Below are positions 1-64,000 of a stretch of 64,000 nucleotides of DNA, one piece after another. Made by a program: the position numbers and the translations under genes. Under the pieces are notes generated by a model. That model was not told the origin of the DNA. It did no database searches and worked only from the letters and a program-made list of their open reading frames with translations. The stretch's first letter is position 1. Each line of letters opens with the position of its first letter. Source of the DNA: Candidatus Rifleibacteriota bacterium (GTDB lineage Bacteria > Muiribacteriota > Ozemobacteria > Ozemobacterales > Ozemobacteraceae); the NCBI GenBank assembly GCA_015232575.1, contig JADFZL010000017.1, forward strand, positions 15,689 through 79,688. Reading direction: 5' to 3'.

Positions 1-1410
1 TCTGGTGTCTATGGTTTCTGCGACCTCCGTTATTAAAACAGTTGGAACTGTTTTAAATACATGGCATTTCCTGATATTGCTGACAAAACGAATGATATTA
101 CTTCGCGAAAAAACATCTTCGACAAATATCAGATCAGGTGATCGAAGTACAACTGGCACTGATTTCAGGTTTTCAGGCAATACTCTTTCAGATAGATAGC
201 CGGCAAAAAAAAGTCTGGTCTCCAGATCTTCCCAGACCTGTTCATCTTTAACAAAGGCCAGCGCCAGCCGCCTGGCACTGGCTGGTCCTTCAACTACTCC
301 AAGTTCTTTGAACCAGGACTTTACTTTAAGAATATTTCTCATAAATTCGTTTATTGATTGCGCGCCTTTTGATGCGGACTTGAGAAAGTTTTTTTCAAAA
401 TCGGTAATAATATTTAAACCCTCTCTCAGTTTTTCCAGAGGAATCTCAAGCTTTTTTGATTCAAGAGCTTTATCCCATACCGGCTTGAAATTCTGCCTGC
501 ATTCAAGTGCTTTATACAATTCTGCCATATTCCTGATTCTGGAAAAATGTTCTCTCTGTTCATCAGAAGAATTCATTGCAGAGAAATCTTTTCCTGATGA
601 AACTGAAAAATCAATATCAGACGGCAAAACCTTTTTAAGATCACTGAGAATTTCAATTGGTTCGTTCAACGAGGAAATTATATCATTCGGATCAAAGCTT
701 TCAGAAACTGCTGTTGTGGCAACAGATAGCATCTTTTCAATCTGCTTTTTTCCACGTTTTGCAACCTTTATCAGGTCAGTACTAATTGGGGTAATGCGCC
801 GCGCAAGAAGCACGTCAAAAGCTTGTTCAAACTGTTGTACAAACTCAACAACTTCTGCATGTCCCAGTCTTTCGGAAACAATCTGAATCTCTTTCATCTT
901 GCCCAGAAGTTCAAATGCAGCGATTTCACTGTTGGGATTTCTTCTGAGAATTTCCAGTGTCAAATCAATTTCTTCAATCAGATCAACAAGTGTTTGTTTT
1001 TCCAGATCTTCATCACGCGAAGTACCCTTTATTCGCTGGCGAAAGTCATCGATTATTTTCTTTCTGGCATCAAGACTCGCTTCACCTGATTCAGATCCTG
1101 CCTCAAGCATTTTTTTAATCTGATCTGCTGCAGCAAGAACAGAATCTATTATTCCACGATCGGCTTTTGCAAGTCCACGCCGGATCTTGTCAAACTCTGT
1201 TTCAAGCTGATGAGTGAACGATGAAATATCATCAAGCCCAACCATCGAACTAGTACCTTTTATGGTATGAAGTGCTCTGAATATTTTATCCACCAGAGAT
1301 TTGTCATCAGGTGTTTTTTCAAGTTGGAGAAGCGAATCATCAAGCTCAGCAAGCAATTCTGCAGCATCTACCCTGAAATTTGCAATTCCATCGCTTTCGT
1401 CATTACTCAT
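1..1410 (-). CDS. HPt-domain phosphotransfer protein with a CheA-P1-like N-terminus. Only the 5' part is visible; the ORF runs off the left window edge.
   Basis: My own minus-strand translation from the ATG at 1410 (GAGGAA upstream) is open for all 470 codons down to position 1. It reads MSNDESDGIANFRVDAAELLAELDDSLLQLEKTPDDKSLVDKIFRALHTIKGTSSMVGLD..., which carries the CheA P1/HPt His motif. The last ~90 visible residues (RLALAFVKDE..PDLIFVEDVF..VPTVLITEVAE) look receiver-like. It is absent from the ORF track because there is no stop in the window. Plus-strand ORFs 308-1576 are mirror artefacts. Confidence 0.75.
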   Translation of the reverse strand, partial: MSNDESDGIANFRVDAAELLAELDDSLLQLEKTPDDKSLVDKIFRALHTIKGTSSMVGLDDISSFTHQLETEFDKIRRGLAKADRGIIDSVLAAADQIKKMLEAGSESGEASLDARKKIIDDFRQRIKGTSRDEDLEKQTLVDLIEEIDLTLEILRRNPNSEIAAFELLGKMKEIQIVSERLGHAEVVEFVQQFEQAFDVLLARRITPISTDLIKVAKRGKKQIEKMLSVATTAVSESFDPNDIISSLNEPIEILSDLKKVLPSDIDFSVSSGKDFSAMNSSDEQREHFSRIRNMAELYKALECRQNFKPVWDKALESKKLEIPLEKLREGLNIITDFEKNFLKSASKGAQSINEFMRNILKVKSWFKELGVVEGPASARRLALAFVKDEQVWEDLETRLFFAGYLSERVLPENLKSVPVVLRSPDLIFVEDVFSRSNIIRFVSNIRKCHVFKTVPTVLITEVAETIDTR

Positions 1411-1422
1411 TCAGTATGTTCC

Positions 1423-3669
1423 TCACTTCACAGTTTCAAAAGAAGAGATTGAAATGGCTTCCGGATTAAGCACAGGCAACACTGACCCATCGCCCAGAAT
1501 ACTTACACCGCTGATAAGTTCTATATCGCTGAGCGACCTGGGTGGTGGTTTTACTGCTATTTCCATTTTGTCATAAATTTTTTCAACAGCAACCGCAATG
1601 GTACCTTCTGATCCCTTCATAAGTAGTGCAGAAAAATAATCAGGATAGTCATCAATTGTCGTGTAATTATTTTGCTGAAAAAGAATATTGTCAAGAAATC
1701 CGAGTGGAATAATTTCATTCCGCTCACAGATGAAATTTCTTGAATTGAAAGACTTGAGATTTTTTCTGGAAATTTTCATTGAGCGATGCAGATAGTCAAT
1801 TGGAAAAGCGAAACTCTGATTGCATGACTCAACCAGCAGAACATTCATAAGTGTCACCGTTAATTCTGTGGCTGTCGGAATTGTCAACGTCATTTCGGTT
1901 CCCTGATTCTGAGTGGTTGTAATAGAAACTTTTCCACCAAGTTCAACAATTTTACTCCTGACAACATCCATGCCAACACCGCGTCCTGACATATCAGAAA
2001 CTTCTGCTTTAGTTGAAAAACCCGGTTCAAAAATTACATCAAGTAAATTCGGATCATCAGGAGAACTAAAACTGAAACCTTTTTCAACTGCTTTTTCAAA
2101 AACTCTCGCCCTGCTTATTCCGCGACCATCATCTATCACCTTCACAATTAAATTCATTCTCTGCTTTGACGCGGAAAGTAAAAGTGTTCCCTTTTCAGAT
2201 TTTCCCAGGTCAATTCTTTCATCAGGTGTTTCAAGACCGTGATCACATGAATTTCTTACCAGGTGTACCAGCGGCTCAGCCAGAGCATCAGCAATTTTTT
2301 TGTCAACTTCAATTTCATCTCCCTGAATTTTCAGTTCTATTAGTTTATTCTGTTTTCGGGCAATCTCACGTACAATACGAAAATATTTTTGAAATACTGT
2401 TTTCAGTGGTACCATTCTTAACGTCATCAGATCAATCTGAAGATCATTTGTCAATTTGGAAAGCCGTTGCAGATTATCTCTGAAGGGCTTTGTCATGGTT
2501 TCATCATTTTTTGGGCTATTCTCAACCTGATGCAAAACATACTCATAAGAATTTCTCAGTACAACAAGTTCGCCAAGTCTGTATGTGAAACGATCGACTT
2601 TTCGTTCGTCGATCCGCATCGTCATTGATTCCTGATCTTTGTTTTTTCCTCCATCAAAATCGCCCAGTTGTTTTTTCAGGGCTCTGGAGATTTCTTCCTC
2701 AGTAACAGTGCCTTCTTCAACCAGAATTTCTCCCAATTTCCTCGGCTCACCAGCCTGAGCCGTCTGCGGATGCAATTCTTCAGATTTAATATCTTTTCCG
2801 CCTTCAAGGGACATTTCGATCAGAAACAATTCTAAACCAGAAGCAAGCGGATAAATATCATAAATTCTTTCAGCAGTAAATGATCCTGCAATAAAGACCT
2901 CAACAGACAGATAATTCATATCAGGCTGGTAGTTCCCTATATCAGGTAACGCAGATAAATCACCACGTGCAAAATAAAAATCGCTCTCCAGCATTAGCTT
3001 TGCAAAAAAAGATTCAGGAAAAAAACCTTTATTGTACAAACCTTCGCGATAAGAAAAACAAAGTTTGAAACAATTCAAACCACGCAATGCATAAGATTGC
3101 AAATCAGAAAGAATCTCTGCTGGAACATCAGAAACGGGAAGAACCTGAGCTTTACTTTGTTCTGATTCCTTTAGAGTTGACTTAAAAAGAATTGAAATAT
3201 CCCCTTCTTCCGCTGAAGCAATGTCAATGTCAGGCTCCTGCAGTACAGAAGCCAGCAACTTAGCAGATAAAAGTCCACCCTGACTTTCCTCGAAAAGTTC
3301 TTCTGCTGCTTTATAAAAATAATTGATTTCCTGCTTGAACTCTTCATTGTCAACAAAAAATTCATCAGACAATCGTAAAATACATTCATACCCTCGAAAA
3401 AAAACATCTGAAACCTTTTCGTAACTTGTTATCTGCTGTTTGCGATATTTTTCAGTAATAAGTTCAAGATTACGACAAACCTTTGATAATTCGGAAAAGC
3501 CAAAAATGGCTGCTCCGCCGGAAATGGTATGTACTATTCGATAAATACCAGCGCAGGACGACCTGTCTTCAAGGTTCCGTGAAAAAGCCACAATGAATCC
3601 CTCTAGTTCAGGCAGAAGATCACGCGCTTCAGTTGAAAAAAGTTTTCTGTAAGAGGCGATATCAGTCAT
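1423..3669 (-). CDS. cheA: Chemotaxis-type histidine kinase CheA (HPt, dimerisation, HATPase, CheW-like domains)
   Basis: 748-aa ORF. HPt motif IVHTISGGAAIFGF. Kinase N-box HLVRNSCDHGLE, G1 DDGRGI, G2 GRGVGMDVV. C-terminal CheW-like domain. ATGA start/stop overlap with the upstream STAS gene at 3666-3669. Confidence 0.9.
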   Translation of the reverse strand: MTDIASYRKLFSTEARDLLPELEGFIVAFSRNLEDRSSCAGIYRIVHTISGGAAIFGFSELSKVCRNLELITEKYRKQQITSYEKVSDVFFRGYECILRLSDEFFVDNEEFKQEINYFYKAAEELFEESQGGLLSAKLLASVLQEPDIDIASAEEGDISILFKSTLKESEQSKAQVLPVSDVPAEILSDLQSYALRGLNCFKLCFSYREGLYNKGFFPESFFAKLMLESDFYFARGDLSALPDIGNYQPDMNYLSVEVFIAGSFTAERIYDIYPLASGLELFLIEMSLEGGKDIKSEELHPQTAQAGEPRKLGEILVEEGTVTEEEISRALKKQLGDFDGGKNKDQESMTMRIDERKVDRFTYRLGELVVLRNSYEYVLHQVENSPKNDETMTKPFRDNLQRLSKLTNDLQIDLMTLRMVPLKTVFQKYFRIVREIARKQNKLIELKIQGDEIEVDKKIADALAEPLVHLVRNSCDHGLETPDERIDLGKSEKGTLLLSASKQRMNLIVKVIDDGRGISRARVFEKAVEKGFSFSSPDDPNLLDVIFEPGFSTKAEVSDMSGRGVGMDVVRSKIVELGGKVSITTTQNQGTEMTLTIPTATELTVTLMNVLLVESCNQSFAFPIDYLHRSMKISRKNLKSFNSRNFICERNEIIPLGFLDNILFQQNNYTTIDDYPDYFSALLMKGSEGTIAVAVEKIYDKMEIAVKPPPRSLSDIELISGVSILGDGSVLPVLNPEAISISSFETVK

Positions 3670-3992
3670 TTATCGTTCTCCAGCGACTCAAGAGTGAGCC
3701 CGAAAAGACATGCCATCTTCCAGAGGTTCTGGGAAGGGCTTTCAACTCGAACACAAAGCCCTCTTTTTTTTATTTCCCGCGAAATAACCAGCATAAACTG
3801 CATAAATGCGGAATCAGTCTCTGACATCATAGAACAGTCTAGAACAAGTTCTTCCCGTTTAACGATTTCCGGTACAACATTATTGAAAATTTTCAAACAA
3901 TTTTCTATTTCAAAAGCTTTCGAAACCCTTGAAAAAACCAGTCTTACTCTTTTATCGCTTTTTATCACTTCCATTTTTACTTCGACCGGCAA
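3666..3992 (-). CDS. STAS-domain protein (anti-sigma-antagonist / SpoIIAA-like)
   Basis: 108 aa, the size of single-domain STAS proteins. LVLDCSMMSETDSAFMQFM resembles the SpoIIAA LDLSGVxFIDSSGL segment, with the Ser retained. It overlaps cheW by 16 nt and cheA by 4 nt. The call rests on motif resemblance only. Confidence 0.55.
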   Translation of the reverse strand: MPVEVKMEVIKSDKRVRLVFSRVSKAFEIENCLKIFNNVVPEIVKREELVLDCSMMSETDSAFMQFMLVISREIKKRGLCVRVESPSQNLWKMACLFGLTLESLENDK

Positions 3993-4423
3993 TTGACTAT
4001 CAATTCTTCCAATCTGGAAAGAGAAATTTTCATCACAAGCCTGGCTCCATCATCCAGGGATGCAATTCCGTCAATAAAACGATTTCGTTCAGTTTCCATG
4101 GATAATGGTACCGCACTAACCCACTCATCTGAAATATTTTCTATTCGGTTTACCCTATCTACAAGCAGTCCAAAATTTTTTTCGCCCATTTCAACAATGA
4201 CAAGTTTTTTTTCAATCGCAGATGACTCCAGGTTAAAAAGCTTTGCCAGATCAATTATTGAAAGCACCTGCCCACGCCAGGACTCTACACCTGCAAAAAA
4301 ATACGGCAAATTTGGAGGAATTCTGAATTCGCCGGGCCTGGTAATCTGCTTTACAGATGTAACATTAATAATATACTCTTCGTTGCAGACGAAAAACGAT
4401 ACATACTTCGACTCATCACTCAT
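3977..4423 (-). CDS. cheW: Chemotaxis coupling protein CheW
   Basis: 148 aa. The typical CheW pattern is present: YVSFFVCNEEYIINVTSVKQI..P..P.FFAGVESWRGQVLSIIDLAKLF..LLVDRVNRI. Confidence 0.85.
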   Translation of the reverse strand: MSDESKYVSFFVCNEEYIINVTSVKQITRPGEFRIPPNLPYFFAGVESWRGQVLSIIDLAKLFNLESSAIEKKLVIVEMGEKNFGLLVDRVNRIENISDEWVSAVPLSMETERNRFIDGIASLDDGARLVMKISLSRLEELIVNCRSK

Positions 4424-4442
4424 TTTTTGCCTCTTTTAACTT

Positions 4443-5567
4443 TTAATCGACAGAGTTTCTGGTGAAGGGTCTGGCGATTGGAAGAAATACTGAAATAGCC
4501 TCTGAGCTATCAGATTCATGCGTCACAAGAAGTTGTCCACCATATTTTTCGGCAATAAGCATTACCGTTGCAAGTGAATATTTATCGTATCTCTCAGGAT
4601 ATTCTGAAACAACTTGCTGTTTGGAATTGTTGCCCGATATTTTATCAGAAGGCAAAGCAGTATTAGAAATCTTCGCCTCTGGCTCGACAAGATAACTCAC
4701 CCTTAGAATGTATATTTCACCGTCAAATCTTCCAGAAATTTTGATTGGAAATGTCTGGCCAGAATATTTTAAAGCATTCTCTGTCAGCGCACAGAATATT
4801 TTAAGAAGTTCAGGCTGTGGCAGACCCAGCACGCCGGATTGAAGATCGAATTCTATTTTTCCGTATTTCTGATTTTTTTCAAAATGAGAATCAAGTTTCT
4901 GACGTACAAGTTCAACTGATGAAGACGGAGCATGACTTGTGATCTCTGAAATATGGAGTTTTCTGCTCACCATGAAATTTTCAATCAACTTCAAAAGAGT
5001 GTTTCCTGCAGAAAAGATTGTCTCAGCATGTTCTTTCACACGCTGATATGACATGGGCTGATTTTTCAATAAAATGGCAGCAGTGTTTATTTTCTGAAGC
5101 GGAAAACCAAATTCCTGCGGCATATTTTCTGTGACAACATACTTAACAAAATCATCGACCCATTGTTTTATGCCGTCAGTTTTTGCAATTCGTGTGCGTA
5201 TCGCTTCAAGCAGCTCAGTAGCAGAAACAGGCTTGGGAATATAATCATCTGCGCCAAGAGTCATACCCTTCCTGATATCGTCAGGCTCACGGCATGCACT
5301 CAAGAAAAGAAATGGTACAACCATTGTTTTTGGGTGCTTTTTTAATTCATTAAAAACACCATATCCATCAATTTCCGGCATTATTATATCTGAAATAATT
5401 ACATCAGGTTGAAACTCAAGCGCTTTCTCAATTCCCTCACGGCCATTTACAGCACTGATAACTTCATAGCCAGCCGCATCAATTATATCGACCAGAGATT
5501 CCATGATTTCCGACGAATCTTCAATAACCAATACGGTCTTTTTCAATTTACTATTCTCCCTCACCAC
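4443..5567 (-). CDS. Response-regulator receiver fused to a degenerate histidine-kinase-like domain
   Basis: 374 aa. The REC domain looks intact (VLVIEDSS..PDVIISDIIMPEIDG..LSAC..YIPKP). The C-terminal half has an HK-like N-box (LTENALKYS), but the H-box position reads PQEFGFPL (Gln where His is expected) and the G1/G2 boxes are eroded. Start uncertain: GTG at 5567, or TTG at 5546, which has AGGGAG 9 nt upstream. Confidence 0.75.
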   Translation of the reverse strand: MVRENSKLKKTVLVIEDSSEIMESLVDIIDAAGYEVISAVNGREGIEKALEFQPDVIISDIIMPEIDGYGVFNELKKHPKTMVVPFLFLSACREPDDIRKGMTLGADDYIPKPVSATELLEAIRTRIAKTDGIKQWVDDFVKYVVTENMPQEFGFPLQKINTAAILLKNQPMSYQRVKEHAETIFSAGNTLLKLIENFMVSRKLHISEITSHAPSSSVELVRQKLDSHFEKNQKYGKIEFDLQSGVLGLPQPELLKIFCALTENALKYSGQTFPIKISGRFDGEIYILRVSYLVEPEAKISNTALPSDKISGNNSKQQVVSEYPERYDKYSLATVMLIAEKYGGQLLVTHESDSSEAISVFLPIARPFTRNSVD

Positions 5568-5568
5568 A

Positions 5569-5600
5569 TCCCTCTCCCACGGCGCTGCCGGGGAGAGGGA
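5569..5600 (-). promoter_or_regulatory. GC-rich intercistronic stem-loop between the PAS kinase and the REC gene
   Basis: TCCCTCTCCC (5569-5578) and GGGAGAGGGA (5591-5600) are perfect reverse complements (10-bp stem, 12-nt loop). No U-run follows on the sense (minus) strand, so it is not a canonical intrinsic terminator. Confidence 0.4.
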
Positions 5601-5633
5601 GCAGAAAATAAAATGATGTCATAAAAACAATTA

Positions 5634-6956
5634 TTACCTGGAATTAATGATTGGAAGAACGACTCTGAAAGTCGAACCTTCGCCTTCTTCGCTTTCAACG
5701 CTTATTTTTCCTCCCATTCTTTCAACCATGTGTTTAACGATGGTCAGACCAAGCCCGGTTCCACGAAGGTTGCCAACGTTAGAACCACGATAAAAGACCT
5801 CAAAAAGTTTGCATGCTTCAGACTTCGGAACACCTATTCCATAATCAGTTACTTCAAAAACAATTGAGTTGCCTTCTAATCCAACTTTGAAATCAACTTT
5901 ATCAGATTCAGGTGAATATTTAACTGCATTGTTGATAAGATTTACAAGTACCTGTCTCAGCAAATCCTGGTCAAGCAGATATTCACGAGCAAGAGAATTA
6001 TCGACGATGCAGCATACATTATGTTTCTGATAATATGCCTTCTGATTTTCAACAAATTGTACAAGCCAGTCGTTAATTATAACAGGCTTTGGATTAAAGC
6101 TCAGCATGCCAGCTTCAACACGGCTGTGAGTAAGAACATTATCTATCATCGAAGTCATCTGATTAATTGACTGCCTGATAAGATACATCTTTCTATCACG
6201 CTTTTCAGTAGAAACGTCACCCTTATTGGCAGTCAGAAAATCAAGTGCAAAAAGCATTGCTGCGAGAGGTGTCTTGAATTCGTGTGAAATCATGTAAACG
6301 AAACATTTTTTCATCTCATTCAATTCGCGTTCCCTTGCAAGCGCGTTTAAAGTCCATTCCAGAGCACGCTTCTGTTCTGAAATGTCAGTAACAACAAGGC
6401 AATATACCGGCTCTGGAATGCCCTCTTCAAGATACGAAATTGAAATCTGTACAGGGGTTTTTGTACCATCAGATCCGGTAATTGTCACTTCTACATGTTC
6501 AGGTCGAACTGACGCTTTCCGCAGGAGAAGCTCGATTTTATCACGATCAGAATCATGTATAAATTCCGTGATTCCTTTTCCAGGAATCTTCTCAAGCGGC
6601 ACGTGAAGAATTTCTGAAAACCTTCGATTACAAAATAATATCAAGCCTGCCGGAGAAAGTGTAACTGCTCCATCTCCCATCGTTTCAATCAATAAACGAT
6701 AAACCTTGTCCGTCCCTTCAAGAGAAAAGACCCGACTTTCAGCTAAGTCAGTCTCTACTACTGCATCAACTTCACCTGATCTGATAGCACGAAGCGCATC
6801 TTCGGCATTTTCCAAACGTGCTTTCAGGGCTTCAAATTCATGTTCAATAGTGTTTTCAGAAAGTCGTGACAATTCAACTTTTTTTCGGGAAAAAAATGCC
6901 GACCTGGCTGCCACACTTCCAAAATTCTTTCTTGATGCTGATCCGATCTTCCTCAT
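5634..6956 (-). CDS. PAS-domain sensor histidine kinase (KaiBC-associated)
   Basis: 440 aa. H-box SHEFKTPLAAM, N-box LINNAVKYS, G1 DYGIGV, G2 GTGLGLTIVKHMV. There is a PAS-like region after an N-terminal coiled coil. ATGA overlap with the kaiB stop at 6953-6956. Confidence 0.85.
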   Translation of the reverse strand: MRKIGSASRKNFGSVAARSAFFSRKKVELSRLSENTIEHEFEALKARLENAEDALRAIRSGEVDAVVETDLAESRVFSLEGTDKVYRLLIETMGDGAVTLSPAGLILFCNRRFSEILHVPLEKIPGKGITEFIHDSDRDKIELLLRKASVRPEHVEVTITGSDGTKTPVQISISYLEEGIPEPVYCLVVTDISEQKRALEWTLNALARERELNEMKKCFVYMISHEFKTPLAAMLFALDFLTANKGDVSTEKRDRKMYLIRQSINQMTSMIDNVLTHSRVEAGMLSFNPKPVIINDWLVQFVENQKAYYQKHNVCCIVDNSLAREYLLDQDLLRQVLVNLINNAVKYSPESDKVDFKVGLEGNSIVFEVTDYGIGVPKSEACKLFEVFYRGSNVGNLRGTGLGLTIVKHMVERMGGKISVESEEGEGSTFRVVLPIINSR

Positions 6957-7237
6957 TGTTCCTCCTGTAGCTCAAGAGCGGCTAGGACCCTTTGCAGATT
7001 CGAAAAATCGCCTATTATCCTTCTGACTGGCACCGGCAACACTCTTATAAGAGTTGGTGTTGCGAGTATGTTAGCTTCCCTTGCAAGTTTTGGCTGTTGA
7101 TAAATATCAATAACTTCAAGATCATACCTGTCTTTCAGATATTTTTCGCAAATCCGCCGCAGGTTCACCAGTGCCCTGTTGGACAAAGGGCTTGCACCTG
7201 CAATAAAAAGGCGCAGTGCATATTCTTTTTGCATCAA
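6953..7237 (-). CDS. kaiB: Circadian clock protein KaiB homologue
   Basis: 94 aa, thioredoxin-like KaiB pattern: YALRLFIAGASPLSNRALVNLRRICE..YDLEVIDIYQQPKLAREANILATPTLIRVLPVPVRRIIGDFS. Confidence 0.85.
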   Translation of the reverse strand: MMQKEYALRLFIAGASPLSNRALVNLRRICEKYLKDRYDLEVIDIYQQPKLAREANILATPTLIRVLPVPVRRIIGDFSNLQRVLAALELQEEQ

Positions 7238-7325
7238 AGCTCTCCATTTCTTTTAAATCACCGCGAAGAGCCAAATTTTCTGAGACAGAGCAATAAAACT
7301 CTACCTCTTGAATACTCGGCAAGAA

Positions 7326-9035
7326 TTATTTCTGACTGACACCCCTCCTGGCTGCAAGTTTGGCATGCTCTTCCTCAAAAAAGCTTTGCATTTCTCTTTC
7401 AAAGGTTACTTCTCTGAGGGCAATCTGCTTTTCAGCTTCCATTTCGGCTCTCATCGAAGCAATTCTCGCCTCAACAACCTCTCTTTTACGGTCAAATTCC
7501 TGCTGCTTAAGCTCAAGTTGCCTTTTACGAGATGCTTTTTCTGCATTATCACGAGATTCCTGAACAAGACGCGAGCTGCCCGTAAGCAAATTGCCATTTT
7601 GTCCAAGATACACATCCACCAGTGAAAGCCCTCTGGAAGTAATGAGAAGCTCGCGAATCTGGTTGGAATGGCCCATTCCTCTGGATTTAAGGATATGAAT
7701 CACTCTGTTTCTTTCGTTTCCGCTTTCAACATCCCGAAAAAGAATCCAACTGTCAACAAGCGATGAAACACCAACATCAAGTGCCTCCAGGTTTCTTCCG
7801 CCCGTGGTAAGGCTTGTAAAAAAAGCAGTTATTCCACGAGTTTTAAGAAAATCAATTACTCTGGTAAGTAAAAGCTTGACATCGTCAAAATTTCCAACCG
7901 AAGAAAAATTTGTAATCGGATCAAGAATCACAGTTTTGGGTTCAAATTGTTTTACACGCCGCATAATCGTGGCCAAATGAGACTCTATACCCTGTTTGGT
8001 AGATCGCTCCATGCAAAAATCAATGTAACCGCTCTTCCTACATGATTCCAGGTCCAGGCCTATGGATCTCATGTTTCTGATTATCTGTTCCGGGGATTCC
8101 TCGAAACCGAACCAAAGCGACTTTTCTTTTCTGGCTGCCGATGCCACAACAAAACTTGCCACCAGAGATGTTTTACCAGTACCGGCTGTTCCGGAAACAA
8201 GAACTGTTGTACCTCTGAAAAAACCCTTTCCTTCAAGCATTTCGTCAAGCCCGGCAACTCCCGATGGCACCCTCTCTTCTGAAACTGAATGCTTCAGCCC
8301 CATTGAGGAGACAGGTATTATTGAGATACCCGTATTATCGATAAGGAAAGGAAACTCACCTGTTGCATGAAACGAACCACGATACTTCATGATTCTTATG
8401 CGCCTGGTTGCCATCTGATCGTTAATTCGATTATCCAGAAGAATTACGCAATCAGCGACATATTCTTCTATGCCATGACGAGTCAAGGTGACTTCTCCGC
8501 GTTCGGCAGTTACAACCGCTGTGACCTGCTTCTCTTTAAGACGTCTGAAAATCCGCCCCAGTTCTGATCTCACAATTCCAGGGTTGGGAAGCCCGGCAAA
8601 AAGCATCTCAATTGTGTCAAGAACAACACGTTTAGCTTTAACACTATCAATTATATATTCAATACGCGCAAGAAAACCCTCCAGATCAAACTCTCCGGTT
8701 TCAAGATAGTCAGCTCTCTCAATGGGAATGTGTTCAATAGTAATTTTTTCTTGATCAAGTAACTTTTTGAGATCATAGCCAAGCGATGCAAAATTTGATT
8801 TCAAATCTTCCGAAGACTCTTCAAAGGAAAAAAAGACTCCGGGTTCATTCCACTTTTCTGCCCCATTAAGCAAAAACTGCATACCCAAAAGTGTTTTTCC
8901 ACATCCGGCAGAACCACATATCAAAGCCGGCCTGCCCCTGGGAAGACCTCCGCAGGTTATTTCATCAAATCCATCAATTCCAGTTGGAACCTTTTGAACT
9001 GGTTCAAGAGAGCAAACGTTTTCCATATTTTCCAT
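7326..9035 (-). CDS. kaiC: KaiC homologue (double RecA-like ATPase) with a C-terminal coiled-coil extension
   Basis: 569 aa. Two KaiC/RecA-like halves with Walker A motifs GSAGCGKT and GTAGTGKT. GIDGFDEITCGGLPRG opening. SS pair in GVSSLVDSW at the position of the cyanobacterial S431/T432 phosphosites. The last ~85 aa are charged and heptad-like (KRQLELKQQEFDRKREVVEARIASMRAEMEAEKQIALRE). Confidence 0.9.
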   Translation of the reverse strand: MENMENVCSLEPVQKVPTGIDGFDEITCGGLPRGRPALICGSAGCGKTLLGMQFLLNGAEKWNEPGVFFSFEESSEDLKSNFASLGYDLKKLLDQEKITIEHIPIERADYLETGEFDLEGFLARIEYIIDSVKAKRVVLDTIEMLFAGLPNPGIVRSELGRIFRRLKEKQVTAVVTAERGEVTLTRHGIEEYVADCVILLDNRINDQMATRRIRIMKYRGSFHATGEFPFLIDNTGISIIPVSSMGLKHSVSEERVPSGVAGLDEMLEGKGFFRGTTVLVSGTAGTGKTSLVASFVVASAARKEKSLWFGFEESPEQIIRNMRSIGLDLESCRKSGYIDFCMERSTKQGIESHLATIMRRVKQFEPKTVILDPITNFSSVGNFDDVKLLLTRVIDFLKTRGITAFFTSLTTGGRNLEALDVGVSSLVDSWILFRDVESGNERNRVIHILKSRGMGHSNQIRELLITSRGLSLVDVYLGQNGNLLTGSSRLVQESRDNAEKASRKRQLELKQQEFDRKREVVEARIASMRAEMEAEKQIALREVTFEREMQSFFEEEHAKLAARRGVSQK

Positions 9036-9239
9036 CGAATTCTCCAGACATCGCCACTTAATTACAGGGATTACTCCCCCTTAACAAATTTGCCAGAAGT
9101 TTACACATTGTACCAATTCAATAATCCGTGTACAAAAACCTGCCTTTACCTTTTTCTCTCCAGTGTTAAATATGGAAAGAAAGTAAATTCTACAAATTAT
9201 TGAGTAGATACTTCACAAAATCTTACTAAAAAACACTAC

Positions 9240-9269
9240 TTGACAAAAAATTATATCAGGAAATATATA
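9240..9269 (+). promoter_or_regulatory. Candidate sigma70-type promoter for the plus-strand HPt/HEAT/cheR operon
   Basis: TTGACA at 9240-9245, then a 17-18 nt spacer, then ATATAT/TATATA at 9263-9269, about 80 nt upstream of the ATG at 9346. Pattern match only, in an AT-rich region. Confidence 0.3.
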
Positions 9270-9345
9270 AATATTCTATAAAAATTGATTATTTTTCTTC
9301 TTGTTTTTGGTAGAATGATATCCAGCATAAATCTTTTGCGGAGGG

Positions 9346-9898
9346 ATGAATGAGTTTCCAAACATCAGAAAATTAAACCATTTAATACAAGCAACGAAGG
9401 AACGGGTAAAACAAAATGAGTCAAAAATCTGCCAAGACCAGGATTGGCTATACGCGCTCAGCGTTTTTATTGCTGAGAATCTTGAGTTGCTGAATTCAGT
9501 AGAACAGCGTTTGCTGACCCTTGAGAAACTTCCACCTGAATCAGATGAACTCAAGGCTTTTCTGAATGATATATTCCGCCTTTTTCATTCTCTGAAGGGT
9601 GGTGCAGCATCTTTTGATCTGAATGTTACTAAAAGTATTACACATCTAAATGGAAAACATGCTGGACTTCTTCAGACGGAGCAGCGTAAAAGTTCAGCCC
9701 AGACATGTTGACCTGATGAATCTAACATGTGATTTCATAAGAAAAATATTAGGTTGCGTGTCAGAGGAGTATGAAGACAGTATCTTCCAGAGCGAATCTG
9801 AAAACATTTCCGCACTTACAAGAAGTTACAGCTTTGCTGTCACTTCGACCGAAAGAGAAATCTGGTATCTTCTACTACGGGGTAGCGCATGTTTTTAA
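9346..9898 (+). pseudogene. Stand-alone HPt-domain gene, paralogue of the N-terminus of the 12548 cheA, interrupted by a 1-nt frameshift
   Basis: ORF 9346-9711 (..DQDWLYALSVFIAEN..DIFRLFHSLKGGAASFDL..ITHL) and ORF 9650-9898 (MENMLDFFRR..VDLMNLTCDFIRKIL) together align colinearly with DEDWLQAFGVFLAET..GIFRLFHSLKASTAAFEL..MTHNAENLLDTFRK..IDLLCQTCDFLAKSL of the 922-aa CheA. The frame change lies at about 9645-9652 (CAT CTA A ATG GAA AAC). It could be a sequencing or assembly error rather than a true pseudogene. Confidence 0.55.
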
Positions 9899-9935
9899 CA
9901 TCCCTTCTGAGATCTCTCCCCTCGGTCGAGATGAC
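9839..9935. repeat. Intergenic inverted-repeat element, family 1 (arm consensus about GTCATYTCGAMCGAA..GAGA.ATCTC), copy A
   Basis: Left arm GTCACTTCGACCGAAAGAGAAATCT (9839-9863). Right arm GAGATCTCTCCCCTCGGTCGAGATGAC (9909-9935). The arms are imperfect reverse complements. Confidence 0.7.
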
Positions 9936-10066
9936 AACGAATGGTTAATGGGTTACAAAATTTAGGTGTTATTAAAAACCGATTTCTGGAAAAACTTATG
10001 AGAATATGCTATATTTCGCGGGTTGATATATTCTGAGTTAAATTCATTAATTTTTATTCAGGGGAG

Positions 10067-11137
10067 ATGAGAATGGATAGGAAGCTGCTGGAAAAACTTT
10101 CGAACAGTCTCGAAAATACAGATGAAACTACACGCATTTATGCTGCTGAAGATCTGGGATATGAAAAGTGCCTGGAAGCGGCTGAACTATTGCTGAACAG
10201 ACTTCCCCACGAGCAGTCTATTGCCGTAAGAGAAGCCATAAAAAGGGCTCTTGCTAACATTGATTCTGAAGACCTTGTCGAAAAATTAGCTGAACTTCTT
10301 GGCAACCAGGATGCTTTTATCAGAAACATGGCAGTAACGCACCTGAGAAAAGTTGGGTCAAAAAAAGCGAACTTTCTTCTCAAACACATGAAATCGGCCA
10401 CGGATCCTGATATCAGGAAGTTCATCCTTGATATCGCAATTGATTTTGAAGAAAAGACTGCCCACCCCTTTTTTGCAGAAGGACTTAAGGACCCGGACAT
10501 TAATGTTTTGATACGTGCAGTAGAGGGTTCTGGACAATTTCACTACTCTGACTTCAGAGAGAAAATTGAAGAATTCGTACAAAGTAGAAATGAACCGATG
10601 CTTTTAATGGCCTGTTTTGACGCTCTTTCCTCAATCGGTTCAGAGCAAACTCTTCCAGTAATTGAAAAGCGTTTTGGGGAATTCGAAAAAGTCAGAGAGT
10701 TTTACCTCAGACCAATGTTGAAAATATATGGAAAAGTTGGCAAAACTGATAATATTTCCCGACTTGAAAAAATCTGTCAATTGAAACCACATCTTACGGA
10801 CTTTGTTCTTTCGTCTGCCATTCTTCCGATTTTTTCAAGATTTTCAGAAGACCCAATACCGGAAACCATTTTAAGCATGATTCAGGAATCTGTTGAGAAA
10901 GAGCTGCCCGAAAAGGATAAATTAGATATATATTATCTGATCGGCTCAAGGCAAAAAAACCCAAAAATAAGAACGCTTATTGAGACCAGCCTCAACTCAA
11001 AGAATAGAATCAACAGACTTGGTGCTGCAATAGCTCTGTCAATGTTATCATCTGAAATTTCACGTGAGCTTATCAATAACCGCCTTAAAATCGAAAAAGA
11101 TCCAGAAGTAAAGGAGATGTTGCAACATGTCTTCTAA
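10067..11137 (+). CDS. HEAT-repeat protein
   Basis: 356 aa of repeated helical units with the HEAT/PBS-lyase-like signature (TRIYAAEDLGYEK.., AVREAIKRALANI, AFIRNMAVTHLRKVG, PDIRKFILDIA, RLGAAIALSML). Overlaps cheR by 11 nt. Confidence 0.7.
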   Translation: MRMDRKLLEKLSNSLENTDETTRIYAAEDLGYEKCLEAAELLLNRLPHEQSIAVREAIKRALANIDSEDLVEKLAELLGNQDAFIRNMAVTHLRKVGSKKANFLLKHMKSATDPDIRKFILDIAIDFEEKTAHPFFAEGLKDPDINVLIRAVEGSGQFHYSDFREKIEEFVQSRNEPMLLMACFDALSSIGSEQTLPVIEKRFGEFEKVREFYLRPMLKIYGKVGKTDNISRLEKICQLKPHLTDFVLSSAILPIFSRFSEDPIPETILSMIQESVEKELPEKDKLDIYYLIGSRQKNPKIRTLIETSLNSKNRINRLGAAIALSMLSSEISRELINNRLKIEKDPEVKEMLQHVF

Positions 11138-11966
11138 CACTGTATTATCCCAGGACGATTTCAACAAAATACGCGATTTGATTTGTGAAAGAACTGGCAT
11201 GTACTTTGATGACCGCAAGCTTTCGTTTCTCGAAAAGAGAATTCAGGACAGAATGAAAAAGCTTGGCATTGACACCTTCTTTAACTACTTCTTTAATATT
11301 AAATTCGGAGAAAACAGTACAGAACTTCAGTTTCTCATCGACATGATAACGACGAACGAAACATACATGTTTCGCGAATATGAACAACTTGAATCATTCG
11401 CAAATTCCTGTCTGCCGGAAGTACTTAAAGAAAAGAAAACACGTGGAAACAATGAAATAAAAATCTGGTCTGCAGGCTGCTCAACTGGCGAAGAGGCTTA
11501 TACCCTTGCGGTTATTTTACGGGAATGTCTTGAAGACATAGATCAATGGAATGTGTCTATTTACGCAACTGACATAGACACCAGCGTTCTGAAAAAATGC
11601 GAAGCGGCAATTTACTCAGAACGCTCGGTTAAAGAAATGCCGACCGAATATTTTGCAAGGCACATTAAGATCGTTCCGGGCGGTTATATGATTTCACCCG
11701 ACACGAAGAAATTGGTTAAACCAATGCACTTAAATCTTATGGACAGAGCATCCATGAGAGGAATGCGGGGTTTTGATTTTATTTTCTGCAGAAACGTTCT
11801 TATTTACTTCGATGACAATGGCAGAAAAGAAGTCGTAGACAATTTCTACAACAGCCTCAATCATAACGGGTACATTTTTCTGGGCCATTCTGAATCGGTC
11901 GGAAGAATTACAACTGCTTTCCGTCTAAAGAGAATGGGCGGATTCCTTGTTTACTGCAAGTCTTAA
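11127..11966 (+). CDS. cheR: Chemotaxis protein methyltransferase CheR
   Basis: 279 aa. N-terminal helical CheR domain (FNKIRDLICERTGMYF). SAM-binding IWSAGCSTGEEAYTLAVIL. IFCRNVLIYFD. Confidence 0.9.
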   Translation: MSSNTVLSQDDFNKIRDLICERTGMYFDDRKLSFLEKRIQDRMKKLGIDTFFNYFFNIKFGENSTELQFLIDMITTNETYMFREYEQLESFANSCLPEVLKEKKTRGNNEIKIWSAGCSTGEEAYTLAVILRECLEDIDQWNVSIYATDIDTSVLKKCEAAIYSERSVKEMPTEYFARHIKIVPGGYMISPDTKKLVKPMHLNLMDRASMRGMRGFDFIFCRNVLIYFDDNGRKEVVDNFYNSLNHNGYIFLGHSESVGRITTAFRLKRMGGFLVYCKS

Positions 11967-11986
11967 GCAAAGAAGGGAAATGATTT

Positions 11987-12373
11987 ATGAAAAAAATTCT
12001 TATTATTGATGATTCCCAAATGTCCCGGAATTACCATTCTGCTATTCTTCAGGAAAACGGCTATGAGATCCTTCAGGCTGCCGACGGCGCAGAAGGACTT
12101 GAAAAAGCCCTCATGAACCAGATTGATGCCGTAATGGTTGATATTAACATGCCTGTAATGGATGGCTTTGAATTCATCAGACGACTTCGCTGTGAAGAAT
12201 CGCATAAACTACTTCCTGTAATTATTATGTCTACGGAAAAATCTGATGAAGATGTAACCCAGGGTATGAACGCAGGTGCAAATTTATACCTGGTAAAACC
12301 AGTTGACCCCGATACACTGCTTGACAGCATTGAAAAAATGATACCTAAGTTTAAAAAACTTGAAGCAAAATAA
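11987..12373 (+). CDS. cheY: CheY-like single-domain response regulator
   Basis: 128 aa. KILIIDDSQMSR, DAVMVDINMPVMDG, VIIMSTE, ANLYLVKP. Confidence 0.85.
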   Translation: MKKILIIDDSQMSRNYHSAILQENGYEILQAADGAEGLEKALMNQIDAVMVDINMPVMDGFEFIRRLRCEESHKLLPVIIMSTEKSDEDVTQGMNAGANLYLVKPVDPDTLLDSIEKMIPKFKKLEAK

Positions 12374-12389
12374 TACATGGGTTTTTGCG

Positions 12390-12467
12390 GTCATTTCGAA
12401 CAAAGGAAAAAAGTCTGGAAACTTCTTATATAACCCTTCGGTGATCTCTCCCTTCTGTCGAGATGAC
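12390..12467. repeat. Intergenic inverted-repeat element, family 1, copy B
   Basis: Left arm GTCATTTCGAACAAAGGAAAAAAGTCT (12390-12416). Right arm GTGATCTCTCCCTTCTGTCGAGATGAC (12441-12467). A further partial arm GGTCGAAATGGC lies at 12475-12486. Confidence 0.65.
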
Positions 12468-12547
12468 ATTGAACGGTCGAAATGGCAGCAAATACACCTT
12501 AATTGCAGAGCAAATTGTTGAATAAAAGTGGAAAGGTCTGAAGCGTA

Positions 12548-15316
12548 ATGGTAAGAGACGAAGACTGGTTGCAGGCATTTGGAGTATTTCTCGCAGAAAC
12601 TCGTGAAATGCTTGTCGAAGTTGAGCCAGCTTTTATTTTCCTGGAAAAGGAATCACCTGACTCCGCCGATTTTAAAAAACAAATTGATGGAATATTCAGA
12701 CTTTTTCATTCTCTGAAAGCATCGACTGCTGCATTCGAACTTTTCAAACTGCGTGATATGACCCATAATGCAGAAAACCTTCTTGACACTTTCAGGAAAG
12801 TGCCCAGAAAGTTTTCTTCTGAACAAATTGATCTTCTTTGTCAGACCTGTGATTTCCTAGCTAAATCTCTTGATTATATAAGCAAAACTTTCTCTGACGA
12901 AAACCTGGCTGAGAAAGCAATTGAATATAATCAGAAATACATTGAGGAACTTGATAAAATCGGCAAAGCCCCAGGCACAGGTTCAGATACATCGCTCTCC
13001 AGCCCCGAAGCGTCTAAAACAACTTCGCCAACCACACCTAAAAAAGAATCAGTTTATTCAGAATTAAGGAAAACCATAGAATGCTTTTCTTCATCCAATT
13101 TAGCTGATACCTACTCTGAATTTGCAGAAACAATTCCAGGAGAGATTCTTGACGGATTTCTTCTGGAAGCTAAATCGCTGATCAAGAAAGCCAAAGCTGT
13201 TCTTTCCCAAATATCACCTGAAAATAAAGATATTTCCCCCCTGAAAGAAGCAAACAATGCGATCCATTCTTTCAAAGGACTTACTGACTTTTTAAATTTT
13301 TCTGCATTCAGTCAATTCTGCATAACTCTTCAAACATTCATCCGGAAAATTCTGACTCATAAAATTCTTCTCTCTGTAAGCACTTTCTCACTTCTGAAAA
13401 CTAATTTCGATGATATTGAACATCTTCTCACACGATTAAACAATAATCCGGTACTTGATAACGACAGACTTAATGCAATGACCGAAGCTCTGACTTCATT
13501 AACTTCTGAAGCAGAAGAGGAATCTGCCGCACTCTTAGATGTTAATGATACAGCAGAAACAATTGATAAGCAGAAAAAATCTATTGAGGGATTTGACATT
13601 CTGATCGACCAGCTTCCTGAAACGCTGCACGAAATGAAAATGGATGTCACACCTGAAATATCTGCCAAATTTCGAGAAGAGTCTGAAGCACTTTTTAAAC
13701 TGATTGACGCAGGAATTCTTAAAGCTAGTACAAAAAATGATCAGGCAGGAATAATAGAATCATTCAAAGCTTTCAGAGAATTTGGTGTCCTCGCAGGCTT
13801 TTTGGGATACTCAAAGCTCCTTGGAATAAGTACACTTGCTGAAAGCATAATAGAATCAGCAATAAAACGCCCTCTGGTTGAACTTATCTCTTTTTTCAAA
13901 ACAATTAATGCCACTGTAAACGAGCTTCGAAATTCCCTTGAACGACTAAAAAATGGAAAAGACGAGTCATTTGAACCCGCTTTTTCTGATGCAAAATCGC
14001 TGGAAATTATCTTCCGGGAATTTGAACAAACCGAAAAAGCTGCTGCTCCCTCAGATGCCCCTTCAGCTAAACAAACAGATAAAGACAAATTCGGCACTCC
14101 GACGATTAGAGTAGAAGAAACAAAAATTGATAAACTTATGGGTATTCTTGGTGAACTTTTTACAACCCGTGCATCTTTTCCACTTCTGGTAAATAAACTT
14201 CAATTGCACAATCAGAACTCTTTTGCCGAAGAACTTTCTATCTCAAGCAATGAAATTTCACGCCTTACCGAAGAACTTAGAGGAGTTCTTCTGTCAATAA
14301 GAATGGTAACCCTGAAATCTACTTTTCAGCGCATTCCGCGACTGGTAAGAGATCTCTCAAAAATGCTTAATAAGGAAATCAGGCTTGATTTGATCGGTGA
14401 AGCAACCGAGATGGACAAGAATTTAGTTGAAAAGCTCACAAATCCTCTTGTACATATCATCAGAAACGCAGTAGATCATGGAATTGAAATGCCTGAAGAC
14501 AGACTAAAAAAGGGTAAGCCTGCTGAAGGAAAAATAGTCGTAAGCGCAGAAACAGAGGGTTCAACAATTCTTGTAAAAATCTCAGATGACGGCAAGGGCC
14601 TTGACCCTGAATTCCTTAAAAGAAAAGCTGTTTCTAAAAAACTCATTTCACAGCAAACAGCAGACGCAATGAGCCACCGTGATGCACTGAATTTGATCTT
14701 CCTGGCCGGATTTTCAACAGCGGAAAAACTGACCGACGTTTCCGGCAGAGGGGTCGGCATGGACGTTGTCATGAATGATGTAAAATCGGTTCAGGGTTCT
14801 GTTCAGATGGACAGCTCTGTTGATGCAGGTTCTACTTTCACCCTTAAATTTCCAACCAGTATGATAATCTCTGATCTTATTCTCATCAAGTCGGCGCGGG
14901 ATGAATATCTTATACCAGTAGAAAATATTTCTGAACTGGTGAAGGTATCACCCGCTAATGTGCACATATTTCGCGGAAAAATGATGACACAAATTCGAGA
15001 TGCTGTTTATCCGATAATACACCTCGATGACCTTTTGTATGCCACCGGAAAAGATTCAGCAATAAATTATCAGAGACGCATCGAACAGATGGAAGAAGCT
15101 GATTTTCCTGCCACAATAATCGAATCAGGAAAAACAAGCTTTGTGATTGCGGTTGATCGCCTTGTAACTCAGGAAAAAGTTATGGTAAAGCCACTCGCAG
15201 AAGAGATTAGCTCACTGACTAAGATTTTTTCCGGTGCAGCAATAATGGGTGACGGACGTGTTGTGCTTGTAATTAATCCACGCGAACTCGCAAATCATTT
15301 CTGCAACTTCTTCTGA
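12548..15316 (+). CDS. cheA: CheA-type histidine kinase with three N-terminal HPt-like domains
   Basis: 922 aa. HPt1 FRLFHSLKASTAAFEL, HPt2 NAIHSFKGLTDFLNF, HPt3-like FKAFREFGVLAGFLGY (no His at the expected position). S/T/P-rich linker. N-box HIIRNAVDHGIE, G1 DDGKGL, G2 GRGVGMDVV. C-terminal CheW-like domain. Confidence 0.9.
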   Translation: MVRDEDWLQAFGVFLAETREMLVEVEPAFIFLEKESPDSADFKKQIDGIFRLFHSLKASTAAFELFKLRDMTHNAENLLDTFRKVPRKFSSEQIDLLCQTCDFLAKSLDYISKTFSDENLAEKAIEYNQKYIEELDKIGKAPGTGSDTSLSSPEASKTTSPTTPKKESVYSELRKTIECFSSSNLADTYSEFAETIPGEILDGFLLEAKSLIKKAKAVLSQISPENKDISPLKEANNAIHSFKGLTDFLNFSAFSQFCITLQTFIRKILTHKILLSVSTFSLLKTNFDDIEHLLTRLNNNPVLDNDRLNAMTEALTSLTSEAEEESAALLDVNDTAETIDKQKKSIEGFDILIDQLPETLHEMKMDVTPEISAKFREESEALFKLIDAGILKASTKNDQAGIIESFKAFREFGVLAGFLGYSKLLGISTLAESIIESAIKRPLVELISFFKTINATVNELRNSLERLKNGKDESFEPAFSDAKSLEIIFREFEQTEKAAAPSDAPSAKQTDKDKFGTPTIRVEETKIDKLMGILGELFTTRASFPLLVNKLQLHNQNSFAEELSISSNEISRLTEELRGVLLSIRMVTLKSTFQRIPRLVRDLSKMLNKEIRLDLIGEATEMDKNLVEKLTNPLVHIIRNAVDHGIEMPEDRLKKGKPAEGKIVVSAETEGSTILVKISDDGKGLDPEFLKRKAVSKKLISQQTADAMSHRDALNLIFLAGFSTAEKLTDVSGRGVGMDVVMNDVKSVQGSVQMDSSVDAGSTFTLKFPTSMIISDLILIKSARDEYLIPVENISELVKVSPANVHIFRGKMMTQIRDAVYPIIHLDDLLYATGKDSAINYQRRIEQMEEADFPATIIESGKTSFVIAVDRLVTQEKVMVKPLAEEISSLTKIFSGAAIMGDGRVVLVINPRELANHFCNFF

Positions 15317-15422
15317 AGGTAACCGGAAGGGATACTCGATGCCCTGATTCGTACCCCCTGGACCTGAGTATGCAAAATCTTTAATAAGGGAACAAATTGA
15401 GGTGTTAACTTTGGGATGGGCT

Positions 15423-15485
15423 GTCATCTCGAACGAATGTGGGAGATCTCATAAAAGCGAGATTTCTCCCGTCGGTTGAAATGAC
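15423..15485. repeat. Intergenic inverted-repeat element, family 1, copy C (compact hairpin)
   Basis: GTCATCTCGAACGAATGTGGGAGATCTC (15423-15450), an 8-nt loop, then GAGATTTCTCCCGTCGGTTGAAATGAC (15458-15485). Confidence 0.7.
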
Positions 15486-15616
15486 ATAGTAGTCATACAA
15501 AAATTAAGCGGTAATGAACACACTACCCAGACACGGATCAGAAAGTCATAAGCTTCAATCGAATAACCCGGATACGCAGTGTTTCAACGAAGGTTTGTTT
15601 TCGGAAATTCTAAACG

Positions 15617-16519
15617 CTACTTTTGAGATGCGGTTATCAGCAGCTTTTTCACTTCGTCGACAGATAAACCTGAATATTTGGAAATAATTTGTTCATCAAG
15701 GCCATCAGCGTGCATTCTAAGGGCGGATTCAAGTTTCTCCTTCGCAGCGCCTTTCTCAATACCTTTCTCAAGGCCTTCCTGAAAAGGAACTTCGTAATTT
15801 GATTCGTACATACTGGCCTGATAATGAAGATCATCTGAATAACGCTCATAAATTCGGCGCTCTTCATCAGATAATTTCATGATATCAAAAACTTCCTTTG
15901 CTTTCATTATGCCTTTTGCTTTAAAATCGCTTTTTATTTCCTCGTTTTTGAGAAAATACATCCATTCATCGAGTGTGTTCCTGGCGATGTCATCGAAACT
16001 GTTTACCCTCAAAAGATAATACTCTGGAAAAATCTGGCAAGTAAGTTCTTTATTAAAAAGCTTTTTCTGGAGCTTGTTAAGCTGAAGCTCATCTTGTTTG
16101 TACAATCCTCTAAATGAGGTAGTACCATGGTATATGTAATCAGAACCTTGTCCAAAGTTGAAATAGAGTATGCTGACCGAGAAAACTTTTACAACTTCGG
16201 AATATTTACTTCCTTCAGAAAGATGTTCAACAACGCTTTTTGAAACTCCGTAAAGAATGCGTTGAAGAAAATCAAATTCCCTCTCATACTGAACTTCTAT
16301 TATTACAATTTCATTCTTGCTGTTCTTAACCTTCAGATCCAATCTGTTTTGTTTATCTTTTTCGGTTTCCTTATTGCTTTCGCTCTCAAGAATCTCTACA
16401 ATTTTTACATCCTCTTTCAACAATTCAGAAAGAAAACCTTCAAGAATTTCAAAATTGGCTTTACTACGCAAAAGCCTCTTTAACGCCCAGTCAAAGCTTA
16501 TGAGTTTTCGTTTGGACAT
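15617..16519 (-). CDS. Rpn-family (YhgA-like) PD-(D/E)xK recombination-promoting nuclease / putative transposase
   Basis: 300 aa. N-terminal LISFDWALKRLLRSKANFEILEGFLSELL...RLDLKV..IVIIEVQYE matches the conserved Rpn/Transposase_31 nuclease core as I remember it. Helical C-terminal half. Confidence 0.7.
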   Translation of the reverse strand: MSKRKLISFDWALKRLLRSKANFEILEGFLSELLKEDVKIVEILESESNKETEKDKQNRLDLKVKNSKNEIVIIEVQYEREFDFLQRILYGVSKSVVEHLSEGSKYSEVVKVFSVSILYFNFGQGSDYIYHGTTSFRGLYKQDELQLNKLQKKLFNKELTCQIFPEYYLLRVNSFDDIARNTLDEWMYFLKNEEIKSDFKAKGIMKAKEVFDIMKLSDEERRIYERYSDDLHYQASMYESNYEVPFQEGLEKGIEKGAAKEKLESALRMHADGLDEQIISKYSGLSVDEVKKLLITASQK

Positions 16520-16765
16520 TTAAACACCTCCGTCTGAAGACTCTGTTCTCAACTTTTCTCCATGGTAACAGTTCCTGATATGAATGTAAAGAAAACAACG
16601 GCCAACAAATTCAGAATCTACATCAAGCATCCATGGCAAAGCTGTCTTACTGAACCAGTCAAATTCCAAACGACCTCTTTTCGTGAACGGACCCTGCTGC
16701 GCTCGTTTTTAAATCGACATCTCAGATTTTCCTGAAGATTGTTTTCAAGTTTCTTTTCAGGAATG

Positions 16766-16794
16766 TTGCGAAATTTTTTCTAATCCGCTACAAT
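16766..16794 (+). promoter_or_regulatory. Candidate sigma70-type promoter of the dehydrogenase operon
   Basis: TTGCGA (16766-16771), a 17-nt spacer, then TACAAT (16789-16794), about 55 nt upstream of the ATG at 16849, which has AAGGAG before it. Confidence 0.4.
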
Positions 16795-16848
16795 TTCAAT
16801 TCAGGTTATTAAATTTTACAGCAGTATTTTATTTTCAAGGAGACGAAT

Positions 16849-17676
16849 ATGCCCGGTGAATTTACTTACTGTGCGCCAATAGACAGCACAGAACTGATGA
16901 AAATGCTGGAAAAATACGGTTCAGAGGGACGTATACTTGCCGGAGGCACAGATCTTCTGGTAGACGCAAGAGCCGGAAGAATCAAGCCAAAAGTGTTGAT
17001 AGATATTAAAAAAGTGTCTTCTCTTGCAACTGTCAGCTTTACTGAAAAAGATGGACTATCAATCGGAGCGGCAGTTACATGTTCTGACATAATTCAGGAT
17101 CAGAATGTAAGGCAAAAATATTCCCTGCTTTCTGAATGTGCCTCCCAAATTGGTTCTCCGCAGCTTAGAAACCGCGCAACTATAGCCGGAAATATCTGCA
17201 CCGCTTCCCCATGCGCCGATATGGCACCTGCCCTGCTTTGTCTCGGAGCATCTGTTGATATCGTTTCTTCTGCCGGCACCAGGACAGTAAAACTCAGCGA
17301 TTTTTTCACTGGAGTAAAACAAACCGCTCTTAAAGCTGGCGAATATCTTGGAAGAATTATTGTACCAGCAGCCTCTGCAAATTTGTCCGGCGCTTTCGAA
17401 AAACTTAAAAGAATAAAAGGACACGACATTTCACTCGCAAGTGTTGCCGCAGTAAAGACAGATAATGCAATCAGAATCGCGGTCGGGTCGTGCGCTGTAA
17501 CTCCGCTTCTGATACCCGAATTTCCACTGAATTCACAGAGCAGCGAAATCTGGAAAACTGTACAACAGACAATCAAACCAATCTCTGATATAAGAGCATC
17601 AGCTGAATATCGAATGGTGATGGTCAAAGCATTTGTCGATCGCGTAATCGCACGCCTGAACAGGGAGGCAAAATAA
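16849..17676 (+). CDS. Xanthine dehydrogenase / CO dehydrogenase family, FAD-binding medium subunit
   Basis: 275 aa. ILAGGTDLLVD FAD-binding motif. CoxM/XdhB-like length and C-terminal SDIRASAEYR motif. Confidence 0.85.
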   Translation: MPGEFTYCAPIDSTELMKMLEKYGSEGRILAGGTDLLVDARAGRIKPKVLIDIKKVSSLATVSFTEKDGLSIGAAVTCSDIIQDQNVRQKYSLLSECASQIGSPQLRNRATIAGNICTASPCADMAPALLCLGASVDIVSSAGTRTVKLSDFFTGVKQTALKAGEYLGRIIVPAASANLSGAFEKLKRIKGHDISLASVAAVKTDNAIRIAVGSCAVTPLLIPEFPLNSQSSEIWKTVQQTIKPISDIRASAEYRMVMVKAFVDRVIARLNREAK

Positions 17677-17680
17677 ATTT

Positions 17681-18157
17681 ATGAGAATCAAAGTTAATGT
17701 CAACGGAAAAGACTATATTCGGGAAATTCAGGAAAACAGAACCCTTTTGACATTTTTGCGTGACGACCTGGGCCTCACCGGAACAAAAGAAGGTTGCGGA
17801 GCTGGCGAATGCGGCGCCTGCACTGTCATAATGAACAATAAATCTGTTAATTCCTGCCTAATTCTGGCTGTCGAAGCAGACGGAGCAATGATTGAAACCA
17901 TAGAAGGTGAAATGAAAGACGGCGAAATGTCACCTCTTCAGAAATCCTTCCACAAACACCATGCTTCTCAATGCGGTTTCTGCACCCCCGGAATGGTAAT
18001 GCGACTGAAATCTTTTTTGAAAGATAACCCCAAACCAACCGAACACCAGATAAAAGAAGCTATCGAAGGGAACTTCTGCCGCTGTACTGGTTACAGTCAA
18101 ATAATAGAAGCAGTTCAGGACGTCTGCGGAACATTCGACGAAAGGAAGAAACAATAA
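17681..18157 (+). CDS. Xanthine dehydrogenase family, [2Fe-2S] small subunit
   Basis: 158 aa. CGAGECGACTV, then CGFCTPG and CRCTGY cysteine clusters. Confidence 0.9.
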   Translation: MRIKVNVNGKDYIREIQENRTLLTFLRDDLGLTGTKEGCGAGECGACTVIMNNKSVNSCLILAVEADGAMIETIEGEMKDGEMSPLQKSFHKHHASQCGFCTPGMVMRLKSFLKDNPKPTEHQIKEAIEGNFCRCTGYSQIIEAVQDVCGTFDERKKQ

Positions 18158-20520
18158 TGTTTGAGAATCTGAAAAATTCAGAACTTAATTGCGTCGGAAA
18201 ACATGTTGAAAGACTTGATTCAATAGAAAGAATAACCGGCACAGCCATATTTACCGGCGACACAGTTCTTCCCGGCATGTTGTATGGAAAGGTTAAACGA
18301 AGTCCTCACGCAAAAGCTATAATTGTATCCATAAATACTAAAAAGGCAGAGGAACTGCCCGGAGTTCACGCAGTAATTACAGGAAACAATCTTGATATAA
18401 GAGTTGGACTTTATCTTGTGGACAAGTACATTCTCGCAAAGGGAGTTGTACGGCATTTTGGCGAAGCAGTTGCCGCGGTTGCTGCAGAATCACCTGAGAC
18501 AGCCGAAAAAGCAGTCGATCTGATTGAAGTTGTATACGAACCCATGGATGCTGTATTAGACCCGATCAGCGCTCTCAAAAAAGACGCTCCGCTTGTTCAC
18601 CCTGACCTTGGAAACTACGATGTAATAAAAGCAGTTTTCAGCCCCGTAGCTGGTTCGAACATTGCCAATCACAGCAAAATCAGAAAGGGAGATGTAGAAA
18701 AAGCCTTTCAGGAATGCGACCATGTTATAGAGAAAGAATACACCAATCCGAATGTACAACACGTACCAATGGAAACTCACGTAGCAATCGGAACATGGGG
18801 ACCATCAGATAAAATTTCCATCATTACATCTGCCCAATCACCATTCACAGTCAGAAATCTTTTCTGCCATTCATTCAAAATTTCCCACAACAATGTTAAG
18901 GTCTATGTTCCATACGTGGGCGGCGGTTTCGGCGGAAAAGCGGGAATACATCTTGAACCTCTCGCATGCTGCCTTTCAAAGAGATCTGGCGGACGTCCGG
19001 TAAGAATTCAGGCCACAAGAGAAGAAGAATTCAGTCTGCTTCCATGCAGAAGCGGTCTTGTAAACAGAATCAAAACCGGATTGAAAAAATCCGGGCAGAT
19101 AGTTGCTCAGAAAGTCACCATGTTCTGGGATGCCGGTGCTTATGCCGATTATGCTGTTAATGTCACCAGAGCATCTGCTTATTCATGCTGCGGACCTTAT
19201 GAAATTCCGAATGCATGGGTTGACGCATATACAGTGTACACAAACAAGCCATTTGGTACAGCATACCGCGGTTTTGGTCATGTGGAATTTTCATGGGGCC
19301 TTGAAAGACAGATGGATCTTGCAGCCGCCACTGTCGGCATTGACCCGGTTGAATTCAGAAAACTGAATGCACTTAAGTGCGATTCGAAAACTCTTACCGG
19401 TGAATTAATTACAGACCACAGCGGAGATGTCAACAAGTGCATTGATAAAGTTGCAGCTTCAATTAACTACGGAAAACTGACTCCAGAAGAAACCGAGCGT
19501 GAAAAGCGCACCGGCATGAAAATAGGCAAATCAGTCGCCGCACTTCAGAAAGCTCCGGCAATGCCGCCGTTTACCGGAACAGTTGTTATTCTGAAAATGA
19601 ATGAAGACGGCACTGTCATAGCTAATTTTTCGCTGACAGACTACGGCGCAGGCACGTATACATCCGTAGGCCAGATAATCGCTGAAACAATGAAATTCCC
19701 GATCAGCAAAATTAAAATTCCGATAGAAACAGACACAGACCGGGACCCGTATGACTGGCAGACTGTTGCGTCCAAAGGTCTGATGCTGACTGGCAATGCA
19801 GCAATTCTTGCGGCAAAAGATCTTATAGCCAAATCTTATGATGTTGCAGCACAAGTCTTGAGAGCGAATGTCTGCGACCTTGATCACGACAGCGAAAAGA
19901 TCTTCCTGAAACACAACCATCACAAAAATGTTACCTTCAGACAAATTGCAGTCGGATATGCCTTTCCGGACGGAAACGGCATTGGCGGACCTCTGGTTGG
20001 CGTAGGACGGTATATTGCACAGGGGCTTACAAACCTTGATAAAGAAACAGGGCAGGGAAACCCTGCACTGGATTGGACCTTCGGCGCCCATGGGCTCATC
20101 GTTGAAGTAAACCCTTCTACGGGAGAGTACAATATATTGAAGGTTGCGTCATGTTTTGATCTCGGGAGAGCCATTAACCCGAGTGCCGTCCGTGGACAGA
20201 TAGTTGGCGGAATGCTTCAGGGACTTGGTACTGCAATGTGCGAAGGGTACATCTACGACAAGGAAGGACGCCTTCTGAACCCAAACTTTACCGACAATAA
20301 AATTCCAACATCTCTTGACCTTCCAGAAAAAGTCGAGGCAATGTTTGTAGAAACTCCTCAGGTTGACGGACCTTACGGCGCGAGAGGCGTGGGCGAACAC
20401 CCGATGATCTCTGTTTGCGCAGCTCTCGGAAACGCAATAAAGAACGCCTGCGGTGCAGACCTGACCCACATGCCCATACGTTCAGAAGACGTATGGCGTG
20501 CAATTCAGCGTAAATCCTGA
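18157..20520 (+). CDS. Xanthine dehydrogenase / aldehyde oxidase family, molybdopterin-binding large subunit
   Basis: 787 aa. a/b-hammerhead N-terminus (GTAIFTGD), YVGGGFGGKAG, GFGHVEF, GARGVGEHP. The start overlaps the stop of the Fe-S subunit. Confidence 0.9.
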   Translation: MFENLKNSELNCVGKHVERLDSIERITGTAIFTGDTVLPGMLYGKVKRSPHAKAIIVSINTKKAEELPGVHAVITGNNLDIRVGLYLVDKYILAKGVVRHFGEAVAAVAAESPETAEKAVDLIEVVYEPMDAVLDPISALKKDAPLVHPDLGNYDVIKAVFSPVAGSNIANHSKIRKGDVEKAFQECDHVIEKEYTNPNVQHVPMETHVAIGTWGPSDKISIITSAQSPFTVRNLFCHSFKISHNNVKVYVPYVGGGFGGKAGIHLEPLACCLSKRSGGRPVRIQATREEEFSLLPCRSGLVNRIKTGLKKSGQIVAQKVTMFWDAGAYADYAVNVTRASAYSCCGPYEIPNAWVDAYTVYTNKPFGTAYRGFGHVEFSWGLERQMDLAAATVGIDPVEFRKLNALKCDSKTLTGELITDHSGDVNKCIDKVAASINYGKLTPEETEREKRTGMKIGKSVAALQKAPAMPPFTGTVVILKMNEDGTVIANFSLTDYGAGTYTSVGQIIAETMKFPISKIKIPIETDTDRDPYDWQTVASKGLMLTGNAAILAAKDLIAKSYDVAAQVLRANVCDLDHDSEKIFLKHNHHKNVTFRQIAVGYAFPDGNGIGGPLVGVGRYIAQGLTNLDKETGQGNPALDWTFGAHGLIVEVNPSTGEYNILKVASCFDLGRAINPSAVRGQIVGGMLQGLGTAMCEGYIYDKEGRLLNPNFTDNKIPTSLDLPEKVEAMFVETPQVDGPYGARGVGEHPMISVCAALGNAIKNACGADLTHMPIRSEDVWRAIQRKS

Positions 20521-20563
20521 CATTTATACAAGCCATTTAATATAAAACTGCAGCAGCTAAAAA

Positions 20564-21223
20564 ATGAGAAAAAAAATAATCCTTTCAGTTGTTTCATTGA
20601 TTCTCATTTTAATTGTTGCTGCAGTTTTTCTTGCTGATAGTTATATTGCATCATTTTCTCAAAATTATTGTTACGACGAAGTTGAAAAAATTCCTGAAAA
20701 AAAAGTTGCACTGATACTTGGCACTTCTCCGGTCGCTGCAAGTGGCCGAACAAATTCGTTTTATAAACTGCGTATAGATGCAGCAGAGGTACTTTACAAC
20801 GCAAAAAAGGTACAGCATTTTCTTGTAAGCGGAGATAACAGTACAAAAGAATATGATGAACCAACATGTATCAGAAATGATCTTATCAAAAGAGGCATTC
20901 CTGCAGAAATAATTTACCGGGACTACGCTGGTTTCAGAACTCTTGATTCAATAATACGCGCCAACAGAATTTTTTCTCTGAATGACTTCATTGTCGTTTC
21001 CCAGAAGTTTCACAATGAACGTGCTGTATTTCTTGCCCGAACAAATGGATTAAATGCATTCGGATACAATGCATTGCTTCCGGATAATGGCAGAATAAAA
21101 GCATCTCACAAATTGCGCGAACTGCTTGCAAGAGCAAAAGCAATATTGGATGTGTTCGTTCTTAGCACCAAACCAAAGTTTCTGGGCGACAAAATCGAAA
21201 TTGGCAAAACCAGCCCTGAGTAA
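20564..21223 (+). CDS. sanA: SanA/YdcF (DUF218) family envelope protein
   Basis: 219 aa. N-terminal TM helix. ALILGTSP..YKLRIDAAEVLYNAKKV..LVSGDNSTKEYDEP..YAGFRTLDSIIRA..FIVVSQKFHNERAVFLAR. Confidence 0.8.
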   Translation: MRKKIILSVVSLILILIVAAVFLADSYIASFSQNYCYDEVEKIPEKKVALILGTSPVAASGRTNSFYKLRIDAAEVLYNAKKVQHFLVSGDNSTKEYDEPTCIRNDLIKRGIPAEIIYRDYAGFRTLDSIIRANRIFSLNDFIVVSQKFHNERAVFLARTNGLNAFGYNALLPDNGRIKASHKLRELLARAKAILDVFVLSTKPKFLGDKIEIGKTSPE

Positions 21224-21289
21224 GATTAGACAAATGGAAAGCAGAATAGATCATCTCGCATAATTTATAGATTCAGGGAATAATAATTA

Positions 21290-23935
21290 ATGACCAAAAA
21301 TGAAAGTCAAAATAAGCCTATTGATGTTCACTTTCTCGGCGGAGCATCTGAAGTCGGGGCAAGCTCTTCGCTTCTAATTCTCGGCAGCCACCGCATTCTC
21401 ATTGATTGCGGAATTCGCATGGGAGAAAGCGAATCTTCAAGCATTCCCGATCTTTCACCATTGAACGAACTCAAACCGCATGCTGTTGTACTTACACACG
21501 CACACATGGATCACTCAGGGGCATTGCCGCTTATCATGGCGACGATTCCGCGTATTCCGCTTTACTGCACTCCTCCGACCGCGCAACTGATCAGAATCCT
21601 CTTTGAGGATGCCCTGAAGATAATGAATTCAAAAGGCGAAGACGACATTCCACTTTATTCAAAAACAATGGTTGAAGAAACTCTGAACCGAATTGTTGAA
21701 GTACCATTCGATCATCCTTTTCCGATTCTTGATAACCAGGTTAAGTTGACGTTTTTCCCTGCCGGACACATTCTAGGCGCTGCTATGACAGAGTTTTATT
21801 CTCAGGAAGGACGCGTTCTTTTTACCGGCGATTTTGCAGTTGAATCTCAGATCACAGTCGGCGGAACAGCTATTCCGAAAGCAAGATATGATCTGGTTGT
21901 TTCGGAATCCACCTACGGTTCACGATTTCATCCAAACCGCGAAAACGAAGAACATCGCCTGGCTTCTTCAGTTGCAAAAACTGTAGCAAACGGCGGATAC
22001 GTAATTATTCCGGCGTTTGCAATCGGAAGAGCACAGGAGATAATTCTTATACTCAGCAGAGAGATTGAACACAGACGAATTCCTCCTCTTCCGGTATTTG
22101 TTGATGGAATGGTTACAAAAGTATGCGGCGTCTACAGAGACTTCCCAAATGATGTTACAAACTATCTTTCAAAAAGAATTCAAAAATTGTCCCACCCATT
22201 CTTTCCGGCTGATGGAACTGTAAAACCAGTCTTGTCACCCAAAGACCGCGAAGCCGTGTTAAATGGTCCTCCGTGCGCAATAATTTCCAGCTCTGGAATG
22301 CTTACCGGCGGACCATCAGTATATTACGCTTCTGAACTTGCAGGAAAAGCTGAAAACCTGATAGCTTTTACAGGATATCAAGATGAAGAATCTCCCGGAA
22401 GAAAGCTTCTGAACCTGGCTGAGACACCTCTGGAAGAAAGATTTCTGATGATAGACCGGAAAAGAATTCAAGTGAAATGTTCTCTCGAAAAGATAAGTCT
22501 TTCAGCCCACGCCGACGGCAGACAGATTGTGCGATTCATTTCGAAGTTGAATCCAAAGAATGTTGTACTTGTACATGGAGACGAGCAGGCACGTGAAGAA
22601 TTATGGGAACTCCTTCGTCCAGCAGTTCCGGATGTTAAAATTCATCTGCCAAAATCAGGTGAGTCGATTTCACTGCAATCCCGGAAAAGGAATTTCAATT
22701 CTTCTTCAAAAAGTGTTTCGGCCGACAACGGGAAATCGAATTCAGAATCTGATGGACAAAAAGGTATCGGTTGTGGAAAATGGCCGGAGTCAACAGAAGA
22801 TGTTGAAATAATATATGTACATGTACTTATGAAATTTCCACCGGGCAAGTTTTTTACCGCACGCGAACTATTTAATATTTATTGCAGTACAAGTGTTTTT
22901 GATGCTGAGAAATTCGAAAAGTTCCGAACCATACTTAAATCTTCAAAAGATTTTTTCCGCTCACCAAAAGACCGGCCGTTTCTTTTCAAAGCCGTATACA
23001 ATGATACAAATGAAAAAAACGCAGCCGACAATACAGCTGCAGATAAAAAAAAGCCAGCCTTCATGGAGCAGAATGCTGCAATTGAAGCTGTAAAAACAAT
23101 GTTTTCCCCTGAAGATCGTTTGCTTAAAGTTGGTTTGAAACTTGAAAAGATTCCACCCATAATTTTATTATCATTCGCATTTCCAGATTCAGCAATATTG
23201 AAACTGGCAGAGAAATTTCAGCGCATTACTTCTCTTACCGGATGTCCTGTCGAATTAAGCCCTGAAACAAGAATAGAAGAAGCAGACAAATATCTCCGCT
23301 CAATACTGCCTGCCGATGTAAAGCTTATGCGCGCATTGTCATACAGCAGGGAAAATCGCAAAGTAACAGCAAAAGTCGCAACAGCAGAAAATGTTAACGC
23401 CATTATGAATCTAGCTGATACCTTTAAAAATGAAACTGGACTTTTTCTTGATGCTGTCTCAACTGCTCCATCACCAGCAGTCTCTGCTGAATTACTTTCC
23501 AGAAACATTCACACAGGCCGCATGGAAATAAATGCTGCTCTCGGACACATTAAGCTTACTTTTGCTCAATCAAATGAGACTCTTTTCAGAGCAAGCAAAA
23601 AGTTTGATTTTGCCGGTGAATTCATTGAACTGGCCTTTATTACAAAACATGCAGGAGAGAAACAAAAAATGCTGATTAGTCAGCTGTCAACTGATACCGG
23701 CTGGAATATCAGAATTTCAGAATCTGTACATCATCAAGCTCTAATGCAGAAAGCATGTGAATTAGTCAAACCACATTTCGAAATTATTGGAAACCCATCA
23801 CTACACCTTATTTCGAATCAGGTTGAAGTAAAAGTTCATAAATTTTCGAAAGAAATTCCTTCTGATTTATTACAAAATATTTCTGATAATTTTGTTGACT
23901 ACACTGGTTTTCAATTAAAGATTACGGAAAAGTAA
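21290..23935 (+). CDS. MBL-fold beta-CASP nuclease (RNA-metabolising family) fused to an uncharacterised ~420-aa C-terminal region
   Basis: 881 aa. Metallo-beta-lactamase motifs (LIDCG, THAHMDHSGALP, GHILGAA, ESTYG). The beta-CASP region ends in SAHAD..VVLVHGD at about aa 400-440. The C-terminal part holds four ~65-90-aa repeats, each ending TG-hydrophobic-x-h-x-h. Confidence 0.8.
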   Translation: MTKNESQNKPIDVHFLGGASEVGASSSLLILGSHRILIDCGIRMGESESSSIPDLSPLNELKPHAVVLTHAHMDHSGALPLIMATIPRIPLYCTPPTAQLIRILFEDALKIMNSKGEDDIPLYSKTMVEETLNRIVEVPFDHPFPILDNQVKLTFFPAGHILGAAMTEFYSQEGRVLFTGDFAVESQITVGGTAIPKARYDLVVSESTYGSRFHPNRENEEHRLASSVAKTVANGGYVIIPAFAIGRAQEIILILSREIEHRRIPPLPVFVDGMVTKVCGVYRDFPNDVTNYLSKRIQKLSHPFFPADGTVKPVLSPKDREAVLNGPPCAIISSSGMLTGGPSVYYASELAGKAENLIAFTGYQDEESPGRKLLNLAETPLEERFLMIDRKRIQVKCSLEKISLSAHADGRQIVRFISKLNPKNVVLVHGDEQAREELWELLRPAVPDVKIHLPKSGESISLQSRKRNFNSSSKSVSADNGKSNSESDGQKGIGCGKWPESTEDVEIIYVHVLMKFPPGKFFTARELFNIYCSTSVFDAEKFEKFRTILKSSKDFFRSPKDRPFLFKAVYNDTNEKNAADNTAADKKKPAFMEQNAAIEAVKTMFSPEDRLLKVGLKLEKIPPIILLSFAFPDSAILKLAEKFQRITSLTGCPVELSPETRIEEADKYLRSILPADVKLMRALSYSRENRKVTAKVATAENVNAIMNLADTFKNETGLFLDAVSTAPSPAVSAELLSRNIHTGRMEINAALGHIKLTFAQSNETLFRASKKFDFAGEFIELAFITKHAGEKQKMLISQLSTDTGWNIRISESVHHQALMQKACELVKPHFEIIGNPSLHLISNQVEVKVHKFSKEIPSDLLQNISDNFVDYTGFQLKITEK

Positions 23936-24027
23936 CCAACAATGCAATGCAGTTTTCGAATTAATCGGATTATGCAAACTGTCATTAAGTATTTAGTAAC
24001 AATAGCAAGAATTAATGGTAGTTCCAT

Positions 24028-24085
24028 GTCATCCAGAAAGCGTGGGATTATTATTTTTACTCGTAGGGGCGCGATTTATCGCGCC
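24028..24085. repeat. Variant family-1 arm plus a GC-rich palindrome
   Basis: GTCATCCAGAAAGCGTGGGATT (24028-24049) resembles GTCATCCCGAAAGCGAGGAGTC at 61437. GGCGCGA-TTTA-TCGCGCC is a perfect 7-bp hairpin at 24068-24085. Confidence 0.45.
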
Positions 24086-24277
24086 AGCTATGATCGGTTT
24101 GTGAGATGAGTATTTTCAATCTTTATTGTTTTATTTGTTGCATATGAAATTCCCGAATATGCACTTGACAATATTTCTCTGCAAACATATAATCTACCTG
24201 CTAGGCAAGAGTTTAACTATTTGATCATAAACCAAATATATTACTGCTTGCAGTTTTCTCCACAGGAGGTTTTATAT

Positions 24278-24823
24278 TTGAAGATTCCAGCTGCGGGCAA
24301 GGCGATCCTGTATGGATGTATATTATTATTTGTTGTTGCTATCTGGTTCAAAGACAGCTACTATTCTCAGATTCAGGGAATGGCGGTTCATCTTGTTAAA
24401 ACCTATGGCTTGTCTACTCTTTTTATACTAAGTTGGCTTGCTGACTTCATTATTCAACCGGTACCACCTGATGCATTTGTTTTCGCAGCTGCTTTTGGCG
24501 GCGCGAATATCTGGATGACGGCACTTTTTGGGGGCCTTGGCAGTTCAGCCGGTGGAACAACTGGTTGTATCATGTGCCGATGCATAGGTGCTCGAAGGTT
24601 CTGCAAATTATTTGGAAGAGATTTGCTTCGTTCAGGTAAAAAAGTTTTCAAGGAACATGGAAATCTGGCTGTTTTTATTGCTGCAATAACTCCCATACCA
24701 TACAGTGCAACATGCTGGGTTGCAGGAATTTACGGAATTAATCCCCTGACGGTATTTGCTACCAGCTTTGTCGGCCGCACAGGAAGATACGTCTTTTTCG
24801 CATGGCTCGGAGATCTTGCATGA
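24278..24823 (+). CDS. YqaA/DedA-type (SNARE-associated/VTT-like) membrane protein
   Basis: Multi-TM ORF. FIIQPVPPDAFVFAAAFGG resembles the YqaA family core. I place the start at the TTG at 24278 (AGGAGG 8 nt upstream) rather than at the ORF-track start 24221. Confidence 0.55.
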   Translation: MKIPAAGKAILYGCILLFVVAIWFKDSYYSQIQGMAVHLVKTYGLSTLFILSWLADFIIQPVPPDAFVFAAAFGGANIWMTALFGGLGSSAGGTTGCIMCRCIGARRFCKLFGRDLLRSGKKVFKEHGNLAVFIAAITPIPYSATCWVAGIYGINPLTVFATSFVGRTGRYVFFAWLGDLA

Positions 24824-24835
24824 AATCAGAATTCG

Positions 24836-26416
24836 ATGACACACAAAGCTGAAATCGCTTTTCCGTTACCTGTCACCGAAAAAATAATAGTCTCTGCCGC
24901 AGGCAATCAGAATCAAACTACATCAGACAAAGATAACCCCTGGACAAGCTGCCTCATTGAAGGTGATAATAAACTCGTCCTTTCCTCCTTAACAAATGGT
25001 CCATTGCGCGAAAAAATAGAATGCCATGGCGGAGTAAAATTAATCTACGCCGACCCTCCTTTTGATGTTGGCACAGATTTCACAATGTCCATCGAAATTG
25101 GCGACAGCAATAAATCAGAAAAGAGTACAATTCTCAAAGAAATCGCCTATCGGGATAAATGGGGAAAAACTTCAGATTCTTTTCTTTCAATGATTTACGA
25201 ACGCATAACACTCATGTACGATCTTCTTGCAGATGATGGCAGCTTATTTCTGCACTGCGACTGGCGAACAAATGCGCATATAAGACTTATACTTGATGAA
25301 GTTTTCAAGGGAAATTTCCTGAATGAAATCATCTGGCATTATACCGGCGGCGGAAGAAGTACAAGATATTTTTCAAGGAAACATGATTCGATTTTCTGGT
25401 ATTCAAAATCAGACAAAAACATAACTTTCAACATTGACGCCATACGCGTTCCATACAAAAAAACAAGCGGTTATGCTAAAAGCGGCATTGTATCAGCTGT
25501 CGGAAAAAAATACACACCCCACCCTCTCGGAACTCCAATTGACGATGTATGGGATATTCCGATTATTAACCCGCTGTCTGCTGAAAGAACCGGCTATCCA
25601 ACACAGAAACCGGAGTTTCTTCTGGAAAGAATCATCAACGCCGCCTCTAACGAAGGCGATATAGTCGCAGATTTTTTCTGCGGTTCAGGTACAACAGCCA
25701 TTGCCGCGGAAAAACTTGGCAGAAAATGGATTGCAGCCGATCAAAGCAAACTTGCAATTCATACAACCCGCAAAAGACTTATTTCTCTAAGAAATCAGAA
25801 TGGACGAAACAAAAATCAGTTCAAAATGTTTGAAATCAGAAGTATGAATATACAAAGCAACACCCTCACTACTGAAAGTAAGAATGACTCCTCAATTTTC
25901 ATTAACACCAAGAATAATTGTACAAATCACAATTCTTCTTACAGAATATCGGAAAAACAATTAAAGTGCAAAAACAATCTTTTACCCGAACACAGAATAA
26001 AAACCAGTTCAGTTGAAAATGTACAAACATTTGAAATTATGATTAATATAATATGCAATTCCGGATCAAACAATAAGTGCTTCAAAGTATCGATCGAATT
26101 AACGTCTTTTAAGTGGCTTGATGTTTCTAAAACTGATGCTGAAACTCAAAGTTCTTTTCAGAAAATTGTTCCGACAAAAAACTGGCATGATATTGTTGAT
26201 TACTGGGCAATAGACTTTAACTACGGAACCAGAAATGATGGTATTTTCGTCAATCAATGGCTGACTTTTCGAACTCAATCAAATCGCTCACTTGAATTGA
26301 TTAGTGAAGAGCATGAGTTTTCAGCTTCTGAAAGCACCATAGCCATTAAGATCGTGGACATTTTCGGAAATGGCTGCATGCAATTATTCAAAATATCCAA
26401 ACCTGCCAGAAATTAA
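24836..26416 (+). CDS. Beta-class amino DNA methyltransferase (N6-adenine or N4-cytosine) with a ~200-aa C-terminal extension
   Basis: 526 aa. Motif [13 protein letters not shown] precedes motif [24 protein letters not shown] (beta-class permutation). [18 protein letters not shown] and [14 protein letters not shown] are typical of ParB-less/type III Mod-like methylases. No restriction or helicase partner gene is adjacent. Confidence 0.85.
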
Positions 26417-26460
26417 ACCTGATGCCTGCCGAAAATTCATCACCGCAAAGAAATTGAAAG

Positions 26461-26500
26461 AAGAGAAGAGAAGAGAAGAGAAGAGAAGAGAAGAGAAGAG
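26461..26500. repeat. Pentanucleotide microsatellite (AAGAG)x8
   Basis: Eight perfect tandem AAGAG units at 26461-26500, 45 nt downstream of the methyltransferase stop. Confidence 0.95.
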
Positions 26501-26594
26501 AAAACAAAAGAAAAGAAGTGATTTTTTTCCGCAGATTACGCAGATTTTTCAAGATATTAGAACAGCAAATCATGGAAAATGAGTCACAAACTCT

Positions 26595-26656
26595 GTCATT
26601 ACGACAGAAGGGAGAAATCTCGGATTTGTGAGATCTCTCACATTCGTTCGAGATTA
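26595..26656. repeat. Intergenic inverted-repeat element, family 1, copy D
   Basis: GTCATTACGACAGAAGGGAGAAATCTC (26595-26621), an 8-nt loop, then GAGATCTCTCACATTCGTTCGAGATTA (26630-26656). Confidence 0.7.
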
Positions 26657-26756
26657 GAGCCTGCCACATTGTTAGCATGCAAGTTTGCCCCTTATTTAAG
26701 ATTTTGGTAGTGCAAGTCTTTTAACTGATTAAGAATAATAGCTTTTTTAAAGAAAA

Positions 26757-26818
26757 AATCTGCACTCTTCCGTGTTCTTCCGTGATTTTCCGTGGTTAAG
26801 AATCAGTTTCTTTTCGTT
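26757..26818. repeat. Family-2 repeat (TTCCGTG-type), copy 1
   Basis: AAAATCTGCACTCTTCCGTGTTCTTCCGTGATTTTCCGTGGTTAAGAATCAGTTTCTTTTCG. It has three TTCCGTG sub-repeats and aligns with 28231-28290. Confidence 0.7.
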
Positions 26819-27004
26819 TATCAGTCAAATGATCGCACTACCAGATTTTGCATATTTAGATTCAAGGTGGAATGTTACAACTCAACATGGCATAAAAAAT
26901 GCTTTATAGCAGTTATTCATTTACGATATTATTAAATTTTTGCAGGCATCTTGAGAGGTTTTTTTAAAGTTTTATAAAGGGTCAGAAATTAAGGAGAAAC
27001 ATAT

Positions 27005-28042
27005 ATGAAATCTACAGGAAAACGTTTGATTATTGCAGTTTTTATGATCAGTTTCTGTATATTTTTTGCAAGTCCCTCAGTTCTTCTTGCACAAAGAGTT
27101 AATTTCCTGAATACTCCGAATGGCAGTGATAAAGTTTTTCTTAAAACAACACCCTGGTCTGGTTACTGGTGGGAAAGAAAAGGCGGTTATCTATTCAAGG
27201 GCTGGAACGGACATCCGGAATCGCCTCTTACCAAGTATGACAAATATGTATCCAGCCGATCAGGAAAAAATCCCGGTGCCGTAGCATGGGAAAAAGATTC
27301 GAAAAACAAACACTACACCCCAAGAGGAAATGCCTGGGGTGGACACTGTAATGGGTGGTCTGCCGCTTCAATACTCGAACCAGAGCCAAAAGCTCCAAGA
27401 ACCGTCGGCGGAATAACATTTACTGTTGCTGACCAGAAGGGCATTTTGAGCGAGCTTTACATGGACACATATTTCGAATTTTATGGTACAAGATCAAACA
27501 GCTATGATTACGTTGATCAGGACATATATCCAGATCTTTTCCACAGGCTGCTCGTAGAAAATCTGAAAGTCAAAAATCGTGCAATAGTTGCTGATATTGA
27601 TCCGGAAAAACCTGTCTGGAACTTTCCGATAACTGGTTATGAAACCACATGGGAAGCATCTTACAATAAAGCAAGGGTCTACTTTACAACAAAAATCTAC
27701 TACATTGACGACAAAGTTAACGCTGATTTCGTTGGTGTCAAATGGTTTGCAAAAACTTATTACTACACTCTTTATCTGAATGAAAAGGGTGAAGTCACCG
27801 GCGGAATCTGGAATAAGTCAAGTAAGAGTTCGCACCCTGATTTTATCTGGATCCCAACGGCTGACGCACCAGCTTCAATTAATGAGAATCCCTGCCTTGA
27901 TACAAAGTTCGTTCACGAAATTACAGGAAATCCGATTCCAACTCCAGTTCCTCAGCCTCCGACGAATGCATCAGGAACAATCAGAACTGTTCGTACAAAT
28001 GCCGTACTCATAGAGGCGGGAGTAGACATTTCGGCTCTCTGA
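27005..28042 (+). CDS. Secreted hypothetical protein (possible Cys-nucleophile hydrolase or transglutaminase-like; speculative)
   Basis: 345 aa. N-terminal signal-like segment (LIIAVFMISFCIFFASPSVLLA). AAGGAG RBS. W/Y-rich. The GNAWGGHCNGWSAAS motif is the only catalytic-looking feature. No family confidently recognised. Confidence 0.55.
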   Translation: MKSTGKRLIIAVFMISFCIFFASPSVLLAQRVNFLNTPNGSDKVFLKTTPWSGYWWERKGGYLFKGWNGHPESPLTKYDKYVSSRSGKNPGAVAWEKDSKNKHYTPRGNAWGGHCNGWSAASILEPEPKAPRTVGGITFTVADQKGILSELYMDTYFEFYGTRSNSYDYVDQDIYPDLFHRLLVENLKVKNRAIVADIDPEKPVWNFPITGYETTWEASYNKARVYFTTKIYYIDDKVNADFVGVKWFAKTYYYTLYLNEKGEVTGGIWNKSSKSSHPDFIWIPTADAPASINENPCLDTKFVHEITGNPIPTPVPQPPTNASGTIRTVRTNAVLIEAGVDISAL

Positions 28043-28056
28043 AAAATACGCAAAAT

Positions 28057-28155
28057 GTCATCTCGACCGAAGGGAGAGATTTCAGAAAAGTCCTGTTAAG
28101 TCATGTACAACCTCGAAGTAAAAGCTGAGAGATTTCTCCCTTTGGTCGAAATGAC
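28057..28155. repeat. Intergenic inverted-repeat element, family 1, copy E
   Basis: GTCATCTCGACCGAAGGGAGAGATTTC (28057-28083) and GAGAGATTTCTCCCTTTGGTCGAAATGAC (28127-28155) flank a 43-nt spacer. Confidence 0.75.
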
Positions 28156-28230
28156 AGCATATTATAACGAAATTAGTTGGTCGTGTGGCTATATTAACTG
28201 ATTATACACAATGATTTTCTTTTCCATTTT

Positions 28231-28290
28231 TAAAAATCCGTGTTAGTTCGGTGTATTTCATGGTTAAAAATCAGTTTCTTTTGACGGCAC
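28231..28290. repeat. Family-2 repeat (CCGTG-type), copy 2
   Basis: AAAATCCGTGTTAGTTCGGTGTATTTCATGGTTAAAAATCAGTTTCTTTTGAC aligns with 26757-26818. It overlaps the last codons and stop of the 28271 GTPase gene (..SAVKRN*). Confidence 0.6.
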
Positions 28291-29926
28291 TCGACAAGTT
28301 TTCTGAAAGACGATTAACTTCATCGCGCCATGCTTTTATCGGCTGCACAATTCGCTGTGAAGCCTTATCAGTAAAATGAGTAATTAATTCCTGCGGAAGA
28401 AAAATCTGCCTTCCGATTTTTCTGGGCAGCCAGAATGCCGATTGCAGATAGCATACAAGCCATAGAGCAAGCCCGCCACCCAGAAACATTCCGGCTGATG
28501 GCTCACGTGCATTAAAAAGACAGACAAGAAAGTACTTCAACAGCAAAAGAAGTATCACAGCCGGAAGGAGATTCAGAAGCAATCCTTCCCATGATCTGGA
28601 AATAGTTTCGCCAAGTTGTTTTTTCAGAATTGCAGCCGGCTCGTCTCCGATAAGACGCAAAGGTTTACTGTTTAAAAGGAATCGTTTTTTCAGAATCGTG
28701 TATTCAATATCAGCCGCATCAGATTCTTCAGTCAGAAGGGTCACGAATTCATCTGCATTTTTTTCAATTCTATCTATTGCGGTTTTTCCGAATAAACCAG
28801 CTGTCTTGTCAATGGAAGGAATTGTAATTGTAAAAGTTGAAGTAAGCGCTCTTACAGCAACAATAGCCTTGAGATATATTCCAAACGGACCGCTGATACC
28901 GCTTATGGCATTCAGCGTCATTCTTCCTTCAAGACCCTGAGATGTCTCTGACCATATTTCTGTCAGCACTTCTGCAATCTCTCTTTCAAGAATGCCAAAT
29001 TGCTCTTCAGCAAGAATAACTAATTTCTCTGCAAATTTCACCATTTCCTGAATACGGCAATTGCTTCCGACAAGTTCGACGGTCTCCCGGAACATCGCAT
29101 CCAGATTTTCCTCGCTGATTCTTTTAATAAGCGCCTGGTCAAGTCGCTTGTACAAGAAGTTCTCAAGAGCCTTAAATTCTCCGGCAGGTCCAACTGTTGT
29201 ACCCTGTTTATTCATAAATGCGTTGTAAGAAGAGATTCCAAAAATCGGAATCTCTTCTCCGTCAGGAGCTTTCAAATTAAAATCTGCAATTTTTCTCAGA
29301 AAGTCCTTTTTGACAGTTTCTGAATATGGTATTCCTTCATCAATTTTATTAAAAATAAAAACCGTTCTTCGAAAACCCACTTCATGCGTCAGAATCTCAT
29401 ATAGAGGACTCGAATCATATTTCTGCGTTGTCAGAACGCACATGACAAGATCGGCTCTGATAAGCAATTCTCTGAATACCTGATGATGAATTGTCACCGA
29501 ACCATCAATATCAGGGGAATCAATAATGATGATTCTCTCAAGAGCTAATTCATTATGAACAATTATCAGATCATCTTTTGTCAAAACACCCTGAAGCCGC
29601 AGACGCGCCTGCCCCTCGCGCGTGGAATGAACATAAACTATTGGTCTGCTCGTAAAACAGGCTTTGGCAGACACTTCGGAAATCTGCTTTCCCGCCAGAG
29701 CGTTCAACAGAGTCGATTTTCCAACTTTTGTACCACCCAGCATAACCGCCATAAGGGTGTCTGAAACTGCATCTTTGCGTTCAGAAAGCATTTCAACGCG
29801 CTTCAGTGTTTCTTCAAGAATCGCACCTTTCGGTCTGCCTGAAAGTTGACGACTTTCATCAATCAACTGTCTGAGCTCACTAATTTCAAACACGCTGCAG
29901 CCTCCAGTCGTTCTCAAGTTCATCAA
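28271..29926 (-). CDS. Membrane-anchored P-loop GTPase (dynamin-like / YeeP-like), paralogue 2
   Basis: 551 aa. G1 GGTKVGKSTLLNALAG, G2-like FTSRP, G3 IIIDSPDIDG, G4 FNKIDE. C-terminal hydrophobic segments (LLNLLPAVILLLLLKYFLVCLF, FLGGGLALWLVCYL). The likelier start is the GTG at 29893 (GGAGG 6 nt upstream). Either start overlaps the upstream gene. Confidence 0.75.
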   Translation of the reverse strand: MMNLRTTGGCSVFEISELRQLIDESRQLSGRPKGAILEETLKRVEMLSERKDAVSDTLMAVMLGGTKVGKSTLLNALAGKQISEVSAKACFTSRPIVYVHSTREGQARLRLQGVLTKDDLIIVHNELALERIIIIDSPDIDGSVTIHHQVFRELLIRADLVMCVLTTQKYDSSPLYEILTHEVGFRRTVFIFNKIDEGIPYSETVKKDFLRKIADFNLKAPDGEEIPIFGISSYNAFMNKQGTTVGPAGEFKALENFLYKRLDQALIKRISEENLDAMFRETVELVGSNCRIQEMVKFAEKLVILAEEQFGILEREIAEVLTEIWSETSQGLEGRMTLNAISGISGPFGIYLKAIVAVRALTSTFTITIPSIDKTAGLFGKTAIDRIEKNADEFVTLLTEESDAADIEYTILKKRFLLNSKPLRLIGDEPAAILKKQLGETISRSWEGLLLNLLPAVILLLLLKYFLVCLFNAREPSAGMFLGGGLALWLVCYLQSAFWLPRKIGRQIFLPQELITHFTDKASQRIVQPIKAWRDEVNRLSENLSSAVKRN

Positions 29927-31751
29927 ACAACAGCATTAAAGAAGTTTCTCTGTCTTCGCCCGTTATCAGCAGGGAATCAACGGGCTGAATTATCTTTTCA
30001 ACGGCATGTCTGAAAATAGCACGTCTGCACCCGGAGAATCCGTCCTTTGCCTTTCTGATAAAAGGTTTGCCACTTATTTCCTGCGCCAGTTTTAAAAACC
30101 CTTCCGGCAAAGCATCTTCGAGTTTTTTGTATACTGGAAGCGCTGTAATTGAAAGTAAATATTCAGAAATCCCCGGAAGGAGAGCAAAAGCATGAACAGA
30201 AAAAATTACAGCCCCGATCGCTGCCAGCGCCGAAACACCTGGTACAGCATATTTTATTGTATCCATAAAATTCGGATTTTCTGAACAGAACCTTTCAAGC
30301 TCCCCTTCAAATGTTGAGAGAATAGGCTCAATTTCAGTTTTTCTTTTCTCTTCATAAATAGTACACAATTCTTTTTTTATCGTAACAGAATCGGGAAAAT
30401 CAATTATCTTCAATCTATCATGAAGTCTGGAAGCAAATTCCGACGTTCCCCGTTCAGCTTTTCTTCTTATTCTTTCACGCAACTGATGCATAACAGATGC
30501 AATCTTTTTTGCACCAGCATCAAAATCCACATTATCACGCTCCAATGCAGGCTCTGCAGTCAAAGCATCATCTGATAAAGCCTTCCCTGTTACCCTGCTG
30601 AACAATGAAGAAACTACATTTGAAGCTGATTTAAAACCATTACTGATCGTATCACCGACCGAACTTTTCAATCTTGGACCAATTACTCTGAGCATTACAG
30701 AATTCAGCTCAAAACGCATCTCGTGTCCCGGAAGATCGTGAACAGGTCTGAACAAATCTTCTTCAAGATGGTTTTTTATATACGTATTGAGTCTTTCACA
30801 TGATTGCCTGCGCTCTGAATAACATTTTAATCCTTCAGACAATTTTTCCCTGCAAATTTTCAATGCATATTCACCTGACTTTATGCGTCTTTCAGAAATA
30901 TTCGCGCTTAAACTTTGAATTTTTTCACATAGATTTTCTACAGCAACTTCCGGTAACAATTCATCTCTTATCGGACATTCATCAATCACATAAAAATATC
31001 TTTCGTTATGAGGCCAGCGTTGATCGTAGGTCTTCCTCATATCTTCGACTGCCTCTGAATGCCTCGGTACTGACTGATTAAAAACATCTATGCGTGGAAT
31101 ACCCAACGCCATGGCTTTTTCAAGAAAAACCACCCCGGACTGATCGTTATATTTCTGTGCAGTTGTAACCCAAACTGCAATATCCGCAAATTCAAGTGCT
31201 AAATTTGCCTGACCCAGACAATTATCATTCGCACTGTCTACATCTGGAGTATCAAGGAAGATCTGATTATGCGTCGAATCTGCCGTTTCAGATATTGAAT
31301 TTTTTCCGCAGGATAAATCAGGTTTAACAGTGGGAGCATAAATGACTTTTTCTGAACATTTCACTTTTGAATCAAGCGATTCCGGAAATGAAAAGTTCAG
31401 CTTCCAATCACTTCGGAATTTAAAAAAATCTTCCAGCGCACTCTGATCGCCTTCAGCAATAAGATGTCTCGTAAATCCAGCAGTGACACCGGCTGGCGAG
31501 ATTATTTTTCGAAATATGGAATTTATAAGAGTTGATTTTCCAGTGTTTGTACCACCCCAGAAAACCAGCATCGGCGCAGCTTCAAGATTTCCTGCACTCT
31601 GCGGAATCAGCCTGTTTTTTATTAAATGCAGAGTAAATTCAAAAACACTTTTATCCAGGTCTCCAAATGCGGCATCATTCCTGCGTAGTTGCTGAATCAG
31701 TTCGCCCAGCATACCACACATGGCGTACCCTTTTTCGGTGAAGGAAGACAT
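29886..31751 (-). CDS. Membrane-anchored P-loop GTPase (dynamin-like / YeeP-like), paralogue 1
   Basis: 621 aa. G1 WGGTNTGKSTLINSIF, G2-like GFTRH, G3 IFLDTPDVDS, degenerate G4 (VFNQS). Hydrophobic hairpin AVPGVSALAAIGAVIFSVHAFALLPGI near the C-terminus. Confidence 0.7.
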   Translation of the reverse strand: MSSFTEKGYAMCGMLGELIQQLRRNDAAFGDLDKSVFEFTLHLIKNRLIPQSAGNLEAAPMLVFWGGTNTGKSTLINSIFRKIISPAGVTAGFTRHLIAEGDQSALEDFFKFRSDWKLNFSFPESLDSKVKCSEKVIYAPTVKPDLSCGKNSISETADSTHNQIFLDTPDVDSANDNCLGQANLALEFADIAVWVTTAQKYNDQSGVVFLEKAMALGIPRIDVFNQSVPRHSEAVEDMRKTYDQRWPHNERYFYVIDECPIRDELLPEVAVENLCEKIQSLSANISERRIKSGEYALKICREKLSEGLKCYSERRQSCERLNTYIKNHLEEDLFRPVHDLPGHEMRFELNSVMLRVIGPRLKSSVGDTISNGFKSASNVVSSLFSRVTGKALSDDALTAEPALERDNVDFDAGAKKIASVMHQLRERIRRKAERGTSEFASRLHDRLKIIDFPDSVTIKKELCTIYEEKRKTEIEPILSTFEGELERFCSENPNFMDTIKYAVPGVSALAAIGAVIFSVHAFALLPGISEYLLSITALPVYKKLEDALPEGFLKLAQEISGKPFIRKAKDGFSGCRRAIFRHAVEKIIQPVDSLLITGEDRETSLMLLFDELENDWRLQRV

Positions 31752-31757
31752 TTGGCT

Positions 31758-32798
31758 CTACTTAACTCTGGACATCGTTATACCGGCGTGATTAACTGTA
31801 AGCTCAACCGAACACGGAATTGAAAGCTCTTTCTGAGCGGTAAATTCAGCGACATAAACATTATTAATAATTTTAGCAATTTTCGGAAACCAGGTATTCA
31901 AGTCTGAGCTTTGAGGCGTATAAATAAAATAGCCGTCCGTCTCTTCTGATATCTTCTTGAGAGTTTCAACCTTCAGCCAGCCGAAACCGAGCATGAACGC
32001 CGAAACACTATGGGCTTTCATTCTGCGTAGAATCTCATTTTGTACAATAGAACTGGCGTTATCATTACCGTCTGTAGTTACAATCAAAAGACGCAGATTC
32101 GGCTGGCTCTGAACACTTGAAAGCCCTTTATCCATTGCGTCATACAGTGCTGTACTGTCACCAATCGGATAACTATCACAGACAGATGTTTCAAGTTTTG
32201 TTTTGTCTCCGGTGAATGATGTAATTTCGTCTACACTGCTCGAAAATTTGAAAACATTTGCCTTAAAGGGAAACAATACACCATTTATCAGACCAGAGTA
32301 ATATTTTTTTATGTTCTCAATATCTTCCTTGAACATACTTCCAGAATAATCCATTATTCCTGAAAAGAAAAGTCGATCATTTGAAAGGTGATTTGCAATA
32401 TGCAGCGGTGTCAGCTTTTCAATTATCGCTGGTTTCCTGCTCATTCCAATATCGGAAGCCTGAATAGTAATTTCAGATGGCTGAATAGACAATACCGGCT
32501 CAGAATTCGAATCTGTAATTGAAAAGAACATTGCATAACGCTTTTCAGAAAGTTTTTCAACCCGATGTATTCTTAATGCAGACTTTAGATTATCTTCAGG
32601 TTTTGTATTTGGTCTGAATCTGTTAAGAACCGACAGATATCGACGAAACGGTTCTGTAAAAGAATTAGATGCGCCCCACGATGTTCCGAATATTGAATAC
32701 AAAAGTGCAAGTAACAGAAGAAAGAGAATAAAAATTATCAGCAGACAGCTTCGATAATGAATTCTCAGCGGCGTACTTCTCGGAGCTACTTCAACCAT
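31758..32798 (-). CDS. Membrane-anchored von Willebrand factor A (vWA) domain protein
   Basis: 346 aa. N-terminal TM helix (CLLIIFILFLLLLALLYSIFG). vWA domain with a MIDAS-type DxSxS (MDYSGSM), TALYDAM and TTDGNDN. Confidence 0.75.
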   Translation of the reverse strand: MVEVAPRSTPLRIHYRSCLLIIFILFLLLLALLYSIFGTSWGASNSFTEPFRRYLSVLNRFRPNTKPEDNLKSALRIHRVEKLSEKRYAMFFSITDSNSEPVLSIQPSEITIQASDIGMSRKPAIIEKLTPLHIANHLSNDRLFFSGIMDYSGSMFKEDIENIKKYYSGLINGVLFPFKANVFKFSSSVDEITSFTGDKTKLETSVCDSYPIGDSTALYDAMDKGLSSVQSQPNLRLLIVTTDGNDNASSIVQNEILRRMKAHSVSAFMLGFGWLKVETLKKISEETDGYFIYTPQSSDLNTWFPKIAKIINNVYVAEFTAQKELSIPCSVELTVNHAGITMSRVK

Positions 32799-32856
32799 TT
32801 TTCATCACCATTATTTTTTGAATATCAATTTTTACAGATTATCCTTCATACTGAAA

Positions 32857-35800
32857 TCAGTTTCCAGTGTTAATACGTTGACTGAAAATAGATTCATGCG
32901 AGTCAGAAATATCCGTCAGAACTCTGTAAATTCCCTTCTTTATAGCCAGCAGTTCATCACTTGCAGGACTGACATCATGGCTTGTACGTATTTCTCCTTC
33001 TATCATATCCTCAATCTGCCTGACCTTATCACGGAAAAGCGGAAGATACTTCTTGATAACCGCATTCTGCTGCGGCAAAGACAAAGTATTCCAGCCTTCC
33101 TTGTACACAGTATTTATGAGATACACACCCATCGTATTGTTTTTCAGATAATCGAATAATTCCGGAAGAGTGCGCCCCATATATTGAGGCTTTTCCTGCT
33201 GATACAACAATTCAAATTGTACAAGTTCTTTATTGTATTCGATTCCGTGCGAACCTTTCGCTTCATCTGCAAATAATTCATATCTCAGAAGCAGATAAAC
33301 AAGATATAGCTGCTCAAGCGTCTTTGCAGGAATCAGGCCAAAACTCGACCATAGAATCGGGTATCCATCACTTGCAAGAACTGCATGACAGTTAATCTTC
33401 TGATGATTTTTCCGATAAAGATGCTGCCAGTGAGTTACTGAGCTAATGTTATATGGACAGATTCCATGCAGAGTCTGAAGCAGGCTGATTTCAAACTGGT
33501 TGCGTGTCGGAGCAACAGTAATGGTAATTCCGCCCTTCTGCAGCGCCTGTTTAATTTCATCGGCAAACTTACTGTTTTCATCTGAAACACCGAGAGTTAC
33601 GATATTCATTCTCTGCGGCTGATTGTTTCCGCGATCATTGATTGTCATGAGCGGTGTAGACTGATTCATCATGCTTTCAATAAGGCTTTTCTTGAAGCCT
33701 TTACGCACAGTTTCCTTCCACTGAATGAACTCTTCTATTCCGCCAATCATGCGACCCTTGACCCACTCAGAACTGTAGTTCACGATATCAGTCTCAAGCG
33801 TATTACTATTCGGATTAGTATATGATTCCCAGTTCTGTTCCAAATTAATTTTAACAAGGAAATCTTTCTCAATATCATTATTTGAGAGATCGCCGAGAAG
33901 ATACTTATAGAAAGGCTCCACATCGCGTTCTTCAAAGATATATGTTCTAACAAAAGCCTGAACTCTTGAATAAGGTTTAATCTTGTCAAGACATGCTTCG
34001 TAAGAGCGTTCAATAATACCATTTTTGGAAATCAAATCAAGCTTTCTGCAGAGTTCTTCGACCTGTCTTCTGATCGACTGAACGTGAAGTGATAGAAATT
34101 TAAGGTAATCTGCAGCGCAGGTAAGGCAGAACCGTTCATACTCAAGTTCAACAGCCTCTCCGGCTTCCTTTTCAAGTTTGGAATATTCTTCGTTAATATT
34201 TGTCAGAGAGAAAAAGCTGCCTATTTCCATAAGCTTTCCGACAACACCAAAGCACGAATTGAGCTTTGCTGATAGTGCATCTCTGATAACGACGTATTCA
34301 CGCTGCTCTTTTAGAAGCCGTCCCTTAAGTTCTTCTTCCTTGCGGCTCAGGACATCTCTCGGAAAACGCGACAGATACTTATCAAGCGATTCAAGGAATG
34401 ATACGGCAATCAGCGCACCCTGATCGGGATCATTGATGATCTGAATGATTTTTGCTTTAACCGTTTTTGCGGCTTCAACAGCTGCTTTTTCAAAGGAAAT
34501 CTTAACCTTGGCGCGAATATCTTCCTTTTTTACTTTGGTTTTATCCATTTCGCTTATTTTTCTGAGAATATAAGCAGAAGCTGATTCGCTCGGAAGTTGA
34601 TTCGGCTCTGTCCTTTGTGTGTGATATTGAGGGTTATCCCAGTATTGGGCTCTCGGAATAGCCTTTTTCGACATGATGAAAAGATCTTCAGGAGTCAGAT
34701 TAAGGTTTTCTGGCTGAGATTCCACAAAATCGTTGACCATGCCATCAATACTGATACGATCAGCAGATAATTTCAACCAATAGGTAAGATCCATTGAAAG
34801 TTTGTATGCATAAAGTTCTGAAATGATATCAACCGGATAAAAGAAACTTTTGTACCCGGATGTACTGAAACACTTCAGTTGCTTTCCTTCGAGGTCAGAA
34901 GAAAGCTGTCCAAGAACCTGCGAAGCATTATCAAGCTGTGAATTCTGAGCTTCGCGGATATTGGTTGCAAGTTTGGTAAAAATCAGTTCTGAAGCGATAC
35001 TGAAATATGTTGGAATATCGTCAAGGGTGCTTGTTCCAAGAAGATAGCACTGATCAAATGGTGACTCATCTGCAATTGTACCGTAAGTGGTCGGATCATT
35101 GCTTTTGCCAAGCGGACCGTAATTAACCATGAATTTATTCCGGCGATCCTGATTCAAAATATCTTTTGCGCTTTTTGAAGGCTGAAACTTTTCTTTTGCC
35201 ATGTAGTAAAACATTTCTACCAGAGAAGAGTAGCCGTTTGCTTCAAGACGCCCGGTAGAATTGATGTTCGGATCAATAGCTATACTGGTAAAAGCATCAG
35301 GAGTAAGCTGAATGCCCACCATCTGCGGCTTGCCCCGTCCTCCGGAAAGCTGATAATATGCCATCTTCATCAGATATGCAATATCCAGAAACATTCCGGC
35401 ACCTGATCCGCCGCACAGAGAGCCTATTACATAGAATTCCGGAGTGAGAATCTGTCCCTGCTTGTTGGTTATTGGTACAATAATGTCTTCCTGGTTGACA
35501 TTTTTTCTGGCAATTATTTTGCTGATTTTGCTTTTAATCTGCTGATAAATTTTTGCAATATCAACGAAAAGCCCAAATCTGCCTGTAAACCTGTATTGGT
35601 GAGCTCCCTGGCTTATCTGACCAATGTGGTTCTTCAGTTTCATCGGGAACCACTCGTTCAGATATGTATAAGTGTCAGTATCAAAATTTCCAGTTATCTG
35701 GTTGGCATTCTGAACATTTATCTGGTGGTATTCTTCTTCACGAAGTTTTGAACCCTCAATCTTTTCCTCTTTTTTATCAAAAAGATCTGTATCAATACAT

Positions 35801-35982
35801 AAAAGGTCTATGAAATCAGGCAAGGAATTTTTCTGATCAGACGAATGTCTGTATGCTTCTTTAATGATAGGACTGGAAAGAAATGTTTCCTTGAAATTCA
35901 TCAGAACTTTTTTTCCGGTTCCGCCAAGACCAACAATCAATGCAGGATTCAAAGCCAGACGATGCTCAAAACTCACTGTCAT
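32857..35982 (-). CDS. Giant tubulin/FtsZ-like GTPase-domain protein (Tubulin_2-like) with a long helical C-terminal region
   Basis: IVGLGGTGKKV (T1-like loop) and GSLCGGSGAGMFLDIAY (T4 GGGTGSG-like loop) appear in the N-terminal ~450 aa. I place the start at the ATG at 35982 (AAGGAG 9 nt upstream, MTVSFEHRLALNP..). The ORF-track start at 36144 would translate GC-rich hairpins. Confidence 0.65.
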   Translation of the reverse strand: MTVSFEHRLALNPALIVGLGGTGKKVLMNFKETFLSSPIIKEAYRHSSDQKNSLPDFIDLLCIDTDLFDKKEEKIEGSKLREEEYHQINVQNANQITGNFDTDTYTYLNEWFPMKLKNHIGQISQGAHQYRFTGRFGLFVDIAKIYQQIKSKISKIIARKNVNQEDIIVPITNKQGQILTPEFYVIGSLCGGSGAGMFLDIAYLMKMAYYQLSGGRGKPQMVGIQLTPDAFTSIAIDPNINSTGRLEANGYSSLVEMFYYMAKEKFQPSKSAKDILNQDRRNKFMVNYGPLGKSNDPTTYGTIADESPFDQCYLLGTSTLDDIPTYFSIASELIFTKLATNIREAQNSQLDNASQVLGQLSSDLEGKQLKCFSTSGYKSFFYPVDIISELYAYKLSMDLTYWLKLSADRISIDGMVNDFVESQPENLNLTPEDLFIMSKKAIPRAQYWDNPQYHTQRTEPNQLPSESASAYILRKISEMDKTKVKKEDIRAKVKISFEKAAVEAAKTVKAKIIQIINDPDQGALIAVSFLESLDKYLSRFPRDVLSRKEEELKGRLLKEQREYVVIRDALSAKLNSCFGVVGKLMEIGSFFSLTNINEEYSKLEKEAGEAVELEYERFCLTCAADYLKFLSLHVQSIRRQVEELCRKLDLISKNGIIERSYEACLDKIKPYSRVQAFVRTYIFEERDVEPFYKYLLGDLSNNDIEKDFLVKINLEQNWESYTNPNSNTLETDIVNYSSEWVKGRMIGGIEEFIQWKETVRKGFKKSLIESMMNQSTPLMTINDRGNNQPQRMNIVTLGVSDENSKFADEIKQALQKGGITITVAPTRNQFEISLLQTLHGICPYNISSVTHWQHLYRKNHQKINCHAVLASDGYPILWSSFGLIPAKTLEQLYLVYLLLRYELFADEAKGSHGIEYNKELVQFELLYQQEKPQYMGRTLPELFDYLKNNTMGVYLINTVYKEGWNTLSLPQQNAVIKKYLPLFRDKVRQIEDMIEGEIRTSHDVSPASDELLAIKKGIYRVLTDISDSHESIFSQRINTGN

Positions 35983-36001
35983 ACAGAGATTCTCCTTTTT
36001 C

Positions 36002-36097
36002 GAGAGGGGGCGCTTTTTAGAGAGGGGGCACGCGCCCCCTCTCGCCGGTCGAACAAGTTCGACCGTCTCACTCCCCGCGGTCGAGCACTTTGTGCTC
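36002..36097 (-). promoter_or_regulatory. GC-rich structured leader: three consecutive hairpins with a duplicated G5/C5 arm
   Basis: GAGAGGGGGC (36020-36029) pairs with GCCCCCTCTC (36034-36043) to give a perfect 10-bp stem. A second copy, GAGAGGGGGCGC at 36002-36013, could pair with GCGCCCCCTCTC at 36032-43 instead. CGGTCGAAC-AA-GTTCGACCG lies at about 36047-36066. GAGCAC-TTT-GTGCTC lies at about 36083-36097. Confidence 0.45.
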
Positions 36098-36116
36098 TCC
36101 TTTATGAGGCACCCGC

Positions 36117-36236
36117 GCACTTGATCACTCAGGCACTCGAGCACTTTATCGCTTTATCGCTCCATCACTCAACCACTCAATCACTCAATCACTCAATCAC
36201 TCAATCACTTGATCACTTGATCACTTGATCATCTCG
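36117..36236. repeat. Tandem octanucleotide array, 15 units (consensus TCACTYRA)
   Basis: Read unit by unit: gcacttga tcactcag gcactcga gcacttta tcgcttta tcgctcca tcactcaa ccactcaa tcactcaa tcactcaa tcactcaa tcacttga tcacttga tcacttga tcatctcg. A period of 8 is not a multiple of 3, so the array is non-coding. Confidence 0.95.
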
Positions 36237-36294
36237 GCGCAGTTGGGCGGTTTTTGCTTTCCCAAAATATAAAATCCTTTGCCATCAAATGAAG

Positions 36295-36324
36295 AGTATA
36301 TTCTTAATATATTCTCAATGTCAA
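36295..36324 (-). promoter_or_regulatory. Candidate sigma70-type promoter for the tubulin-like operon
   Basis: On the minus strand: TTGACA (36324-36319), an 18-nt spacer, then TATACT (36300-36295). If real, the octamer array and hairpins lie in a ~300-nt 5' leader. Pattern match only. Confidence 0.3.
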
Positions 36325-36509
36325 GAAAACTGACCGAAGAATTTCCATGAAAAATATGAATTTTTTGGCAATAGTTTGGCAAAAAATGCTGGAAAATTGA
36401 CATCACTAAAACCCATCGATTCAAAAATCTGCTTTAACAGACAATTCTGAGAAATTATTTCCTGGTACGGCATTTGCGAAAACATAAATGTATCGAGCAG
36501 GAGGGATAA

Positions 36510-37070
36510 ATGAAGAACACAATAAAAAATTATTTTTATTATTCAGTAGCAATGATTTTTTGTTTCATATCAATGTCAGAGGCAAATGTGTCTGTTGTAG
36601 AAGACTTTATTTCTCTCAGTCGTGTATATGAAAGTGCCTCATTTGACCACTCTTTAAACAATGTTAAAGTGGAAAAGGAATTGCTTGATAAGGAAAATAA
36701 ATGTTCAGAAATGCTTCTTGCATCAGCAGACAACATTGCCCTGCTGTTTCAAAAAACAGCATACATTGAGAAGAGCCTTTTGAATAGACTTGCACAGAGA
36801 ATAACTTTTAAAATAACCCTCGAAGGACGTTCTGATTTGATGGCGTCCCTGACACTCACAAGGGAACGCTTGTCCAACTATCGTCCAGATGTGAGAACCA
36901 AAAAGAAAATTGCGAACATTGGTGGCAGACAGGTCGATTTATACGATGGAGAATGGAATACCGCTCCTGATGGTCGACAATACTGGGTCAGCAATGAATA
37001 TAGTGATATTATCCTCAGTGCCGCGGAATACAGGCGTTATGCTGCAACTGCGGTCGTAGTTGATGATTGA
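36510..37070 (+). CDS. Hypothetical exported or membrane-anchored protein
   Basis: 186 aa. GGAGG RBS. N-terminal hydrophobic segment (YYSVAMIFCFISMSEA). Followed by a clean intrinsic terminator. No family recognised. Confidence 0.5.
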   Translation: MKNTIKNYFYYSVAMIFCFISMSEANVSVVEDFISLSRVYESASFDHSLNNVKVEKELLDKENKCSEMLLASADNIALLFQKTAYIEKSLLNRLAQRITFKITLEGRSDLMASLTLTRERLSNYRPDVRTKKKIANIGGRQVDLYDGEWNTAPDGRQYWVSNEYSDIILSAAEYRRYAATAVVVDD

Positions 37071-37101
37071 TTTTAATCCTCCCAAAATAATTTCTCTCCC
37101 T

Positions 37102-37129
37102 GGAGAGCCTTAACGGGCTCTCCTTTTTT
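37102..37129 (+). terminator. Rho-independent terminator
   Basis: GGAGAGCC (37102-37109) and GGCTCTCC (37116-37123) form a stem, followed by TTTTTT (37124-37129). Confidence 0.75.
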
Positions 37130-37147
37130 ATTCCGGAATTTTCACAA

Positions 37148-38797
37148 CTACGCTTTAACAGATCGTTCAACCTCATCTTGTGTTGTGAGACCGCTCTTGA
37201 TTTTCTGAATGCCATCCTGCAAAAGAGATCTCATTCCCTTTTTTTCAGCCTTATTTCTTATTAAATCAAGTGGTGTGCGGCTCGAAATCATGGATGCTAT
37301 TTCATCATCTACTGACAAAAGCTCAAACAGCCCGACTCTGCCTTTGAAGCCAGTCTTGGAACATTCTTCACATCCAGTCTGAATGTAAGTTGAATCAGGC
37401 AGTTTCTTTCTGCATTTCAGACAAAGCCTTCTTACCAGACGCTGAGCAAGCGCGCCGATAAGAGTTGATGCCACCAGATACGGTTCAACTTTCATGTCAA
37501 TAAGTCTTATACCGGCGCTTACAGAATCGTTTGTATGAAGAGTTGAAAAAACCATGTGTCCGGTTAATCCCGCCTGAATAGCCATTGCTGCAGTTTCTTC
37601 GTCTCTTATTTCACCAACCATTATTATATCCGGGTCCTGACGCAGAATTGATCGCAAACCAGCCGCAAATGTAAGTCCTATTTTGGGCTTAACCGGAATC
37701 TGATTTGCACCCTTCAGCTCGTATTCAACAGGGTCTTCGAGCGTTATGATATTTGAGTCCGGGCTCATTATTCGCATTATTGCGCCATACAGAGTAGTCG
37801 TTTTTCCTGAACCGGTCGGACCTGTAACAAGAAGAATTCCGTTTGGACGACGTATCAGAGCGTCAAAAACTACAAGCGTGTCTTCCTGCATTCCCATCAT
37901 TTCAAGCGTCAACAGCTCGCTTTTTCGGTCAAGAAGCCTCAGAACTACCCGTTCACCGTAAACAGATGGAATACTGCTTACTCTTATGTCTACTTCTCTT
38001 TCGCCGAATCGCACTCTGACTTTGCCATCCTGCGGAAGCCGTCTTTCAGCAATGTCAAGCCCAGCCATTATTTTTATTCTCGAAGCAATTGGTGCATTCA
38101 AATTTCTTGGCGGAGAAAACCTCTCGAAAAGTATTCCATCTATTCGATATCTGATTCTGAATTTATCAGGAGAAGGCTCAAGGTGAATATCAGAAGCACG
38201 CTCTCTAAGCGCCTGGAAAATCATTGTGTTGACAAATTTAATTACCGGAGCTTTATTCGCCGAAGCAAGAACGTCTTCAATCTGAAGATTTTCAAGTTCT
38301 TCATTCAATCCGCTTTCAATTGTAAGATCTTCAATTATTTCCGTGCTGCCTCTGCCTCGTCCATACAATTCATTCAAAGCAGAAATTATCGTTGACGGCG
38401 GAGTCAGAATGACTCTTAGCGGAAGCTTGAACAACATGTATACTTCGTTCAGAACAGAATGATTCTGCGGCTCTGATGTATAAACAGTTATCTTACCACT
38501 TTCTTTTTTACAGGGAAAAAAACGGTGTTTTCGCAAATGCTCCAGTGGAAATCTTTCAAGGACCTTCTGATCAAGATTATCGTGCGGAATAATAGCGGAA
38601 AATTCAAGTTTCCATTGAATTGCAAGGGATTCAAACAGAGCTTCTTCGCTGATAATGCCATCTTCTAAAAGAATTTCACCGATCTTTCTTCCCTTCAAAG
38701 TCTCAAGAGACTGTTTTTCAAGGGCGCCTTCAAGCAGAGACTGAATAATCAATCCCCGCTCTAGAAGAATCTGGCCAATTTTAACACGCTCAGCCAT
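37148..38797 (-). CDS. gspE: GspE/PilB-family secretion ATPase
   Basis: 549 aa. N-terminal T2SSE_N-like repeats (IGQILLERGLI.., IGEILLEDGII..). Walker A GPTGSGKTTTLY, Walker B IMVGEIRD, His box GHMVFSTLHTND. CxxC...CxxC zinc motif (CLKCRKK..CEECSKTG). Confidence 0.9.
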   Translation of the reverse strand: MAERVKIGQILLERGLIIQSLLEGALEKQSLETLKGRKIGEILLEDGIISEEALFESLAIQWKLEFSAIIPHDNLDQKVLERFPLEHLRKHRFFPCKKESGKITVYTSEPQNHSVLNEVYMLFKLPLRVILTPPSTIISALNELYGRGRGSTEIIEDLTIESGLNEELENLQIEDVLASANKAPVIKFVNTMIFQALRERASDIHLEPSPDKFRIRYRIDGILFERFSPPRNLNAPIASRIKIMAGLDIAERRLPQDGKVRVRFGEREVDIRVSSIPSVYGERVVLRLLDRKSELLTLEMMGMQEDTLVVFDALIRRPNGILLVTGPTGSGKTTTLYGAIMRIMSPDSNIITLEDPVEYELKGANQIPVKPKIGLTFAAGLRSILRQDPDIIMVGEIRDEETAAMAIQAGLTGHMVFSTLHTNDSVSAGIRLIDMKVEPYLVASTLIGALAQRLVRRLCLKCRKKLPDSTYIQTGCEECSKTGFKGRVGLFELLSVDDEIASMISSRTPLDLIRNKAEKKGMRSLLQDGIQKIKSGLTTQDEVERSVKA

Positions 38798-41385
38798 CAG
38801 ATTTCTGCTTCATCATCCGGGTCAATTCCTTCTTCTGGGTCTTCAAAGAAGTCTTTAGAAATTTCAGATTTATCTGATTCTTTGGAATCATAAGATTTTC
38901 CGATGTCTTTTTCAGTGTCTTTTTCAAAATCTTTCTCTGAATCTTTTTCTGATTTATTTTCGATTATATCAGAATTGCTGTTTTGTAATGATACAATTTT
39001 ATCTTTCAGTTCTGATCTGTTTTTAAAGATATTTCTGGTGCGATTTTTCAAGTTCTCATAGCGATTTTTCATCTGTTCATCAACTGAAATCTGCTTGTCA
39101 ACAGACGAGATTTTCTTATCAACAGATACCGTCTTATTATTTTCGTTTTCTCTGGAAATGGCTTTTTCGCCCGTAATGTTTTCAGAGTTTTTAACTTTAT
39201 CAGATTTCCGGTTTTTTCTTTTTGGCTTTTCAGAAGTCTGGCTTCTGCTGTATTCCGAGGAATCAAATTTTGCTACTTCATCAGGAGTTGATAGAATATG
39301 AGGAGTCAAAAACACAAGAAGATTCGTTTTTTGAATAGCTCTTCTCCTGTTTTTAAAGGCTTCTCCTATAATCGGAATATTCGCAAAGAATGGTACTTTG
39401 TCTACGACAACAGACTTGTCTTCCCTAACCAGTCCGCCGATTACGATTGTACGATGATTTGGAACAGTTACACTGGTAGTCATTTTTCGTTTTGTCAGTA
39501 CCGGAACATTAAACTGGTAAAGGTTTTCTTCCTGCCGTTTTTTAATTTCCTGATCAATTTTCATGCTCACAACAGCTCCAGAATTGACTCTTGGAGTGAT
39601 CGCCAGATTTATTCCGACGTCTTCATATTTAAAGTTTGTAAGATCGAAACGGCCAGAATCGCGGTCTTTTGTGAATCCCTGAGGCAACGCAACTACTTCG
39701 CCCACCATAATTTTTGCTTCCTCATTATCTGTAGTTAAAATTGTAGGCGCTGAAAGTATGTTGAAATTTGCATTGTTCTGATAAAGACCTACCAGGGCTT
39801 TAATTTTGGAATATTCGGTAAAATCGCCATCTTTAATCTTCTGAACATCCATAGCATCTTCAACTAATCCAACCTGAAAACCCTGTCCGGTAAGCGCTTC
39901 GCTTCTCATTCCGTAGTTTGTACCGCCAAAAGCGTGAAGCCCTGTTTTTTCCGGATTAATTATTCCCCATTCAATGCCGAGGCTTTTAGAAATATTTCCG
40001 CTGACTTCAGCAATCAGAGCTTCAACCATGATCTGCGGACGCATTACGTCAAGCGACTTAATTATCGGTTGATACTGAGCGAAAAGCTGATGTGAACTGG
40101 TTATCAGAATCGCATTATTCTCAGGAACTGCAACAAAATTAATGTTTTCAGGCTTTTGAGTTGTTTTTGTTTTTGATTTGGTTTGTGCAAGATTTGTCAG
40201 AATCTCTGCCATAGTTTTGGCATCAGAATGCGCAAGTCTAACAACTTTTACACCACTGTTTTCCCTTGGAGGTCTGCAATCGAGGTCTTTCAATATTTTT
40301 TCAATTTTTTCAAGAACTTCCAGTGATCTTGTAATGGCTATAATAGATTTGGTGCGCTTTACCGGAAGCAAACGAGTAGTTTCCATAGCCTGAGTTTCAC
40401 TTGCAACAGGCCCACCGCCGTCTTTGCCAGTTTTCCGACCCAGCCCGAGAATATCCTGAATCAGCTTGATTGTTTCGCCTTCATCGGCGTATTTCAATGT
40501 GAAAATTTTGGACATCTCAGGTCTTTTATCATTCGATTCAGTATCAAGTTTTTTTATCAAATCCCTTATGAAAGGGAAGTTTTCTTTTGCGCTGACTATC
40601 ATGAGAGCATTTGTCCGCTGATCAGGAAACACCATCAATCCGCCTTTGAGATCTCCCTTGCCAAGACCGCCGACGTTCAGAAGAGAATCAATCTGTCCTT
40701 TCAGATAAGATACATTGGAAAACTCAACTGGAATTATTTCCAACCCGGCTCTGACACGGCCTTTTTCAAGTTCTTTCATAACTTCGACAGCTCTTTTAAT
40801 ATTAATTGAGCGCCCTGTAACAATCAATGTGTTAGATGGAAGAAAGGTCATGATTGAACAATCCGGCGGAAGAAGCGGCGTCAAAAGCTGCTTTGCTTCT
40901 TCTGCAGCAATTTTTGCAAGCGGAATTATTTGTGTTACAAGTGTATCGTCTTCAGAAAGATTAGACAGTTGTTTTCCTGTTCTGGTAACAGTTCCCGCAA
41001 CTTTTGCCTGTGCCAGCGGAACTATTTTAAACATTTTTCCTGATGGAATAGCTGCAAATCCTTTCACCTGAAGAATCGATTCAAGTGTTGCCAGTGCCTC
41101 ACTTTTTGAAAGTCTTACCGGTGAAATAATCGTAATATTTCCAGTCAGACCCTGATCAACAATGAAGCCTCTGTCTGTCTCCTGGCTCAGATATCTCAGA
41201 AGGCTCATCAGATCGACTCCTTCAAAGTTAATTGCTATGGAATCATCTGCAGCTCCTTTTGCTTCTTTAGCGGAGCTTTGAATAATTGTTGCGCTTGCAA
41301 TTGGAATTTTACCCGGACTTGCAGAATAAGCTGTCTGACAGGTAAAAAGAGTGAGAAAGATTATTCCGGCAATAGTTCTTTTCAT
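38797..41385 (-). CDS. gspD: Secretin (GspD/PilQ family) with a ~190-aa charged low-complexity C-terminal tail
   Basis: 862 aa. Signal peptide. N0-like INFEGVDLMSLLRYLSQETDRGFIV. Repeated N-domains. Secretin core (..VPVLTKRKMTTSVTVPNHRTIVIGGL..PFFANIPIIGEAFK..LLVFLTPHIL). K/E/S/D/N-rich tail (SEKDSEKDFEKDTEKD..). The stop overlaps the ATPase start. Confidence 0.85.
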   Translation of the reverse strand: MKRTIAGIIFLTLFTCQTAYSASPGKIPIASATIIQSSAKEAKGAADDSIAINFEGVDLMSLLRYLSQETDRGFIVDQGLTGNITIISPVRLSKSEALATLESILQVKGFAAIPSGKMFKIVPLAQAKVAGTVTRTGKQLSNLSEDDTLVTQIIPLAKIAAEEAKQLLTPLLPPDCSIMTFLPSNTLIVTGRSINIKRAVEVMKELEKGRVRAGLEIIPVEFSNVSYLKGQIDSLLNVGGLGKGDLKGGLMVFPDQRTNALMIVSAKENFPFIRDLIKKLDTESNDKRPEMSKIFTLKYADEGETIKLIQDILGLGRKTGKDGGGPVASETQAMETTRLLPVKRTKSIIAITRSLEVLEKIEKILKDLDCRPPRENSGVKVVRLAHSDAKTMAEILTNLAQTKSKTKTTQKPENINFVAVPENNAILITSSHQLFAQYQPIIKSLDVMRPQIMVEALIAEVSGNISKSLGIEWGIINPEKTGLHAFGGTNYGMRSEALTGQGFQVGLVEDAMDVQKIKDGDFTEYSKIKALVGLYQNNANFNILSAPTILTTDNEEAKIMVGEVVALPQGFTKDRDSGRFDLTNFKYEDVGINLAITPRVNSGAVVSMKIDQEIKKRQEENLYQFNVPVLTKRKMTTSVTVPNHRTIVIGGLVREDKSVVVDKVPFFANIPIIGEAFKNRRRAIQKTNLLVFLTPHILSTPDEVAKFDSSEYSRSQTSEKPKRKNRKSDKVKNSENITGEKAISRENENNKTVSVDKKISSVDKQISVDEQMKNRYENLKNRTRNIFKNRSELKDKIVSLQNSNSDIIENKSEKDSEKDFEKDTEKDIGKSYDSKESDKSEISKDFFEDPEEGIDPDDEAEI

Positions 41386-41613
41386 GAGAATTATCCTTTT
41401 TCCATTTTTCCACTATATCGGCAGGTTTCTAAAAATATGATCTAATTTTCAGACCAAACATTTACATTTTCCATTATTAGTCTCCCACAGAACCATTTTT
41501 TTCAACCTTGCACAAATTGAATAAAATGTGTTATTACTTAATTGGTTAAAAAAAATATAAATTATACTGATTATGGGTTATCCGGCGAATATTGTTTGCC
41601 GATATGAGGTGTT

Positions 41614-42630
41614 ATGGAAAGAAAAAATATGAATATATTAATCTGTTTGTTGTTTCTCGCGCTGTTTGACCTGTTTGGCAATGCCGCGTCCCTGCTTGGA
41701 GCTCAGACTTTTAATCAGCCTGCATCCATGGCTGTTTCGCTGAGTGAAGAAAATATACCTTTGACTGAATCAGGGCTTCCAGCAATTGATGAGGCTATGT
41801 TTTTTAACCGTAAGCTTATTAACCAGACCTTTGTAAAGCAACGGAAAATAATTCTGACTTTTGATGACGGTCCACATCCGATTAATACGCCCTACATCCT
41901 GGACGTCCTCAAAAAGCTGAACGCAAAAGCAATTTTCTTTGTGGTTGGCGTTAACGTAAGAAAGTATCCTGGAATAGTGAAAAGGATTGCAGATGAAGGA
42001 CATACACTAGGAAATCACACATATTATCATCTCAATCTTCGACATCATTCTCTTGAGCGCATTCTGAGTGAGATAAACAGTACTAATCAGCTCGTTCAAT
42101 CAATTACGGGAGTAAAACCGACGCTTTTCAGACCTCCTTACGGTGCCATTAATCAGAAAATTCTTGAAGTAATTAAAGCCGAAGGAATGAGCGTAATGCT
42201 CTGGAGCGTCGATCCGGGTGACTGGCGGAACAGAAATATAACCAAAACCATGGCAAACCTTAAACGCCAGCTTGCAATGAACAATGGTGGCTCAGGAAAA
42301 GGCGGCATCGTTCTTCTTCATGATACACTGACATCTTCTGCTCACGCCCTTGAACCGTTTCTGCGTGCTCTTATCGAAATTGGCCAGACACCAGACAACT
42401 TTGCATTCGCAGATGGAAGACGTGGAAAGTCATACTGGAAAACAACACCACCTTCGATTGCTTACTGGCAGGAGCTTGAGCCAGTTTACAACGTTCGCGG
42501 TCTCGGAATACCTCTTCTGACTATTATGCTCGAAAGACCAGCCCCAGCCCCTTATTCTCCGCTCGCAATGCTTAAAGCAAAAAAGTCACGTGATTATTTC
42601 AGAAACATGATCTGCCAGAGTTTCAGATAA
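41614..42630 (+). CDS. Polysaccharide deacetylase (NodB homology domain), exported
   Basis: 338 aa. Signal-like N-terminus. LTFDDGPHP, GNHTYYH, LFRPPYG, LLHD. Confidence 0.85.
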   Translation: MERKNMNILICLLFLALFDLFGNAASLLGAQTFNQPASMAVSLSEENIPLTESGLPAIDEAMFFNRKLINQTFVKQRKIILTFDDGPHPINTPYILDVLKKLNAKAIFFVVGVNVRKYPGIVKRIADEGHTLGNHTYYHLNLRHHSLERILSEINSTNQLVQSITGVKPTLFRPPYGAINQKILEVIKAEGMSVMLWSVDPGDWRNRNITKTMANLKRQLAMNNGGSGKGGIVLLHDTLTSSAHALEPFLRALIEIGQTPDNFAFADGRRGKSYWKTTPPSIAYWQELEPVYNVRGLGIPLLTIMLERPAPAPYSPLAMLKAKKSRDYFRNMICQSFR

Positions 42631-42677
42631 AATAAACACCAGCAGTACAGATAAATACAACAACAAAAATAGGTGTT

Positions 42678-42774
42678 TGCTCAATAATCAGGGGTATTTC
42701 GTTCACTTGTCATCTCGAACGAATGTGAGAGATCTCGCAATTGTGGGATTTTGAATGCCACTAATTATTGAGCA
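42678..42774. mobile_element. MITE-like element: 11-bp perfect terminal inverted repeats enclosing a solo family-1 arm
   Basis: TGCTCAATAAT (42678-42688) and ATTATTGAGCA (42764-42774) are perfect reverse complements. The internal arm is GTCATCTCGAACGAATGTGAGAGATCTC (42709-42736). No coding capacity. Confidence 0.45.
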
Positions 42775-42784
42775 GATAAAAAAA

Positions 42785-42819
42785 CAGCCCCCGAAGTTGA
42801 TTTCGGGGGCTGTTTTTTT
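42785..42819. terminator. Bidirectional rho-independent terminator (htpX and deacetylase convergent)
   Basis: CAGCCCCCGAA / TTCGGGGGCTG stem, flanked by an A-run upstream and a T-run (42813-42819) downstream. It abuts the htpX stop at 42818. Confidence 0.8.
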
Positions 42820-43681
42820 ATCTTCCCCGGGCCATTTCTTCAAGGAGTCTTACTCGCTCTTCCATTGCCGGATGAGTTGAAAATAGAGACATCAGACCGC
42901 CTCCTGTCAATGGATTAACAATGAACATGTGCGCGGTTGCTGCGTTTGCATCTCTCATTGGAATACTTCTGTTTCCCATTTCAAGTTTTCTGAGCGCATT
43001 TGCAAGAAAAAGTGGATTTCCGCAGATAGATGCGCCGTCACGATCTGCATCATATTCCCTTGATCTTGAGATAGCCATTTGAATGAGCATGGCAGCTAAC
43101 GGAGCAACAAAAATAAGAACAATGTTACCAACAAGTGAAGACATGCCGTCTGATTCATCGTCATTATCTCTTCTTCCAAAACCAAACATATAGGCATACT
43201 GCGCCATGTGTGCCAGATAGGTTAAAGCACCTGCGATTGTTGCAGCAATAGTACTGATAAGAATATCACGATTCTTAACATGAGCCAGTTCGTGTGCCAT
43301 AACTCCGGCAAGTTCTTCACGTGAAAGCATTCTGAGAATTCCGGTAGTTGCGGCTACTGCTGCATGGCTCGGGTTTCGCCCAGTTGCAAATGCATTAGGC
43401 GTTTCGGAATTAATTACATATACCTTCGGCATCGGCAATCCGGCACGTTCTGAAAGCTGTCTCACTATCGCATGCAGATCTGGTGCCGTTTCAGGCCCAA
43501 TTTCCCTGGCTCCGTACATCGCCAGTACAATACTGTCAGAAAACCAGTATGACCCGAAATTCATTACTGCCGCAATAATCAACGCAGTTAACATTCCGTT
43601 TGAACCGCCAAGCATCTGCCCTGCAAACATGAGCAGTCCAGTCAGCAAACCAAGTAACAAAGTCGTTTTAATCATATTCAT
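42818..43681 (-). CDS. htpX: Membrane zinc metalloprotease HtpX (M48)
   Basis: 287 aa. [10 protein letters not shown] (HExxH). Four hydrophobic segments. Typical HtpX N-terminus [13 protein letters not shown]. Confidence 0.9.
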
Positions 43682-43718
43682 AAGATATTTCTCCTGAAAA
43701 AATCATACTCATCCATTT

Positions 43719-43946
43719 TCATATACCACCGATAAGCGCCCAAAGTCCTATTAAAGCGATAACAAGCCCAAGTATGCCATAAAAAATTCTTGCTCCGTTT
43801 CTTCCGAACAACCAGACAATTGATCTTGCTTTTCGGGCTTCCATGAACCAATCCCAGTTATAAATGCCACCCGCAATCGAAAAAGAACCTGCCAGAATTA
43901 GCCCGACTGCTTTTAAAGTGTTTGTACTCATAATTTTATGCTCCAA
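43719..43946 (-). CDS. Small two-TM membrane protein, unknown function
   Basis: 75 aa with two hydrophobic helices (AVGLILAGSFSIAGGI; ILGLVIALIGLWALIGGI). No family recognised. Confidence 0.4.
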   Translation of the reverse strand: MEHKIMSTNTLKAVGLILAGSFSIAGGIYNWDWFMEARKARSIVWLFGRNGARIFYGILGLVIALIGLWALIGGI

Positions 43947-44035
43947 CAGTTATTGACAATCATTTCTTACAAAAGTTCCAACGAATAATCTTCAAAGAAA
44001 ACGACACGATTTACAAAAGCCTTATGGATGAGGTT

Positions 44036-44458
44036 TTATTTCCCGGTATTTAATCTTTTTGGAAATACCGTTTGATTTTTGTTCTTTTTGATGTTGATTT
44101 CGCCAATAAGCATTTGGGCTGGGATTCCAGCTTTGGCGAATTTACGGATCATTTCTATTGACAGAGGTCTTTTTCTATTAAGAATTTCAGCTACACGGCC
44201 ACGATGACCAACCAGTGGTTCCAGGTCTTTGCGTGTTAAATTCTTTTGCTCCATCCAGAATTTTATGACATCTATTGGATCGTAGTTTGCGTCAACAGAA
44301 AAACTTCTCTTTTCATAGTTTTCAAGAATGAGAGATAACAACTCGAACTCTTCTCCATCTGGAGTTCCAGGAATTGCTTTATCCCAGAGGGTTTCGATTT
44401 TTTTCAAAACTTCTGAATATTCATTTTCATTCTGAATCAGTTTTATTGGGTTTAACAT
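44036..44458 (-). CDS. higA: HigA-type antitoxin (HTH, XRE-like)
   Basis: 140 aa immediately downstream of higB. C-terminal HTH region (KNLTRKDLEPLVGHRGRVAEILNRKRPLSIEMIRKF). N-terminal helical domain as in COG5499-type antitoxins. Confidence 0.7.
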   Translation of the reverse strand: MLNPIKLIQNENEYSEVLKKIETLWDKAIPGTPDGEEFELLSLILENYEKRSFSVDANYDPIDVIKFWMEQKNLTRKDLEPLVGHRGRVAEILNRKRPLSIEMIRKFAKAGIPAQMLIGEINIKKNKNQTVFPKRLNTGK

Positions 44459-44477
44459 AATACCACCCCCTTTTCAA

Positions 44478-44771
44478 TTAGACTGTTTTTGCATCTATCT
44501 GATCGTATTCGTTATGTGTACCAATGAATCTGATATATACAATTCTGTAAGAATATTTTATCCTGCAAACAATTCGATAATTGTTTCCGCCGATATTAAA
44601 AACAACTCTGTCGCCAGGAAGGAAATCAGCTGTGTTAAAGCACGATTTGATTTTTGCAGGAGAATCCCAATCTGCGTTTTCAACGAAATCTAGCCAGATT
44701 TTTAAAGGCTGTTTTACCTTTGAATGATTAACTGCAAAATCTTTTAGTGTTTTTACGGAGATAATCCGCAT
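44478..44771 (-). CDS. higB: HigB-type toxin (RelE-superfamily mRNA interferase)
   Basis: MRIISVKTLKDFAVNHS..PLKIWLDFVENADW..DRVVFNIGGNNYRIVCRIKY..VYIRFIGTHNEYD is the HigB_toxin pattern. I use the ATG at 44771 rather than the ORF-track start 44810. Confidence 0.8.
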   Translation of the reverse strand: MRIISVKTLKDFAVNHSKVKQPLKIWLDFVENADWDSPAKIKSCFNTADFLPGDRVVFNIGGNNYRIVCRIKYSYRIVYIRFIGTHNEYDQIDAKTV

Positions 44772-44953
44772 GAATAACCCCACAAATAGTCTATAATTAA
44801 AGTATATCATGTTCCCTGTTTGGGATCAAGCTATTTTAAACAAGTGTCCTCAGGATTGCGAATTGAACTGTTGCAACTAAGTATTTAATTCTGATATCAT
44901 TCACAGGTATTTTCATAATTGCTTTAAACTTTAATGGGAAAAGAAGGAAATAC

Positions 44954-45862
44954 ATGGCAAAGAATCTGAATAAGATCGTCGCTGAGATTTTTTCGAATTT
45001 TAAAGACAACTTAAGTGATGTGCAGCATTTTGACGAAAGTCCGCTGCCAGACAAAAGGGAAGTGTACAAGGTTATCGGTGAAATGATGTCGATGCTGTTT
45101 CCCGGTTATTTCTGGGATACAGGGCTTTCATTTGACACCATTGAACTGCAGATGAGCCACAAAATTGCCTCTGTATATGATACTCTGAAAAATCAGGTTT
45201 ATCGGGAAATTAAGCATTCGTGCAAGTTTGACAACAAGAACTGCAAAAATTGCATAGATTACTCAGAAACACTCGCTGAATTATTTCTTGGAAAATTTGC
45301 GCAGATAAGGCAATCACTTGACCTGGACGTTAAAGCCGCGTACAAGAATGACCCAGCCGCCTCTGGATTTGATGAAATAATTTTCAGCTATCCGGGGCTG
45401 GAAGCCGTTGCTGTGTACCGTATGGCTCATATTCTTTTTAAAAACGGTTTACTTCTGATTCCAAGGATTATGAGTGAGTGGGCGCATTCCAGAACTGGTG
45501 TCGATATTCATCCGGGAGCTGAAATTGGAAAATCTTTCTTTATCGATCATGGAACAGGTGTCGTTATTGGTGAAACTACCGAAATAGGCAATAACGTTAC
45601 ACTTTATCAAGGCGTAACGCTCGGTGCGCTGAATTTTCCCAGAGATTCGTCCGGAAATTTAATCAGAGGAAGAAAGAGACATCCGACAATTGAAGATGAA
45701 GTGGTAATCTATTCCGGAGCAACAATTCTCGGCGGAGAAACAGTAATCGGCAAGGGTTCAGTCATAGGCGGCAACGTCTGGCTTACAGAATCCGTTCCAC
45801 CAAATTCAAGAGTACTTGTTGCAAAGTCCGATCTGAAAATCATCCAGAAAAAAACAGCTTAG
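44954..45862 (+). CDS. cysE: Serine O-acetyltransferase-like hexapeptide acyltransferase (long form)
   Basis: 302 aa. DPAA..EIIFSYPG..YRMAH SAT N-domain. Left-handed beta-helix repeats DIHPGAEIGKSFFIDHGTGVVIGETTEIGNNVTLYQGVTLG. Confidence 0.75.
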   Translation: MAKNLNKIVAEIFSNFKDNLSDVQHFDESPLPDKREVYKVIGEMMSMLFPGYFWDTGLSFDTIELQMSHKIASVYDTLKNQVYREIKHSCKFDNKNCKNCIDYSETLAELFLGKFAQIRQSLDLDVKAAYKNDPAASGFDEIIFSYPGLEAVAVYRMAHILFKNGLLLIPRIMSEWAHSRTGVDIHPGAEIGKSFFIDHGTGVVIGETTEIGNNVTLYQGVTLGALNFPRDSSGNLIRGRKRHPTIEDEVVIYSGATILGGETVIGKGSVIGGNVWLTESVPPNSRVLVAKSDLKIIQKKTA

Positions 45863-45900
45863 CACACAAACGTGCCCTCTCTAAAAAAGGAGCAAGATAC

Positions 45901-47022
45901 ATGAAATCTACTAAGATAGCGATTTTCAGCGTTTCTGCAGGTGCCGGGCATGTTCGGGCGGCGCAGGCGATTGAGAAGGCGGCAAAATTACTTGGCACTG
46001 ATATAACAGCTGTTCACCTCGACCTCATGGAAATAGTGCCAGATCTCTTCAAAAAGCTTTATGCAGACTCATATCTGAAAATTGTTGAACATCACCCTGA
46101 TTTGTGGGGCTATTTATATCGCAAGGCAGACAGAGAAAAACCTGATTCACTGATAAATAAAATAAGAAAAGCTTTTCAACGCCTGAATACCAGCCAGCTT
46201 GACGAAACAATTGCCTCTCTCGCACCTGACGTTGTTATCTGCACACATTTCCTGCCGGCTGAACTTCTTTCAAGAATGATTGAAAAAGGTGAGTTCGACA
46301 AGAAAGTATGGGTCCAGGTCACCGACTACGATGTTCACGCAATGTGGATTCATCCGAATATGTCGGGCTATTTCACTGGAAATGCAGAAGTTGCTTTCCG
46401 GCTGATCGACCGTGGAATTCCGGCTGAGAGAGTTCATGTAACTGGAATTCCTATTGATCCGGTGTTCTCTGAAAAATTATCACGTGCCGATTGTGCAAGT
46501 GAATCTGGAATTTCTCCAGATAAGTTTACAATTCTGATGATGGCTGGTGGAGCCGGCTTAGGAGCACTGGAAGAACTTGTTGAACGCATGGTAAGTATTC
46601 CCGGTGATTTTCAGGTGATTGCTCTTGCCGGAAAAAATCTTGAAATGCTTGAAAAACTGACTGCACTGAAGTCGAAATATCCGGAAAAACTATATCCAGT
46701 GGGTTTCACAAAAACAATCGAAAAGTTGATGGCTGCATCTGATCTTGCCATAACGAAACCCGGCGGACTGACAACCTCAGAGTGCCTGGCCACTGGTCTT
46801 CCAATGATACTTGTATCGCCAATTCCCGGCCAGGAAGAACGAAATGCTGACTATCTGCTTGAAGGTGGCGCTGCTTTAAAAGCCTGTGACGCACCAGCTC
46901 TTGAATATCGCCTCAGGTTTCTGTTAAACAACAGACAGAAACTTGCTGAAATGCGTGAAAAAGCTATTTCCATCGCCCATCCGAAGGCTGCTGAATCTGT
47001 TTTGAAGAATGTTTTAGGATAA
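45901..47022 (+). CDS. MGDG-synthase/UgtP-like diacylglycerol glycosyltransferase (GT28)
   Basis: 373 aa. IAIFSVSAGAGHVRAAQAIEKA N-terminal motif. C-terminal GT-B half (KPGGLTTSECLATGLPMILVSPIPGQEERNA). Confidence 0.8.
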   Translation: MKSTKIAIFSVSAGAGHVRAAQAIEKAAKLLGTDITAVHLDLMEIVPDLFKKLYADSYLKIVEHHPDLWGYLYRKADREKPDSLINKIRKAFQRLNTSQLDETIASLAPDVVICTHFLPAELLSRMIEKGEFDKKVWVQVTDYDVHAMWIHPNMSGYFTGNAEVAFRLIDRGIPAERVHVTGIPIDPVFSEKLSRADCASESGISPDKFTILMMAGGAGLGALEELVERMVSIPGDFQVIALAGKNLEMLEKLTALKSKYPEKLYPVGFTKTIEKLMAASDLAITKPGGLTTSECLATGLPMILVSPIPGQEERNADYLLEGGAALKACDAPALEYRLRFLLNNRQKLAEMREKAISIAHPKAAESVLKNVLG

Positions 47023-47026
47023 CCGC

Positions 47027-47530
47027 ATGGAAAATAAGGAATCACCGTTGTTTCATTGCCTGTCTCTTATTATCTGGGTTTCAATTATGGCATTCTTTTT
47101 TGCGGAAGTTGAAATTCAGATTGAAGGTGGTTCCGGATGGGCGGCCAGTCTTCCAACCTGGCGCATAGAGAAACACTGGCTGCTTGATATCTTCTGGGGT
47201 GGCCGGCCAATGACCGGATACCACGCATGGGTCTTTTCATTCATGTTTTTGAGTTTCCATCTCGGAGTTTTTCTGAACAACCGCTGGACATGGCGTTTTG
47301 AGTGTATGACAATTGCGTCTCTCATGTATTTCTGGATAATTGAGGACTTCCTTTGGTTTGTTTTTAATCCGCATTTTGGAATGCAAAAATTTAATCCGGC
47401 AAATATTCCATGGCACAAAAGCTGGCTTTTCGGTGTTCCAACTGACTATGTTACCTTCTTACTGATGGGCAGCGCTCTTCTGTTTGCCTCATTCTATAAA
47501 AAATCTTCCCAACCACCAAATAACACTTGA
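47027..47530 (+). CDS. Integral membrane protein, unknown function
   Basis: 167 aa, W-rich, 4 hydrophobic segments. Starts 4 nt after the glycosyltransferase stop, so probably co-transcribed. Confidence 0.5.
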   Translation: MENKESPLFHCLSLIIWVSIMAFFFAEVEIQIEGGSGWAASLPTWRIEKHWLLDIFWGGRPMTGYHAWVFSFMFLSFHLGVFLNNRWTWRFECMTIASLMYFWIIEDFLWFVFNPHFGMQKFNPANIPWHKSWLFGVPTDYVTFLLMGSALLFASFYKKSSQPPNNT

Positions 47531-47582
47531 ATATTATGCAGATTATGATAGAATCAGAAAGAAAAAAATCTGGAGGCAGTCT

Positions 47583-48251
47583 ATGCTGATCAAGCGACAA
47601 ATGGATGACGACCTTAAAGACCTGTCAAACCTTCTTGATGATATGGAAAAAGGTTGCCTTTCCATGCTTGAAAAATGGCTTGATGCAGTTCTTGAGGGAA
47701 AAGAAAATCTGATTTCCGAGATTTTTGATATGGAAGTCGAAGTGAACCGCTGCCAGATGAAAGTAGATGATCTTGTCTGGAAAATCATGGCTCTATACCA
47801 GCCTGCCGCCTCTGAACTGCGTATTCTCATAGGTGCAATCAAGATTGCAGAAGACCTGGAACGTGTTGGAGACGAAGTCTGCGCCATGTGCCGCCGGACA
47901 GTTGAACTGGCGAACATTGCACAGCTTGAATTTCCGGGAGTTTTCATTGAAATGAGAACAATGGTTAAAACATTGTTTAAAGACAGCATTTTCGCGGTAA
48001 AGAAACTTGACCCGGAGATGGCAGAATCAATTTTTATTGCAGACAATGCAATTGACGATGCTTTCCAGACACTTTTTGAATGGGCCAGAAACTCGCTTGA
48101 AAATAAAATCGGAAATACCGACAACATTCTGGCAGTGCTCTCCATGGGCAGATCTCTCGAGCGAATCGCTGACCATGCGACTAATCTCGCAGAAATAACC
48201 ATATTCATGAAGAAAGGTCAGGACGTAAGACACCATTGTCTGAAATTCTGA
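47583..48251 (+). CDS. phoU: Phosphate signalling regulator PhoU
   Basis: Two PhoU repeats (AEDLERVGDEV; GRSLERIADHATNLAE). I use the ATG at 47583 (GGAGG upstream) rather than 47484. Confidence 0.85.
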   Translation: MLIKRQMDDDLKDLSNLLDDMEKGCLSMLEKWLDAVLEGKENLISEIFDMEVEVNRCQMKVDDLVWKIMALYQPAASELRILIGAIKIAEDLERVGDEVCAMCRRTVELANIAQLEFPGVFIEMRTMVKTLFKDSIFAVKKLDPEMAESIFIADNAIDDAFQTLFEWARNSLENKIGNTDNILAVLSMGRSLERIADHATNLAEITIFMKKGQDVRHHCLKF

Positions 48252-48455
48252 CATTATCATAATAGGGTGGAACCGTCTTTAATGTGGAAATACTTGATTC
48301 GTTGTCAGAAAGAAAATATATAAACATGCGCTGCATCGAAGTATAAGACAGCAAAAAACTATCTTTGCGAGAGTGCACCATGTTCCCTGTTGGTTTTTGT
48401 TTTATGTCCATCGTAAGTTCATTTTGAATCAGAATTCAGGAGAAAGCGGAATATT

Positions 48456-49841
48456 ATGGCAAAAGTTGATCTCGACAAAATTATTTCTTTATGTAAGCGC
48501 AGAGGTTTTCTTTTTCAGGGAAGCGACCAGTATGGCGGACTTCAGGGCACCTGGGACTATGGTCCCATGGGCGTGGAATTGAAAAACAATGTGAAAAAAG
48601 CCTGGTGGCGCAGAATGGTATACGAGCGCGATGACATGGAAGGTCTCGATTGTTCTATTCTTATGAACAGACTGGTCTTGAAATATTCCGGGCATGAAGA
48701 TACTTTTTCTGACCCGCTTGTCGATTGCAGAAAATGTAAGAGGCGCTTCAGAGCTGATCACGTTGACAGAGAAGAAAAATGCGCCGAAGGCGGTCTGCAC
48801 GATCTCACCGAACCACGTCCATTCAATCTGATGTTCAAAACGACCGTTGGACCAGTTGCAGACGATAATAATATCGCATACCTCCGCCCCGAAACTGCAC
48901 AGGGAATTTTTGTCAACTTCAAAAACGTTCTTGATTCAACTAATCGAAAACTTCCATTTGGAATTGCCCAGATTGGAAAAGCTTACAGAAACGAAATCAC
49001 TCCGAAGAATTTCATCTTCAGAGTGAGAGAATTCGAACAGATGGAAATCGAATTCTTCGTTAAACCCGGTTCAGACGACGAATGGCATGAAAAGTGGGTC
49101 AACGATCGTTTTAACTGGTATACTTCTCTTGGAATAAAGAAAGAAAATCTTAAACTTCTTGCCCAGAAAAAAGAAGAGCTCGCACATTATGCAAAAGCGA
49201 CTACAGATATTCTTTACCGCTTTTTCCCTGACAGAGCAGATGAATCAAAACAGTTTGACGAAGTTGAAGGCGTAGCCAACCGCACAGACTTCGATCTCAC
49301 CTGCCACAGCAAAGGCGGAAAGCTCGTTTTAAAAGACGGACGTGAAATTCCGAATGAACACGCCGTCAACCGTCTGAATTATTTCGACCATGTCGACAAC
49401 AAACATATTGTTCCTTATGTTATTGAACCTTCTGCAGGCGTAGACAGAGCGACTCTGGCATTTTTAATGGATGCGTATGATGAAGAACAGGTTAAAGATG
49501 AAGTACGTATTGTACTCAGACTGAAACCTGAACTTGCCCCCATTAAGGTCGCCGTACTTCCCCTGAAAAAAAATCATGACGGAATAGTTGGCACAGCAAA
49601 GGAAATTCGGACAAAGCTTCAGAAATCCTGCGGCTGGCGTTCTGTTTACGATGATACAGCAGGTATAGGAAAATTATACCGCCGTCAGGATGAAATTGGA
49701 ACACCTTTCTGTATTACTGTCGACTTTACTACTCTTGAAGATAAAACTGTAACAGTTCGCGATAGAGACACGATGGCACAGGACAGAGTTGCTATTGATG
49801 AATTGCCGTCATATCTTTCCAAGCGCATGGGGAATGAATAA
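48456..49841 (+). CDS. glyQS: Glycine--tRNA ligase (dimeric class II type)
   Basis: 461 aa. [76 protein letters not shown]. Confidence 0.95.
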
Positions 49842-49984
49842 TTTCTGAATCAGAAAACCACATATAGTACGGCAGCGCATTACACTGAATATATATAAGG
49901 TACTCATGTTTGTTTAATGATTATACAATTTTGCAGGATCATACTGATTAGTGAGCAGTAAATAATAATACGGAGGAATAATGA

Positions 49985-51085
49985 ATGTCTGAAGCTAGAA
50001 AACGTATCCTTTCGATGTTGGCTGAAAGCAGAATTTCAGTTGAACAGGCCGAGGAATTGCTCTCAGCAATGGAAACTGATGATAAATCGAGAATAAAAAC
50101 TCCAGAAAAAAGCTTTTCAAATGGCTTTACAAGCATGGTTGATGAAATTCAGAAACAGGTCGGAAAAGCAGTCAAAAGTATTCAGCCACAGAGCAAAGAG
50201 TTAAAAAACAAATTAAAAGGTCTCGGAGACTGGATCAGCGATGCAGTAGGCAAAGTTGTTACTGATATAAAGCTTTCCCAGAATGAGCCGATTGATGGAA
50301 CTTCAATTGAATGTATGGTGCCAGCTCCTGAAAATTATTCAAAGTGCGAAAAAGTTGAAATCTGCAATGTATGGGGAAGCATTATTGTCCATGACACAGA
50401 TGATTTCAGCCTTAAAGTCAAAGGGAAGATCAGTAAAAGCGCTTTGGGCGAAGATTCACACGTTGAGTGGCTCAAGAAAAACATTGTGTCCGTTAAAGAT
50501 AATACCCTTGTTATCGGATTCGATAAATCGTCCGTCGAAAAAGCTGCTCTTGAGATAGAAGTATTTATGCCTGCTTCAATGCCTCTGACAATAAAATCTC
50601 TCTCTGCTAATGTTGATATTAACGGACCATTCAAAATTTCGGCACTTGAATCAACAAGTGGAAGTGTCAAAATGAAACACGCAATTCTTTCTGGAACAGC
50701 CATCGAAACAGTAAGTTCAGATGTTGAAGTTATCGGCGGTACAATTGCACTGACAGCAAAAACAACTTCCGGAGATTTCCGGCTGAAAGATTGTACTGTT
50801 GAACGTTTTCAAATTCAGAGTGTATCAGGGGATATTGAGATCGTTAATCCGAAATTCTCAGATGACGCAGCCATGGAAATGAACAGTACTTCAGGTGATA
50901 TTTCTATAACAAGGCCTCAGGGTGGCGTAAAGCGCCTCGAAGCGCGCACAAGAAGCGGATCACTTCAAATTCGATGGCCCGGCAGAAATCAGCCGCTTGA
51001 ACGAAATGGCACTCTTCTTGAAAATACTGACCCGGGAGCTTCAATCAAAGCTGAAAGCATCAGCGGAGATCTGATATTCGACTGA
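49985..51085 (+). CDS. DUF4097-like beta-strand-repeat protein with an N-terminal SHOCT-like helix
   Basis: 366 aa. ILSMLAESRISVEQAEELLSAME N-terminus. The C-terminal half has repeated SGDI/SGSV strand motifs (TSGSVKM, TSGDFRL, VSGDIEI, TSGDISI, RSGSLQI, ISGDLIF). Confidence 0.6.
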   Translation: MSEARKRILSMLAESRISVEQAEELLSAMETDDKSRIKTPEKSFSNGFTSMVDEIQKQVGKAVKSIQPQSKELKNKLKGLGDWISDAVGKVVTDIKLSQNEPIDGTSIECMVPAPENYSKCEKVEICNVWGSIIVHDTDDFSLKVKGKISKSALGEDSHVEWLKKNIVSVKDNTLVIGFDKSSVEKAALEIEVFMPASMPLTIKSLSANVDINGPFKISALESTSGSVKMKHAILSGTAIETVSSDVEVIGGTIALTAKTTSGDFRLKDCTVERFQIQSVSGDIEIVNPKFSDDAAMEMNSTSGDISITRPQGGVKRLEARTRSGSLQIRWPGRNQPLERNGTLLENTDPGASIKAESISGDLIFD

Positions 51086-51100
51086 GATAATAAATAAACT

Positions 51101-51373
51101 ATGTCTTTAAAGCCTTTAAAAAAAGTAAATGTTTACAGCGTAACCTGGTGTCCGCACTGTGTCAGAGCAAAGAATTACCTTGACCAGCTGGGCATCAGGT
51201 ATGTTGATTATGACGTTGATCGCGATGAAGAAGCCTGGAAGAAAGCTCTTGCACTTACCGGCGGCATGGATATTGTTCCCGTTATAGAATGTGAGGGAGA
51301 TGTCATTTATGGCGCATTTAATCAATCCTTCGAATCACGTCTGCGCGAAATACTGGGAATCATGCAACGCTGA
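51101..51373 (+). CDS. Glutaredoxin/NrdH-like small redox protein
   Basis: 90 aa. VYSVTWCPHCVRAKNYL (CPHC active site). VPVIECEG. Confidence 0.75.
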   Translation: MSLKPLKKVNVYSVTWCPHCVRAKNYLDQLGIRYVDYDVDRDEEAWKKALALTGGMDIVPVIECEGDVIYGAFNQSFESRLREILGIMQR

Positions 51374-51378
51374 ATACA

Positions 51379-52587
51379 GTGAATAAGAACAATATTGTTT
51401 TCCGAGTTCAGAATTACAACAAAGTCAGCTTTGGAGCCTTGCTGGGTGCCTGCTCTGAAGAACTGTTGTCTCACCTCAAAATTATAATCTGGGAAGGAAC
51501 AGGACCAATTCCTCCCGAGGCTCTGAATGGAAGAACCCTTCTCGTTTATTCATTCATGATGGCCCATGTTAAAAGCGTCGAATCAGAAATACTTCAGCTG
51601 AAAAGTCAATTTTCGGAATCAGCAGTAGAAGCATTCTTTATTTCCGGTGGAGCCCATGTCACTGCAACTCCGGAAAGTATTACAGCAATGGGATTCGACC
51701 TCGCCGTATGCGGAGAAAGTGAAGAGTTTTTCCCTGAATTCCTGGCAAAATGGCTTGAAAAATGCCCTCCCAGAGGAATCGTCAAAATAGAACCCGGAAA
51801 AGTAGACCTTAACCTTTATCCGGGATTCCACAGATTAACAAATTACCTGCCACCTGTTGAAATCAGCCGTGGATGCAAGTGGGGATGCTCATATTGTGCG
51901 GTCCCACGCCTGTATCATGGTACTCTTCGCTATCGCAGCGTTGAAAGCATTCTATCAATAGCCAGGCAATATTTTCAAATTCAGCCAAGCAGAAGAAGAA
52001 TAAAATTTCTTTCTTCCAACAGCTTTGGTTACGGTTCTGAAGACGGAAGAAAGCCCAATATTTCAGCTCTGAAAGAGTTAATGCTTGGCCTCAGATCAGA
52101 GGGCGTAACAGAAATAAGTTTTGGCTCTTTTCCATCTGAAGTTCGACCTGATTTCGTCACAGAAGAAGTAATGGAAACAATCAGACCATTCCTTACCAAT
52201 GACACAATCGTTATGGGAATCCAGACAGGAAACGATAAGCGACTTGCGGCCATGGGCAGGGGACATGACCGGGAAACCGCCGTCAGAGCAGTAGAAATGT
52301 TGAAAAAATACCGCTTCAGAGCACATGTTGATTTCATTATCGGTCTGCCTCATGAAAAACAAGACGAGCAAGATGACCTATTGACTTTTATGGAAGAATT
52401 GGTGCATAAATATAATGTAAAAGTTCACATGCATACTTTTATGCCTCTCCCGGCTACACCATGGGAAAACCAGTTGTCATCAGTTATATCTGCAAATGCA
52501 AGAAGAAGACTTAAAGCTCTTGCAGCTTCAAATAACCTCGACGGCTGGTGGGAGAATCAGATTCATTACGGCAGGAAAAAAACTTGA
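51379..52587 (+). CDS. Radical SAM protein with an N-terminal B12-binding-like domain
   Basis: 402 aa, GTG start. CxxxCxxC cluster in SRGCKWGCSYCAV. Confidence 0.8.
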   Translation: MNKNNIVFRVQNYNKVSFGALLGACSEELLSHLKIIIWEGTGPIPPEALNGRTLLVYSFMMAHVKSVESEILQLKSQFSESAVEAFFISGGAHVTATPESITAMGFDLAVCGESEEFFPEFLAKWLEKCPPRGIVKIEPGKVDLNLYPGFHRLTNYLPPVEISRGCKWGCSYCAVPRLYHGTLRYRSVESILSIARQYFQIQPSRRRIKFLSSNSFGYGSEDGRKPNISALKELMLGLRSEGVTEISFGSFPSEVRPDFVTEEVMETIRPFLTNDTIVMGIQTGNDKRLAAMGRGHDRETAVRAVEMLKKYRFRAHVDFIIGLPHEKQDEQDDLLTFMEELVHKYNVKVHMHTFMPLPATPWENQLSSVISANARRRLKALAASNNLDGWWENQIHYGRKKT

Positions 52588-53783
52588 CAAACAGCGATAA
52601 AGACAACAATACTCCAGATATCAGTGCCACAAAACACGGCTCGAATTTGGAAGTCAAAGAAAAAGAATCCTTTTTTCCCCGCAATACAGGCTGGGATGGC
52701 ATTGAACGAAGGGGTACATGGCTTGAAAGAAATTTGTTTTTCATCAAGCGATCAATCGTATGGCTTGTATTTCTAAGTATCCTGTACTATTTCAAAAGTT
52801 TTCTGTCTCTGCTTTTTATTACTTTCATAACAGCTTTCACCATGAATTCATTGATTGAAAAACTTTGTGAAAAACTTAAATTCAAAAGAAAACCACTAGT
52901 ACTCGCCGCATATATTCTTCTCGCCTTGGCCGTAAGCAGCATGGGAATGATTGTTGTCCCTCAGGTCATTCGGGAGGGAAAATATATATCCAAAGAACTT
53001 CCTAAGGCAAAAGACCAGCTCATATCCGGAATCAGCAACTTTACCGAACAGCTCAGCTCATTTACTGAAGGCCTTGGATACATAAGCCTGAAAGAAGGAC
53101 TGAGTATTGATGAATCCGTAAAAGACGGCTTCAGCATGCTTTTTACAACATTTTCCGGTTTTTTTCAAAGTCTTTTTAAAATCTCCTTCAACTTCGTCCT
53201 TTCGATGATTTTCAGTTTCCTCATACTCTGGGATCTCAAACGCCTGCTCCAGGAAATTGAAAGCCTCAAGGACACGAGACTGGAATTTGCGTACAGAACA
53301 CTTGAAGCGCCACTGCACATCTTTGCAGAAATTCTTGGAAAGGCTTTTGAAGCTCAAATAATAATTGCAATTGTAAATACAGTTTTCACCCTCATCGGGC
53401 TTACATTTCTTGGAATACCAAGCAAACTTTTCCTGAGCGTTTTTGTCTTTGTCTGTTCTTTTATTCCAGTACTCGGAGTTTTCATTTCAAGCATACCAAT
53501 ATGCCTGATTGCCTATCAGGTAAATGGTCTAATACTGGCTTTTTACAGCATAGTTTTGATAACCATTATCCACTTTATTGAAGCCTATCTCCTTAATCCA
53601 AGAATCGTTGGAGCTCATCTTTCACTTCATCCTTTCGTTGCAGTTACTGTTCTTGTATTAAGCGAACATCTTTTCGGAGTCTGGGGTCTTCTGATGGGCG
53701 TTCCATCAACTGTTTTTGTATACAAAACTTTCATTGTCAAAATAAACAACTTACCTGTTTCTGTTTCCGTTTCTGACTCCTGA
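52548..53783 (+). CDS. AI-2E (PerM/UPF0118) family transporter
   Basis: Multi-TM. HFIEAYLLNPRIVGAHLSLHPFVAVTVLVLSEHLFGVWGLLMGVP is the family signature. Start uncertain: GTG at 52548, or TTG at 52584 overlapping the upstream stop. Confidence 0.75.
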   Translation: MGESDSLRQEKNLTNSDKDNNTPDISATKHGSNLEVKEKESFFPRNTGWDGIERRGTWLERNLFFIKRSIVWLVFLSILYYFKSFLSLLFITFITAFTMNSLIEKLCEKLKFKRKPLVLAAYILLALAVSSMGMIVVPQVIREGKYISKELPKAKDQLISGISNFTEQLSSFTEGLGYISLKEGLSIDESVKDGFSMLFTTFSGFFQSLFKISFNFVLSMIFSFLILWDLKRLLQEIESLKDTRLEFAYRTLEAPLHIFAEILGKAFEAQIIIAIVNTVFTLIGLTFLGIPSKLFLSVFVFVCSFIPVLGVFISSIPICLIAYQVNGLILAFYSIVLITIIHFIEAYLLNPRIVGAHLSLHPFVAVTVLVLSEHLFGVWGLLMGVPSTVFVYKTFIVKINNLPVSVSVSDS

Positions 53784-53986
53784 ATTTTTTCTTCCGAAAC
53801 AAATCTCGTTCAATAAACTTCCAGCAGAAGTTTAACCTGATTTATTGAGAAGATAGAATAAATTCTCACGCAAAAAAACTGCTGCATAAATCATGAAACA
53901 AACAACGCCAAAACTGATAGCCCGCCAATTCAGCAACTTGTTTCTTGAACGAATACCCTAATTAGGATTTAATAACCTCAATAAAT

Positions 53987-54817
53987 GTGACTTTATGGAG
54001 GCAGAACGTGCTTAAGAGGATTTCTTTTTTTCTGGTAGTTTTATTCTGTTTCGTTTGTTTTTCTGCAGGCGCAGAAGTAATTGAGCAAACTTTTGAACAT
54101 AAGCTTAATGTCGGAACATCTGCCCAGAGCTGGGAACATAGAATTGATCTTCCTGAAAACCTTCAGGCAAAGAATCAGCTGTTCATCAAGCGCTCACTTG
54201 AACTGACCGATAAGCTCGTAATTGAACGCGAAGAACTTACAGGTTCTTATTACTATATCAAAGTTCGTCTCCCGAAAGCATGGCTTTTTTATGCAAAGGG
54301 AAGCGTTAAAGTAACTCTCACAACCGGAACAACGCCATCGACATCTGTCCCGTCTTCTCCGACTGGACTCAAAGTCTCTGGCAAAGCTCTTACTCCTGAT
54401 TTTTCCTGGACAGGTGGATCGGTATTCAGCGCCATCAGTCTTATGGAAAGAGAGTCCGGAAAAACTGTGTGGGAAAGAGTTCTCATTGGAAAAACCTCAC
54501 AAGATCTTGACGAAGGCAGCTTAAAGGGCAATATGCGCTATATGTGGGCTGTCAAACAATCGGGCGAAAATGCAAAATATTCATCTGAAGCAAATGCAGC
54601 TTTCAGAATTGATATAAGAGAAGATTCCTGCAGATATTGCCGCGGAACTGGCTATGTAACTTGCACTAGATGCAATGGTTCAGGGGGAATTATTGTAAGC
54701 GGACCGAATGGTCCAGTTTATCAAACATGCAACCAGTGCATGGGTACAGGACGTGAGAGATGCACCTTCTGTAACGGCACAGGCGTTATTCATACCCCAA
54801 TCATTGTTACTGAATAA
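53987..54817 (+). CDS. Exported protein with a C-terminal DnaJ-type CxxCxGxG zinc-finger module
   Basis: 276 aa. Signal-like FFLVVLFCFVCFSAGA. The C-terminus holds four CxxCxGxG units (CRYCRGTG, CTRCNGSG, CNQCMGTG, CTFCNGTG). No J domain. Confidence 0.55.
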   Translation: MTLWRQNVLKRISFFLVVLFCFVCFSAGAEVIEQTFEHKLNVGTSAQSWEHRIDLPENLQAKNQLFIKRSLELTDKLVIEREELTGSYYYIKVRLPKAWLFYAKGSVKVTLTTGTTPSTSVPSSPTGLKVSGKALTPDFSWTGGSVFSAISLMERESGKTVWERVLIGKTSQDLDEGSLKGNMRYMWAVKQSGENAKYSSEANAAFRIDIREDSCRYCRGTGYVTCTRCNGSGGIIVSGPNGPVYQTCNQCMGTGRERCTFCNGTGVIHTPIIVTE

Positions 54818-54844
54818 GCGATTTTAAGTCCCCAATTATTTTTG

Positions 54845-54874
54845 GAGAAGCACAACATGCTTCTCTTTTTTTTT
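54845..54874 (+). terminator. Rho-independent terminator
   Basis: GAGAAGCA (54845-54852) and TGCTTCTC (58-65) form a stem with a 5-nt loop, followed by a T9 run. Confidence 0.75.
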
Positions 54875-55079
54875 CCCCGAAATCATCGCTCAATTTAATT
54901 AATTCGGGCTTGATAAATCAAGCCCCTGCAAGAAAATATTACATAAAAGGCAAGGTTGCGGCGATAAATAAATTCATAGACATTCAAAATGAAAAATGAT
55001 AAATTATTTCCATTGCATAACTTTTAACCAATCTCCGGAGGAGCATTTGAAGGTTTCATAAAAATTCAGGGAGGAACCA

Positions 55080-57860
55080 ATGAGTTCGAGAATAATTGCT
55101 TTCAGTGATAAAATTGAGTCATACTCCGATATTTTAAATTCTGCAGGAGGAAAAGGGGGCAATCTTCTTAGATTGTGCTCAGTTGGCGCCTCGGTACCTC
55201 CTTTTATCGTTCTTACATCAAAAGTTTTCGATGACTTTGTTTCTTTTTTCCGCGACGAATTTAACTCGGGAATAGCTGCCCTGGATCTCTCCAATCCAAA
55301 TACAATTATTGAATCCAGCGCAAAATTCCGCAATTTGATATGTTCAAAACCTCTTCCAGAAACACTTATAAACGAAATTTCCAGTAAAATCTCTATTTTT
55401 TCGGAAAATGATTTTATAGCAGTTAGATCAAGTGCCCTGGGCGAAGACTCAAAAGATTTTTCATACGCCGGAATGCTCGACAGCCACCTTTTTCAGCGCG
55501 GCAGACAACAGATTCTTGAGGCAATAAAAAAATGCTGGTCATCAATGTATTCAGACCGTGCAGTTTCTTACCGCCGCATGCAGAATCTTCCTCAAACCGG
55601 AATATCAATGGCAGTTGTCGTTCAGAAAATGATTGATGGAATTGCATCTGGTGTAACTTTCACAGTTAACCCGATTACAAAATACAATGACGAAATATCC
55701 ATTAATGCCGTTCCCGGACTTGGTGAAGGACTCGTATCCGGTGGAGTTAACGCTGATGGATTCATCTGCATCAAACGCAACGGATATCCGATTGATTCCA
55801 GGAATATTACTGAAAAAACCGAGCAGATAGTATTTGACAAAAACACTGGCTTTGGAACTTCCACAGAACCTTTTGCGCCTGATATGGCGAAAAAACCATG
55901 CATTACTGAAAAACAGGTCGAGCTTATAGCAGAAAACTGCCATAAAATTGAAAAAGCATACAACAACACCCCGCTCGATATCGAATGGACCATAGGAAAA
56001 GACAATAAGCTCTATATTCTTCAGGCCAGACCAATTACAACCATCACCTGCCCCACCCCTTCAGAACGCGAACATGTAACCATCTGGGATAACTCCAACA
56101 TTGTCGAAAGCTACTCAGGAGTTACAACACCTCTTACGTTCTCATTCGCTCTAAACGCATACCACATGGTATATGTGCAGTTCTGCCAGGTTCTTCGTGT
56201 GCCTGAATCAGTTATTCAACAGAATGACTTCTCATTCGCGAACATGCTCGGGCTTCTTAACGGCAGAATATATTACAACCTGAAAAACTGGTACAGACTT
56301 GTCTCTGTGTTGCCAGGCTACAAATACAATTCCAGATTCATGGAAGGAATGATGGGAGTCAAAGCCACTTTCGAAACTGACCTCGACAAAGATAAGAAGA
56401 TCGGTTTCTTTGAAAAGTATTTCGTCGAACTTCCCAGACTTGCCATCAGCGGAGCAAGTCTTGCCTGGAATTTCTATACAATTGAATCCAAAGTTAAAGA
56501 TTTCATGGGCAAATATCAGCAGATGTACGATAAGTACAAAGACTTTGATTTCGATTCAGCACCAGCGCACAGAATTCTTGATATCTACATTGAGTTGAAC
56601 AATAACGTCCTGAGACAATGGAAAGCCCCAATTGTAAACGATTTCATGGCAATGATTTTCTATGGCGTTCTCAAAACACTTATGAAGAACTGGAATCTCG
56701 ACACCGACGGTTCGCTTCAGAACGACCTGGTAGCGGGTCAGGGAAATGTTGAAAGTACAATTCCTTTCAGAACGCTTCAGGACATTGCGAGATTTATCGT
56801 TTCAAAATCTGATCTGCTTGAGCTTGTAAAAAAACAGGACTGTCCGGAACTTGTCACCAGACTTATCAGGAATCCCGATAACAAAGCAGGCGAAAATGAA
56901 AAGGAACTCGTAAGAAAGATAGCTGATTACCTTGTCAAATTCGGCTACAGAACAATGAATGAACTTAAACTTGAAGAGCCATCGCTCAATGAAAAACCCG
57001 AATACATTTTCCAGATACTTAAAAATTATCTTGCCGCTCCTCTACCGCCCGCAGAAGACACCGGGCACCGCGAAGCAGAGATTCGTGAAAATGCAGAAAA
57101 GAAAGTTGCCGAAATCCTTGGAGATCAGAAACTCTTCGGCTTTATTTCCAAAAACAAGATTCTCAGATTTGTTGCAGATTATACAAAAAAAGCCATGGCT
57201 TTCAGGGAATATCAGCGTTTTGCACGTACAAAAATGTACGGACTCGCCCGCCGGATATTCATGGGAATTGGCCAGCGATTCGTTGAACGCGGACTTCTTA
57301 AACATGTAGATGATGTATTCTACCTGACCCAGGAAGAAATTATTTCTTACGTTGTCGGGTGTGCCCCAAGCCAGAAACTTGATCAATTCGCCGCAATAAG
57401 AAAAGCCGAATTCGAAGCATACAGAAATTCAGAAGAACTTCCTGACCGCATTGAAACAAAGGGCATTGTTTACATGAATGACCTTAACAAAAGCGCTCTT
57501 GCAGCAGTTGAAAACACTGACCCGAACATACTCCGCGGCATAGGCGGATGTTCAGGAAAGCTTAAAGGGCGCGTAAAAGTCATTCTCAAACCGGGCGACG
57601 ACATGACCCTTAACGGTGAAATTCTTGTCGCAGCAAGAACTGACCCGGGCTGGGTGCCTCTTTTCCCTTCGGCTGCAGGTCTTCTGATCGAACGAGGAAG
57701 CATGCTTTCGCACTCTGTAATTGTCGCACGTGAGCTTGGACTTCCGGCAATTGTTGGTATTCCAGATGTAACAAAGCGCCTGAAAACCGGCGACTGGGTC
57801 GAAATGGATGGAAAAAGCGGCGTAGTAAGAATTCTTTCCGCAGAGGAAATTCCTCAATGA
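55080..57860 (+). CDS. PEP-utilising enzyme of PEP synthase / rifampicin-phosphotransferase-like architecture (ATP-grasp, helical middle, swivel His domain)
   Basis: 926 aa. N-terminal PPDK_N-like ATP-grasp (GGKGGNLLRL, AVRSSALGEDS, MAVVVQKM, DIEWTI..LYILQARPIT). C-terminal mobile domain (TDPGWVPLF, GSMLSHSVIVARELGLPAIVG). Confidence 0.85.
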   Translation: MSSRIIAFSDKIESYSDILNSAGGKGGNLLRLCSVGASVPPFIVLTSKVFDDFVSFFRDEFNSGIAALDLSNPNTIIESSAKFRNLICSKPLPETLINEISSKISIFSENDFIAVRSSALGEDSKDFSYAGMLDSHLFQRGRQQILEAIKKCWSSMYSDRAVSYRRMQNLPQTGISMAVVVQKMIDGIASGVTFTVNPITKYNDEISINAVPGLGEGLVSGGVNADGFICIKRNGYPIDSRNITEKTEQIVFDKNTGFGTSTEPFAPDMAKKPCITEKQVELIAENCHKIEKAYNNTPLDIEWTIGKDNKLYILQARPITTITCPTPSEREHVTIWDNSNIVESYSGVTTPLTFSFALNAYHMVYVQFCQVLRVPESVIQQNDFSFANMLGLLNGRIYYNLKNWYRLVSVLPGYKYNSRFMEGMMGVKATFETDLDKDKKIGFFEKYFVELPRLAISGASLAWNFYTIESKVKDFMGKYQQMYDKYKDFDFDSAPAHRILDIYIELNNNVLRQWKAPIVNDFMAMIFYGVLKTLMKNWNLDTDGSLQNDLVAGQGNVESTIPFRTLQDIARFIVSKSDLLELVKKQDCPELVTRLIRNPDNKAGENEKELVRKIADYLVKFGYRTMNELKLEEPSLNEKPEYIFQILKNYLAAPLPPAEDTGHREAEIRENAEKKVAEILGDQKLFGFISKNKILRFVADYTKKAMAFREYQRFARTKMYGLARRIFMGIGQRFVERGLLKHVDDVFYLTQEEIISYVVGCAPSQKLDQFAAIRKAEFEAYRNSEELPDRIETKGIVYMNDLNKSALAAVENTDPNILRGIGGCSGKLKGRVKVILKPGDDMTLNGEILVAARTDPGWVPLFPSAAGLLIERGSMLSHSVIVARELGLPAIVGIPDVTKRLKTGDWVEMDGKSGVVRILSAEEIPQ

Positions 57861-60229
57861 GTTCCCAGACAAACGATTCAACGATCGGAAGAGCGTTTTT
57901 CGCAAAAGCAGCCATAGTTCTTACAAAATATCGAAAAATTCTTTTTATTATTGCTGTCGTTTTAAGTTTTTCCAGTCTGTTTTTTGCGGGAAATATTAAA
58001 ATTGACAACAGTCTTGAACTCTGGTTTCTTGAAGACGACCCGACACTTAAAGCTTATCGTGAATTTAAAAAGCAGTATGGAAACGATGAAATAATCCTCG
58101 CCATGGTGGATTCAGGCGAGAAGGGGCAGTTCAGCCAGGAAATGCTTAATAAGCTTTACGCTGTTTCCAAAGCCATAAAAGACGATAAAAAGAATATTAA
58201 ACGGGTTCTCAGCGTTGGACTTGCACCCTACATCGGGCTCGACGGACAGACTCTTATTGTCGAAGACCTGATCACCGAAGAAGTCAAAACAGCAGACGCT
58301 GCGAAAAATATTGAAAAACGCTTTTACGACGATCCGCTCAAACCAAAACTACTTACAGATTTATCAAAGCGCTACGCAATATTGCTGATTGAGCCGGTTG
58401 CATCAGATGAAATGGATGTAAGACGTCCGATTATCATCAATTCTGTCAAGGAAAAACTCGAAGGACTTCCCTACAAACTAGCCGGAATGGGAGTCATGTA
58501 TGACGAGCTGAATCGCCTCAGCATCAGAGACGGCCTGGTTTTCACAATGATATCGTACATTGTGATCGGGCTTGTTGTATTCTTTCTTTATAGAAGTATT
58601 CCGTTTCTACTTACCGTCATACTGGTAATGGTTCTCGGCGGCTGTGGTTTCATCGGAATCTACGGTCTGTTCAAACAGAATTTCAACATGGTAACTATTG
58701 TACTTCCAACTTTGATGATGATACTTTCCATCTCAGATGTTGCTTATGTTTTTAACAATTATTGCTTTAATATTTCTAAAGTACGTGAGAATAAAATTAA
58801 GGGAATTGAATTTGTATTTACTGAATGTCTCTCGCCATGCCTTTTTACATCGATAACTAACTGTTTCGGTTTTTTATCACTTGTTTCAAGTTCCATGGCT
58901 GTGCTTCGCGGGTTTGGAATATTTGCTGCCGCTGCATGTATGCTGGAGTATTTTGTTTCAATGGTTGCCGTAGCATTTGTAATTGGAATCATAGACGAGC
59001 ACAAACAACAGGGACTTAACAGACCATTCGAAGGATGGGTTGATTCATGGGTTCGCCTGATGCCGAAATACTATCGTACGGTTCTTGGAATAATGGTAAT
59101 AGCAGCATGTTTCGGAATCTACGGAATAACCAAGCTTGAAGTCGATACTTATTCCATGGGTTTCCTGCATGAAACAAACCCGATAAGAATGGACAGCGAC
59201 TCAGTAGAAGCTAAATATGGCAACTACCTTCCACTCGAAGTAAGATTGATAACCGACCGCGAAGACGGTGTAAAAGATCCGGATTTCCTGAAAAAGCTTG
59301 ACCGCGCACACACTGAACTTGAATCACTTGATAAAGTTCAGCGTGCAGCATCAATAATTGATGTTTTTAAAAAACTCAATCAGGTAATGAGCGACGGGTC
59401 CTCTTCAACTTACCGTGTTCCTGAAACACTTGAGCAGGCAAGCCAATTGATGCTTCTCTACGAGTCTGACCCTGACAACGACCTGAAGTCGCTCACCGAC
59501 TCTGATTACCGTGAGGCCAGACTTACTGTAAGGCTTCCAATGGTAAGTGCAGCTCAGTTGAAAATGCTTGAAAAAAATGTTTCTCTCAAACTGAATGAAA
59601 TTTTTGACAATTCCGGTACAGCAAGCAACACAATACCGGTAAAAATTGTTTTCGGCGGCTATGTTCCTTTGTATGCAAGAATTATAAATTACATTACTGC
59701 AAGCCAGGTTACATCGTTCCTTTACGCACTTATCAGTATATTCATTACAATGGCAATTCTGCTGAAGCGTTTTGGTGCAATGTTTCTTGGAATAATTCCA
59801 AACGTGTTTCCGATACTTATGACACTTGGAATGATGGGTATTGTCGGAATAAAACTTGACATTGCAACAGTTACCATTGCCTCTATCGCTCTCGGAATTG
59901 CTGTTGATGACACTGTTCATGAACTGTTTCTTTTTTACGAGCCTTCCAGAAGCCACCTTGATCCGGTTGAGTCTATAAGTGAAGTAATAATCGAAGCCGG
60001 GCCTGCTGTCATTTCAACATCAATTATTTACGCCCTCGGATTTTCTGCATTGATCTTTGCAAGTATTAAATCAGTTATTCTTTTTGGCGGCCTTCTCGCA
60101 ATAACAATTGTATTCGGAATGTTGTGCGAGATTACCTTTCTACCGGCACTGGTGTGTTTATTCAAAGACAGTCTGGGCAGAACACGTGTTTCAGATGACA
60201 GTTCAAGCGCTAAATCAGAATCTGCATAG
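57857..60229 (+). CDS. MMPL/RND-superfamily membrane transporter
   Basis: 790 aa. Two 6-TM bundles, each preceded by a large loop. MMPL-like motifs (GNDEIILAM, AVDDTVH). 4-nt overlap with the upstream gene. Confidence 0.85.
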   Translation: MSSQTNDSTIGRAFFAKAAIVLTKYRKILFIIAVVLSFSSLFFAGNIKIDNSLELWFLEDDPTLKAYREFKKQYGNDEIILAMVDSGEKGQFSQEMLNKLYAVSKAIKDDKKNIKRVLSVGLAPYIGLDGQTLIVEDLITEEVKTADAAKNIEKRFYDDPLKPKLLTDLSKRYAILLIEPVASDEMDVRRPIIINSVKEKLEGLPYKLAGMGVMYDELNRLSIRDGLVFTMISYIVIGLVVFFLYRSIPFLLTVILVMVLGGCGFIGIYGLFKQNFNMVTIVLPTLMMILSISDVAYVFNNYCFNISKVRENKIKGIEFVFTECLSPCLFTSITNCFGFLSLVSSSMAVLRGFGIFAAAACMLEYFVSMVAVAFVIGIIDEHKQQGLNRPFEGWVDSWVRLMPKYYRTVLGIMVIAACFGIYGITKLEVDTYSMGFLHETNPIRMDSDSVEAKYGNYLPLEVRLITDREDGVKDPDFLKKLDRAHTELESLDKVQRAASIIDVFKKLNQVMSDGSSSTYRVPETLEQASQLMLLYESDPDNDLKSLTDSDYREARLTVRLPMVSAAQLKMLEKNVSLKLNEIFDNSGTASNTIPVKIVFGGYVPLYARIINYITASQVTSFLYALISIFITMAILLKRFGAMFLGIIPNVFPILMTLGMMGIVGIKLDIATVTIASIALGIAVDDTVHELFLFYEPSRSHLDPVESISEVIIEAGPAVISTSIIYALGFSALIFASIKSVILFGGLLAITIVFGMLCEITFLPALVCLFKDSLGRTRVSDDSSSAKSESA

Positions 60230-60309
60230 TTCATTCCCAACAATCATGTTATTAATGAGAGTTTCAAGGAGCTACGGTTCCAGTCATTTAAATCAAAAGG
60301 AGCTGAAAG

Positions 60310-61410
60310 ATGAAAAAACCGGCAATAGTATACAGCAATGTATGGGAAGACCCTGAATTAAACAGAGTATCTCTGAATGTCCAACCTGGAGATTCTGTTT
60401 TATCAATAACATCCGGCGGATGCAATTCACTGTGTCTGCTTCTTGAGAATCCCTCAAAAGTTGTTTCAATCGATTTCAATCCAGCACAGATTGCGCTTCT
60501 CGAATTCAAAAAAGCTGCTATTTCTCTTCTTGATTACGACGATTTTCTCGGTGTACTTGGTGTTGAGTTTTACAATAAACCGACTAAGCATACCCCTGAA
60601 AAGAGAATTCAGCTGTACAAGTCTTTTCGTGACAAGCTTCCCGGTGAAGCACGCAGTTTCTGGGATGAAAATGAATCGATAATTGGAAGCGGTGTTTTCA
60701 TGAGCGGAAAAGTAGAGAAGTTCTTTGCCCTCTACCGCTGGATTCTAGGAAAATTGTACAATTATGATGACATTGAAAAACTTTTTTTCCAGCCTGATCT
60801 TGAATCACAATGGAAATACTACCGCAGTATCAAAATTAAGCGCTGGCGCTTTCTGAATCGTTCTCTTCTTAATCGTTTTGTACTTTCGCTGGTAAAGGGA
60901 GGTCATTCTTTTGCACAGGTAGAAGACCCTGACTTATCTGAAAATCTGAACCGCAAAATTGACAGAGCAATGAAGAATCTCTATAATCCCGACAACTTCT
61001 TTATGGCACTGATGCTTCTTGGAAAGCATTTCAAACCTGAAAGTATGTCTCCATATCTTCTTGAGAAAAACTATCCGCTGTTGAAGAAAAACATTGACCG
61101 ACTTGAAACATATTACGGAATTCTCACAGACGTCCTGAAAAAATACGGACCATCAAGCTTTGACAGACTCAATCTCTCAAACATCTTTGAATGGATGGAC
61201 AACAGCACTTTCAACGGAGTAATCCGCGAAGCTATCGCCCTTTCAAAACCCCGTGCAAGACTGGCTTACAGATACACCCTTGCACGCCCGCGGGAACTTG
61301 ATTCATCCAATCTGGAAAAGTTGCAATATGAACCCGAGTTGTCAAAAAAACTTTTCAATCAGGATCGCGCTTTCATTTACGAAAGTTTTCATGCTTTTCA
61401 GCTGAAATAG
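60310..61410 (+). CDS. DUF3419 / BtaA-like SAM-dependent enzyme
   Basis: 366 aa. SNVWEDPELNRVSLNVQPGDSVLSITSGGCNSLCLLLENPSKVVSIDFNPAQIALLEFKKAAI matches the DUF3419 (COG5379) N-terminal signature. Confidence 0.75.
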   Translation: MKKPAIVYSNVWEDPELNRVSLNVQPGDSVLSITSGGCNSLCLLLENPSKVVSIDFNPAQIALLEFKKAAISLLDYDDFLGVLGVEFYNKPTKHTPEKRIQLYKSFRDKLPGEARSFWDENESIIGSGVFMSGKVEKFFALYRWILGKLYNYDDIEKLFFQPDLESQWKYYRSIKIKRWRFLNRSLLNRFVLSLVKGGHSFAQVEDPDLSENLNRKIDRAMKNLYNPDNFFMALMLLGKHFKPESMSPYLLEKNYPLLKKNIDRLETYYGILTDVLKKYGPSSFDRLNLSNIFEWMDNSTFNGVIREAIALSKPRARLAYRYTLARPRELDSSNLEKLQYEPELSKKLFNQDRAFIYESFHAFQLK

Positions 61411-61436
61411 AAATTCAACGGAAAAGCGCCCGTGAT

Positions 61437-61482
61437 GTCATCCCGAAAGCGAGGAGTCATTATTCCGTGTTATTCCGGGCGC
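61437..61482. repeat. Compact composite of a variant family-1 arm and a family-2 (CCGTG) motif
   Basis: GTCATCCCGAAAGCGAGGAGTC followed by ATTATTCCGTGTTATTCCG. The pair is bracketed by GCGCCCG (61427-33) and CGGGCGC (61484-90). Confidence 0.45.
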
Positions 61483-61666
61483 AAAAAACTCCCCCCCTGC
61501 ACACATATTAACAGGGAAAAACACAAAAGGCATAAGTCTTTTTCAAGCTTATGCCGAGCTTTTTAAAACGGGGCCTTCGCAGATTTCGGCGGGTGTCGAT
61601 GACAGCGAAAAGTCCCGTTTGTGCTCTTTCTTGGGTGAAGCAACGAAGATAAAAGAGGTGCGATGT

Positions 61667-62566
61667 GTGAAAGTTTTAATTGTTGAAGATGAAAACATCA
61701 CAAGATTTTGCATGGTTCAAAATGTTAAATCATTTGGACATGAAACTTTTGAAGCTTCCAATGGAATCGATGGACTTAAGCTTTTTAATAACATAAAACC
61801 AGATATTGTATTTTCCGATATTAACATGCCCGATATGGACGGGCTTCAAATGCTGAAAGAAATTCGAGAAATTGACAGTGAATCGATTGTCATAATTACA
61901 TCAACAATGAGTGCTCCGGAATATACTTTGTCTGCGCTTCGTCTTAAAGCAAACGATTATCTCATCAAACCAGTCATCAAAAAAGATATATCTGAAATTC
62001 TGAGAAAATACGATCATATTCTTGCAAATAGAAGTGAGAATCTTGAAGTAATTGCCGTATCACGCAAACAACTTGAATTTGAAATTGGCAATGACATTAA
62101 TCTGGTAGGAAAAATAGCTAATCGACTTCTGATTGAAACAGAGAACTCTATCTGGCATAAAGAGAAATTGGGAATTCGTCTTGGCCTGGTTGAAATTCTT
62201 ACCAACGCCATAGAACATGGCAATCTTGAAATAAGCTATTTGGAAAAATCCCAGGCACTTGATGAAGGCATTGATAAATTTATGAAACTTATTGACTCAA
62301 GGAAAAAAGAAACTCCATATTCTTCAAGAAAAGTATTAATTGAATTCATTTTGAATAAAAACTTTTGTGAATGGTATATTTCAGACGAAGGACCCGGCTT
62401 CGACTGGAAAAATATTCCCAACCCGATCGACCCGGAAAATCTCACAAATACACACGGAAGAGGCATATTTTTAACCAAACTCCAGTTTGATGAATTGGAA
62501 TATTTGGGAAAGGGCAACCAAATCCGTTTAAGAAAGTTTTTTAATCCCCGAGAGAAATTGTTTTAA
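61667..62566 (+). CDS. Response-regulator receiver fused to an RsbW/SpoIIAB-like (HATPase_c_2) Ser kinase domain
   Basis: REC: VKVLIVEDEN..PDIVFSDINMPDMDG..ITST..DYLIKP. C-terminal LGLVEILTNAIEHGN..DEGPGFD..HGRGIF. I use the GTG at 61667 (AGAGG upstream). The ORF-track start is 61619. Confidence 0.7.
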   Translation: MKVLIVEDENITRFCMVQNVKSFGHETFEASNGIDGLKLFNNIKPDIVFSDINMPDMDGLQMLKEIREIDSESIVIITSTMSAPEYTLSALRLKANDYLIKPVIKKDISEILRKYDHILANRSENLEVIAVSRKQLEFEIGNDINLVGKIANRLLIETENSIWHKEKLGIRLGLVEILTNAIEHGNLEISYLEKSQALDEGIDKFMKLIDSRKKETPYSSRKVLIEFILNKNFCEWYISDEGPGFDWKNIPNPIDPENLTNTHGRGIFLTKLQFDELEYLGKGNQIRLRKFFNPREKLF

Positions 62567-62679
62567 TGGGTGTGACTGTTAATCATTGGGCAAAATGAAA
62601 TTTGTTTGACATATCGCATTTTATTATGATATACGAAACAAGACGAAGTTAATATGAAAAAATAAAAGGATGATCTGGA

Positions 62680-63987
62680 ATGATAAAAACCTTTGTTCTT
62701 GACACAAATGTGCTTCTACACAACCATCAGTCGTTGTTTTCCTTCCAGGAAAACGAAGTTGTTATTCCGCTGGGTGTAATCGAAGAACTTGACCGTTTCA
62801 AGAGTTTCAATGACGAACGCGGACGCGAAGCCAGATCTGTATCAAGAGAACTTGATGCACTTAGAGTAAAAGGGCGTCTGAATGATGGCGTTCAGCTCGC
62901 TAATGGTGGAAATCTCAAGGTCCTGATTGACAACGAAATAAATATTCCATTCGGTTTTGACAAAAATAAAGTAGATAATAGAATTATTGCATGTGCTCTG
63001 AGTCTTAAAGAACAGGGTAAAAATGTGTATTACATTTCCAAAGATATTAATACAAGAATAAAAGCCGATGCTCTTGGTGTTGCAACTCAGGACTTCATGA
63101 CAAACAAAGTTGATATTGACGAACTTTATCCGGGCTGGAAAGAAATCGTTCTTCCGGCTCGCCAGATAGATATTTTTATTAATCAGCGCTCTCTAGACTG
63201 GTCGAAGGGCGACATGCTCAAGAATGAATTTGCTCTTCTGAAAGCAGAAGAAAACGAAAATAAGACTGCACTAGCCAAATTTTGCGGTGCAACAGGACGT
63301 TTGCTGCCGCTTTATCATCAGCACATGAAACCCTGGGGAGTTGACCCGGCAAACCTTCAGCAGAAATTTGCAACAGAACTTCTTCTCTGCAATGACGTTC
63401 AGTTAGTAACACTTGTCGGACGTGCCGGTACAGGAAAAACTCTTCTGGCACTAGCCTGCGGCCTGCAGAAGACCATCGACGAACACGTGTACAGAAAGCT
63501 TCTTGTCAGCCGTCCAATTATGCCACTCGGCAAAGATATCGGCTTCCTGCCTGGGTCAAAAGACGAAAAATTAAGTCACTGGATGCAGCCCATATTTGAT
63601 AACCTTGAATTTGTAATGGATAAAATATACAATAATTCTGAAGATGTTGACAAAAAAATGAAGTTTCTGCTTGAATCACAGAAAGTTCAGATTGAAGCAA
63701 TAACCTACATTAGAGGAAGATCCATACCAAAGCAGTACCTCATCGTAGATGAAGCACAAAACCTTACTCCACACGAAGTTAAAACAATTATCAGTCGTGC
63801 TGGCGAGGGGACAAAAGTTGTACTTACAGGCGATCCGTATCAGATTGACAATCCATATCTGGACAGCGCTTCAAATGGTTTGAATTTTGTAATTGAGAAA
63901 TTTAAGAACCAGCAGGTCTTCGGACATGTCATACTGCACAAATCTGAAAGATCTGACCTCTCGGCACTGGCTTCTGAACTTCTCTGA
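62680..63987 (+). CDS. PIN-domain + PhoH-like ATPase (PhoH2/YlaK type)
   Basis: 435 aa. N-terminal PIN (FVLDTNVLLH..DNRIIACAL). PhoH domain with Walker A GRAGTGKTLLAL and Walker B LIVDEAQNLTPHE. Confidence 0.9.
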   Translation: MIKTFVLDTNVLLHNHQSLFSFQENEVVIPLGVIEELDRFKSFNDERGREARSVSRELDALRVKGRLNDGVQLANGGNLKVLIDNEINIPFGFDKNKVDNRIIACALSLKEQGKNVYYISKDINTRIKADALGVATQDFMTNKVDIDELYPGWKEIVLPARQIDIFINQRSLDWSKGDMLKNEFALLKAEENENKTALAKFCGATGRLLPLYHQHMKPWGVDPANLQQKFATELLLCNDVQLVTLVGRAGTGKTLLALACGLQKTIDEHVYRKLLVSRPIMPLGKDIGFLPGSKDEKLSHWMQPIFDNLEFVMDKIYNNSEDVDKKMKFLLESQKVQIEAITYIRGRSIPKQYLIVDEAQNLTPHEVKTIISRAGEGTKVVLTGDPYQIDNPYLDSASNGLNFVIEKFKNQQVFGHVILHKSERSDLSALASELL

Positions 63988-64000
63988 TGCCAGATAATTG

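Follow-up and report, generated by a model that had tools for sequence, protein, structure and literature searches.

Pseudokinases like DivL serve as adaptors, sensing response regulators in their phosphorylated form. The KaiC protein of Rhodobacter sphaeroides is phosphorylated at S413/S414 (PMC10076222). [quoted passage not shown] Here we describe a 64 kb stretch of DNA (the window) in which a KaiC-KaiB timer and its usual sensor kinase are embedded in the middle of a rearranged Che-like cluster without a local receptor. The host is an uncultured Riflebacteria/Ozemobacteraceae-like lineage, represented by a MAG. Pfam, NCBIfam, PDB and fold searches give the gene content described in an earlier sequence-only reading, and every gene that it named was confirmed in place.

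The Kai genes and their sensor kinase

9036-9345, no strand: AT-rich divergent intergenic region between kaiC and a frameshifted HPt gene
7326-9035, minus strand: KaiC of the R. sphaeroides (KaiC2) type, ending in a coiled-coil tail (PF06745, NF006799, PDB 8DBA)
6953-7237, minus strand: KaiB (PF07689, 91.7 bits)
5634-6956, minus strand: Kai-associated PAS histidine kinase (Pfam PAS, HisKA and HATPase_c)

KaiC scores 358 bits against PF06745, 672.6 bits against NF006799 (cutoff 408) and 604 bits against PDB 8DBA, in an alignment that extends through the coiled coil, compared to about 320 bits against the cyanobacterial (S. elongatus) protein. Both halves carry invariant Walker A motifs and EE pairs, Ser424/Ser425 align with the R. 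sphaeroides phosphosites, and W430 aligns with W419. Judged by its sequence, the protein is a genuine KaiC of the KaiA-less, R. sphaeroides type, with its nearest relative among 5.8 billion proteins less than 60% identical; the GlyRS of the same window falls into a 90% cluster with 20 proteins of Ozemobacteraceae. A RadA-like ATPase, the identity against which the sequence-only reading had wanted KaiC checked, is ruled out by the NF006799 and 8DBA scores and the phosphosite alignment. By homology, and as the extended coiled coil supports, this KaiC would autophosphorylate on its Ser-Ser pair without KaiA; KaiB binding would promote dephosphorylation, and the ATP:ADP ratio would be the resetting cue of an hourglass, not of a free-running clock.

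KaiB is matched at 90 bits by T. elongatus KaiB and at 89.6 bits by R. sphaeroides KaiB, and lies under the NCBIfam equivalog cutoffs (98.3 versus 110). The PAS kinase gene overlaps kaiB by 4 nt. Homologues of this kinase are present in 66 of the 80 best-matching KaiC loci. In 60 Kai loci the gene after kaiB conserves its first 90 residues and its PAS domain (45% identity in locus L002, for example). KaiB and the kinase are thus the canonical KaiC partners, and kaiC-kaiB-PAS kinase as the canonical synteny that the sequence-only reading had taken it to be; the kinase would be the output of the timer. A promoter-like site, by consensus match only, lies upstream of kaiC at 9134-9107 on the minus strand, and no intrinsic terminator is found from kaiC to the window edge.

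Che genes on either side of the Kai genes

3977-4423, minus strand: CheW, 148 aa (Pfam CheW, 89.8 bits)
3666-3992, minus strand: Che-class STAS protein (weak Pfam match, locus comparison, AF2 fold)
1423-3669, minus strand: CheA748, 748 aa, with P1/HPt, P3, P4 and P5 (Pfam Hpt, H-kinase_dim, HATPase_c, CheW)
1-1410, minus strand, running off the window: HPt-X-REC-like protein (Pfam Hpt, 56 bits)
9346-9898, plus strand: stand-alone HPt gene with a +1 frameshift near 9646-9650 (Hpt, 31.4 bits in the first ORF)
10067-11137, plus strand: HEAT-repeat protein of the Che class (HEAT_2, 86.7 bits)
11127-11966, plus strand: CheR methyltransferase (Pfam CheR and CheR_N)
11987-12373, plus strand: CheY (REC, 99.7 bits)
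12548-15316, plus strand: second CheA (CheA922), 922 aa, with several HPt-like units (Pfam Hpt, H-kinase_dim, HATPase_c, CheW)
15617-16519, minus strand: transposase of the PD-(D/E)XK family, bordering the Che genes on the right (PF12784, 99.4 bits)

A recurrent class of Che clusters has the order MCP, triple-CheW, CheB, HEAT, CheR, CheY, STAS, CheY, multi-HPt CheA, MCP, and often continues into RsbW/RsbR/PP2C genes. Loci L005, L006, L168, L169 and L088-L092 share this order; each of them has an MCP and most have CheB. In L091 and L092 the order is HEAT-CheR-CheY-CheA, as on our plus strand, with STAS and the second CheY lacking. CheR, the HEAT protein, CheY, CheW, the STAS protein and CheA748 are orthologous to this class. 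CheR is 57% identical to that of L005, the HEAT protein 28-34% identical to the pre-cheR HEAT gene of L005, L006 and L169, and CheY 43-45% identical to the class CheY1. CheA748 is 38% identical to P0241 from end to end and 47% identical to L169 in its kinase core, and is by these values the orthologue of the class CheA. On the same comparisons, what the sequence-only reading had presented as two divergent receptor-less Che operons are pieces of one class, normally equipped with two MCPs, CheB and triple-CheW, that have been split over two strands. The lack of a receptor and CheB that it reported holds only for the window, in which Pfam and other searches find no MCP, no CheB catalytic domain and no triple-CheW scaffold; there is also no RsbW-type or PP2C gene near the Che genes. 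HPt-bearing genes number four rather than the three it had counted, namely the two CheAs and a pair of HPt-only genes of which one carries the frameshift. Several CheA/HPt genes together with STAS are features of the class and no sign of special wiring.

The STAS protein, whose likelier start is the ATG at 3974, scores under the cutoff for both Pfam STAS_2 and STAS (20.7 and 18.4 bits), and its best non-self matches among all locus ORFs are the Che-cluster STAS genes of L088, L006 and L089. Its AF2 model (pLDDT 81.9) finds RsbS, SpoIIAA and RsbV as top folds with probability 1.00 and TM 0.6-0.67. The STAS identity is therefore real, as had been supposed, and in relatives STAS accompanies partner-switch components. 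CheA748 conserves His47 and the N, G1 and G2 boxes, and carries at residues 305-334 one MshEN-like c-di-GMP motif (27.6 bits, cutoff 38). The HPt-X-REC-like gene begins 12 nt after cheA748 and encodes 496 residues, the last 26 beyond the window edge; its C-terminal 115 or so residues form a weak receiver (PF00072, 19.1 bits against a cutoff of 30.2) with CheY proteins as best PDB matches (E about 6e-4), and residues 140-470 have no significant match but self among 1.84 billion representative proteins.

Removal of one A near 9648 restores a 183-aa product of the stand-alone HPt gene that is 43% identical over 117 residues, ungapped across the shift point, to CheA922 residues 1-117; the gene is paralogous to the P1 domain of that CheA. 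The kinase cores of CheA922 and CheA748 share only 30% identity, implying old paralogues. Dispersed repeats flank the stand-alone HPt gene and precede cheA922. It is very improbable, in our estimation, that the Che genes are non-functional leftovers, or that assembly of a metagenome contig produced the Kai/Che junction as a chimera. The frameshift, the absence of MCP, CheB and scaffold genes, a degenerate kinase domain (below), the transposase and repeats and the apparent origin of the DNA from a MAG contig would all fit such an explanation. Against it, both large CheAs, CheW, CheR, CheY and the STAS protein are full-length with intact motifs (every catalytic motif is kept in the CheAs, CheW and CheR), and the junctions lie at compact gene boundaries, none inside a gene. 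GC and codon usage are moreover uniform over the kai and che genes and across their junctions, so the arrangement did not arise by recent insertion.

A receiver-pseudokinase at the seam

5568-5633, minus strand: intergenic GC-rich hairpin between the PAS kinase and REC genes
4443-5567, minus strand: receiver fused to a degenerate histidine-kinase domain (REC-pseudokinase; REC, 86.6 bits)

In the REC-pseudokinase the H-box PHEFRTPL has become PQEFGFPL, with His replaced by Gln; the N-box is kept but G1 and G2 have gone, bearing out its earlier description as a pseudo-kinase. The predicted structure combines REC, DHp and CA folds; among PDB entries it best matches LvrB (8vc9), a hybrid response regulator, as well as HK853 and the pseudokinase DivL. 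No homologue exceeds 36% identity; the homologues have intact kinases and lie in neighbourhoods without Kai or Che genes. This protein without an orthologue is placed exactly at the Kai/Che seam, its gene starting 66 nt after the PAS kinase gene and ending 19 nt before cheW. It is plausible that the adjacent PAS kinase and REC-pseudokinase form a phosphotransfer pair; the kinase would most likely phosphorylate this next gene product, whose dead DHp/CA part may have become a phosphorylation-dependent binding module resembling DivL.

The hairpin in the 66-nt gap (MFE -33.5 kcal/mol, z -5.06) is matched by none of 200 shuffles and occurs once in the window; the gap is thus structured, as had been noted, compared to the kaiC-kaiB gap (z -1.35, not significant). 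It has no U tail or U tract and is therefore not a canonical terminator, and no promoter is predicted in this gap. Minus-strand junctions range from -16/-4 to +88 nt, and those from the REC gene to the HPt/REC gene (-16/-4 to +19 nt) suggest translational coupling. Tight junctions make co-transcription likely, which keeps a functional Kai-Che link possible.

In one form of such a link, in line with the sequence-only reading, the KaiBC phospho-state would govern how active the PAS kinase is, and the kinase would phosphorylate the REC-pseudokinase, whose dead kinase domain would dock on the co-encoded CheA748/CheW/STAS complex. The timer would then gate both a Che phosphorelay, in which CheA passes phosphate to the HPt/REC protein, and a partner switch through STAS. 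The single strand, the tight or overlapping junctions without a terminator, the position of the REC-pseudokinase gene between kinase and cheW genes, the match of its model to DivL, and the intact ORFs of ameliorated composition are consistent with this scheme. We nevertheless consider it improbable, given that the kai block and the REC-che block have a strong hairpin between them, STAS has no adjoining RsbW-like kinase or PP2C phosphatase, each module is complete without the other elsewhere, and the two are combined in none of the 80 KaiC and 85 CheA or class loci described below.

Origin of the juxtaposition and comparison with known systems

No CheA or CheW gene lies within 10 kb of kaiC in the 80 best-matching KaiC loci, 54 of which extend at least 4 kb downstream, and genes for CheA, CheW, HPt, STAS, RsbW and SpoIIE are likewise absent from all 80. 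Conversely, KaiB and KaiC are absent from the 80 best-matching CheA loci and from 5 further class loci (0/85); these base rates cover, for each scan, the 80 loci that matched best, and many of those are on short contigs. REC-cheW-STAS-cheA after the kai genes and kinase, which had been proposed for comparison in relatives, is thus found in none of them. With the closest KaiC less than 60% identical, the juxtaposition is specific to this genome, and synteny restricted in this way is the first half of what the sequence-only reading had said would speak against it. Its statement that such coupling was not recognised as described stands, since no published or genomic precedent for KaiBC beside CheA/CheW was found; overall, its interpretation is partly supported. 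The absence of the arrangement from about 165 comparable loci leaves a Kai-Che signalling link possible and unproven, and we regard its existence as somewhat unlikely.

The explanation that we rate best, with about an even chance of being correct, is that two modules autonomous elsewhere were joined by rearrangement in one lineage, with no dedicated Kai-Che link. One would be the KaiA-less timer with its kinase, and the other a broken copy of the recurrent Che class with partner-switch genes, its halves being cheW-STAS-cheA-HPt/REC downstream of kai and HEAT-cheR-cheY-cheA922 diverging from kaiC. Rearrangement is indicated by the HPt frameshift, the adjacent transposase, the dispersed repeats, the split class and the non-conservation of the Kai-Che arrangement. 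With MCP, CheB and scaffold locally missing and one HPt gene frameshifted, the intact CheAs, CheW and CheR would presumably serve receptors from other parts of the genome. A single transcript probably covers the kai genes and the Che half downstream of them, which would therefore be co-expressed. Counted against this two-module explanation are the tight junctions, lack of a terminator and uniform composition, as well as the intact Che motifs and the orthologue-less REC-pseudokinase at the seam. The general tendency of neighbouring signalling genes in an operon to cooperate also counts against it.

A link in the opposite direction, by analogy with R. centenum, seems to us distinctly improbable: CheA748 or CheA922 would phosphorylate the REC-pseudokinase, whose DHp-like domain would pair with or block the PAS kinase, and chemosensory input would modulate timer output. 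Support for this idea comes from the Che3 precedent of a CheA acting on the REC of a che-cluster PAS kinase that is ATP/ADP-sensitive (PMC4436063), from the presence of a PAS kinase, a REC-DHp-like protein and a CheA in one gene string, and from one Ignavibacteria locus that encodes a CheB-CheR-PAS protein directly 3' of kaiC, from which it follows that Che-type domains can join Kai modules. Set against it are the same non-conservation, a receiver nearer classical OmpR/PhoB/LvrA-type receivers than CheY, and a purely conjectural heterodimer of pseudo-DHp and PAS kinase. By score, this KaiC is much closer to that of R. sphaeroides than to its cyanobacterial counterpart, and its PAS kinase, in contrast to SasA, has no KaiB-like domain.

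Gene order around kaiC and kaiB

The gene list of the sequence-only reading, in which a KaiBC timer lay between two divergent Che-like operons, was reproduced by an ORF map combined with domain scans (window positions):

7326-9035, minus: kaiC
6953-7237, minus: kaiB
5634-6956, minus: PAS-HisKA-HATPase kinase, overlapping kaiB by 4 nt
4443-5567, minus: receiver plus kinase-like domain gene (REC-pseudokinase)
3977-4423, minus: cheW
3666-3992, minus: small STAS gene
1423-3669, minus: cheA, 748 aa (CheA748)
starts at 1410, minus: HPt gene (HPt-X-REC) at the left edge
9346-9898, plus: HPt gene, frameshifted, diverging from kaiC
10067-11137, plus: HEAT-repeat gene
11127-11966, plus: cheR
11987-12373, plus: cheY
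12548-15316, plus: cheA, 922 aa (CheA922)

The missing end of the left-edge HPt gene was taken from a search of representative proteins, and the protein measures 496 aa in full, so that only 26 residues lie beyond the window. Its C-terminus is a weak receiver-like domain (Pfam REC, 19.1 bits, below the cutoff), for which the best PDB matches are all CheY-type proteins. Deleting one A near 9648 yields a 183-aa HPt protein from the frameshifted gene, and this repaired protein is collinear with the P1 domain of CheA922 across the shift point, at 43% identity and with no gaps.

The gap at 5568-5633 holds a strong GC hairpin (z -5.06; none of 200 shuffles was as stable). Its single occurrence in the window rules out a dispersed repeat, and with no U tract it is not a canonical terminator. 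An Rfam scan of the window found no RNA family. Elsewhere, an intergenic repeat of about 44 nt (core GATCTCTCCCYTCKGTCGAGATGACA) is dispersed in five copies where none is expected by chance (9902-9945, 12434-12477 and 28131-28156 on the plus strand; 26594-26619 and 28056-28081 on the minus strand). The repeat is REP/MITE-like in appearance, and two of its copies lie around the HPt pseudogene and ahead of cheA922; because the five copies are scattered across the window, a Kai/Che-specific regulatory site was ruled out. Directly after cheA922 lies a PD-(D/E)XK family transposase gene (15617-16519, minus), followed by the genes of a three-subunit molybdoenzyme of the xanthine-dehydrogenase/CO-dehydrogenase type (16849-20520, plus) with slightly higher GC (0.44-0.46). 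The products of a minus-strand gene string at 28271-36144 are a pair of dynamin/GTPase-like proteins of 551 and 621 aa, a 346-aa VWA protein and a protein of 1095 aa that contains a Tubulin_2 domain (PF13809).

The KaiBC-kinase module and the adjoining pseudokinase

The KaiC has duplicated RecA-like domains (PF06745 in two stretches, 358 bits), and its Walker A motifs (G41-T48 and G282-K288) and catalytic Glu pairs (E72/E73 and E312/E313) are invariant in both halves. It passes the curated model NF006799 (672.6 bits versus a cutoff of 408) and fails the cyanobacterial-type model TIGR02655 (338.9 versus 546). Among solved structures, it scores 604 bits with Rhodobacter sphaeroides KaiC (RsKaiC; 8DBA) and about 320 with KaiC from Synechococcus and Thermosynechococcus. 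The RsKaiC alignment covers residues 13 to 544 and places Ser424/Ser425, together with Trp430 six residues on, over the phosphosites S413/S414 (PMC10076222) and W419, the CII phosphosite reading GVSSLVDSW in the window KaiC and GLSSLMDGW in RsKaiC. Moreover, residues 495-544 align with RsKaiC residues 483-533, the C-terminal coiled-coil tail of about 50 aa, and this tail is common to the 25 closest homologues. Model scores, PDB matches and the phosphosite alignment place the protein among clock-type KaiCs, in the KaiA-independent "hourglass" clade; given the NF006799 score and the aligned phosphosites and tail, it is not a RadA-like ATPase, an outcome for which the sequence-only reading had left room.

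No KaiA gene is present in the window, and kaiB adjoins kaiC as in R. sphaeroides. On the basis of homology to the RsKaiBC hourglass timer (PDB 8DBA/8FWI/8FWJ; Pitsawong et al. 2023, PMC10076222), we infer that the window KaiC would form a dodecamer and autophosphorylate without KaiA, that KaiB would promote its dephosphorylation, and that the ATP:ADP ratio would reset the cycle. Unlike the R. sphaeroides timer, to which identity is only moderate, the window module belongs to a non-phototrophic candidate phylum and has Che-type genes 3' of its kinase gene. The KaiB domain extends over the full length of KaiB (PF07689, 91.7 bits) and the protein scores about 90 bits with PDB KaiB chains; by these matches it is a normal KaiB, even with the NCBIfam equivalog cutoffs missed (98.3 versus 110).

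The order kaiC-kaiB-histidine kinase is the rule outside cyanobacteria (De Luca et al. 2011, PMC3164672), with Rhodopseudomonas palustris providing an example of the synteny with a (PAS) histidine kinase (PMC4794148). The window conforms to this order, its kinase gene (Pfam PAS, HisKA with its His, and HATPase) lying directly after kaiB. Homologues of the PAS kinase follow kaiB in 66 of 80 KaiC loci from one-genome-per-species collections; its N-terminal 90 residues, which precede the PAS domain, are conserved in genes after kaiB at 60 Kai loci, and this N-terminal segment and the PAS domain are common to such genes in most of 82 Kai loci. The suggestion that kaiC-kaiB-PAS kinase represents canonical synteny is supported by these counts, and the window kinase is the canonical Kai partner.

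The next gene encodes a 374-aa protein with an intact receiver. Its kinase half is dead: the H-box PHEFRTPL has become PQEFGFPL (His to Gln) and neither the G1 (DxGRG) nor the G2 (GxGLGL) box is left, while the N-box is kept. An AlphaFold model (pLDDT 76) retains the REC-DHp-CA layout, its best matches being LvrB (a hybrid response regulator), HK853 and DivL (a pseudokinase). By sequence and fold the protein is a pseudo-histidine kinase, with a putative DivL-like adaptor role. Its nearest relatives, at most 36% identical, have working kinases, and one of them is from a Riflebacteria MAG, and there are no Kai or Che genes near the two closest homologues (loci L003 and L004). An origin of the pseudokinase domain as a copy of the adjoining PAS kinase was ruled out (23 bits).

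A recurrent class of Che clusters

The CheAs nearest to CheA748 are about 970 aa long and are encoded on contigs with a remarkably constant gene order: small protein, MCP (about 650 aa), triple-CheW scaffold, CheB, HEAT, CheR, CheY, STAS, CheY, CheA and soluble MCP (about 400 aa). In many cases RsbW-like, RsbR/RsbT-like or REC-PP2C genes come next. CheA in this class, represented by comparison loci L005, L006, L169 and L088-L092, is a multi-HPt protein with MshEN motifs, and named sources of the closest full-length relatives are Deferribacterales, Seleniivibrio and Limisalsivibrio. Two CheAs per cluster, as in the window, also occur in variant L088, along with CheWx3, STAS, CheY, MCP and RsbR/RsbT, and variants L091 and L092 lack STAS and the second CheY, so that their HEAT-CheR-CheY-CheA order resembles the plus strand of the window. 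Identity between window and class proteins is 49-57% for CheR, 43-45% for CheY, 28-34% for HEAT and 47% for the CheA748 kinase core. The window CheW is orthologous to that of the class, as is the STAS protein: its best non-self matches among all ORFs of 167 loci are the STAS genes of class Che clusters, and these hits are reciprocal. A single-sequence model of the STAS protein (pLDDT 81.9) matches RsbS, SpoIIAA and RsbV with probability 1.00 and TM 0.6-0.67, at Foldseek E-values of only about 2e-3. Because the class contains the same parts, both the multiple CheA/HPt genes and the STAS gene count as class features, and class orthology and gene order replace the two divergent Che-like operons of the sequence-only reading with two fragments of a single cluster of a known kind. 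The two CheAs are not a recent duplication; CheA922 is an old paralogue, its kinase core being only 30% identical to that of CheA748.

Unlike the class, the window has its Che genes on both strands with kaiC-kaiB-HK-REC between them, an orphan HPt-X-REC gene in the MCP's place after cheA, and neither of the MCPs, CheB, the triple-CheW scaffold, the second CheY nor the partner-switch kinase/phosphatase. Motif search, tblastn with E. coli Tsr and class MCPs, and Pfam scans of the remaining large ORFs found no MCP signalling domain in the 64 kb, and no CheB catalytic domain, only the receiver part of the class CheB query giving matches; the reported absence of MCP and CheB accordingly holds within the window. 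Likewise, the class CheWx3 query matches the single CheW only, and class queries for RsbW, RsbT, RsbR and REC-SpoIIE find nothing in the window. The only partner-switch-type kinase present is a 315-aa REC plus RsbW/SpoIIAB-type HATPase_c_2 protein encoded at 61619-62566 (plus), about 57 kb from the STAS gene.

In class CheAs, a tandem pair of MshEN-like c-di-GMP-binding motifs separates the HPt units from the dimerisation domain (alignment A2), and CheA-MshEN fusions have been noted by Wang et al. 2016. CheA748 differs in having one HPt unit and one MshEN-like motif (aa 305-334, window 2668-2757; 27.6 bits versus a cutoff of 38). The linker of the L169 CheA (8930-11827) also matches the MshEN domain of a type II secretion/type IV pilus ATPase from the window itself, which is encoded next to a secretin at 37148-41385 (minus); this pair is in keeping with a diderm cell in which c-di-GMP controls pili or secretion.

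The Che genes show signs of rearrangement, namely the frameshifted HPt gene, the orphan HPt-X-REC gene, the transposase at the right border and the dispersed copies of the 44-nt repeat. That the locus reflects decay or an assembly artefact is nevertheless very improbable indeed in our estimate; the Che core remains, with CheA (P1, P3, P4 and P5) and CheW present and the catalytic motifs intact.

Linkage of Kai and Che genes and comparison with known systems

The Kai-Che linkage is not conserved. Neither CheA nor CheW occurs in the flanks of any of the best 80 KaiC loci, with 4 kb or more of downstream sequence covered in 54 of them and 4 kb or more of upstream sequence in 52; in the window cheW starts 2.9 kb after kaiC. 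These loci were gathered with an alignment query, KaiC alone having matched nothing in the genome collections. Genes for CheA-type HPt, STAS, RsbW/T, RsbR and SpoIIE proteins are also absent from all 80, and the two closest KaiC contexts (L001 and L002) have none of these or any Che genes. In none of the canonical Kai loci compared is the kinase gene followed by cheW, STAS, cheA or HPt genes, and none has a diverging HEAT-cheR-cheY-cheA cluster, as the window does. Conversely, KaiB and KaiC are missing from all 80 metagenome CheA loci and from five individual class loci. The synteny in relatives that the sequence-only reading proposed as a check is not seen, and the rule of three bounds the linkage frequency below about 6% in either direction. 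Glycyl-tRNA synthetase (48456-49841, plus) falls in a 90%-identity cluster with 20 Candidatus Ozemobacteraceae (Riflebacteria) proteins, "bacterium ADurb.Bin374" also being among the names in that cluster, and every other window protein tested forms a singleton cluster. The window thus belongs in or near Candidatus Ozemobacteraceae and, since the best KaiC match among 5.8 billion proteins is below 60% identity, relatives have been sequenced but none with the window's KaiC. As far as our searches reach, the combination of Kai and Che genes is unique to this genome, and we found no KaiC-CheA/CheW association in the literature.

The only Che-flavoured KaiC neighbours elsewhere are CheB-CheR-PAS fusions in a few Ignavibacteria and Bacteroidales loci, a different, recurrent Che-type/KaiC association. 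At L032 (10001-17351, an Ignavibacteria MAG), the gene directly after kaiC encodes a CheB-CheR-PAS_10-PAS protein of 986 aa; genes for a PAS kinase and a REC-LuxR regulator come next, and kaiB was not detected; L016, L018 and L028 (Bacteroidales/Bacteroidetes) have CheB and CheR matches within 10 kb of kaiC.

The observation underlying the sequence-only reading is confirmed and its interpretation stands in part; the components are of known kinds. We would class the locus as a broken Che/partner-switch cluster into which a KaiBC-kinase module has been fused. We give an even chance to the two modules being autonomous and merely co-located, and probably co-transcribed, and we assign a small remaining share of the probability to no reading. 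A real Kai-Che signalling link, in whichever direction, appears rather unlikely: the junctions from the REC gene onward are tight (-16/-4 to +19 nt), neither terminators nor a predicted promoter were found at the Kai/Che seam, composition is uniform over the kai and che genes, and the catalytic motifs are intact, but conservation is wholly lacking, the 5568-5633 hairpin parts the kai block from the REC-che block, and the rearrangement signs also count against it. A recent horizontal insertion of the kai genes was ruled out separately, because their GC, GC3 and codon usage match those of the flanks.

As to how the locus most likely works, adjacency suggests that the PAS kinase would read the KaiBC state and phosphorylate the REC-pseudokinase, whose dead DHp/CA region would then serve as a binding output. 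CheW, STAS, CheA748 and HPt-X-REC would most likely be served by receptors encoded elsewhere, as would the diverging HEAT-CheR-CheY-CheA922 set. Signalling from Kai to Che through the REC-pseudokinase, by contrast, we consider improbable. The fully specified architecture, an ATP:ADP-reading KaiBC hourglass hard-wired via a receiver-pseudokinase adaptor into a cytoplasmic CheA/CheW/STAS phosphorelay in a non-phototrophic Riflebacteria-type host, we regard as unlikely.

Little is known about what non-cyanobacterial KaiBC timers control; at most loci only a PAS kinase is seen. If the wiring is real, the REC-pseudokinase, CheA, CheW, STAS and HPt-REC proteins would be named downstream partners, testable with recombinant proteins, and Che-type kinases would prove recruitable to a timer; the hard-wired architecture, if true, would be a previously undescribed output/input arrangement for Kai timers that ties metabolic time-keeping to a chemosensory-type partner-switch pathway. 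Should the adjacency be accidental, the value is more modest: the locus documents a recurrent, poorly described Che class (HEAT, STAS, multi-HPt CheA with MshEN, partner-switch neighbours) and shows the break-up of such a cluster with most genes still intact.

Two known systems offer parallels. In Rhodospirillum centenum Che3, CheA3 signals to the REC of CheS3 and then CheS3 to CheY3 (PMC4436063), and a Che-to-Kai output on this pattern is, in our view, decidedly improbable in the window. Like the window, Che3 combines Che-like genes with those of a classical PAS-type kinase and additional receivers, and an output other than motility would also be common to both; the second kinase of Che3 is ATP/ADP-sensitive, the same cue as for KaiBC timers. 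Che3 differs in having MCP, CheB and CheR and no Kai proteins, and CheS3 is a single REC-REC-PAS-HWE protein, whereas the window receiver sits on a separate pseudokinase. The window is also analogous to the cyanobacterial SasA/CikA-RpaA output in that a histidine kinase would read the KaiC/KaiB state and pass it to a response regulator. The window PAS kinase, to which only PAS, HisKA and HATPase match, lacks the N-terminal KaiB-like (thioredoxin-fold) domain of SasA, and the response regulator, unlike its cyanobacterial counterpart, has no DNA-binding domain. Both systems nevertheless include a degenerate partner, a pseudo-receiver in CikA and a pseudokinase in the window.

Follow-up and report, generated by a model that had tools for sequence, protein, structure and literature searches.

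The 64,000-nucleotide stretch of DNA from Candidatus Rifleibacteriota bacterium analysed here (hereafter the window) carries, at positions 28271-35982, four tightly packed genes on the minus strand that constitute an operon. Gene 1 (32857..35982) specifies a 1041-aa protein assigned to the FtsZl1/Tubulin_2 family, gene 2 (31758..32798) a predicted bitopic vWA protein of 346 aa, and genes 3 (29886..31751) and 4 (28271..29893) a pair of dynamin-like GTPase paralogues of 621 and 540 aa, respectively. In its longest form the gene-1 ORF spans 32857..36144; we place the start of the gene at the ATG at 35982, which has AAGGAG 8 nt upstream, the homologues being 1040-1051 aa long. Genes 1 and 2 are separated by a gap of 58 nt and genes 2 and 3 by one of 6 nt, while genes 3 and 4 overlap by 8 nt if gene 4 begins at the GTG at 29893 (preceded by GGAGG), or by 41 nt if the alternative TTG start at 29926 is used.

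Upstream lies a sigma-70-type promoter, TTGACA-N18-TATACT (36295..36324, minus strand), which matches 11 of the 12 consensus positions. This element is kept in 11 loci, and TTGACA-N17/18-TATACT precedes the gene-1 ATG by ~45 nt in the orthologous loci L001, L006, L007, L013-L016, L018, L023 and L029. The leader of the window is unusually long (~310 nt; 35983..36294, minus strand), ends at its 3' end in the AAGGAG ribosome-binding site, and contains an 8-nt unit repeated 12.8 times (36124-36225) and an 18-nt unit repeated 1.9 times (35995-36029); by locus comparison, the orthologous leaders are ~45 nt long and free of repeats. The repeats that the original prediction had cited as a sign of an accessory or defence-like context are real, but they represent an insertion specific to this genome. 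Downstream of gene 4, in a convergent intergenic region, a consensus scan alone gave a weak, low-confidence terminator-like hairpin (28127..28140, minus strand).

The gene-1 protein matches the Pfam Tubulin_2 profile (PF13809) over positions 1-353 of 356, scoring 186.8 bits (cut-off 27; E 8.9e-55); Tubulin_2 was the sole Pfam family at E<0.1, with neither PF00091 nor an FtsZ_C/Tubulin_C domain detected. It displays the T1 loop as IVGLGGTGKKV (residues 16-26) and the T4 loop as GSLCGGSGAGMFLDIAY (187-203). The glycines of these loops (G18, G20, G21, G23, G191, G192, G194 and G196) and the D64-T65-D66 triad do not vary among 30 homologues, some of them cyanobacterial, and the glycines hold even in family members that are only 19-21% identical. 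The protein comprises a tubulin/FtsZ-like GTP-binding domain (~8-460), antiparallel coiled-coil helices (~468-670) and C-terminal alpha/beta and alpha domains, with no TM segment in the hydropathy profile; its AlphaFold2 model (mean pLDDT 72) shows long helices, 30-64 residues each, in the region 486-653 and additional domains that extend to residue 1034. Foldseek searches with this model, which includes low-confidence inserts, retrieved FtsZ (4dxd), CetZ1 (4b46) and gamma-tubulin (probability 0.96-0.99, E 0.02-0.2, target-normalised TM-score 0.35-0.44), the matches to FtsZ/CetZ lying at E 0.02-0.08 and none reaching 1e-3. Neither FtsZ nor tubulin was among the matches of a PDB profile search, and hhalign of the gene-1 profile with E. 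coli FtsZ aligned the T4 loop only (E 0.06). For the FtsZl1 family, Makarova and Koonin (2010) reported an HHpred E-value of 1.4e-5 and found the counterparts of the T6-H7 elements not to be identifiable (PMC2875224). Judged by its profile match and loop motifs, gene 1 encodes a tubulin/FtsZ-superfamily protein of the Tubulin_2/FtsZl1 family. As those T6-H7 counterparts were not found, canonical polymerisation-coupled hydrolysis is not established for FtsZl1, and polymerisation of the gene-1 product is doubtful; no experiment on any FtsZl1 protein was found in the literature searched.

The gene-2 protein consists of an N-terminal MVEVAP tail, a single N-terminal TM helix (~18-38, from hydropathy), a linker/beta region and a vWA domain (Pfam VWA, E 1.7e-11) that carries the MIDAS motifs MDYSGSM (149-155) and TTDGNDN (241-247), with the MIDAS residues D149-x-S-x-S, T216 and D243. 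Both the tail, invariant in sequence, and the MIDAS site are kept in an alignment of 16 orthologues. A modest charge bias alone predicts a cytoplasmic N-terminus and a periplasmic vWA domain.

Genes 3 and 4 encode P-loop GTPases with MMR_HSR1 matches at E 1e-6 and 3e-8, respectively. The former displays G1 as GGTNTGKST (66-74) and G3 as DTPD (167-170), and NKxD (G4) is missing from it and from all its orthologues; the latter displays G1 as GGTKVGKST (53-61), G3 as DSPD (125-128) and G4 as NKID (182-185). Throughout the family that unites them, G1 and the switch-I threonine are invariant, every aligned member has a DxPD G3 with aspartate in place of glycine, and G4 is present in the gene-4 types and missing in all gene-3 types. 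Near its C-terminus gene 3 has one hydrophobic stretch of ~30 aa (502-530), and gene 4 has two such segments (437-460 and 469-490) that form a predicted TM hairpin followed by a C-terminal helix. Set against the Pfam Dynamin_N cut-off of 27 bits, gene 4 lies at the threshold (27.2) and gene 3 below it (19); beyond MMR_HSR1, Dynamin_N, RsgA_GTPase and a sub-threshold nSTAND6, no other nucleotide-binding family was found for either at E<0.1. The AlphaFold2 model of gene 4 (mean pLDDT 87) shows a large G domain followed by a helical stalk and in Foldseek matched BDLP (E 8e-12), IniA (E 3.6e-10), C. jejuni DLP1/2 (E 4e-9), LeoA (E 5e-8), SynDLP and mitofusin-1 (target-normalised TM-score 0.54). 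A PDB profile search aligned its residues 48-321 with mitofusin-1 (E 2.5e-9), and with a profile of gene-3 orthologues only mitofusin-2 and mitofusin-1 aligned at length (E 6e-8). Genes 3 and 4 are a paralogous pair of the dynamin superfamily of the BDLP/mitofusin type, as seen in model and profiles for gene 4 and in profiles for gene 3. The original prediction had anticipated most of this gene-level picture: the four packed co-directional ORFs with all their gaps and overlaps, a tubulin/FtsZ-like protein with T1 and T4 loops, a TM-anchored vWA domain with an intact MIDAS, and paralogous GTPases with G4 only in the second, in the paired layout of bacterial dynamin-like proteins. All of these features were located as described.

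Such pairs are known from bacteria, e.g., Nostoc BDLP, C. jejuni DLP1/DLP2, mycobacterial IniA/IniC, Streptomyces DynA/DynB and ETEC LeoABC; like these and the mitofusins, genes 3 and 4 combine a large G domain and helical stalk with a membrane-inserting element, and like the bacterial ones they are tandem overlapping paralogues. The predicted hairpin and subsequent C-terminal helix of gene 4 mirror the topology of mitofusins. They differ in being shorter (540-621 aa), in the DxPD G3 found throughout the family, in the lack of G4 in one paralogue, in matching Dynamin_N only at or below threshold, and in being embedded in a tubulin-like/vWA operon.

Homologues of gene 1 (n=52, 58-85% identity, mostly full length) occur in Riflebacteria-labelled and unlabelled metagenome assemblies. 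In these relatives the gene belongs to a conserved cluster, in which the tubulin-like and vWA genes, with or without the GTPase pair, are followed by a gene for a ~1000-aa TPR protein, secreted by virtue of an N-terminal signal peptide, and then by Hfq; neither the TPR gene nor Hfq is present in the window. The window and nine other fetched loci (L001, L007, L009, L013-L017 and L029) share the order tubulin-like, vWA, GTPase, GTPase and form one clade of the gene-1 tree. The four-gene unit proposed originally is thus a recurrent one, but it is confined to that clade: in sister clades without the GTPases the vWA gene directly abuts the TPR gene, and three lineages lack an adjacent vWA gene as well as the GTPases. 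Comparison of the window with L007 gives 85% identity for gene 1; an aminoacyl-tRNA synthetase reaches 90% and a DUF4097 protein 61%, whereas the GTPases, at 47-58%, are evolving far more quickly than gene 1.

The core can do without the GTPase pair, and the pair can occur apart from the core, as seen in the sister clades, in a ~5 kb insert that interrupts the pair in L013 and L015, and in stand-alone pairs. These patterns bear on a reading that we consider rather unlikely, namely that one insertion in a Riflebacteria ancestor brought an FtsZl1-vWA(-TPR) module together with an ordinary stand-alone dynamin-like pair that repairs or fuses membranes, and that the two are co-transcribed without cooperating. 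Besides the absence of the pair from sister clades and its interruption by the insert, the gene-1 tree fits a single gain; the GTPase family is a large one, with 1,737 representative clusters at E<=1e-30; L010, L093 and L094, from other organisms, carry tandem overlapping pairs of close relatives from this family but no Tubulin_2; and none of roughly 50 distant Tubulin_2 loci has such a GTPase. Against mere adjacency, however, the pair sits in the middle of the cluster rather than at its edge and has been held between the vWA and TPR genes with few-nt gaps or overlaps while gene 3 fell to 29% and gene 1 to 69% identity within the clade, and all the products are membrane-associated or membrane-proximal.

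TM-anchored vWA proteins are also encoded together with TPR proteins and an NTPase in the Bat/MoxR-type envelope operons; compared by description, the NTPase there is a MoxR AAA+ ATPase, whereas here the NTPases are tubulin-like and dynamin-like. A precedent comes from Makarova and Koonin (2010), who computationally described the FtsZl1 family as ~1050-aa proteins with an FtsZ-like N-terminus, a coiled coil and an alpha-helical C-terminus, encoded in operons with vWA and GTPase genes, and proposed a GTP-driven, membrane-associated machine (PMC2875224). Gene 1 is a full-profile member with the same three-part build, adjoined by a MIDAS-intact vWA gene and operonic GTPases, with several membrane-associated components, and the GTP-driven, membrane-associated machine of the original prediction, which matches the 2010 proposal, is a reasonable reading. 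Among neighbour proteins from distant Tubulin_2 loci, 10 of 128 likewise have a vWA domain. Unlike in the present operon, the bacterial partner GTPases described there are typically not membrane-associated, are sometimes fused to DnaJ-like Cys-rich domains and are never termed dynamins (PMC2875224); in this operon the GTPases are two dynamin-like paralogues whose C-terminal hairpins are predicted to be TM. OmpA and protein-kinase genes are also missing here, and the constant neighbours in relatives are the secreted TPR protein and Hfq. The claim of an undescribed system accordingly needs narrowing: operons of FtsZl1, vWA and GTPase were catalogued in 2010 and conflict systems with tubulin, vWA and paired GTPases by Kaur et al. 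in 2020 (PMC7159879), but a dynamin-type pair inside an FtsZl1-vWA-TPR cluster was not found in the literature searched.

Like this operon, the 2020 systems, centred on DO-GTPases and GAP1, have a pair of paralogous TRAFAC-class GTPases, a protein in which a coiled coil is joined to a tubulin domain, and a TM-anchored vWA predicted to face outward; they differ in that their tubulin-containing versions are reported from Firmicutes and Actinobacteria (PMC7159879). By analogy, the operon could be an NTP-dependent anti-phage or anti-invader system, with a GTPase switch, a vWA sensor or co-chaperone and a tubulin-like polymerising effector, or else an Eleos/LeoABC-like dynamin pair. Gene 4 does match the PADLOC LeoBC and LeoA models (30 bits, E 7e-8 and 22 bits, E 1.6e-5, respectively), a superfamily-level similarity, and gene 3 reaches at most 18 bits over the P-loop region alone; a divergent relative in L005 (40% identical) has four TIR-domain proteins and a PIN gene in its surroundings, and HepT/MNT toxin-antitoxin pairs occur near some distant Tubulin_2 genes. 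We nevertheless find this reading improbable. The defining partner GAP1 is missing (no GAP1-like family for any of the four products at E<0.1 in Pfam, a set that may not include GAP1 models), as are FNIII-repeat and HSP70 proteins; the dynamin-like GTPases have the invariant DxPD G3 instead of the Walker B glutamate; and the operon has neither an effector domain nor a variable module. No relatives were found on viral contigs, and in the window and relatives the flanks are ordinary chromosomal or envelope genes, such as those for Hfq, polysaccharide deacetylase, MreB, DivIVA, M23 peptidase and pantothenate. Gene 1 follows the lineage in its inheritance and is conserved phylum-wide almost as strongly as an aminoacyl-tRNA synthetase, contrary to the turnover that an arms race would produce. 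Because of this conservation, the conserved promoter, the ordinary neighbours and the weak PADLOC matches, the accessory or defence-like role favoured originally is unsupported; in contrast to the DO-GTPase systems, context and conservation look like those of a core cellular function, and the tubulin-vWA core looks like conserved cell-envelope machinery rather than phage defence.

FtsZ and dynamins act as partners in plastid division, a parallel that counts for a dedicated machine of cell division or envelope constriction, in which FtsZl1 would be the cytoplasmic division scaffold, the final scission of the membrane would fall to the dynamin pair, and the link to the periplasm and outer membrane would be made by the vWA and TPR proteins. 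The phylum-wide conservation, the strong promoter, the proximity of DivIVA and MreB to the cluster in some relatives and the FtsN-like layout of the vWA protein are in keeping with this, as is the action of the dynamin-like DynA/DynB on FtsZ-based division in Streptomyces, according to a preprint (bioRxiv 10.1101/2025.06.23.661029). Yet no ftsA, ftsQ, ftsW or mur genes adjoin the cluster in any locus, half the phylum lacks the dynamin pair, and FtsZl1 is usually found together with canonical FtsZ (PMC2875224), so that we consider such a dedicated function very unlikely.

The reading we prefer, to which we assign a probability of about one half, is that the operon is a Riflebacteria form of the FtsZl1-vWA module with a co-transcribed tandem dynamin-like pair, serving as a constitutive cytoskeletal system for envelope or membrane remodelling rather than immunity. 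The strong promoter, conserved across orthologous loci, would drive the operon; the cytoplasmic tubulin-like protein would bind GTP via its T1 and T4 loops and might assemble on the inner face of the cytoplasmic membrane with the help of its long coiled coil. The bitopic vWA protein, with its MVEVAP tail in the cytoplasm and its MIDAS-bearing domain in the periplasm, may link this scaffold to the envelope, and in most relatives the co-encoded TPR protein would be available as a periplasmic partner of the vWA domain. The dynamin-like paralogues would act as a heterotypic pair whose members, a complete GTPase and a protein devoid of the G4 specificity motif, would each be fixed to the membrane by C-terminal hydrophobic hairpins. 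Membrane tethering and fusion have been described for hetero-oligomeric dynamin pairs of bacteria (PDB 5owv; PMC6162298), and the present pair may likewise perform GTP-dependent tethering, fusion, fission or repair of membranes at sites marked by the scaffold.

Beyond this constitutive remodelling system, we offer a more specific and speculative proposal, to which we give low credence: Riflebacteria FtsZl1 may be the cytoskeletal core, passed on vertically, of a machine that spans the envelope and is made up of cytoplasmic FtsZl1, bitopic vWA and periplasmic TPR proteins, for which one clade recruited a mitofusin-like dynamin pair. If true, this machine would be a counterpart, in free-living bacteria, of the organelle-division scheme that combines FtsZ with dynamin, with a role in division, in constriction of the envelope or in the biogenesis of internal membranes.

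Four co-directional ORFs occupy positions 28271-36144 of the window on the minus strand. Re-examination of these ORFs and their starts bore out the four genes and the junctions described in the original prediction, and all the motifs quoted there were found at the expected positions in genes 1-4. Gene 1 starts with the ATG at 35982, preceded 8 nt upstream by AAGGAG, and its homologues are 1040-1051 aa long; genes 1 and 2 are separated by 58 nt and genes 2 and 3 by 6 nt, and genes 3 and 4 overlap by 8 nt if gene 4 starts with the GTG at 29893 (preceded by GGAGG), or by 41 nt with the alternative TTG start at 29926. In eleven orthologous loci a promoter of the form TTGACA-N17/18-TATACT is found ~45 nt upstream of gene 1. 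The same promoter is present in the window (36324-36295) but ~310 nt upstream of the gene, because a genome-specific insert with two repeats separates the conserved promoter from the start codon: 12.8 copies of the 8-nt tandem repeat AGTGATTG (36124-36225) and an 18-nt direct repeat (35995-36029), both in the minus-strand leader of gene 1. Elsewhere in the window the 8-nt repeat is absent, as it is from all the orthologous leaders examined; the repeat-laden leader noted earlier is real but peculiar to this genome. A regulatory RNA in the leader was considered and rejected, as the repeats are missing from the orthologous leaders and the window has no Rfam match; it likewise has no tRNA.

Gene 1 is certainly a member, by its sequence, of the Tubulin_2 family (PF13809; E 8.9e-55, with the whole profile covered), which corresponds to the FtsZ-like 1 (FtsZl1) family of Makarova and Koonin (PMC2875224), and it has the identical layout of an FtsZ-like N-domain, a coiled coil and an alpha-helical C-domain in ~1050 aa. 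Hydropathy analysis detected no TM segment in it. An alignment of 30 homologues, which takes in cyanobacterial members only 19-21% identical, shows invariant residues in the T1 loop (G18, G20, G21 and G23), a D64-T65-D66 motif and the T4 loop (G191, G192, G194 and G196). The AlphaFold2 model (mean pLDDT 72) has a Rossmann-like N-domain, and three very long helices (~486-653), followed as far as residue 1034 by alpha/beta and alpha domains. Foldseek searches of the PDB with the full-length model returned no match at E<=1e-3; over the N-domain they recovered FtsZ (4dxd), CetZ1 (4b46) and gamma-tubulin with probabilities of 0.96-0.99, none at E<=1e-3, a result that is supportive but not decisive. 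A direct sequence link to solved structures was also sought and discarded: the gene 1 profile found no solved relative in the PDB, FtsZ and tubulin included, and hhalign against E. coli FtsZ aligned the T4 loop alone (E 0.06). Since these searches were barren, the placement in the tubulin/FtsZ superfamily is carried by family-level evidence, namely the HHpred match (E 1.4e-5) behind the assignment of FtsZl1 by Makarova and Koonin (PMC2875224); a later paper, citing them, treats the Tubulin_2 proteins as a divergent "FtsZ-like" outgroup. The helical bundle of gene 1 (32857-35982; residues ~470-700) also resembles AhlC and other ClyA-family alpha-pore-forming toxin components (Foldseek probability 0.97-0.99). 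With E>=6e-3 and an RMSD of 15-34 A we rejected a ClyA-type toxin, and the likeness of the modelled bundle is probably a generic one between long helix bundles.

The second gene encodes a vWA domain (Pfam VWA, E 1.7e-11) behind a single strong N-terminal TM helix. Across 16 orthologues the MIDAS residues (DxSxS, T and D) are retained, and the six N-terminal residues, MVEVAP, which precede the helix, are nearly invariant. Because the N-terminal flank of the helix bears the larger net positive charge, the N-terminus is predicted to lie in the cytoplasm and the vWA domain in the periplasm.

Genes 3 and 4 are paralogues (19-21% identity) that both match MMR_HSR1; gene 4 reaches the Dynamin_N threshold (27.2 vs 27 bits), with gene 3 falling below it. 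They share a G1 motif of the form GGTxxGKST, an invariant switch-I threonine, a DxPD version of G3 and a QKY motif, whereas the G4 motif NKxD is kept in gene-4 types and missing from every gene-3 orthologue. Gene 3 has one hydrophobic stretch of ~30 aa (residues 502-530) and gene 4 has two hydrophobic segments (437-460 and 469-490). Profile searches of the PDB with either protein gave short P-loop matches to Era and Der, with long alignments only to mitofusin-1 and mitofusin-2 (E 2.5e-9 for gene 4 and 6e-8 for gene 3) and, more weakly, to C. jejuni DLP, IniA and SynDLP. The gene 4 model is confident (mean pLDDT 87), and its Foldseek list consists wholly of the dynamin superfamily: BDLP (E 8e-12), IniA, OPA1, Drp1, the C. 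jejuni DLP1/2 pair, SynDLP and LeoA. Its order of G domain, stalk, TM hairpin and C-terminal helix is that of mitofusin, and the TM-score against mitofusin-1 is 0.54 (normalised by target). The proposal of a paralogous, dynamin-like GTPase pair is thus supported. These GTPases (28271-31751) belong to a family, covered by four of our alignments (A2-A4 and A6), in which an aspartate replaces the canonical glycine of G3 and DxPD is invariant. Word-index searches had yielded few relatives; we dropped the notion of a rare family because an exhaustive profile search recovered 1,737 representative clusters at E<=1e-30, a number that rises to 5,447 at E<=1e-10, and most of the proteins are full length (520-680 aa). 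This large family has no specific name in NCBIfam or Pfam; ten members looked up had no name or a generic one, such as "GTPase domain-containing protein", and sampled members include proteins from Gemmataceae (Planctomycetes).

Where a source is named, the close homologues of gene 1 come almost entirely from Candidatus Riflebacteria/Rifleibacteriota assemblies. We compared ~30 Riflebacteria-type loci and ~55 distant Tubulin_2 loci, scoring every ORF against HMMs made from the local families. The order of tubulin-like, vWA and two GTPase genes recurs in nine loci besides the window (L001, L007, L009, L013-L017 and L029), with the two GTPase genes of L013 and L015 parted by an opposite-strand insert of ~5 kb (16394-22065 and 16430-21376, respectively). 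This insert encodes a PMT_2-like membrane glycosyltransferase, a 730-aa protein without a Pfam match and a zinc-ribbon protein. Other Riflebacteria loci lack the GTPases and show tubulin-like, vWA, TPR and Hfq genes (L006, L018-L020 and L023), the same with an opposite-strand insert after the tubulin-like gene (L008, L022 and L027), or tubulin-like, TPR and Hfq genes with no adjacent vWA (L003/L004/L028, L025 and L026). The ~1000-aa TPR protein carries an N-terminal signal peptide. Across Riflebacteria no neighbour accompanies the tubulin-like gene more constantly than the TPR gene with hfq directly after it (17820-21210 in L001; also L003, L006, L008, L009 and others). The TPR gene lies downstream of the GTPases in L001, L009, L014, L016 and L029, and Hfq comes next in each case but L016, where the contig stops inside the TPR gene; the window and L007, its closest relative, have neither, which we read as a loss. 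Neighbour-joining analysis of gene 1 groups the GTPase-bearing loci in one clade, which is consistent with the pair having been acquired once, by a tubulin-like/vWA/TPR/Hfq cluster that already existed. The four-gene synteny holds within this clade and does not extend to the other Riflebacteria loci compared.

We favour, with a probability of about one half, a constitutive envelope or membrane-remodelling cytoskeletal module into which the dynamin pair was recruited in one clade. Its main rival, possible but rather doubtful in our estimate, is that the pair is an independent module merely inserted at the tubulin-like/vWA cluster: no GTPase of this kind was scored at the ~55 distant Tubulin_2 loci, and distant GTPase pairs, where their context is visible, stand in tandem and have no Tubulin_2 gene in their vicinity (L010, L093 and L094 from Nocardiopsis). 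Set against this is the order kept across the ten loci of the clade. The operon-like neighbours of distant Tubulin_2 genes include vWA (10 of 128 proteins), TPR and periplasmic binding proteins, HepT/MNT pairs and two HSP70s. Four of these loci hold two Tubulin_2 paralogues on the same strand, adjacent in L038, L039 and L078 and one gene apart in L064, recalling the two-tubulin Firmicutes systems of Kaur et al. (PMC7159879).

The operon had been put forward as undescribed, a claim that does not survive: FtsZl1 was defined in 2010 and predicted to take part in membrane remodelling together with vWA proteins, "a distinct GTPase" and OmpA proteins (PMC2875224), and tubulin-vWA systems with paired GTPases followed in 2020 (PMC7159879). 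The idea of a GTP-driven membrane machine and the domain calls hold, in keeping with the 2010 prediction. That study describes the bacterial partner GTPases of FtsZl1 as mostly not membrane-associated and never mentions dynamin, whereas the partners in the window are a dynamin-like pair. Kaur et al. described paired "DO-GTPases" with GAP1, linked in Firmicutes and Actinobacteria to tubulin + coiled-coil proteins and to TM-vWA proteins; membership in that system was rejected, since its defining Walker B glutamate and GAP1 are both missing here, DxPD taking the place of the former in dynamin-like proteins. The literature searched yielded no example of a dynamin-type pair within an FtsZl1/vWA/TPR cluster, nor any experimental work on an FtsZl1 protein.

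Kaur et al. read the tubulin-vWA systems as conflict systems (PMC7159879), and an accessory, defence-like context had been suggested for this operon too. The flanks are instead ordinary chromosome: chemotaxis genes, KaiC, a xanthine-dehydrogenase-type enzyme, a beta-CASP nuclease, DedA, an N6/N4 methylase, secretin, a type II/IV secretion ATPase, polysaccharide deacetylase, M48 peptidase, PhoU, an aminoacyl-tRNA synthetase, PPDK, MMPL and PhoH, with no marks of a defence island within the window. Between the window and L007, gene 1 is 85% identical, near the level of the aminoacyl-tRNA synthetase (90%); the vWA protein is 65%, a DUF4097 protein 61%, gene 4 58% and gene 3 47% identical. PADLOC returned nothing for genes 1 and 2 and weak LeoBC/LeoA matches, 30 bits at best, for the GTPases; no relatives were found on viral contigs, and a viral structure library gave nothing useful. 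Neighbours in related loci include pantothenate genes, M23 peptidase, SAM synthetase, HU, DivIVA, MreB and Hfq. The conservation, promoter and neighbours fit a constrained, constitutively expressed cellular component and do not match a fast-turnover immune module. The exception is L005 (1-23114), where genes for four TIR-domain proteins, a PIN-domain protein and a vWA-HATPase-STAS protein surround a 40%-identical tubulin-like gene and a vWA gene on the opposite strand; this is the sole defence-island-like context among the loci seen. We rejected defence as the leading reading and regard a conflict system as unlikely.

A dedicated division role appears very unlikely. In its favour, dynamin-like pairs are described in a preprint as cooperating with FtsZ in Streptomyces (bioRxiv 10.1101/2025.06.23.661029), and DivIVA and MreB occur near related loci. 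Bacterial dynamin-like pairs also tether or fuse membranes (PMC6162298). A literature search for canonical FtsZ in Riflebacteria found nothing. A magnetosome link was set aside: the window shows no magnetosome-type genes, and contigs from biogas-fermenter and activated-sludge metagenomes carry the cluster too. The closest named relative, L001 (JADFYG010000034.1, isolate nDJH6bin19), has a name styled like MAGs of a magnetotactic-bacteria survey, and the phyla listed as having magnetotactic members include Riflebacteria. Elsewhere in the window there is a dense signalling region (1423-15316) with two CheA-type kinases, CheW, CheR, a KaiC homologue, a HEAT-repeat protein and several response regulators, followed by a PD-(D/E)XK transposase-like gene (15617-16519), and an AGAAG x12 microsatellite (26459-26518) between the N6/N4 DNA methylase gene and a transglutaminase-elicitor-like gene.

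Few branches of the tubulin/FtsZ superfamily are as divergent as FtsZl1/Tubulin_2, which in 2010 was predicted to stand at the head of a machine for membrane remodelling. The present locus offers an unusually clean case, with core-like conservation of gene 1, a defined promoter, a compact cluster and recognisable partners in the vWA protein, the dynamin-like pair and the secreted TPR protein. If the modules are independent, the locus would be an ordinary member of two known, uncharacterised families. If a tubulin-superfamily scaffold were physically linked to dynamin-superfamily remodellers in a bacterium, this would bear on the origin of their cooperation in organelle division and help settle whether the tubulin-vWA-GTPase operons are cytoskeletal, as proposed by Makarova and Koonin, or conflict systems, as proposed by Kaur et al.
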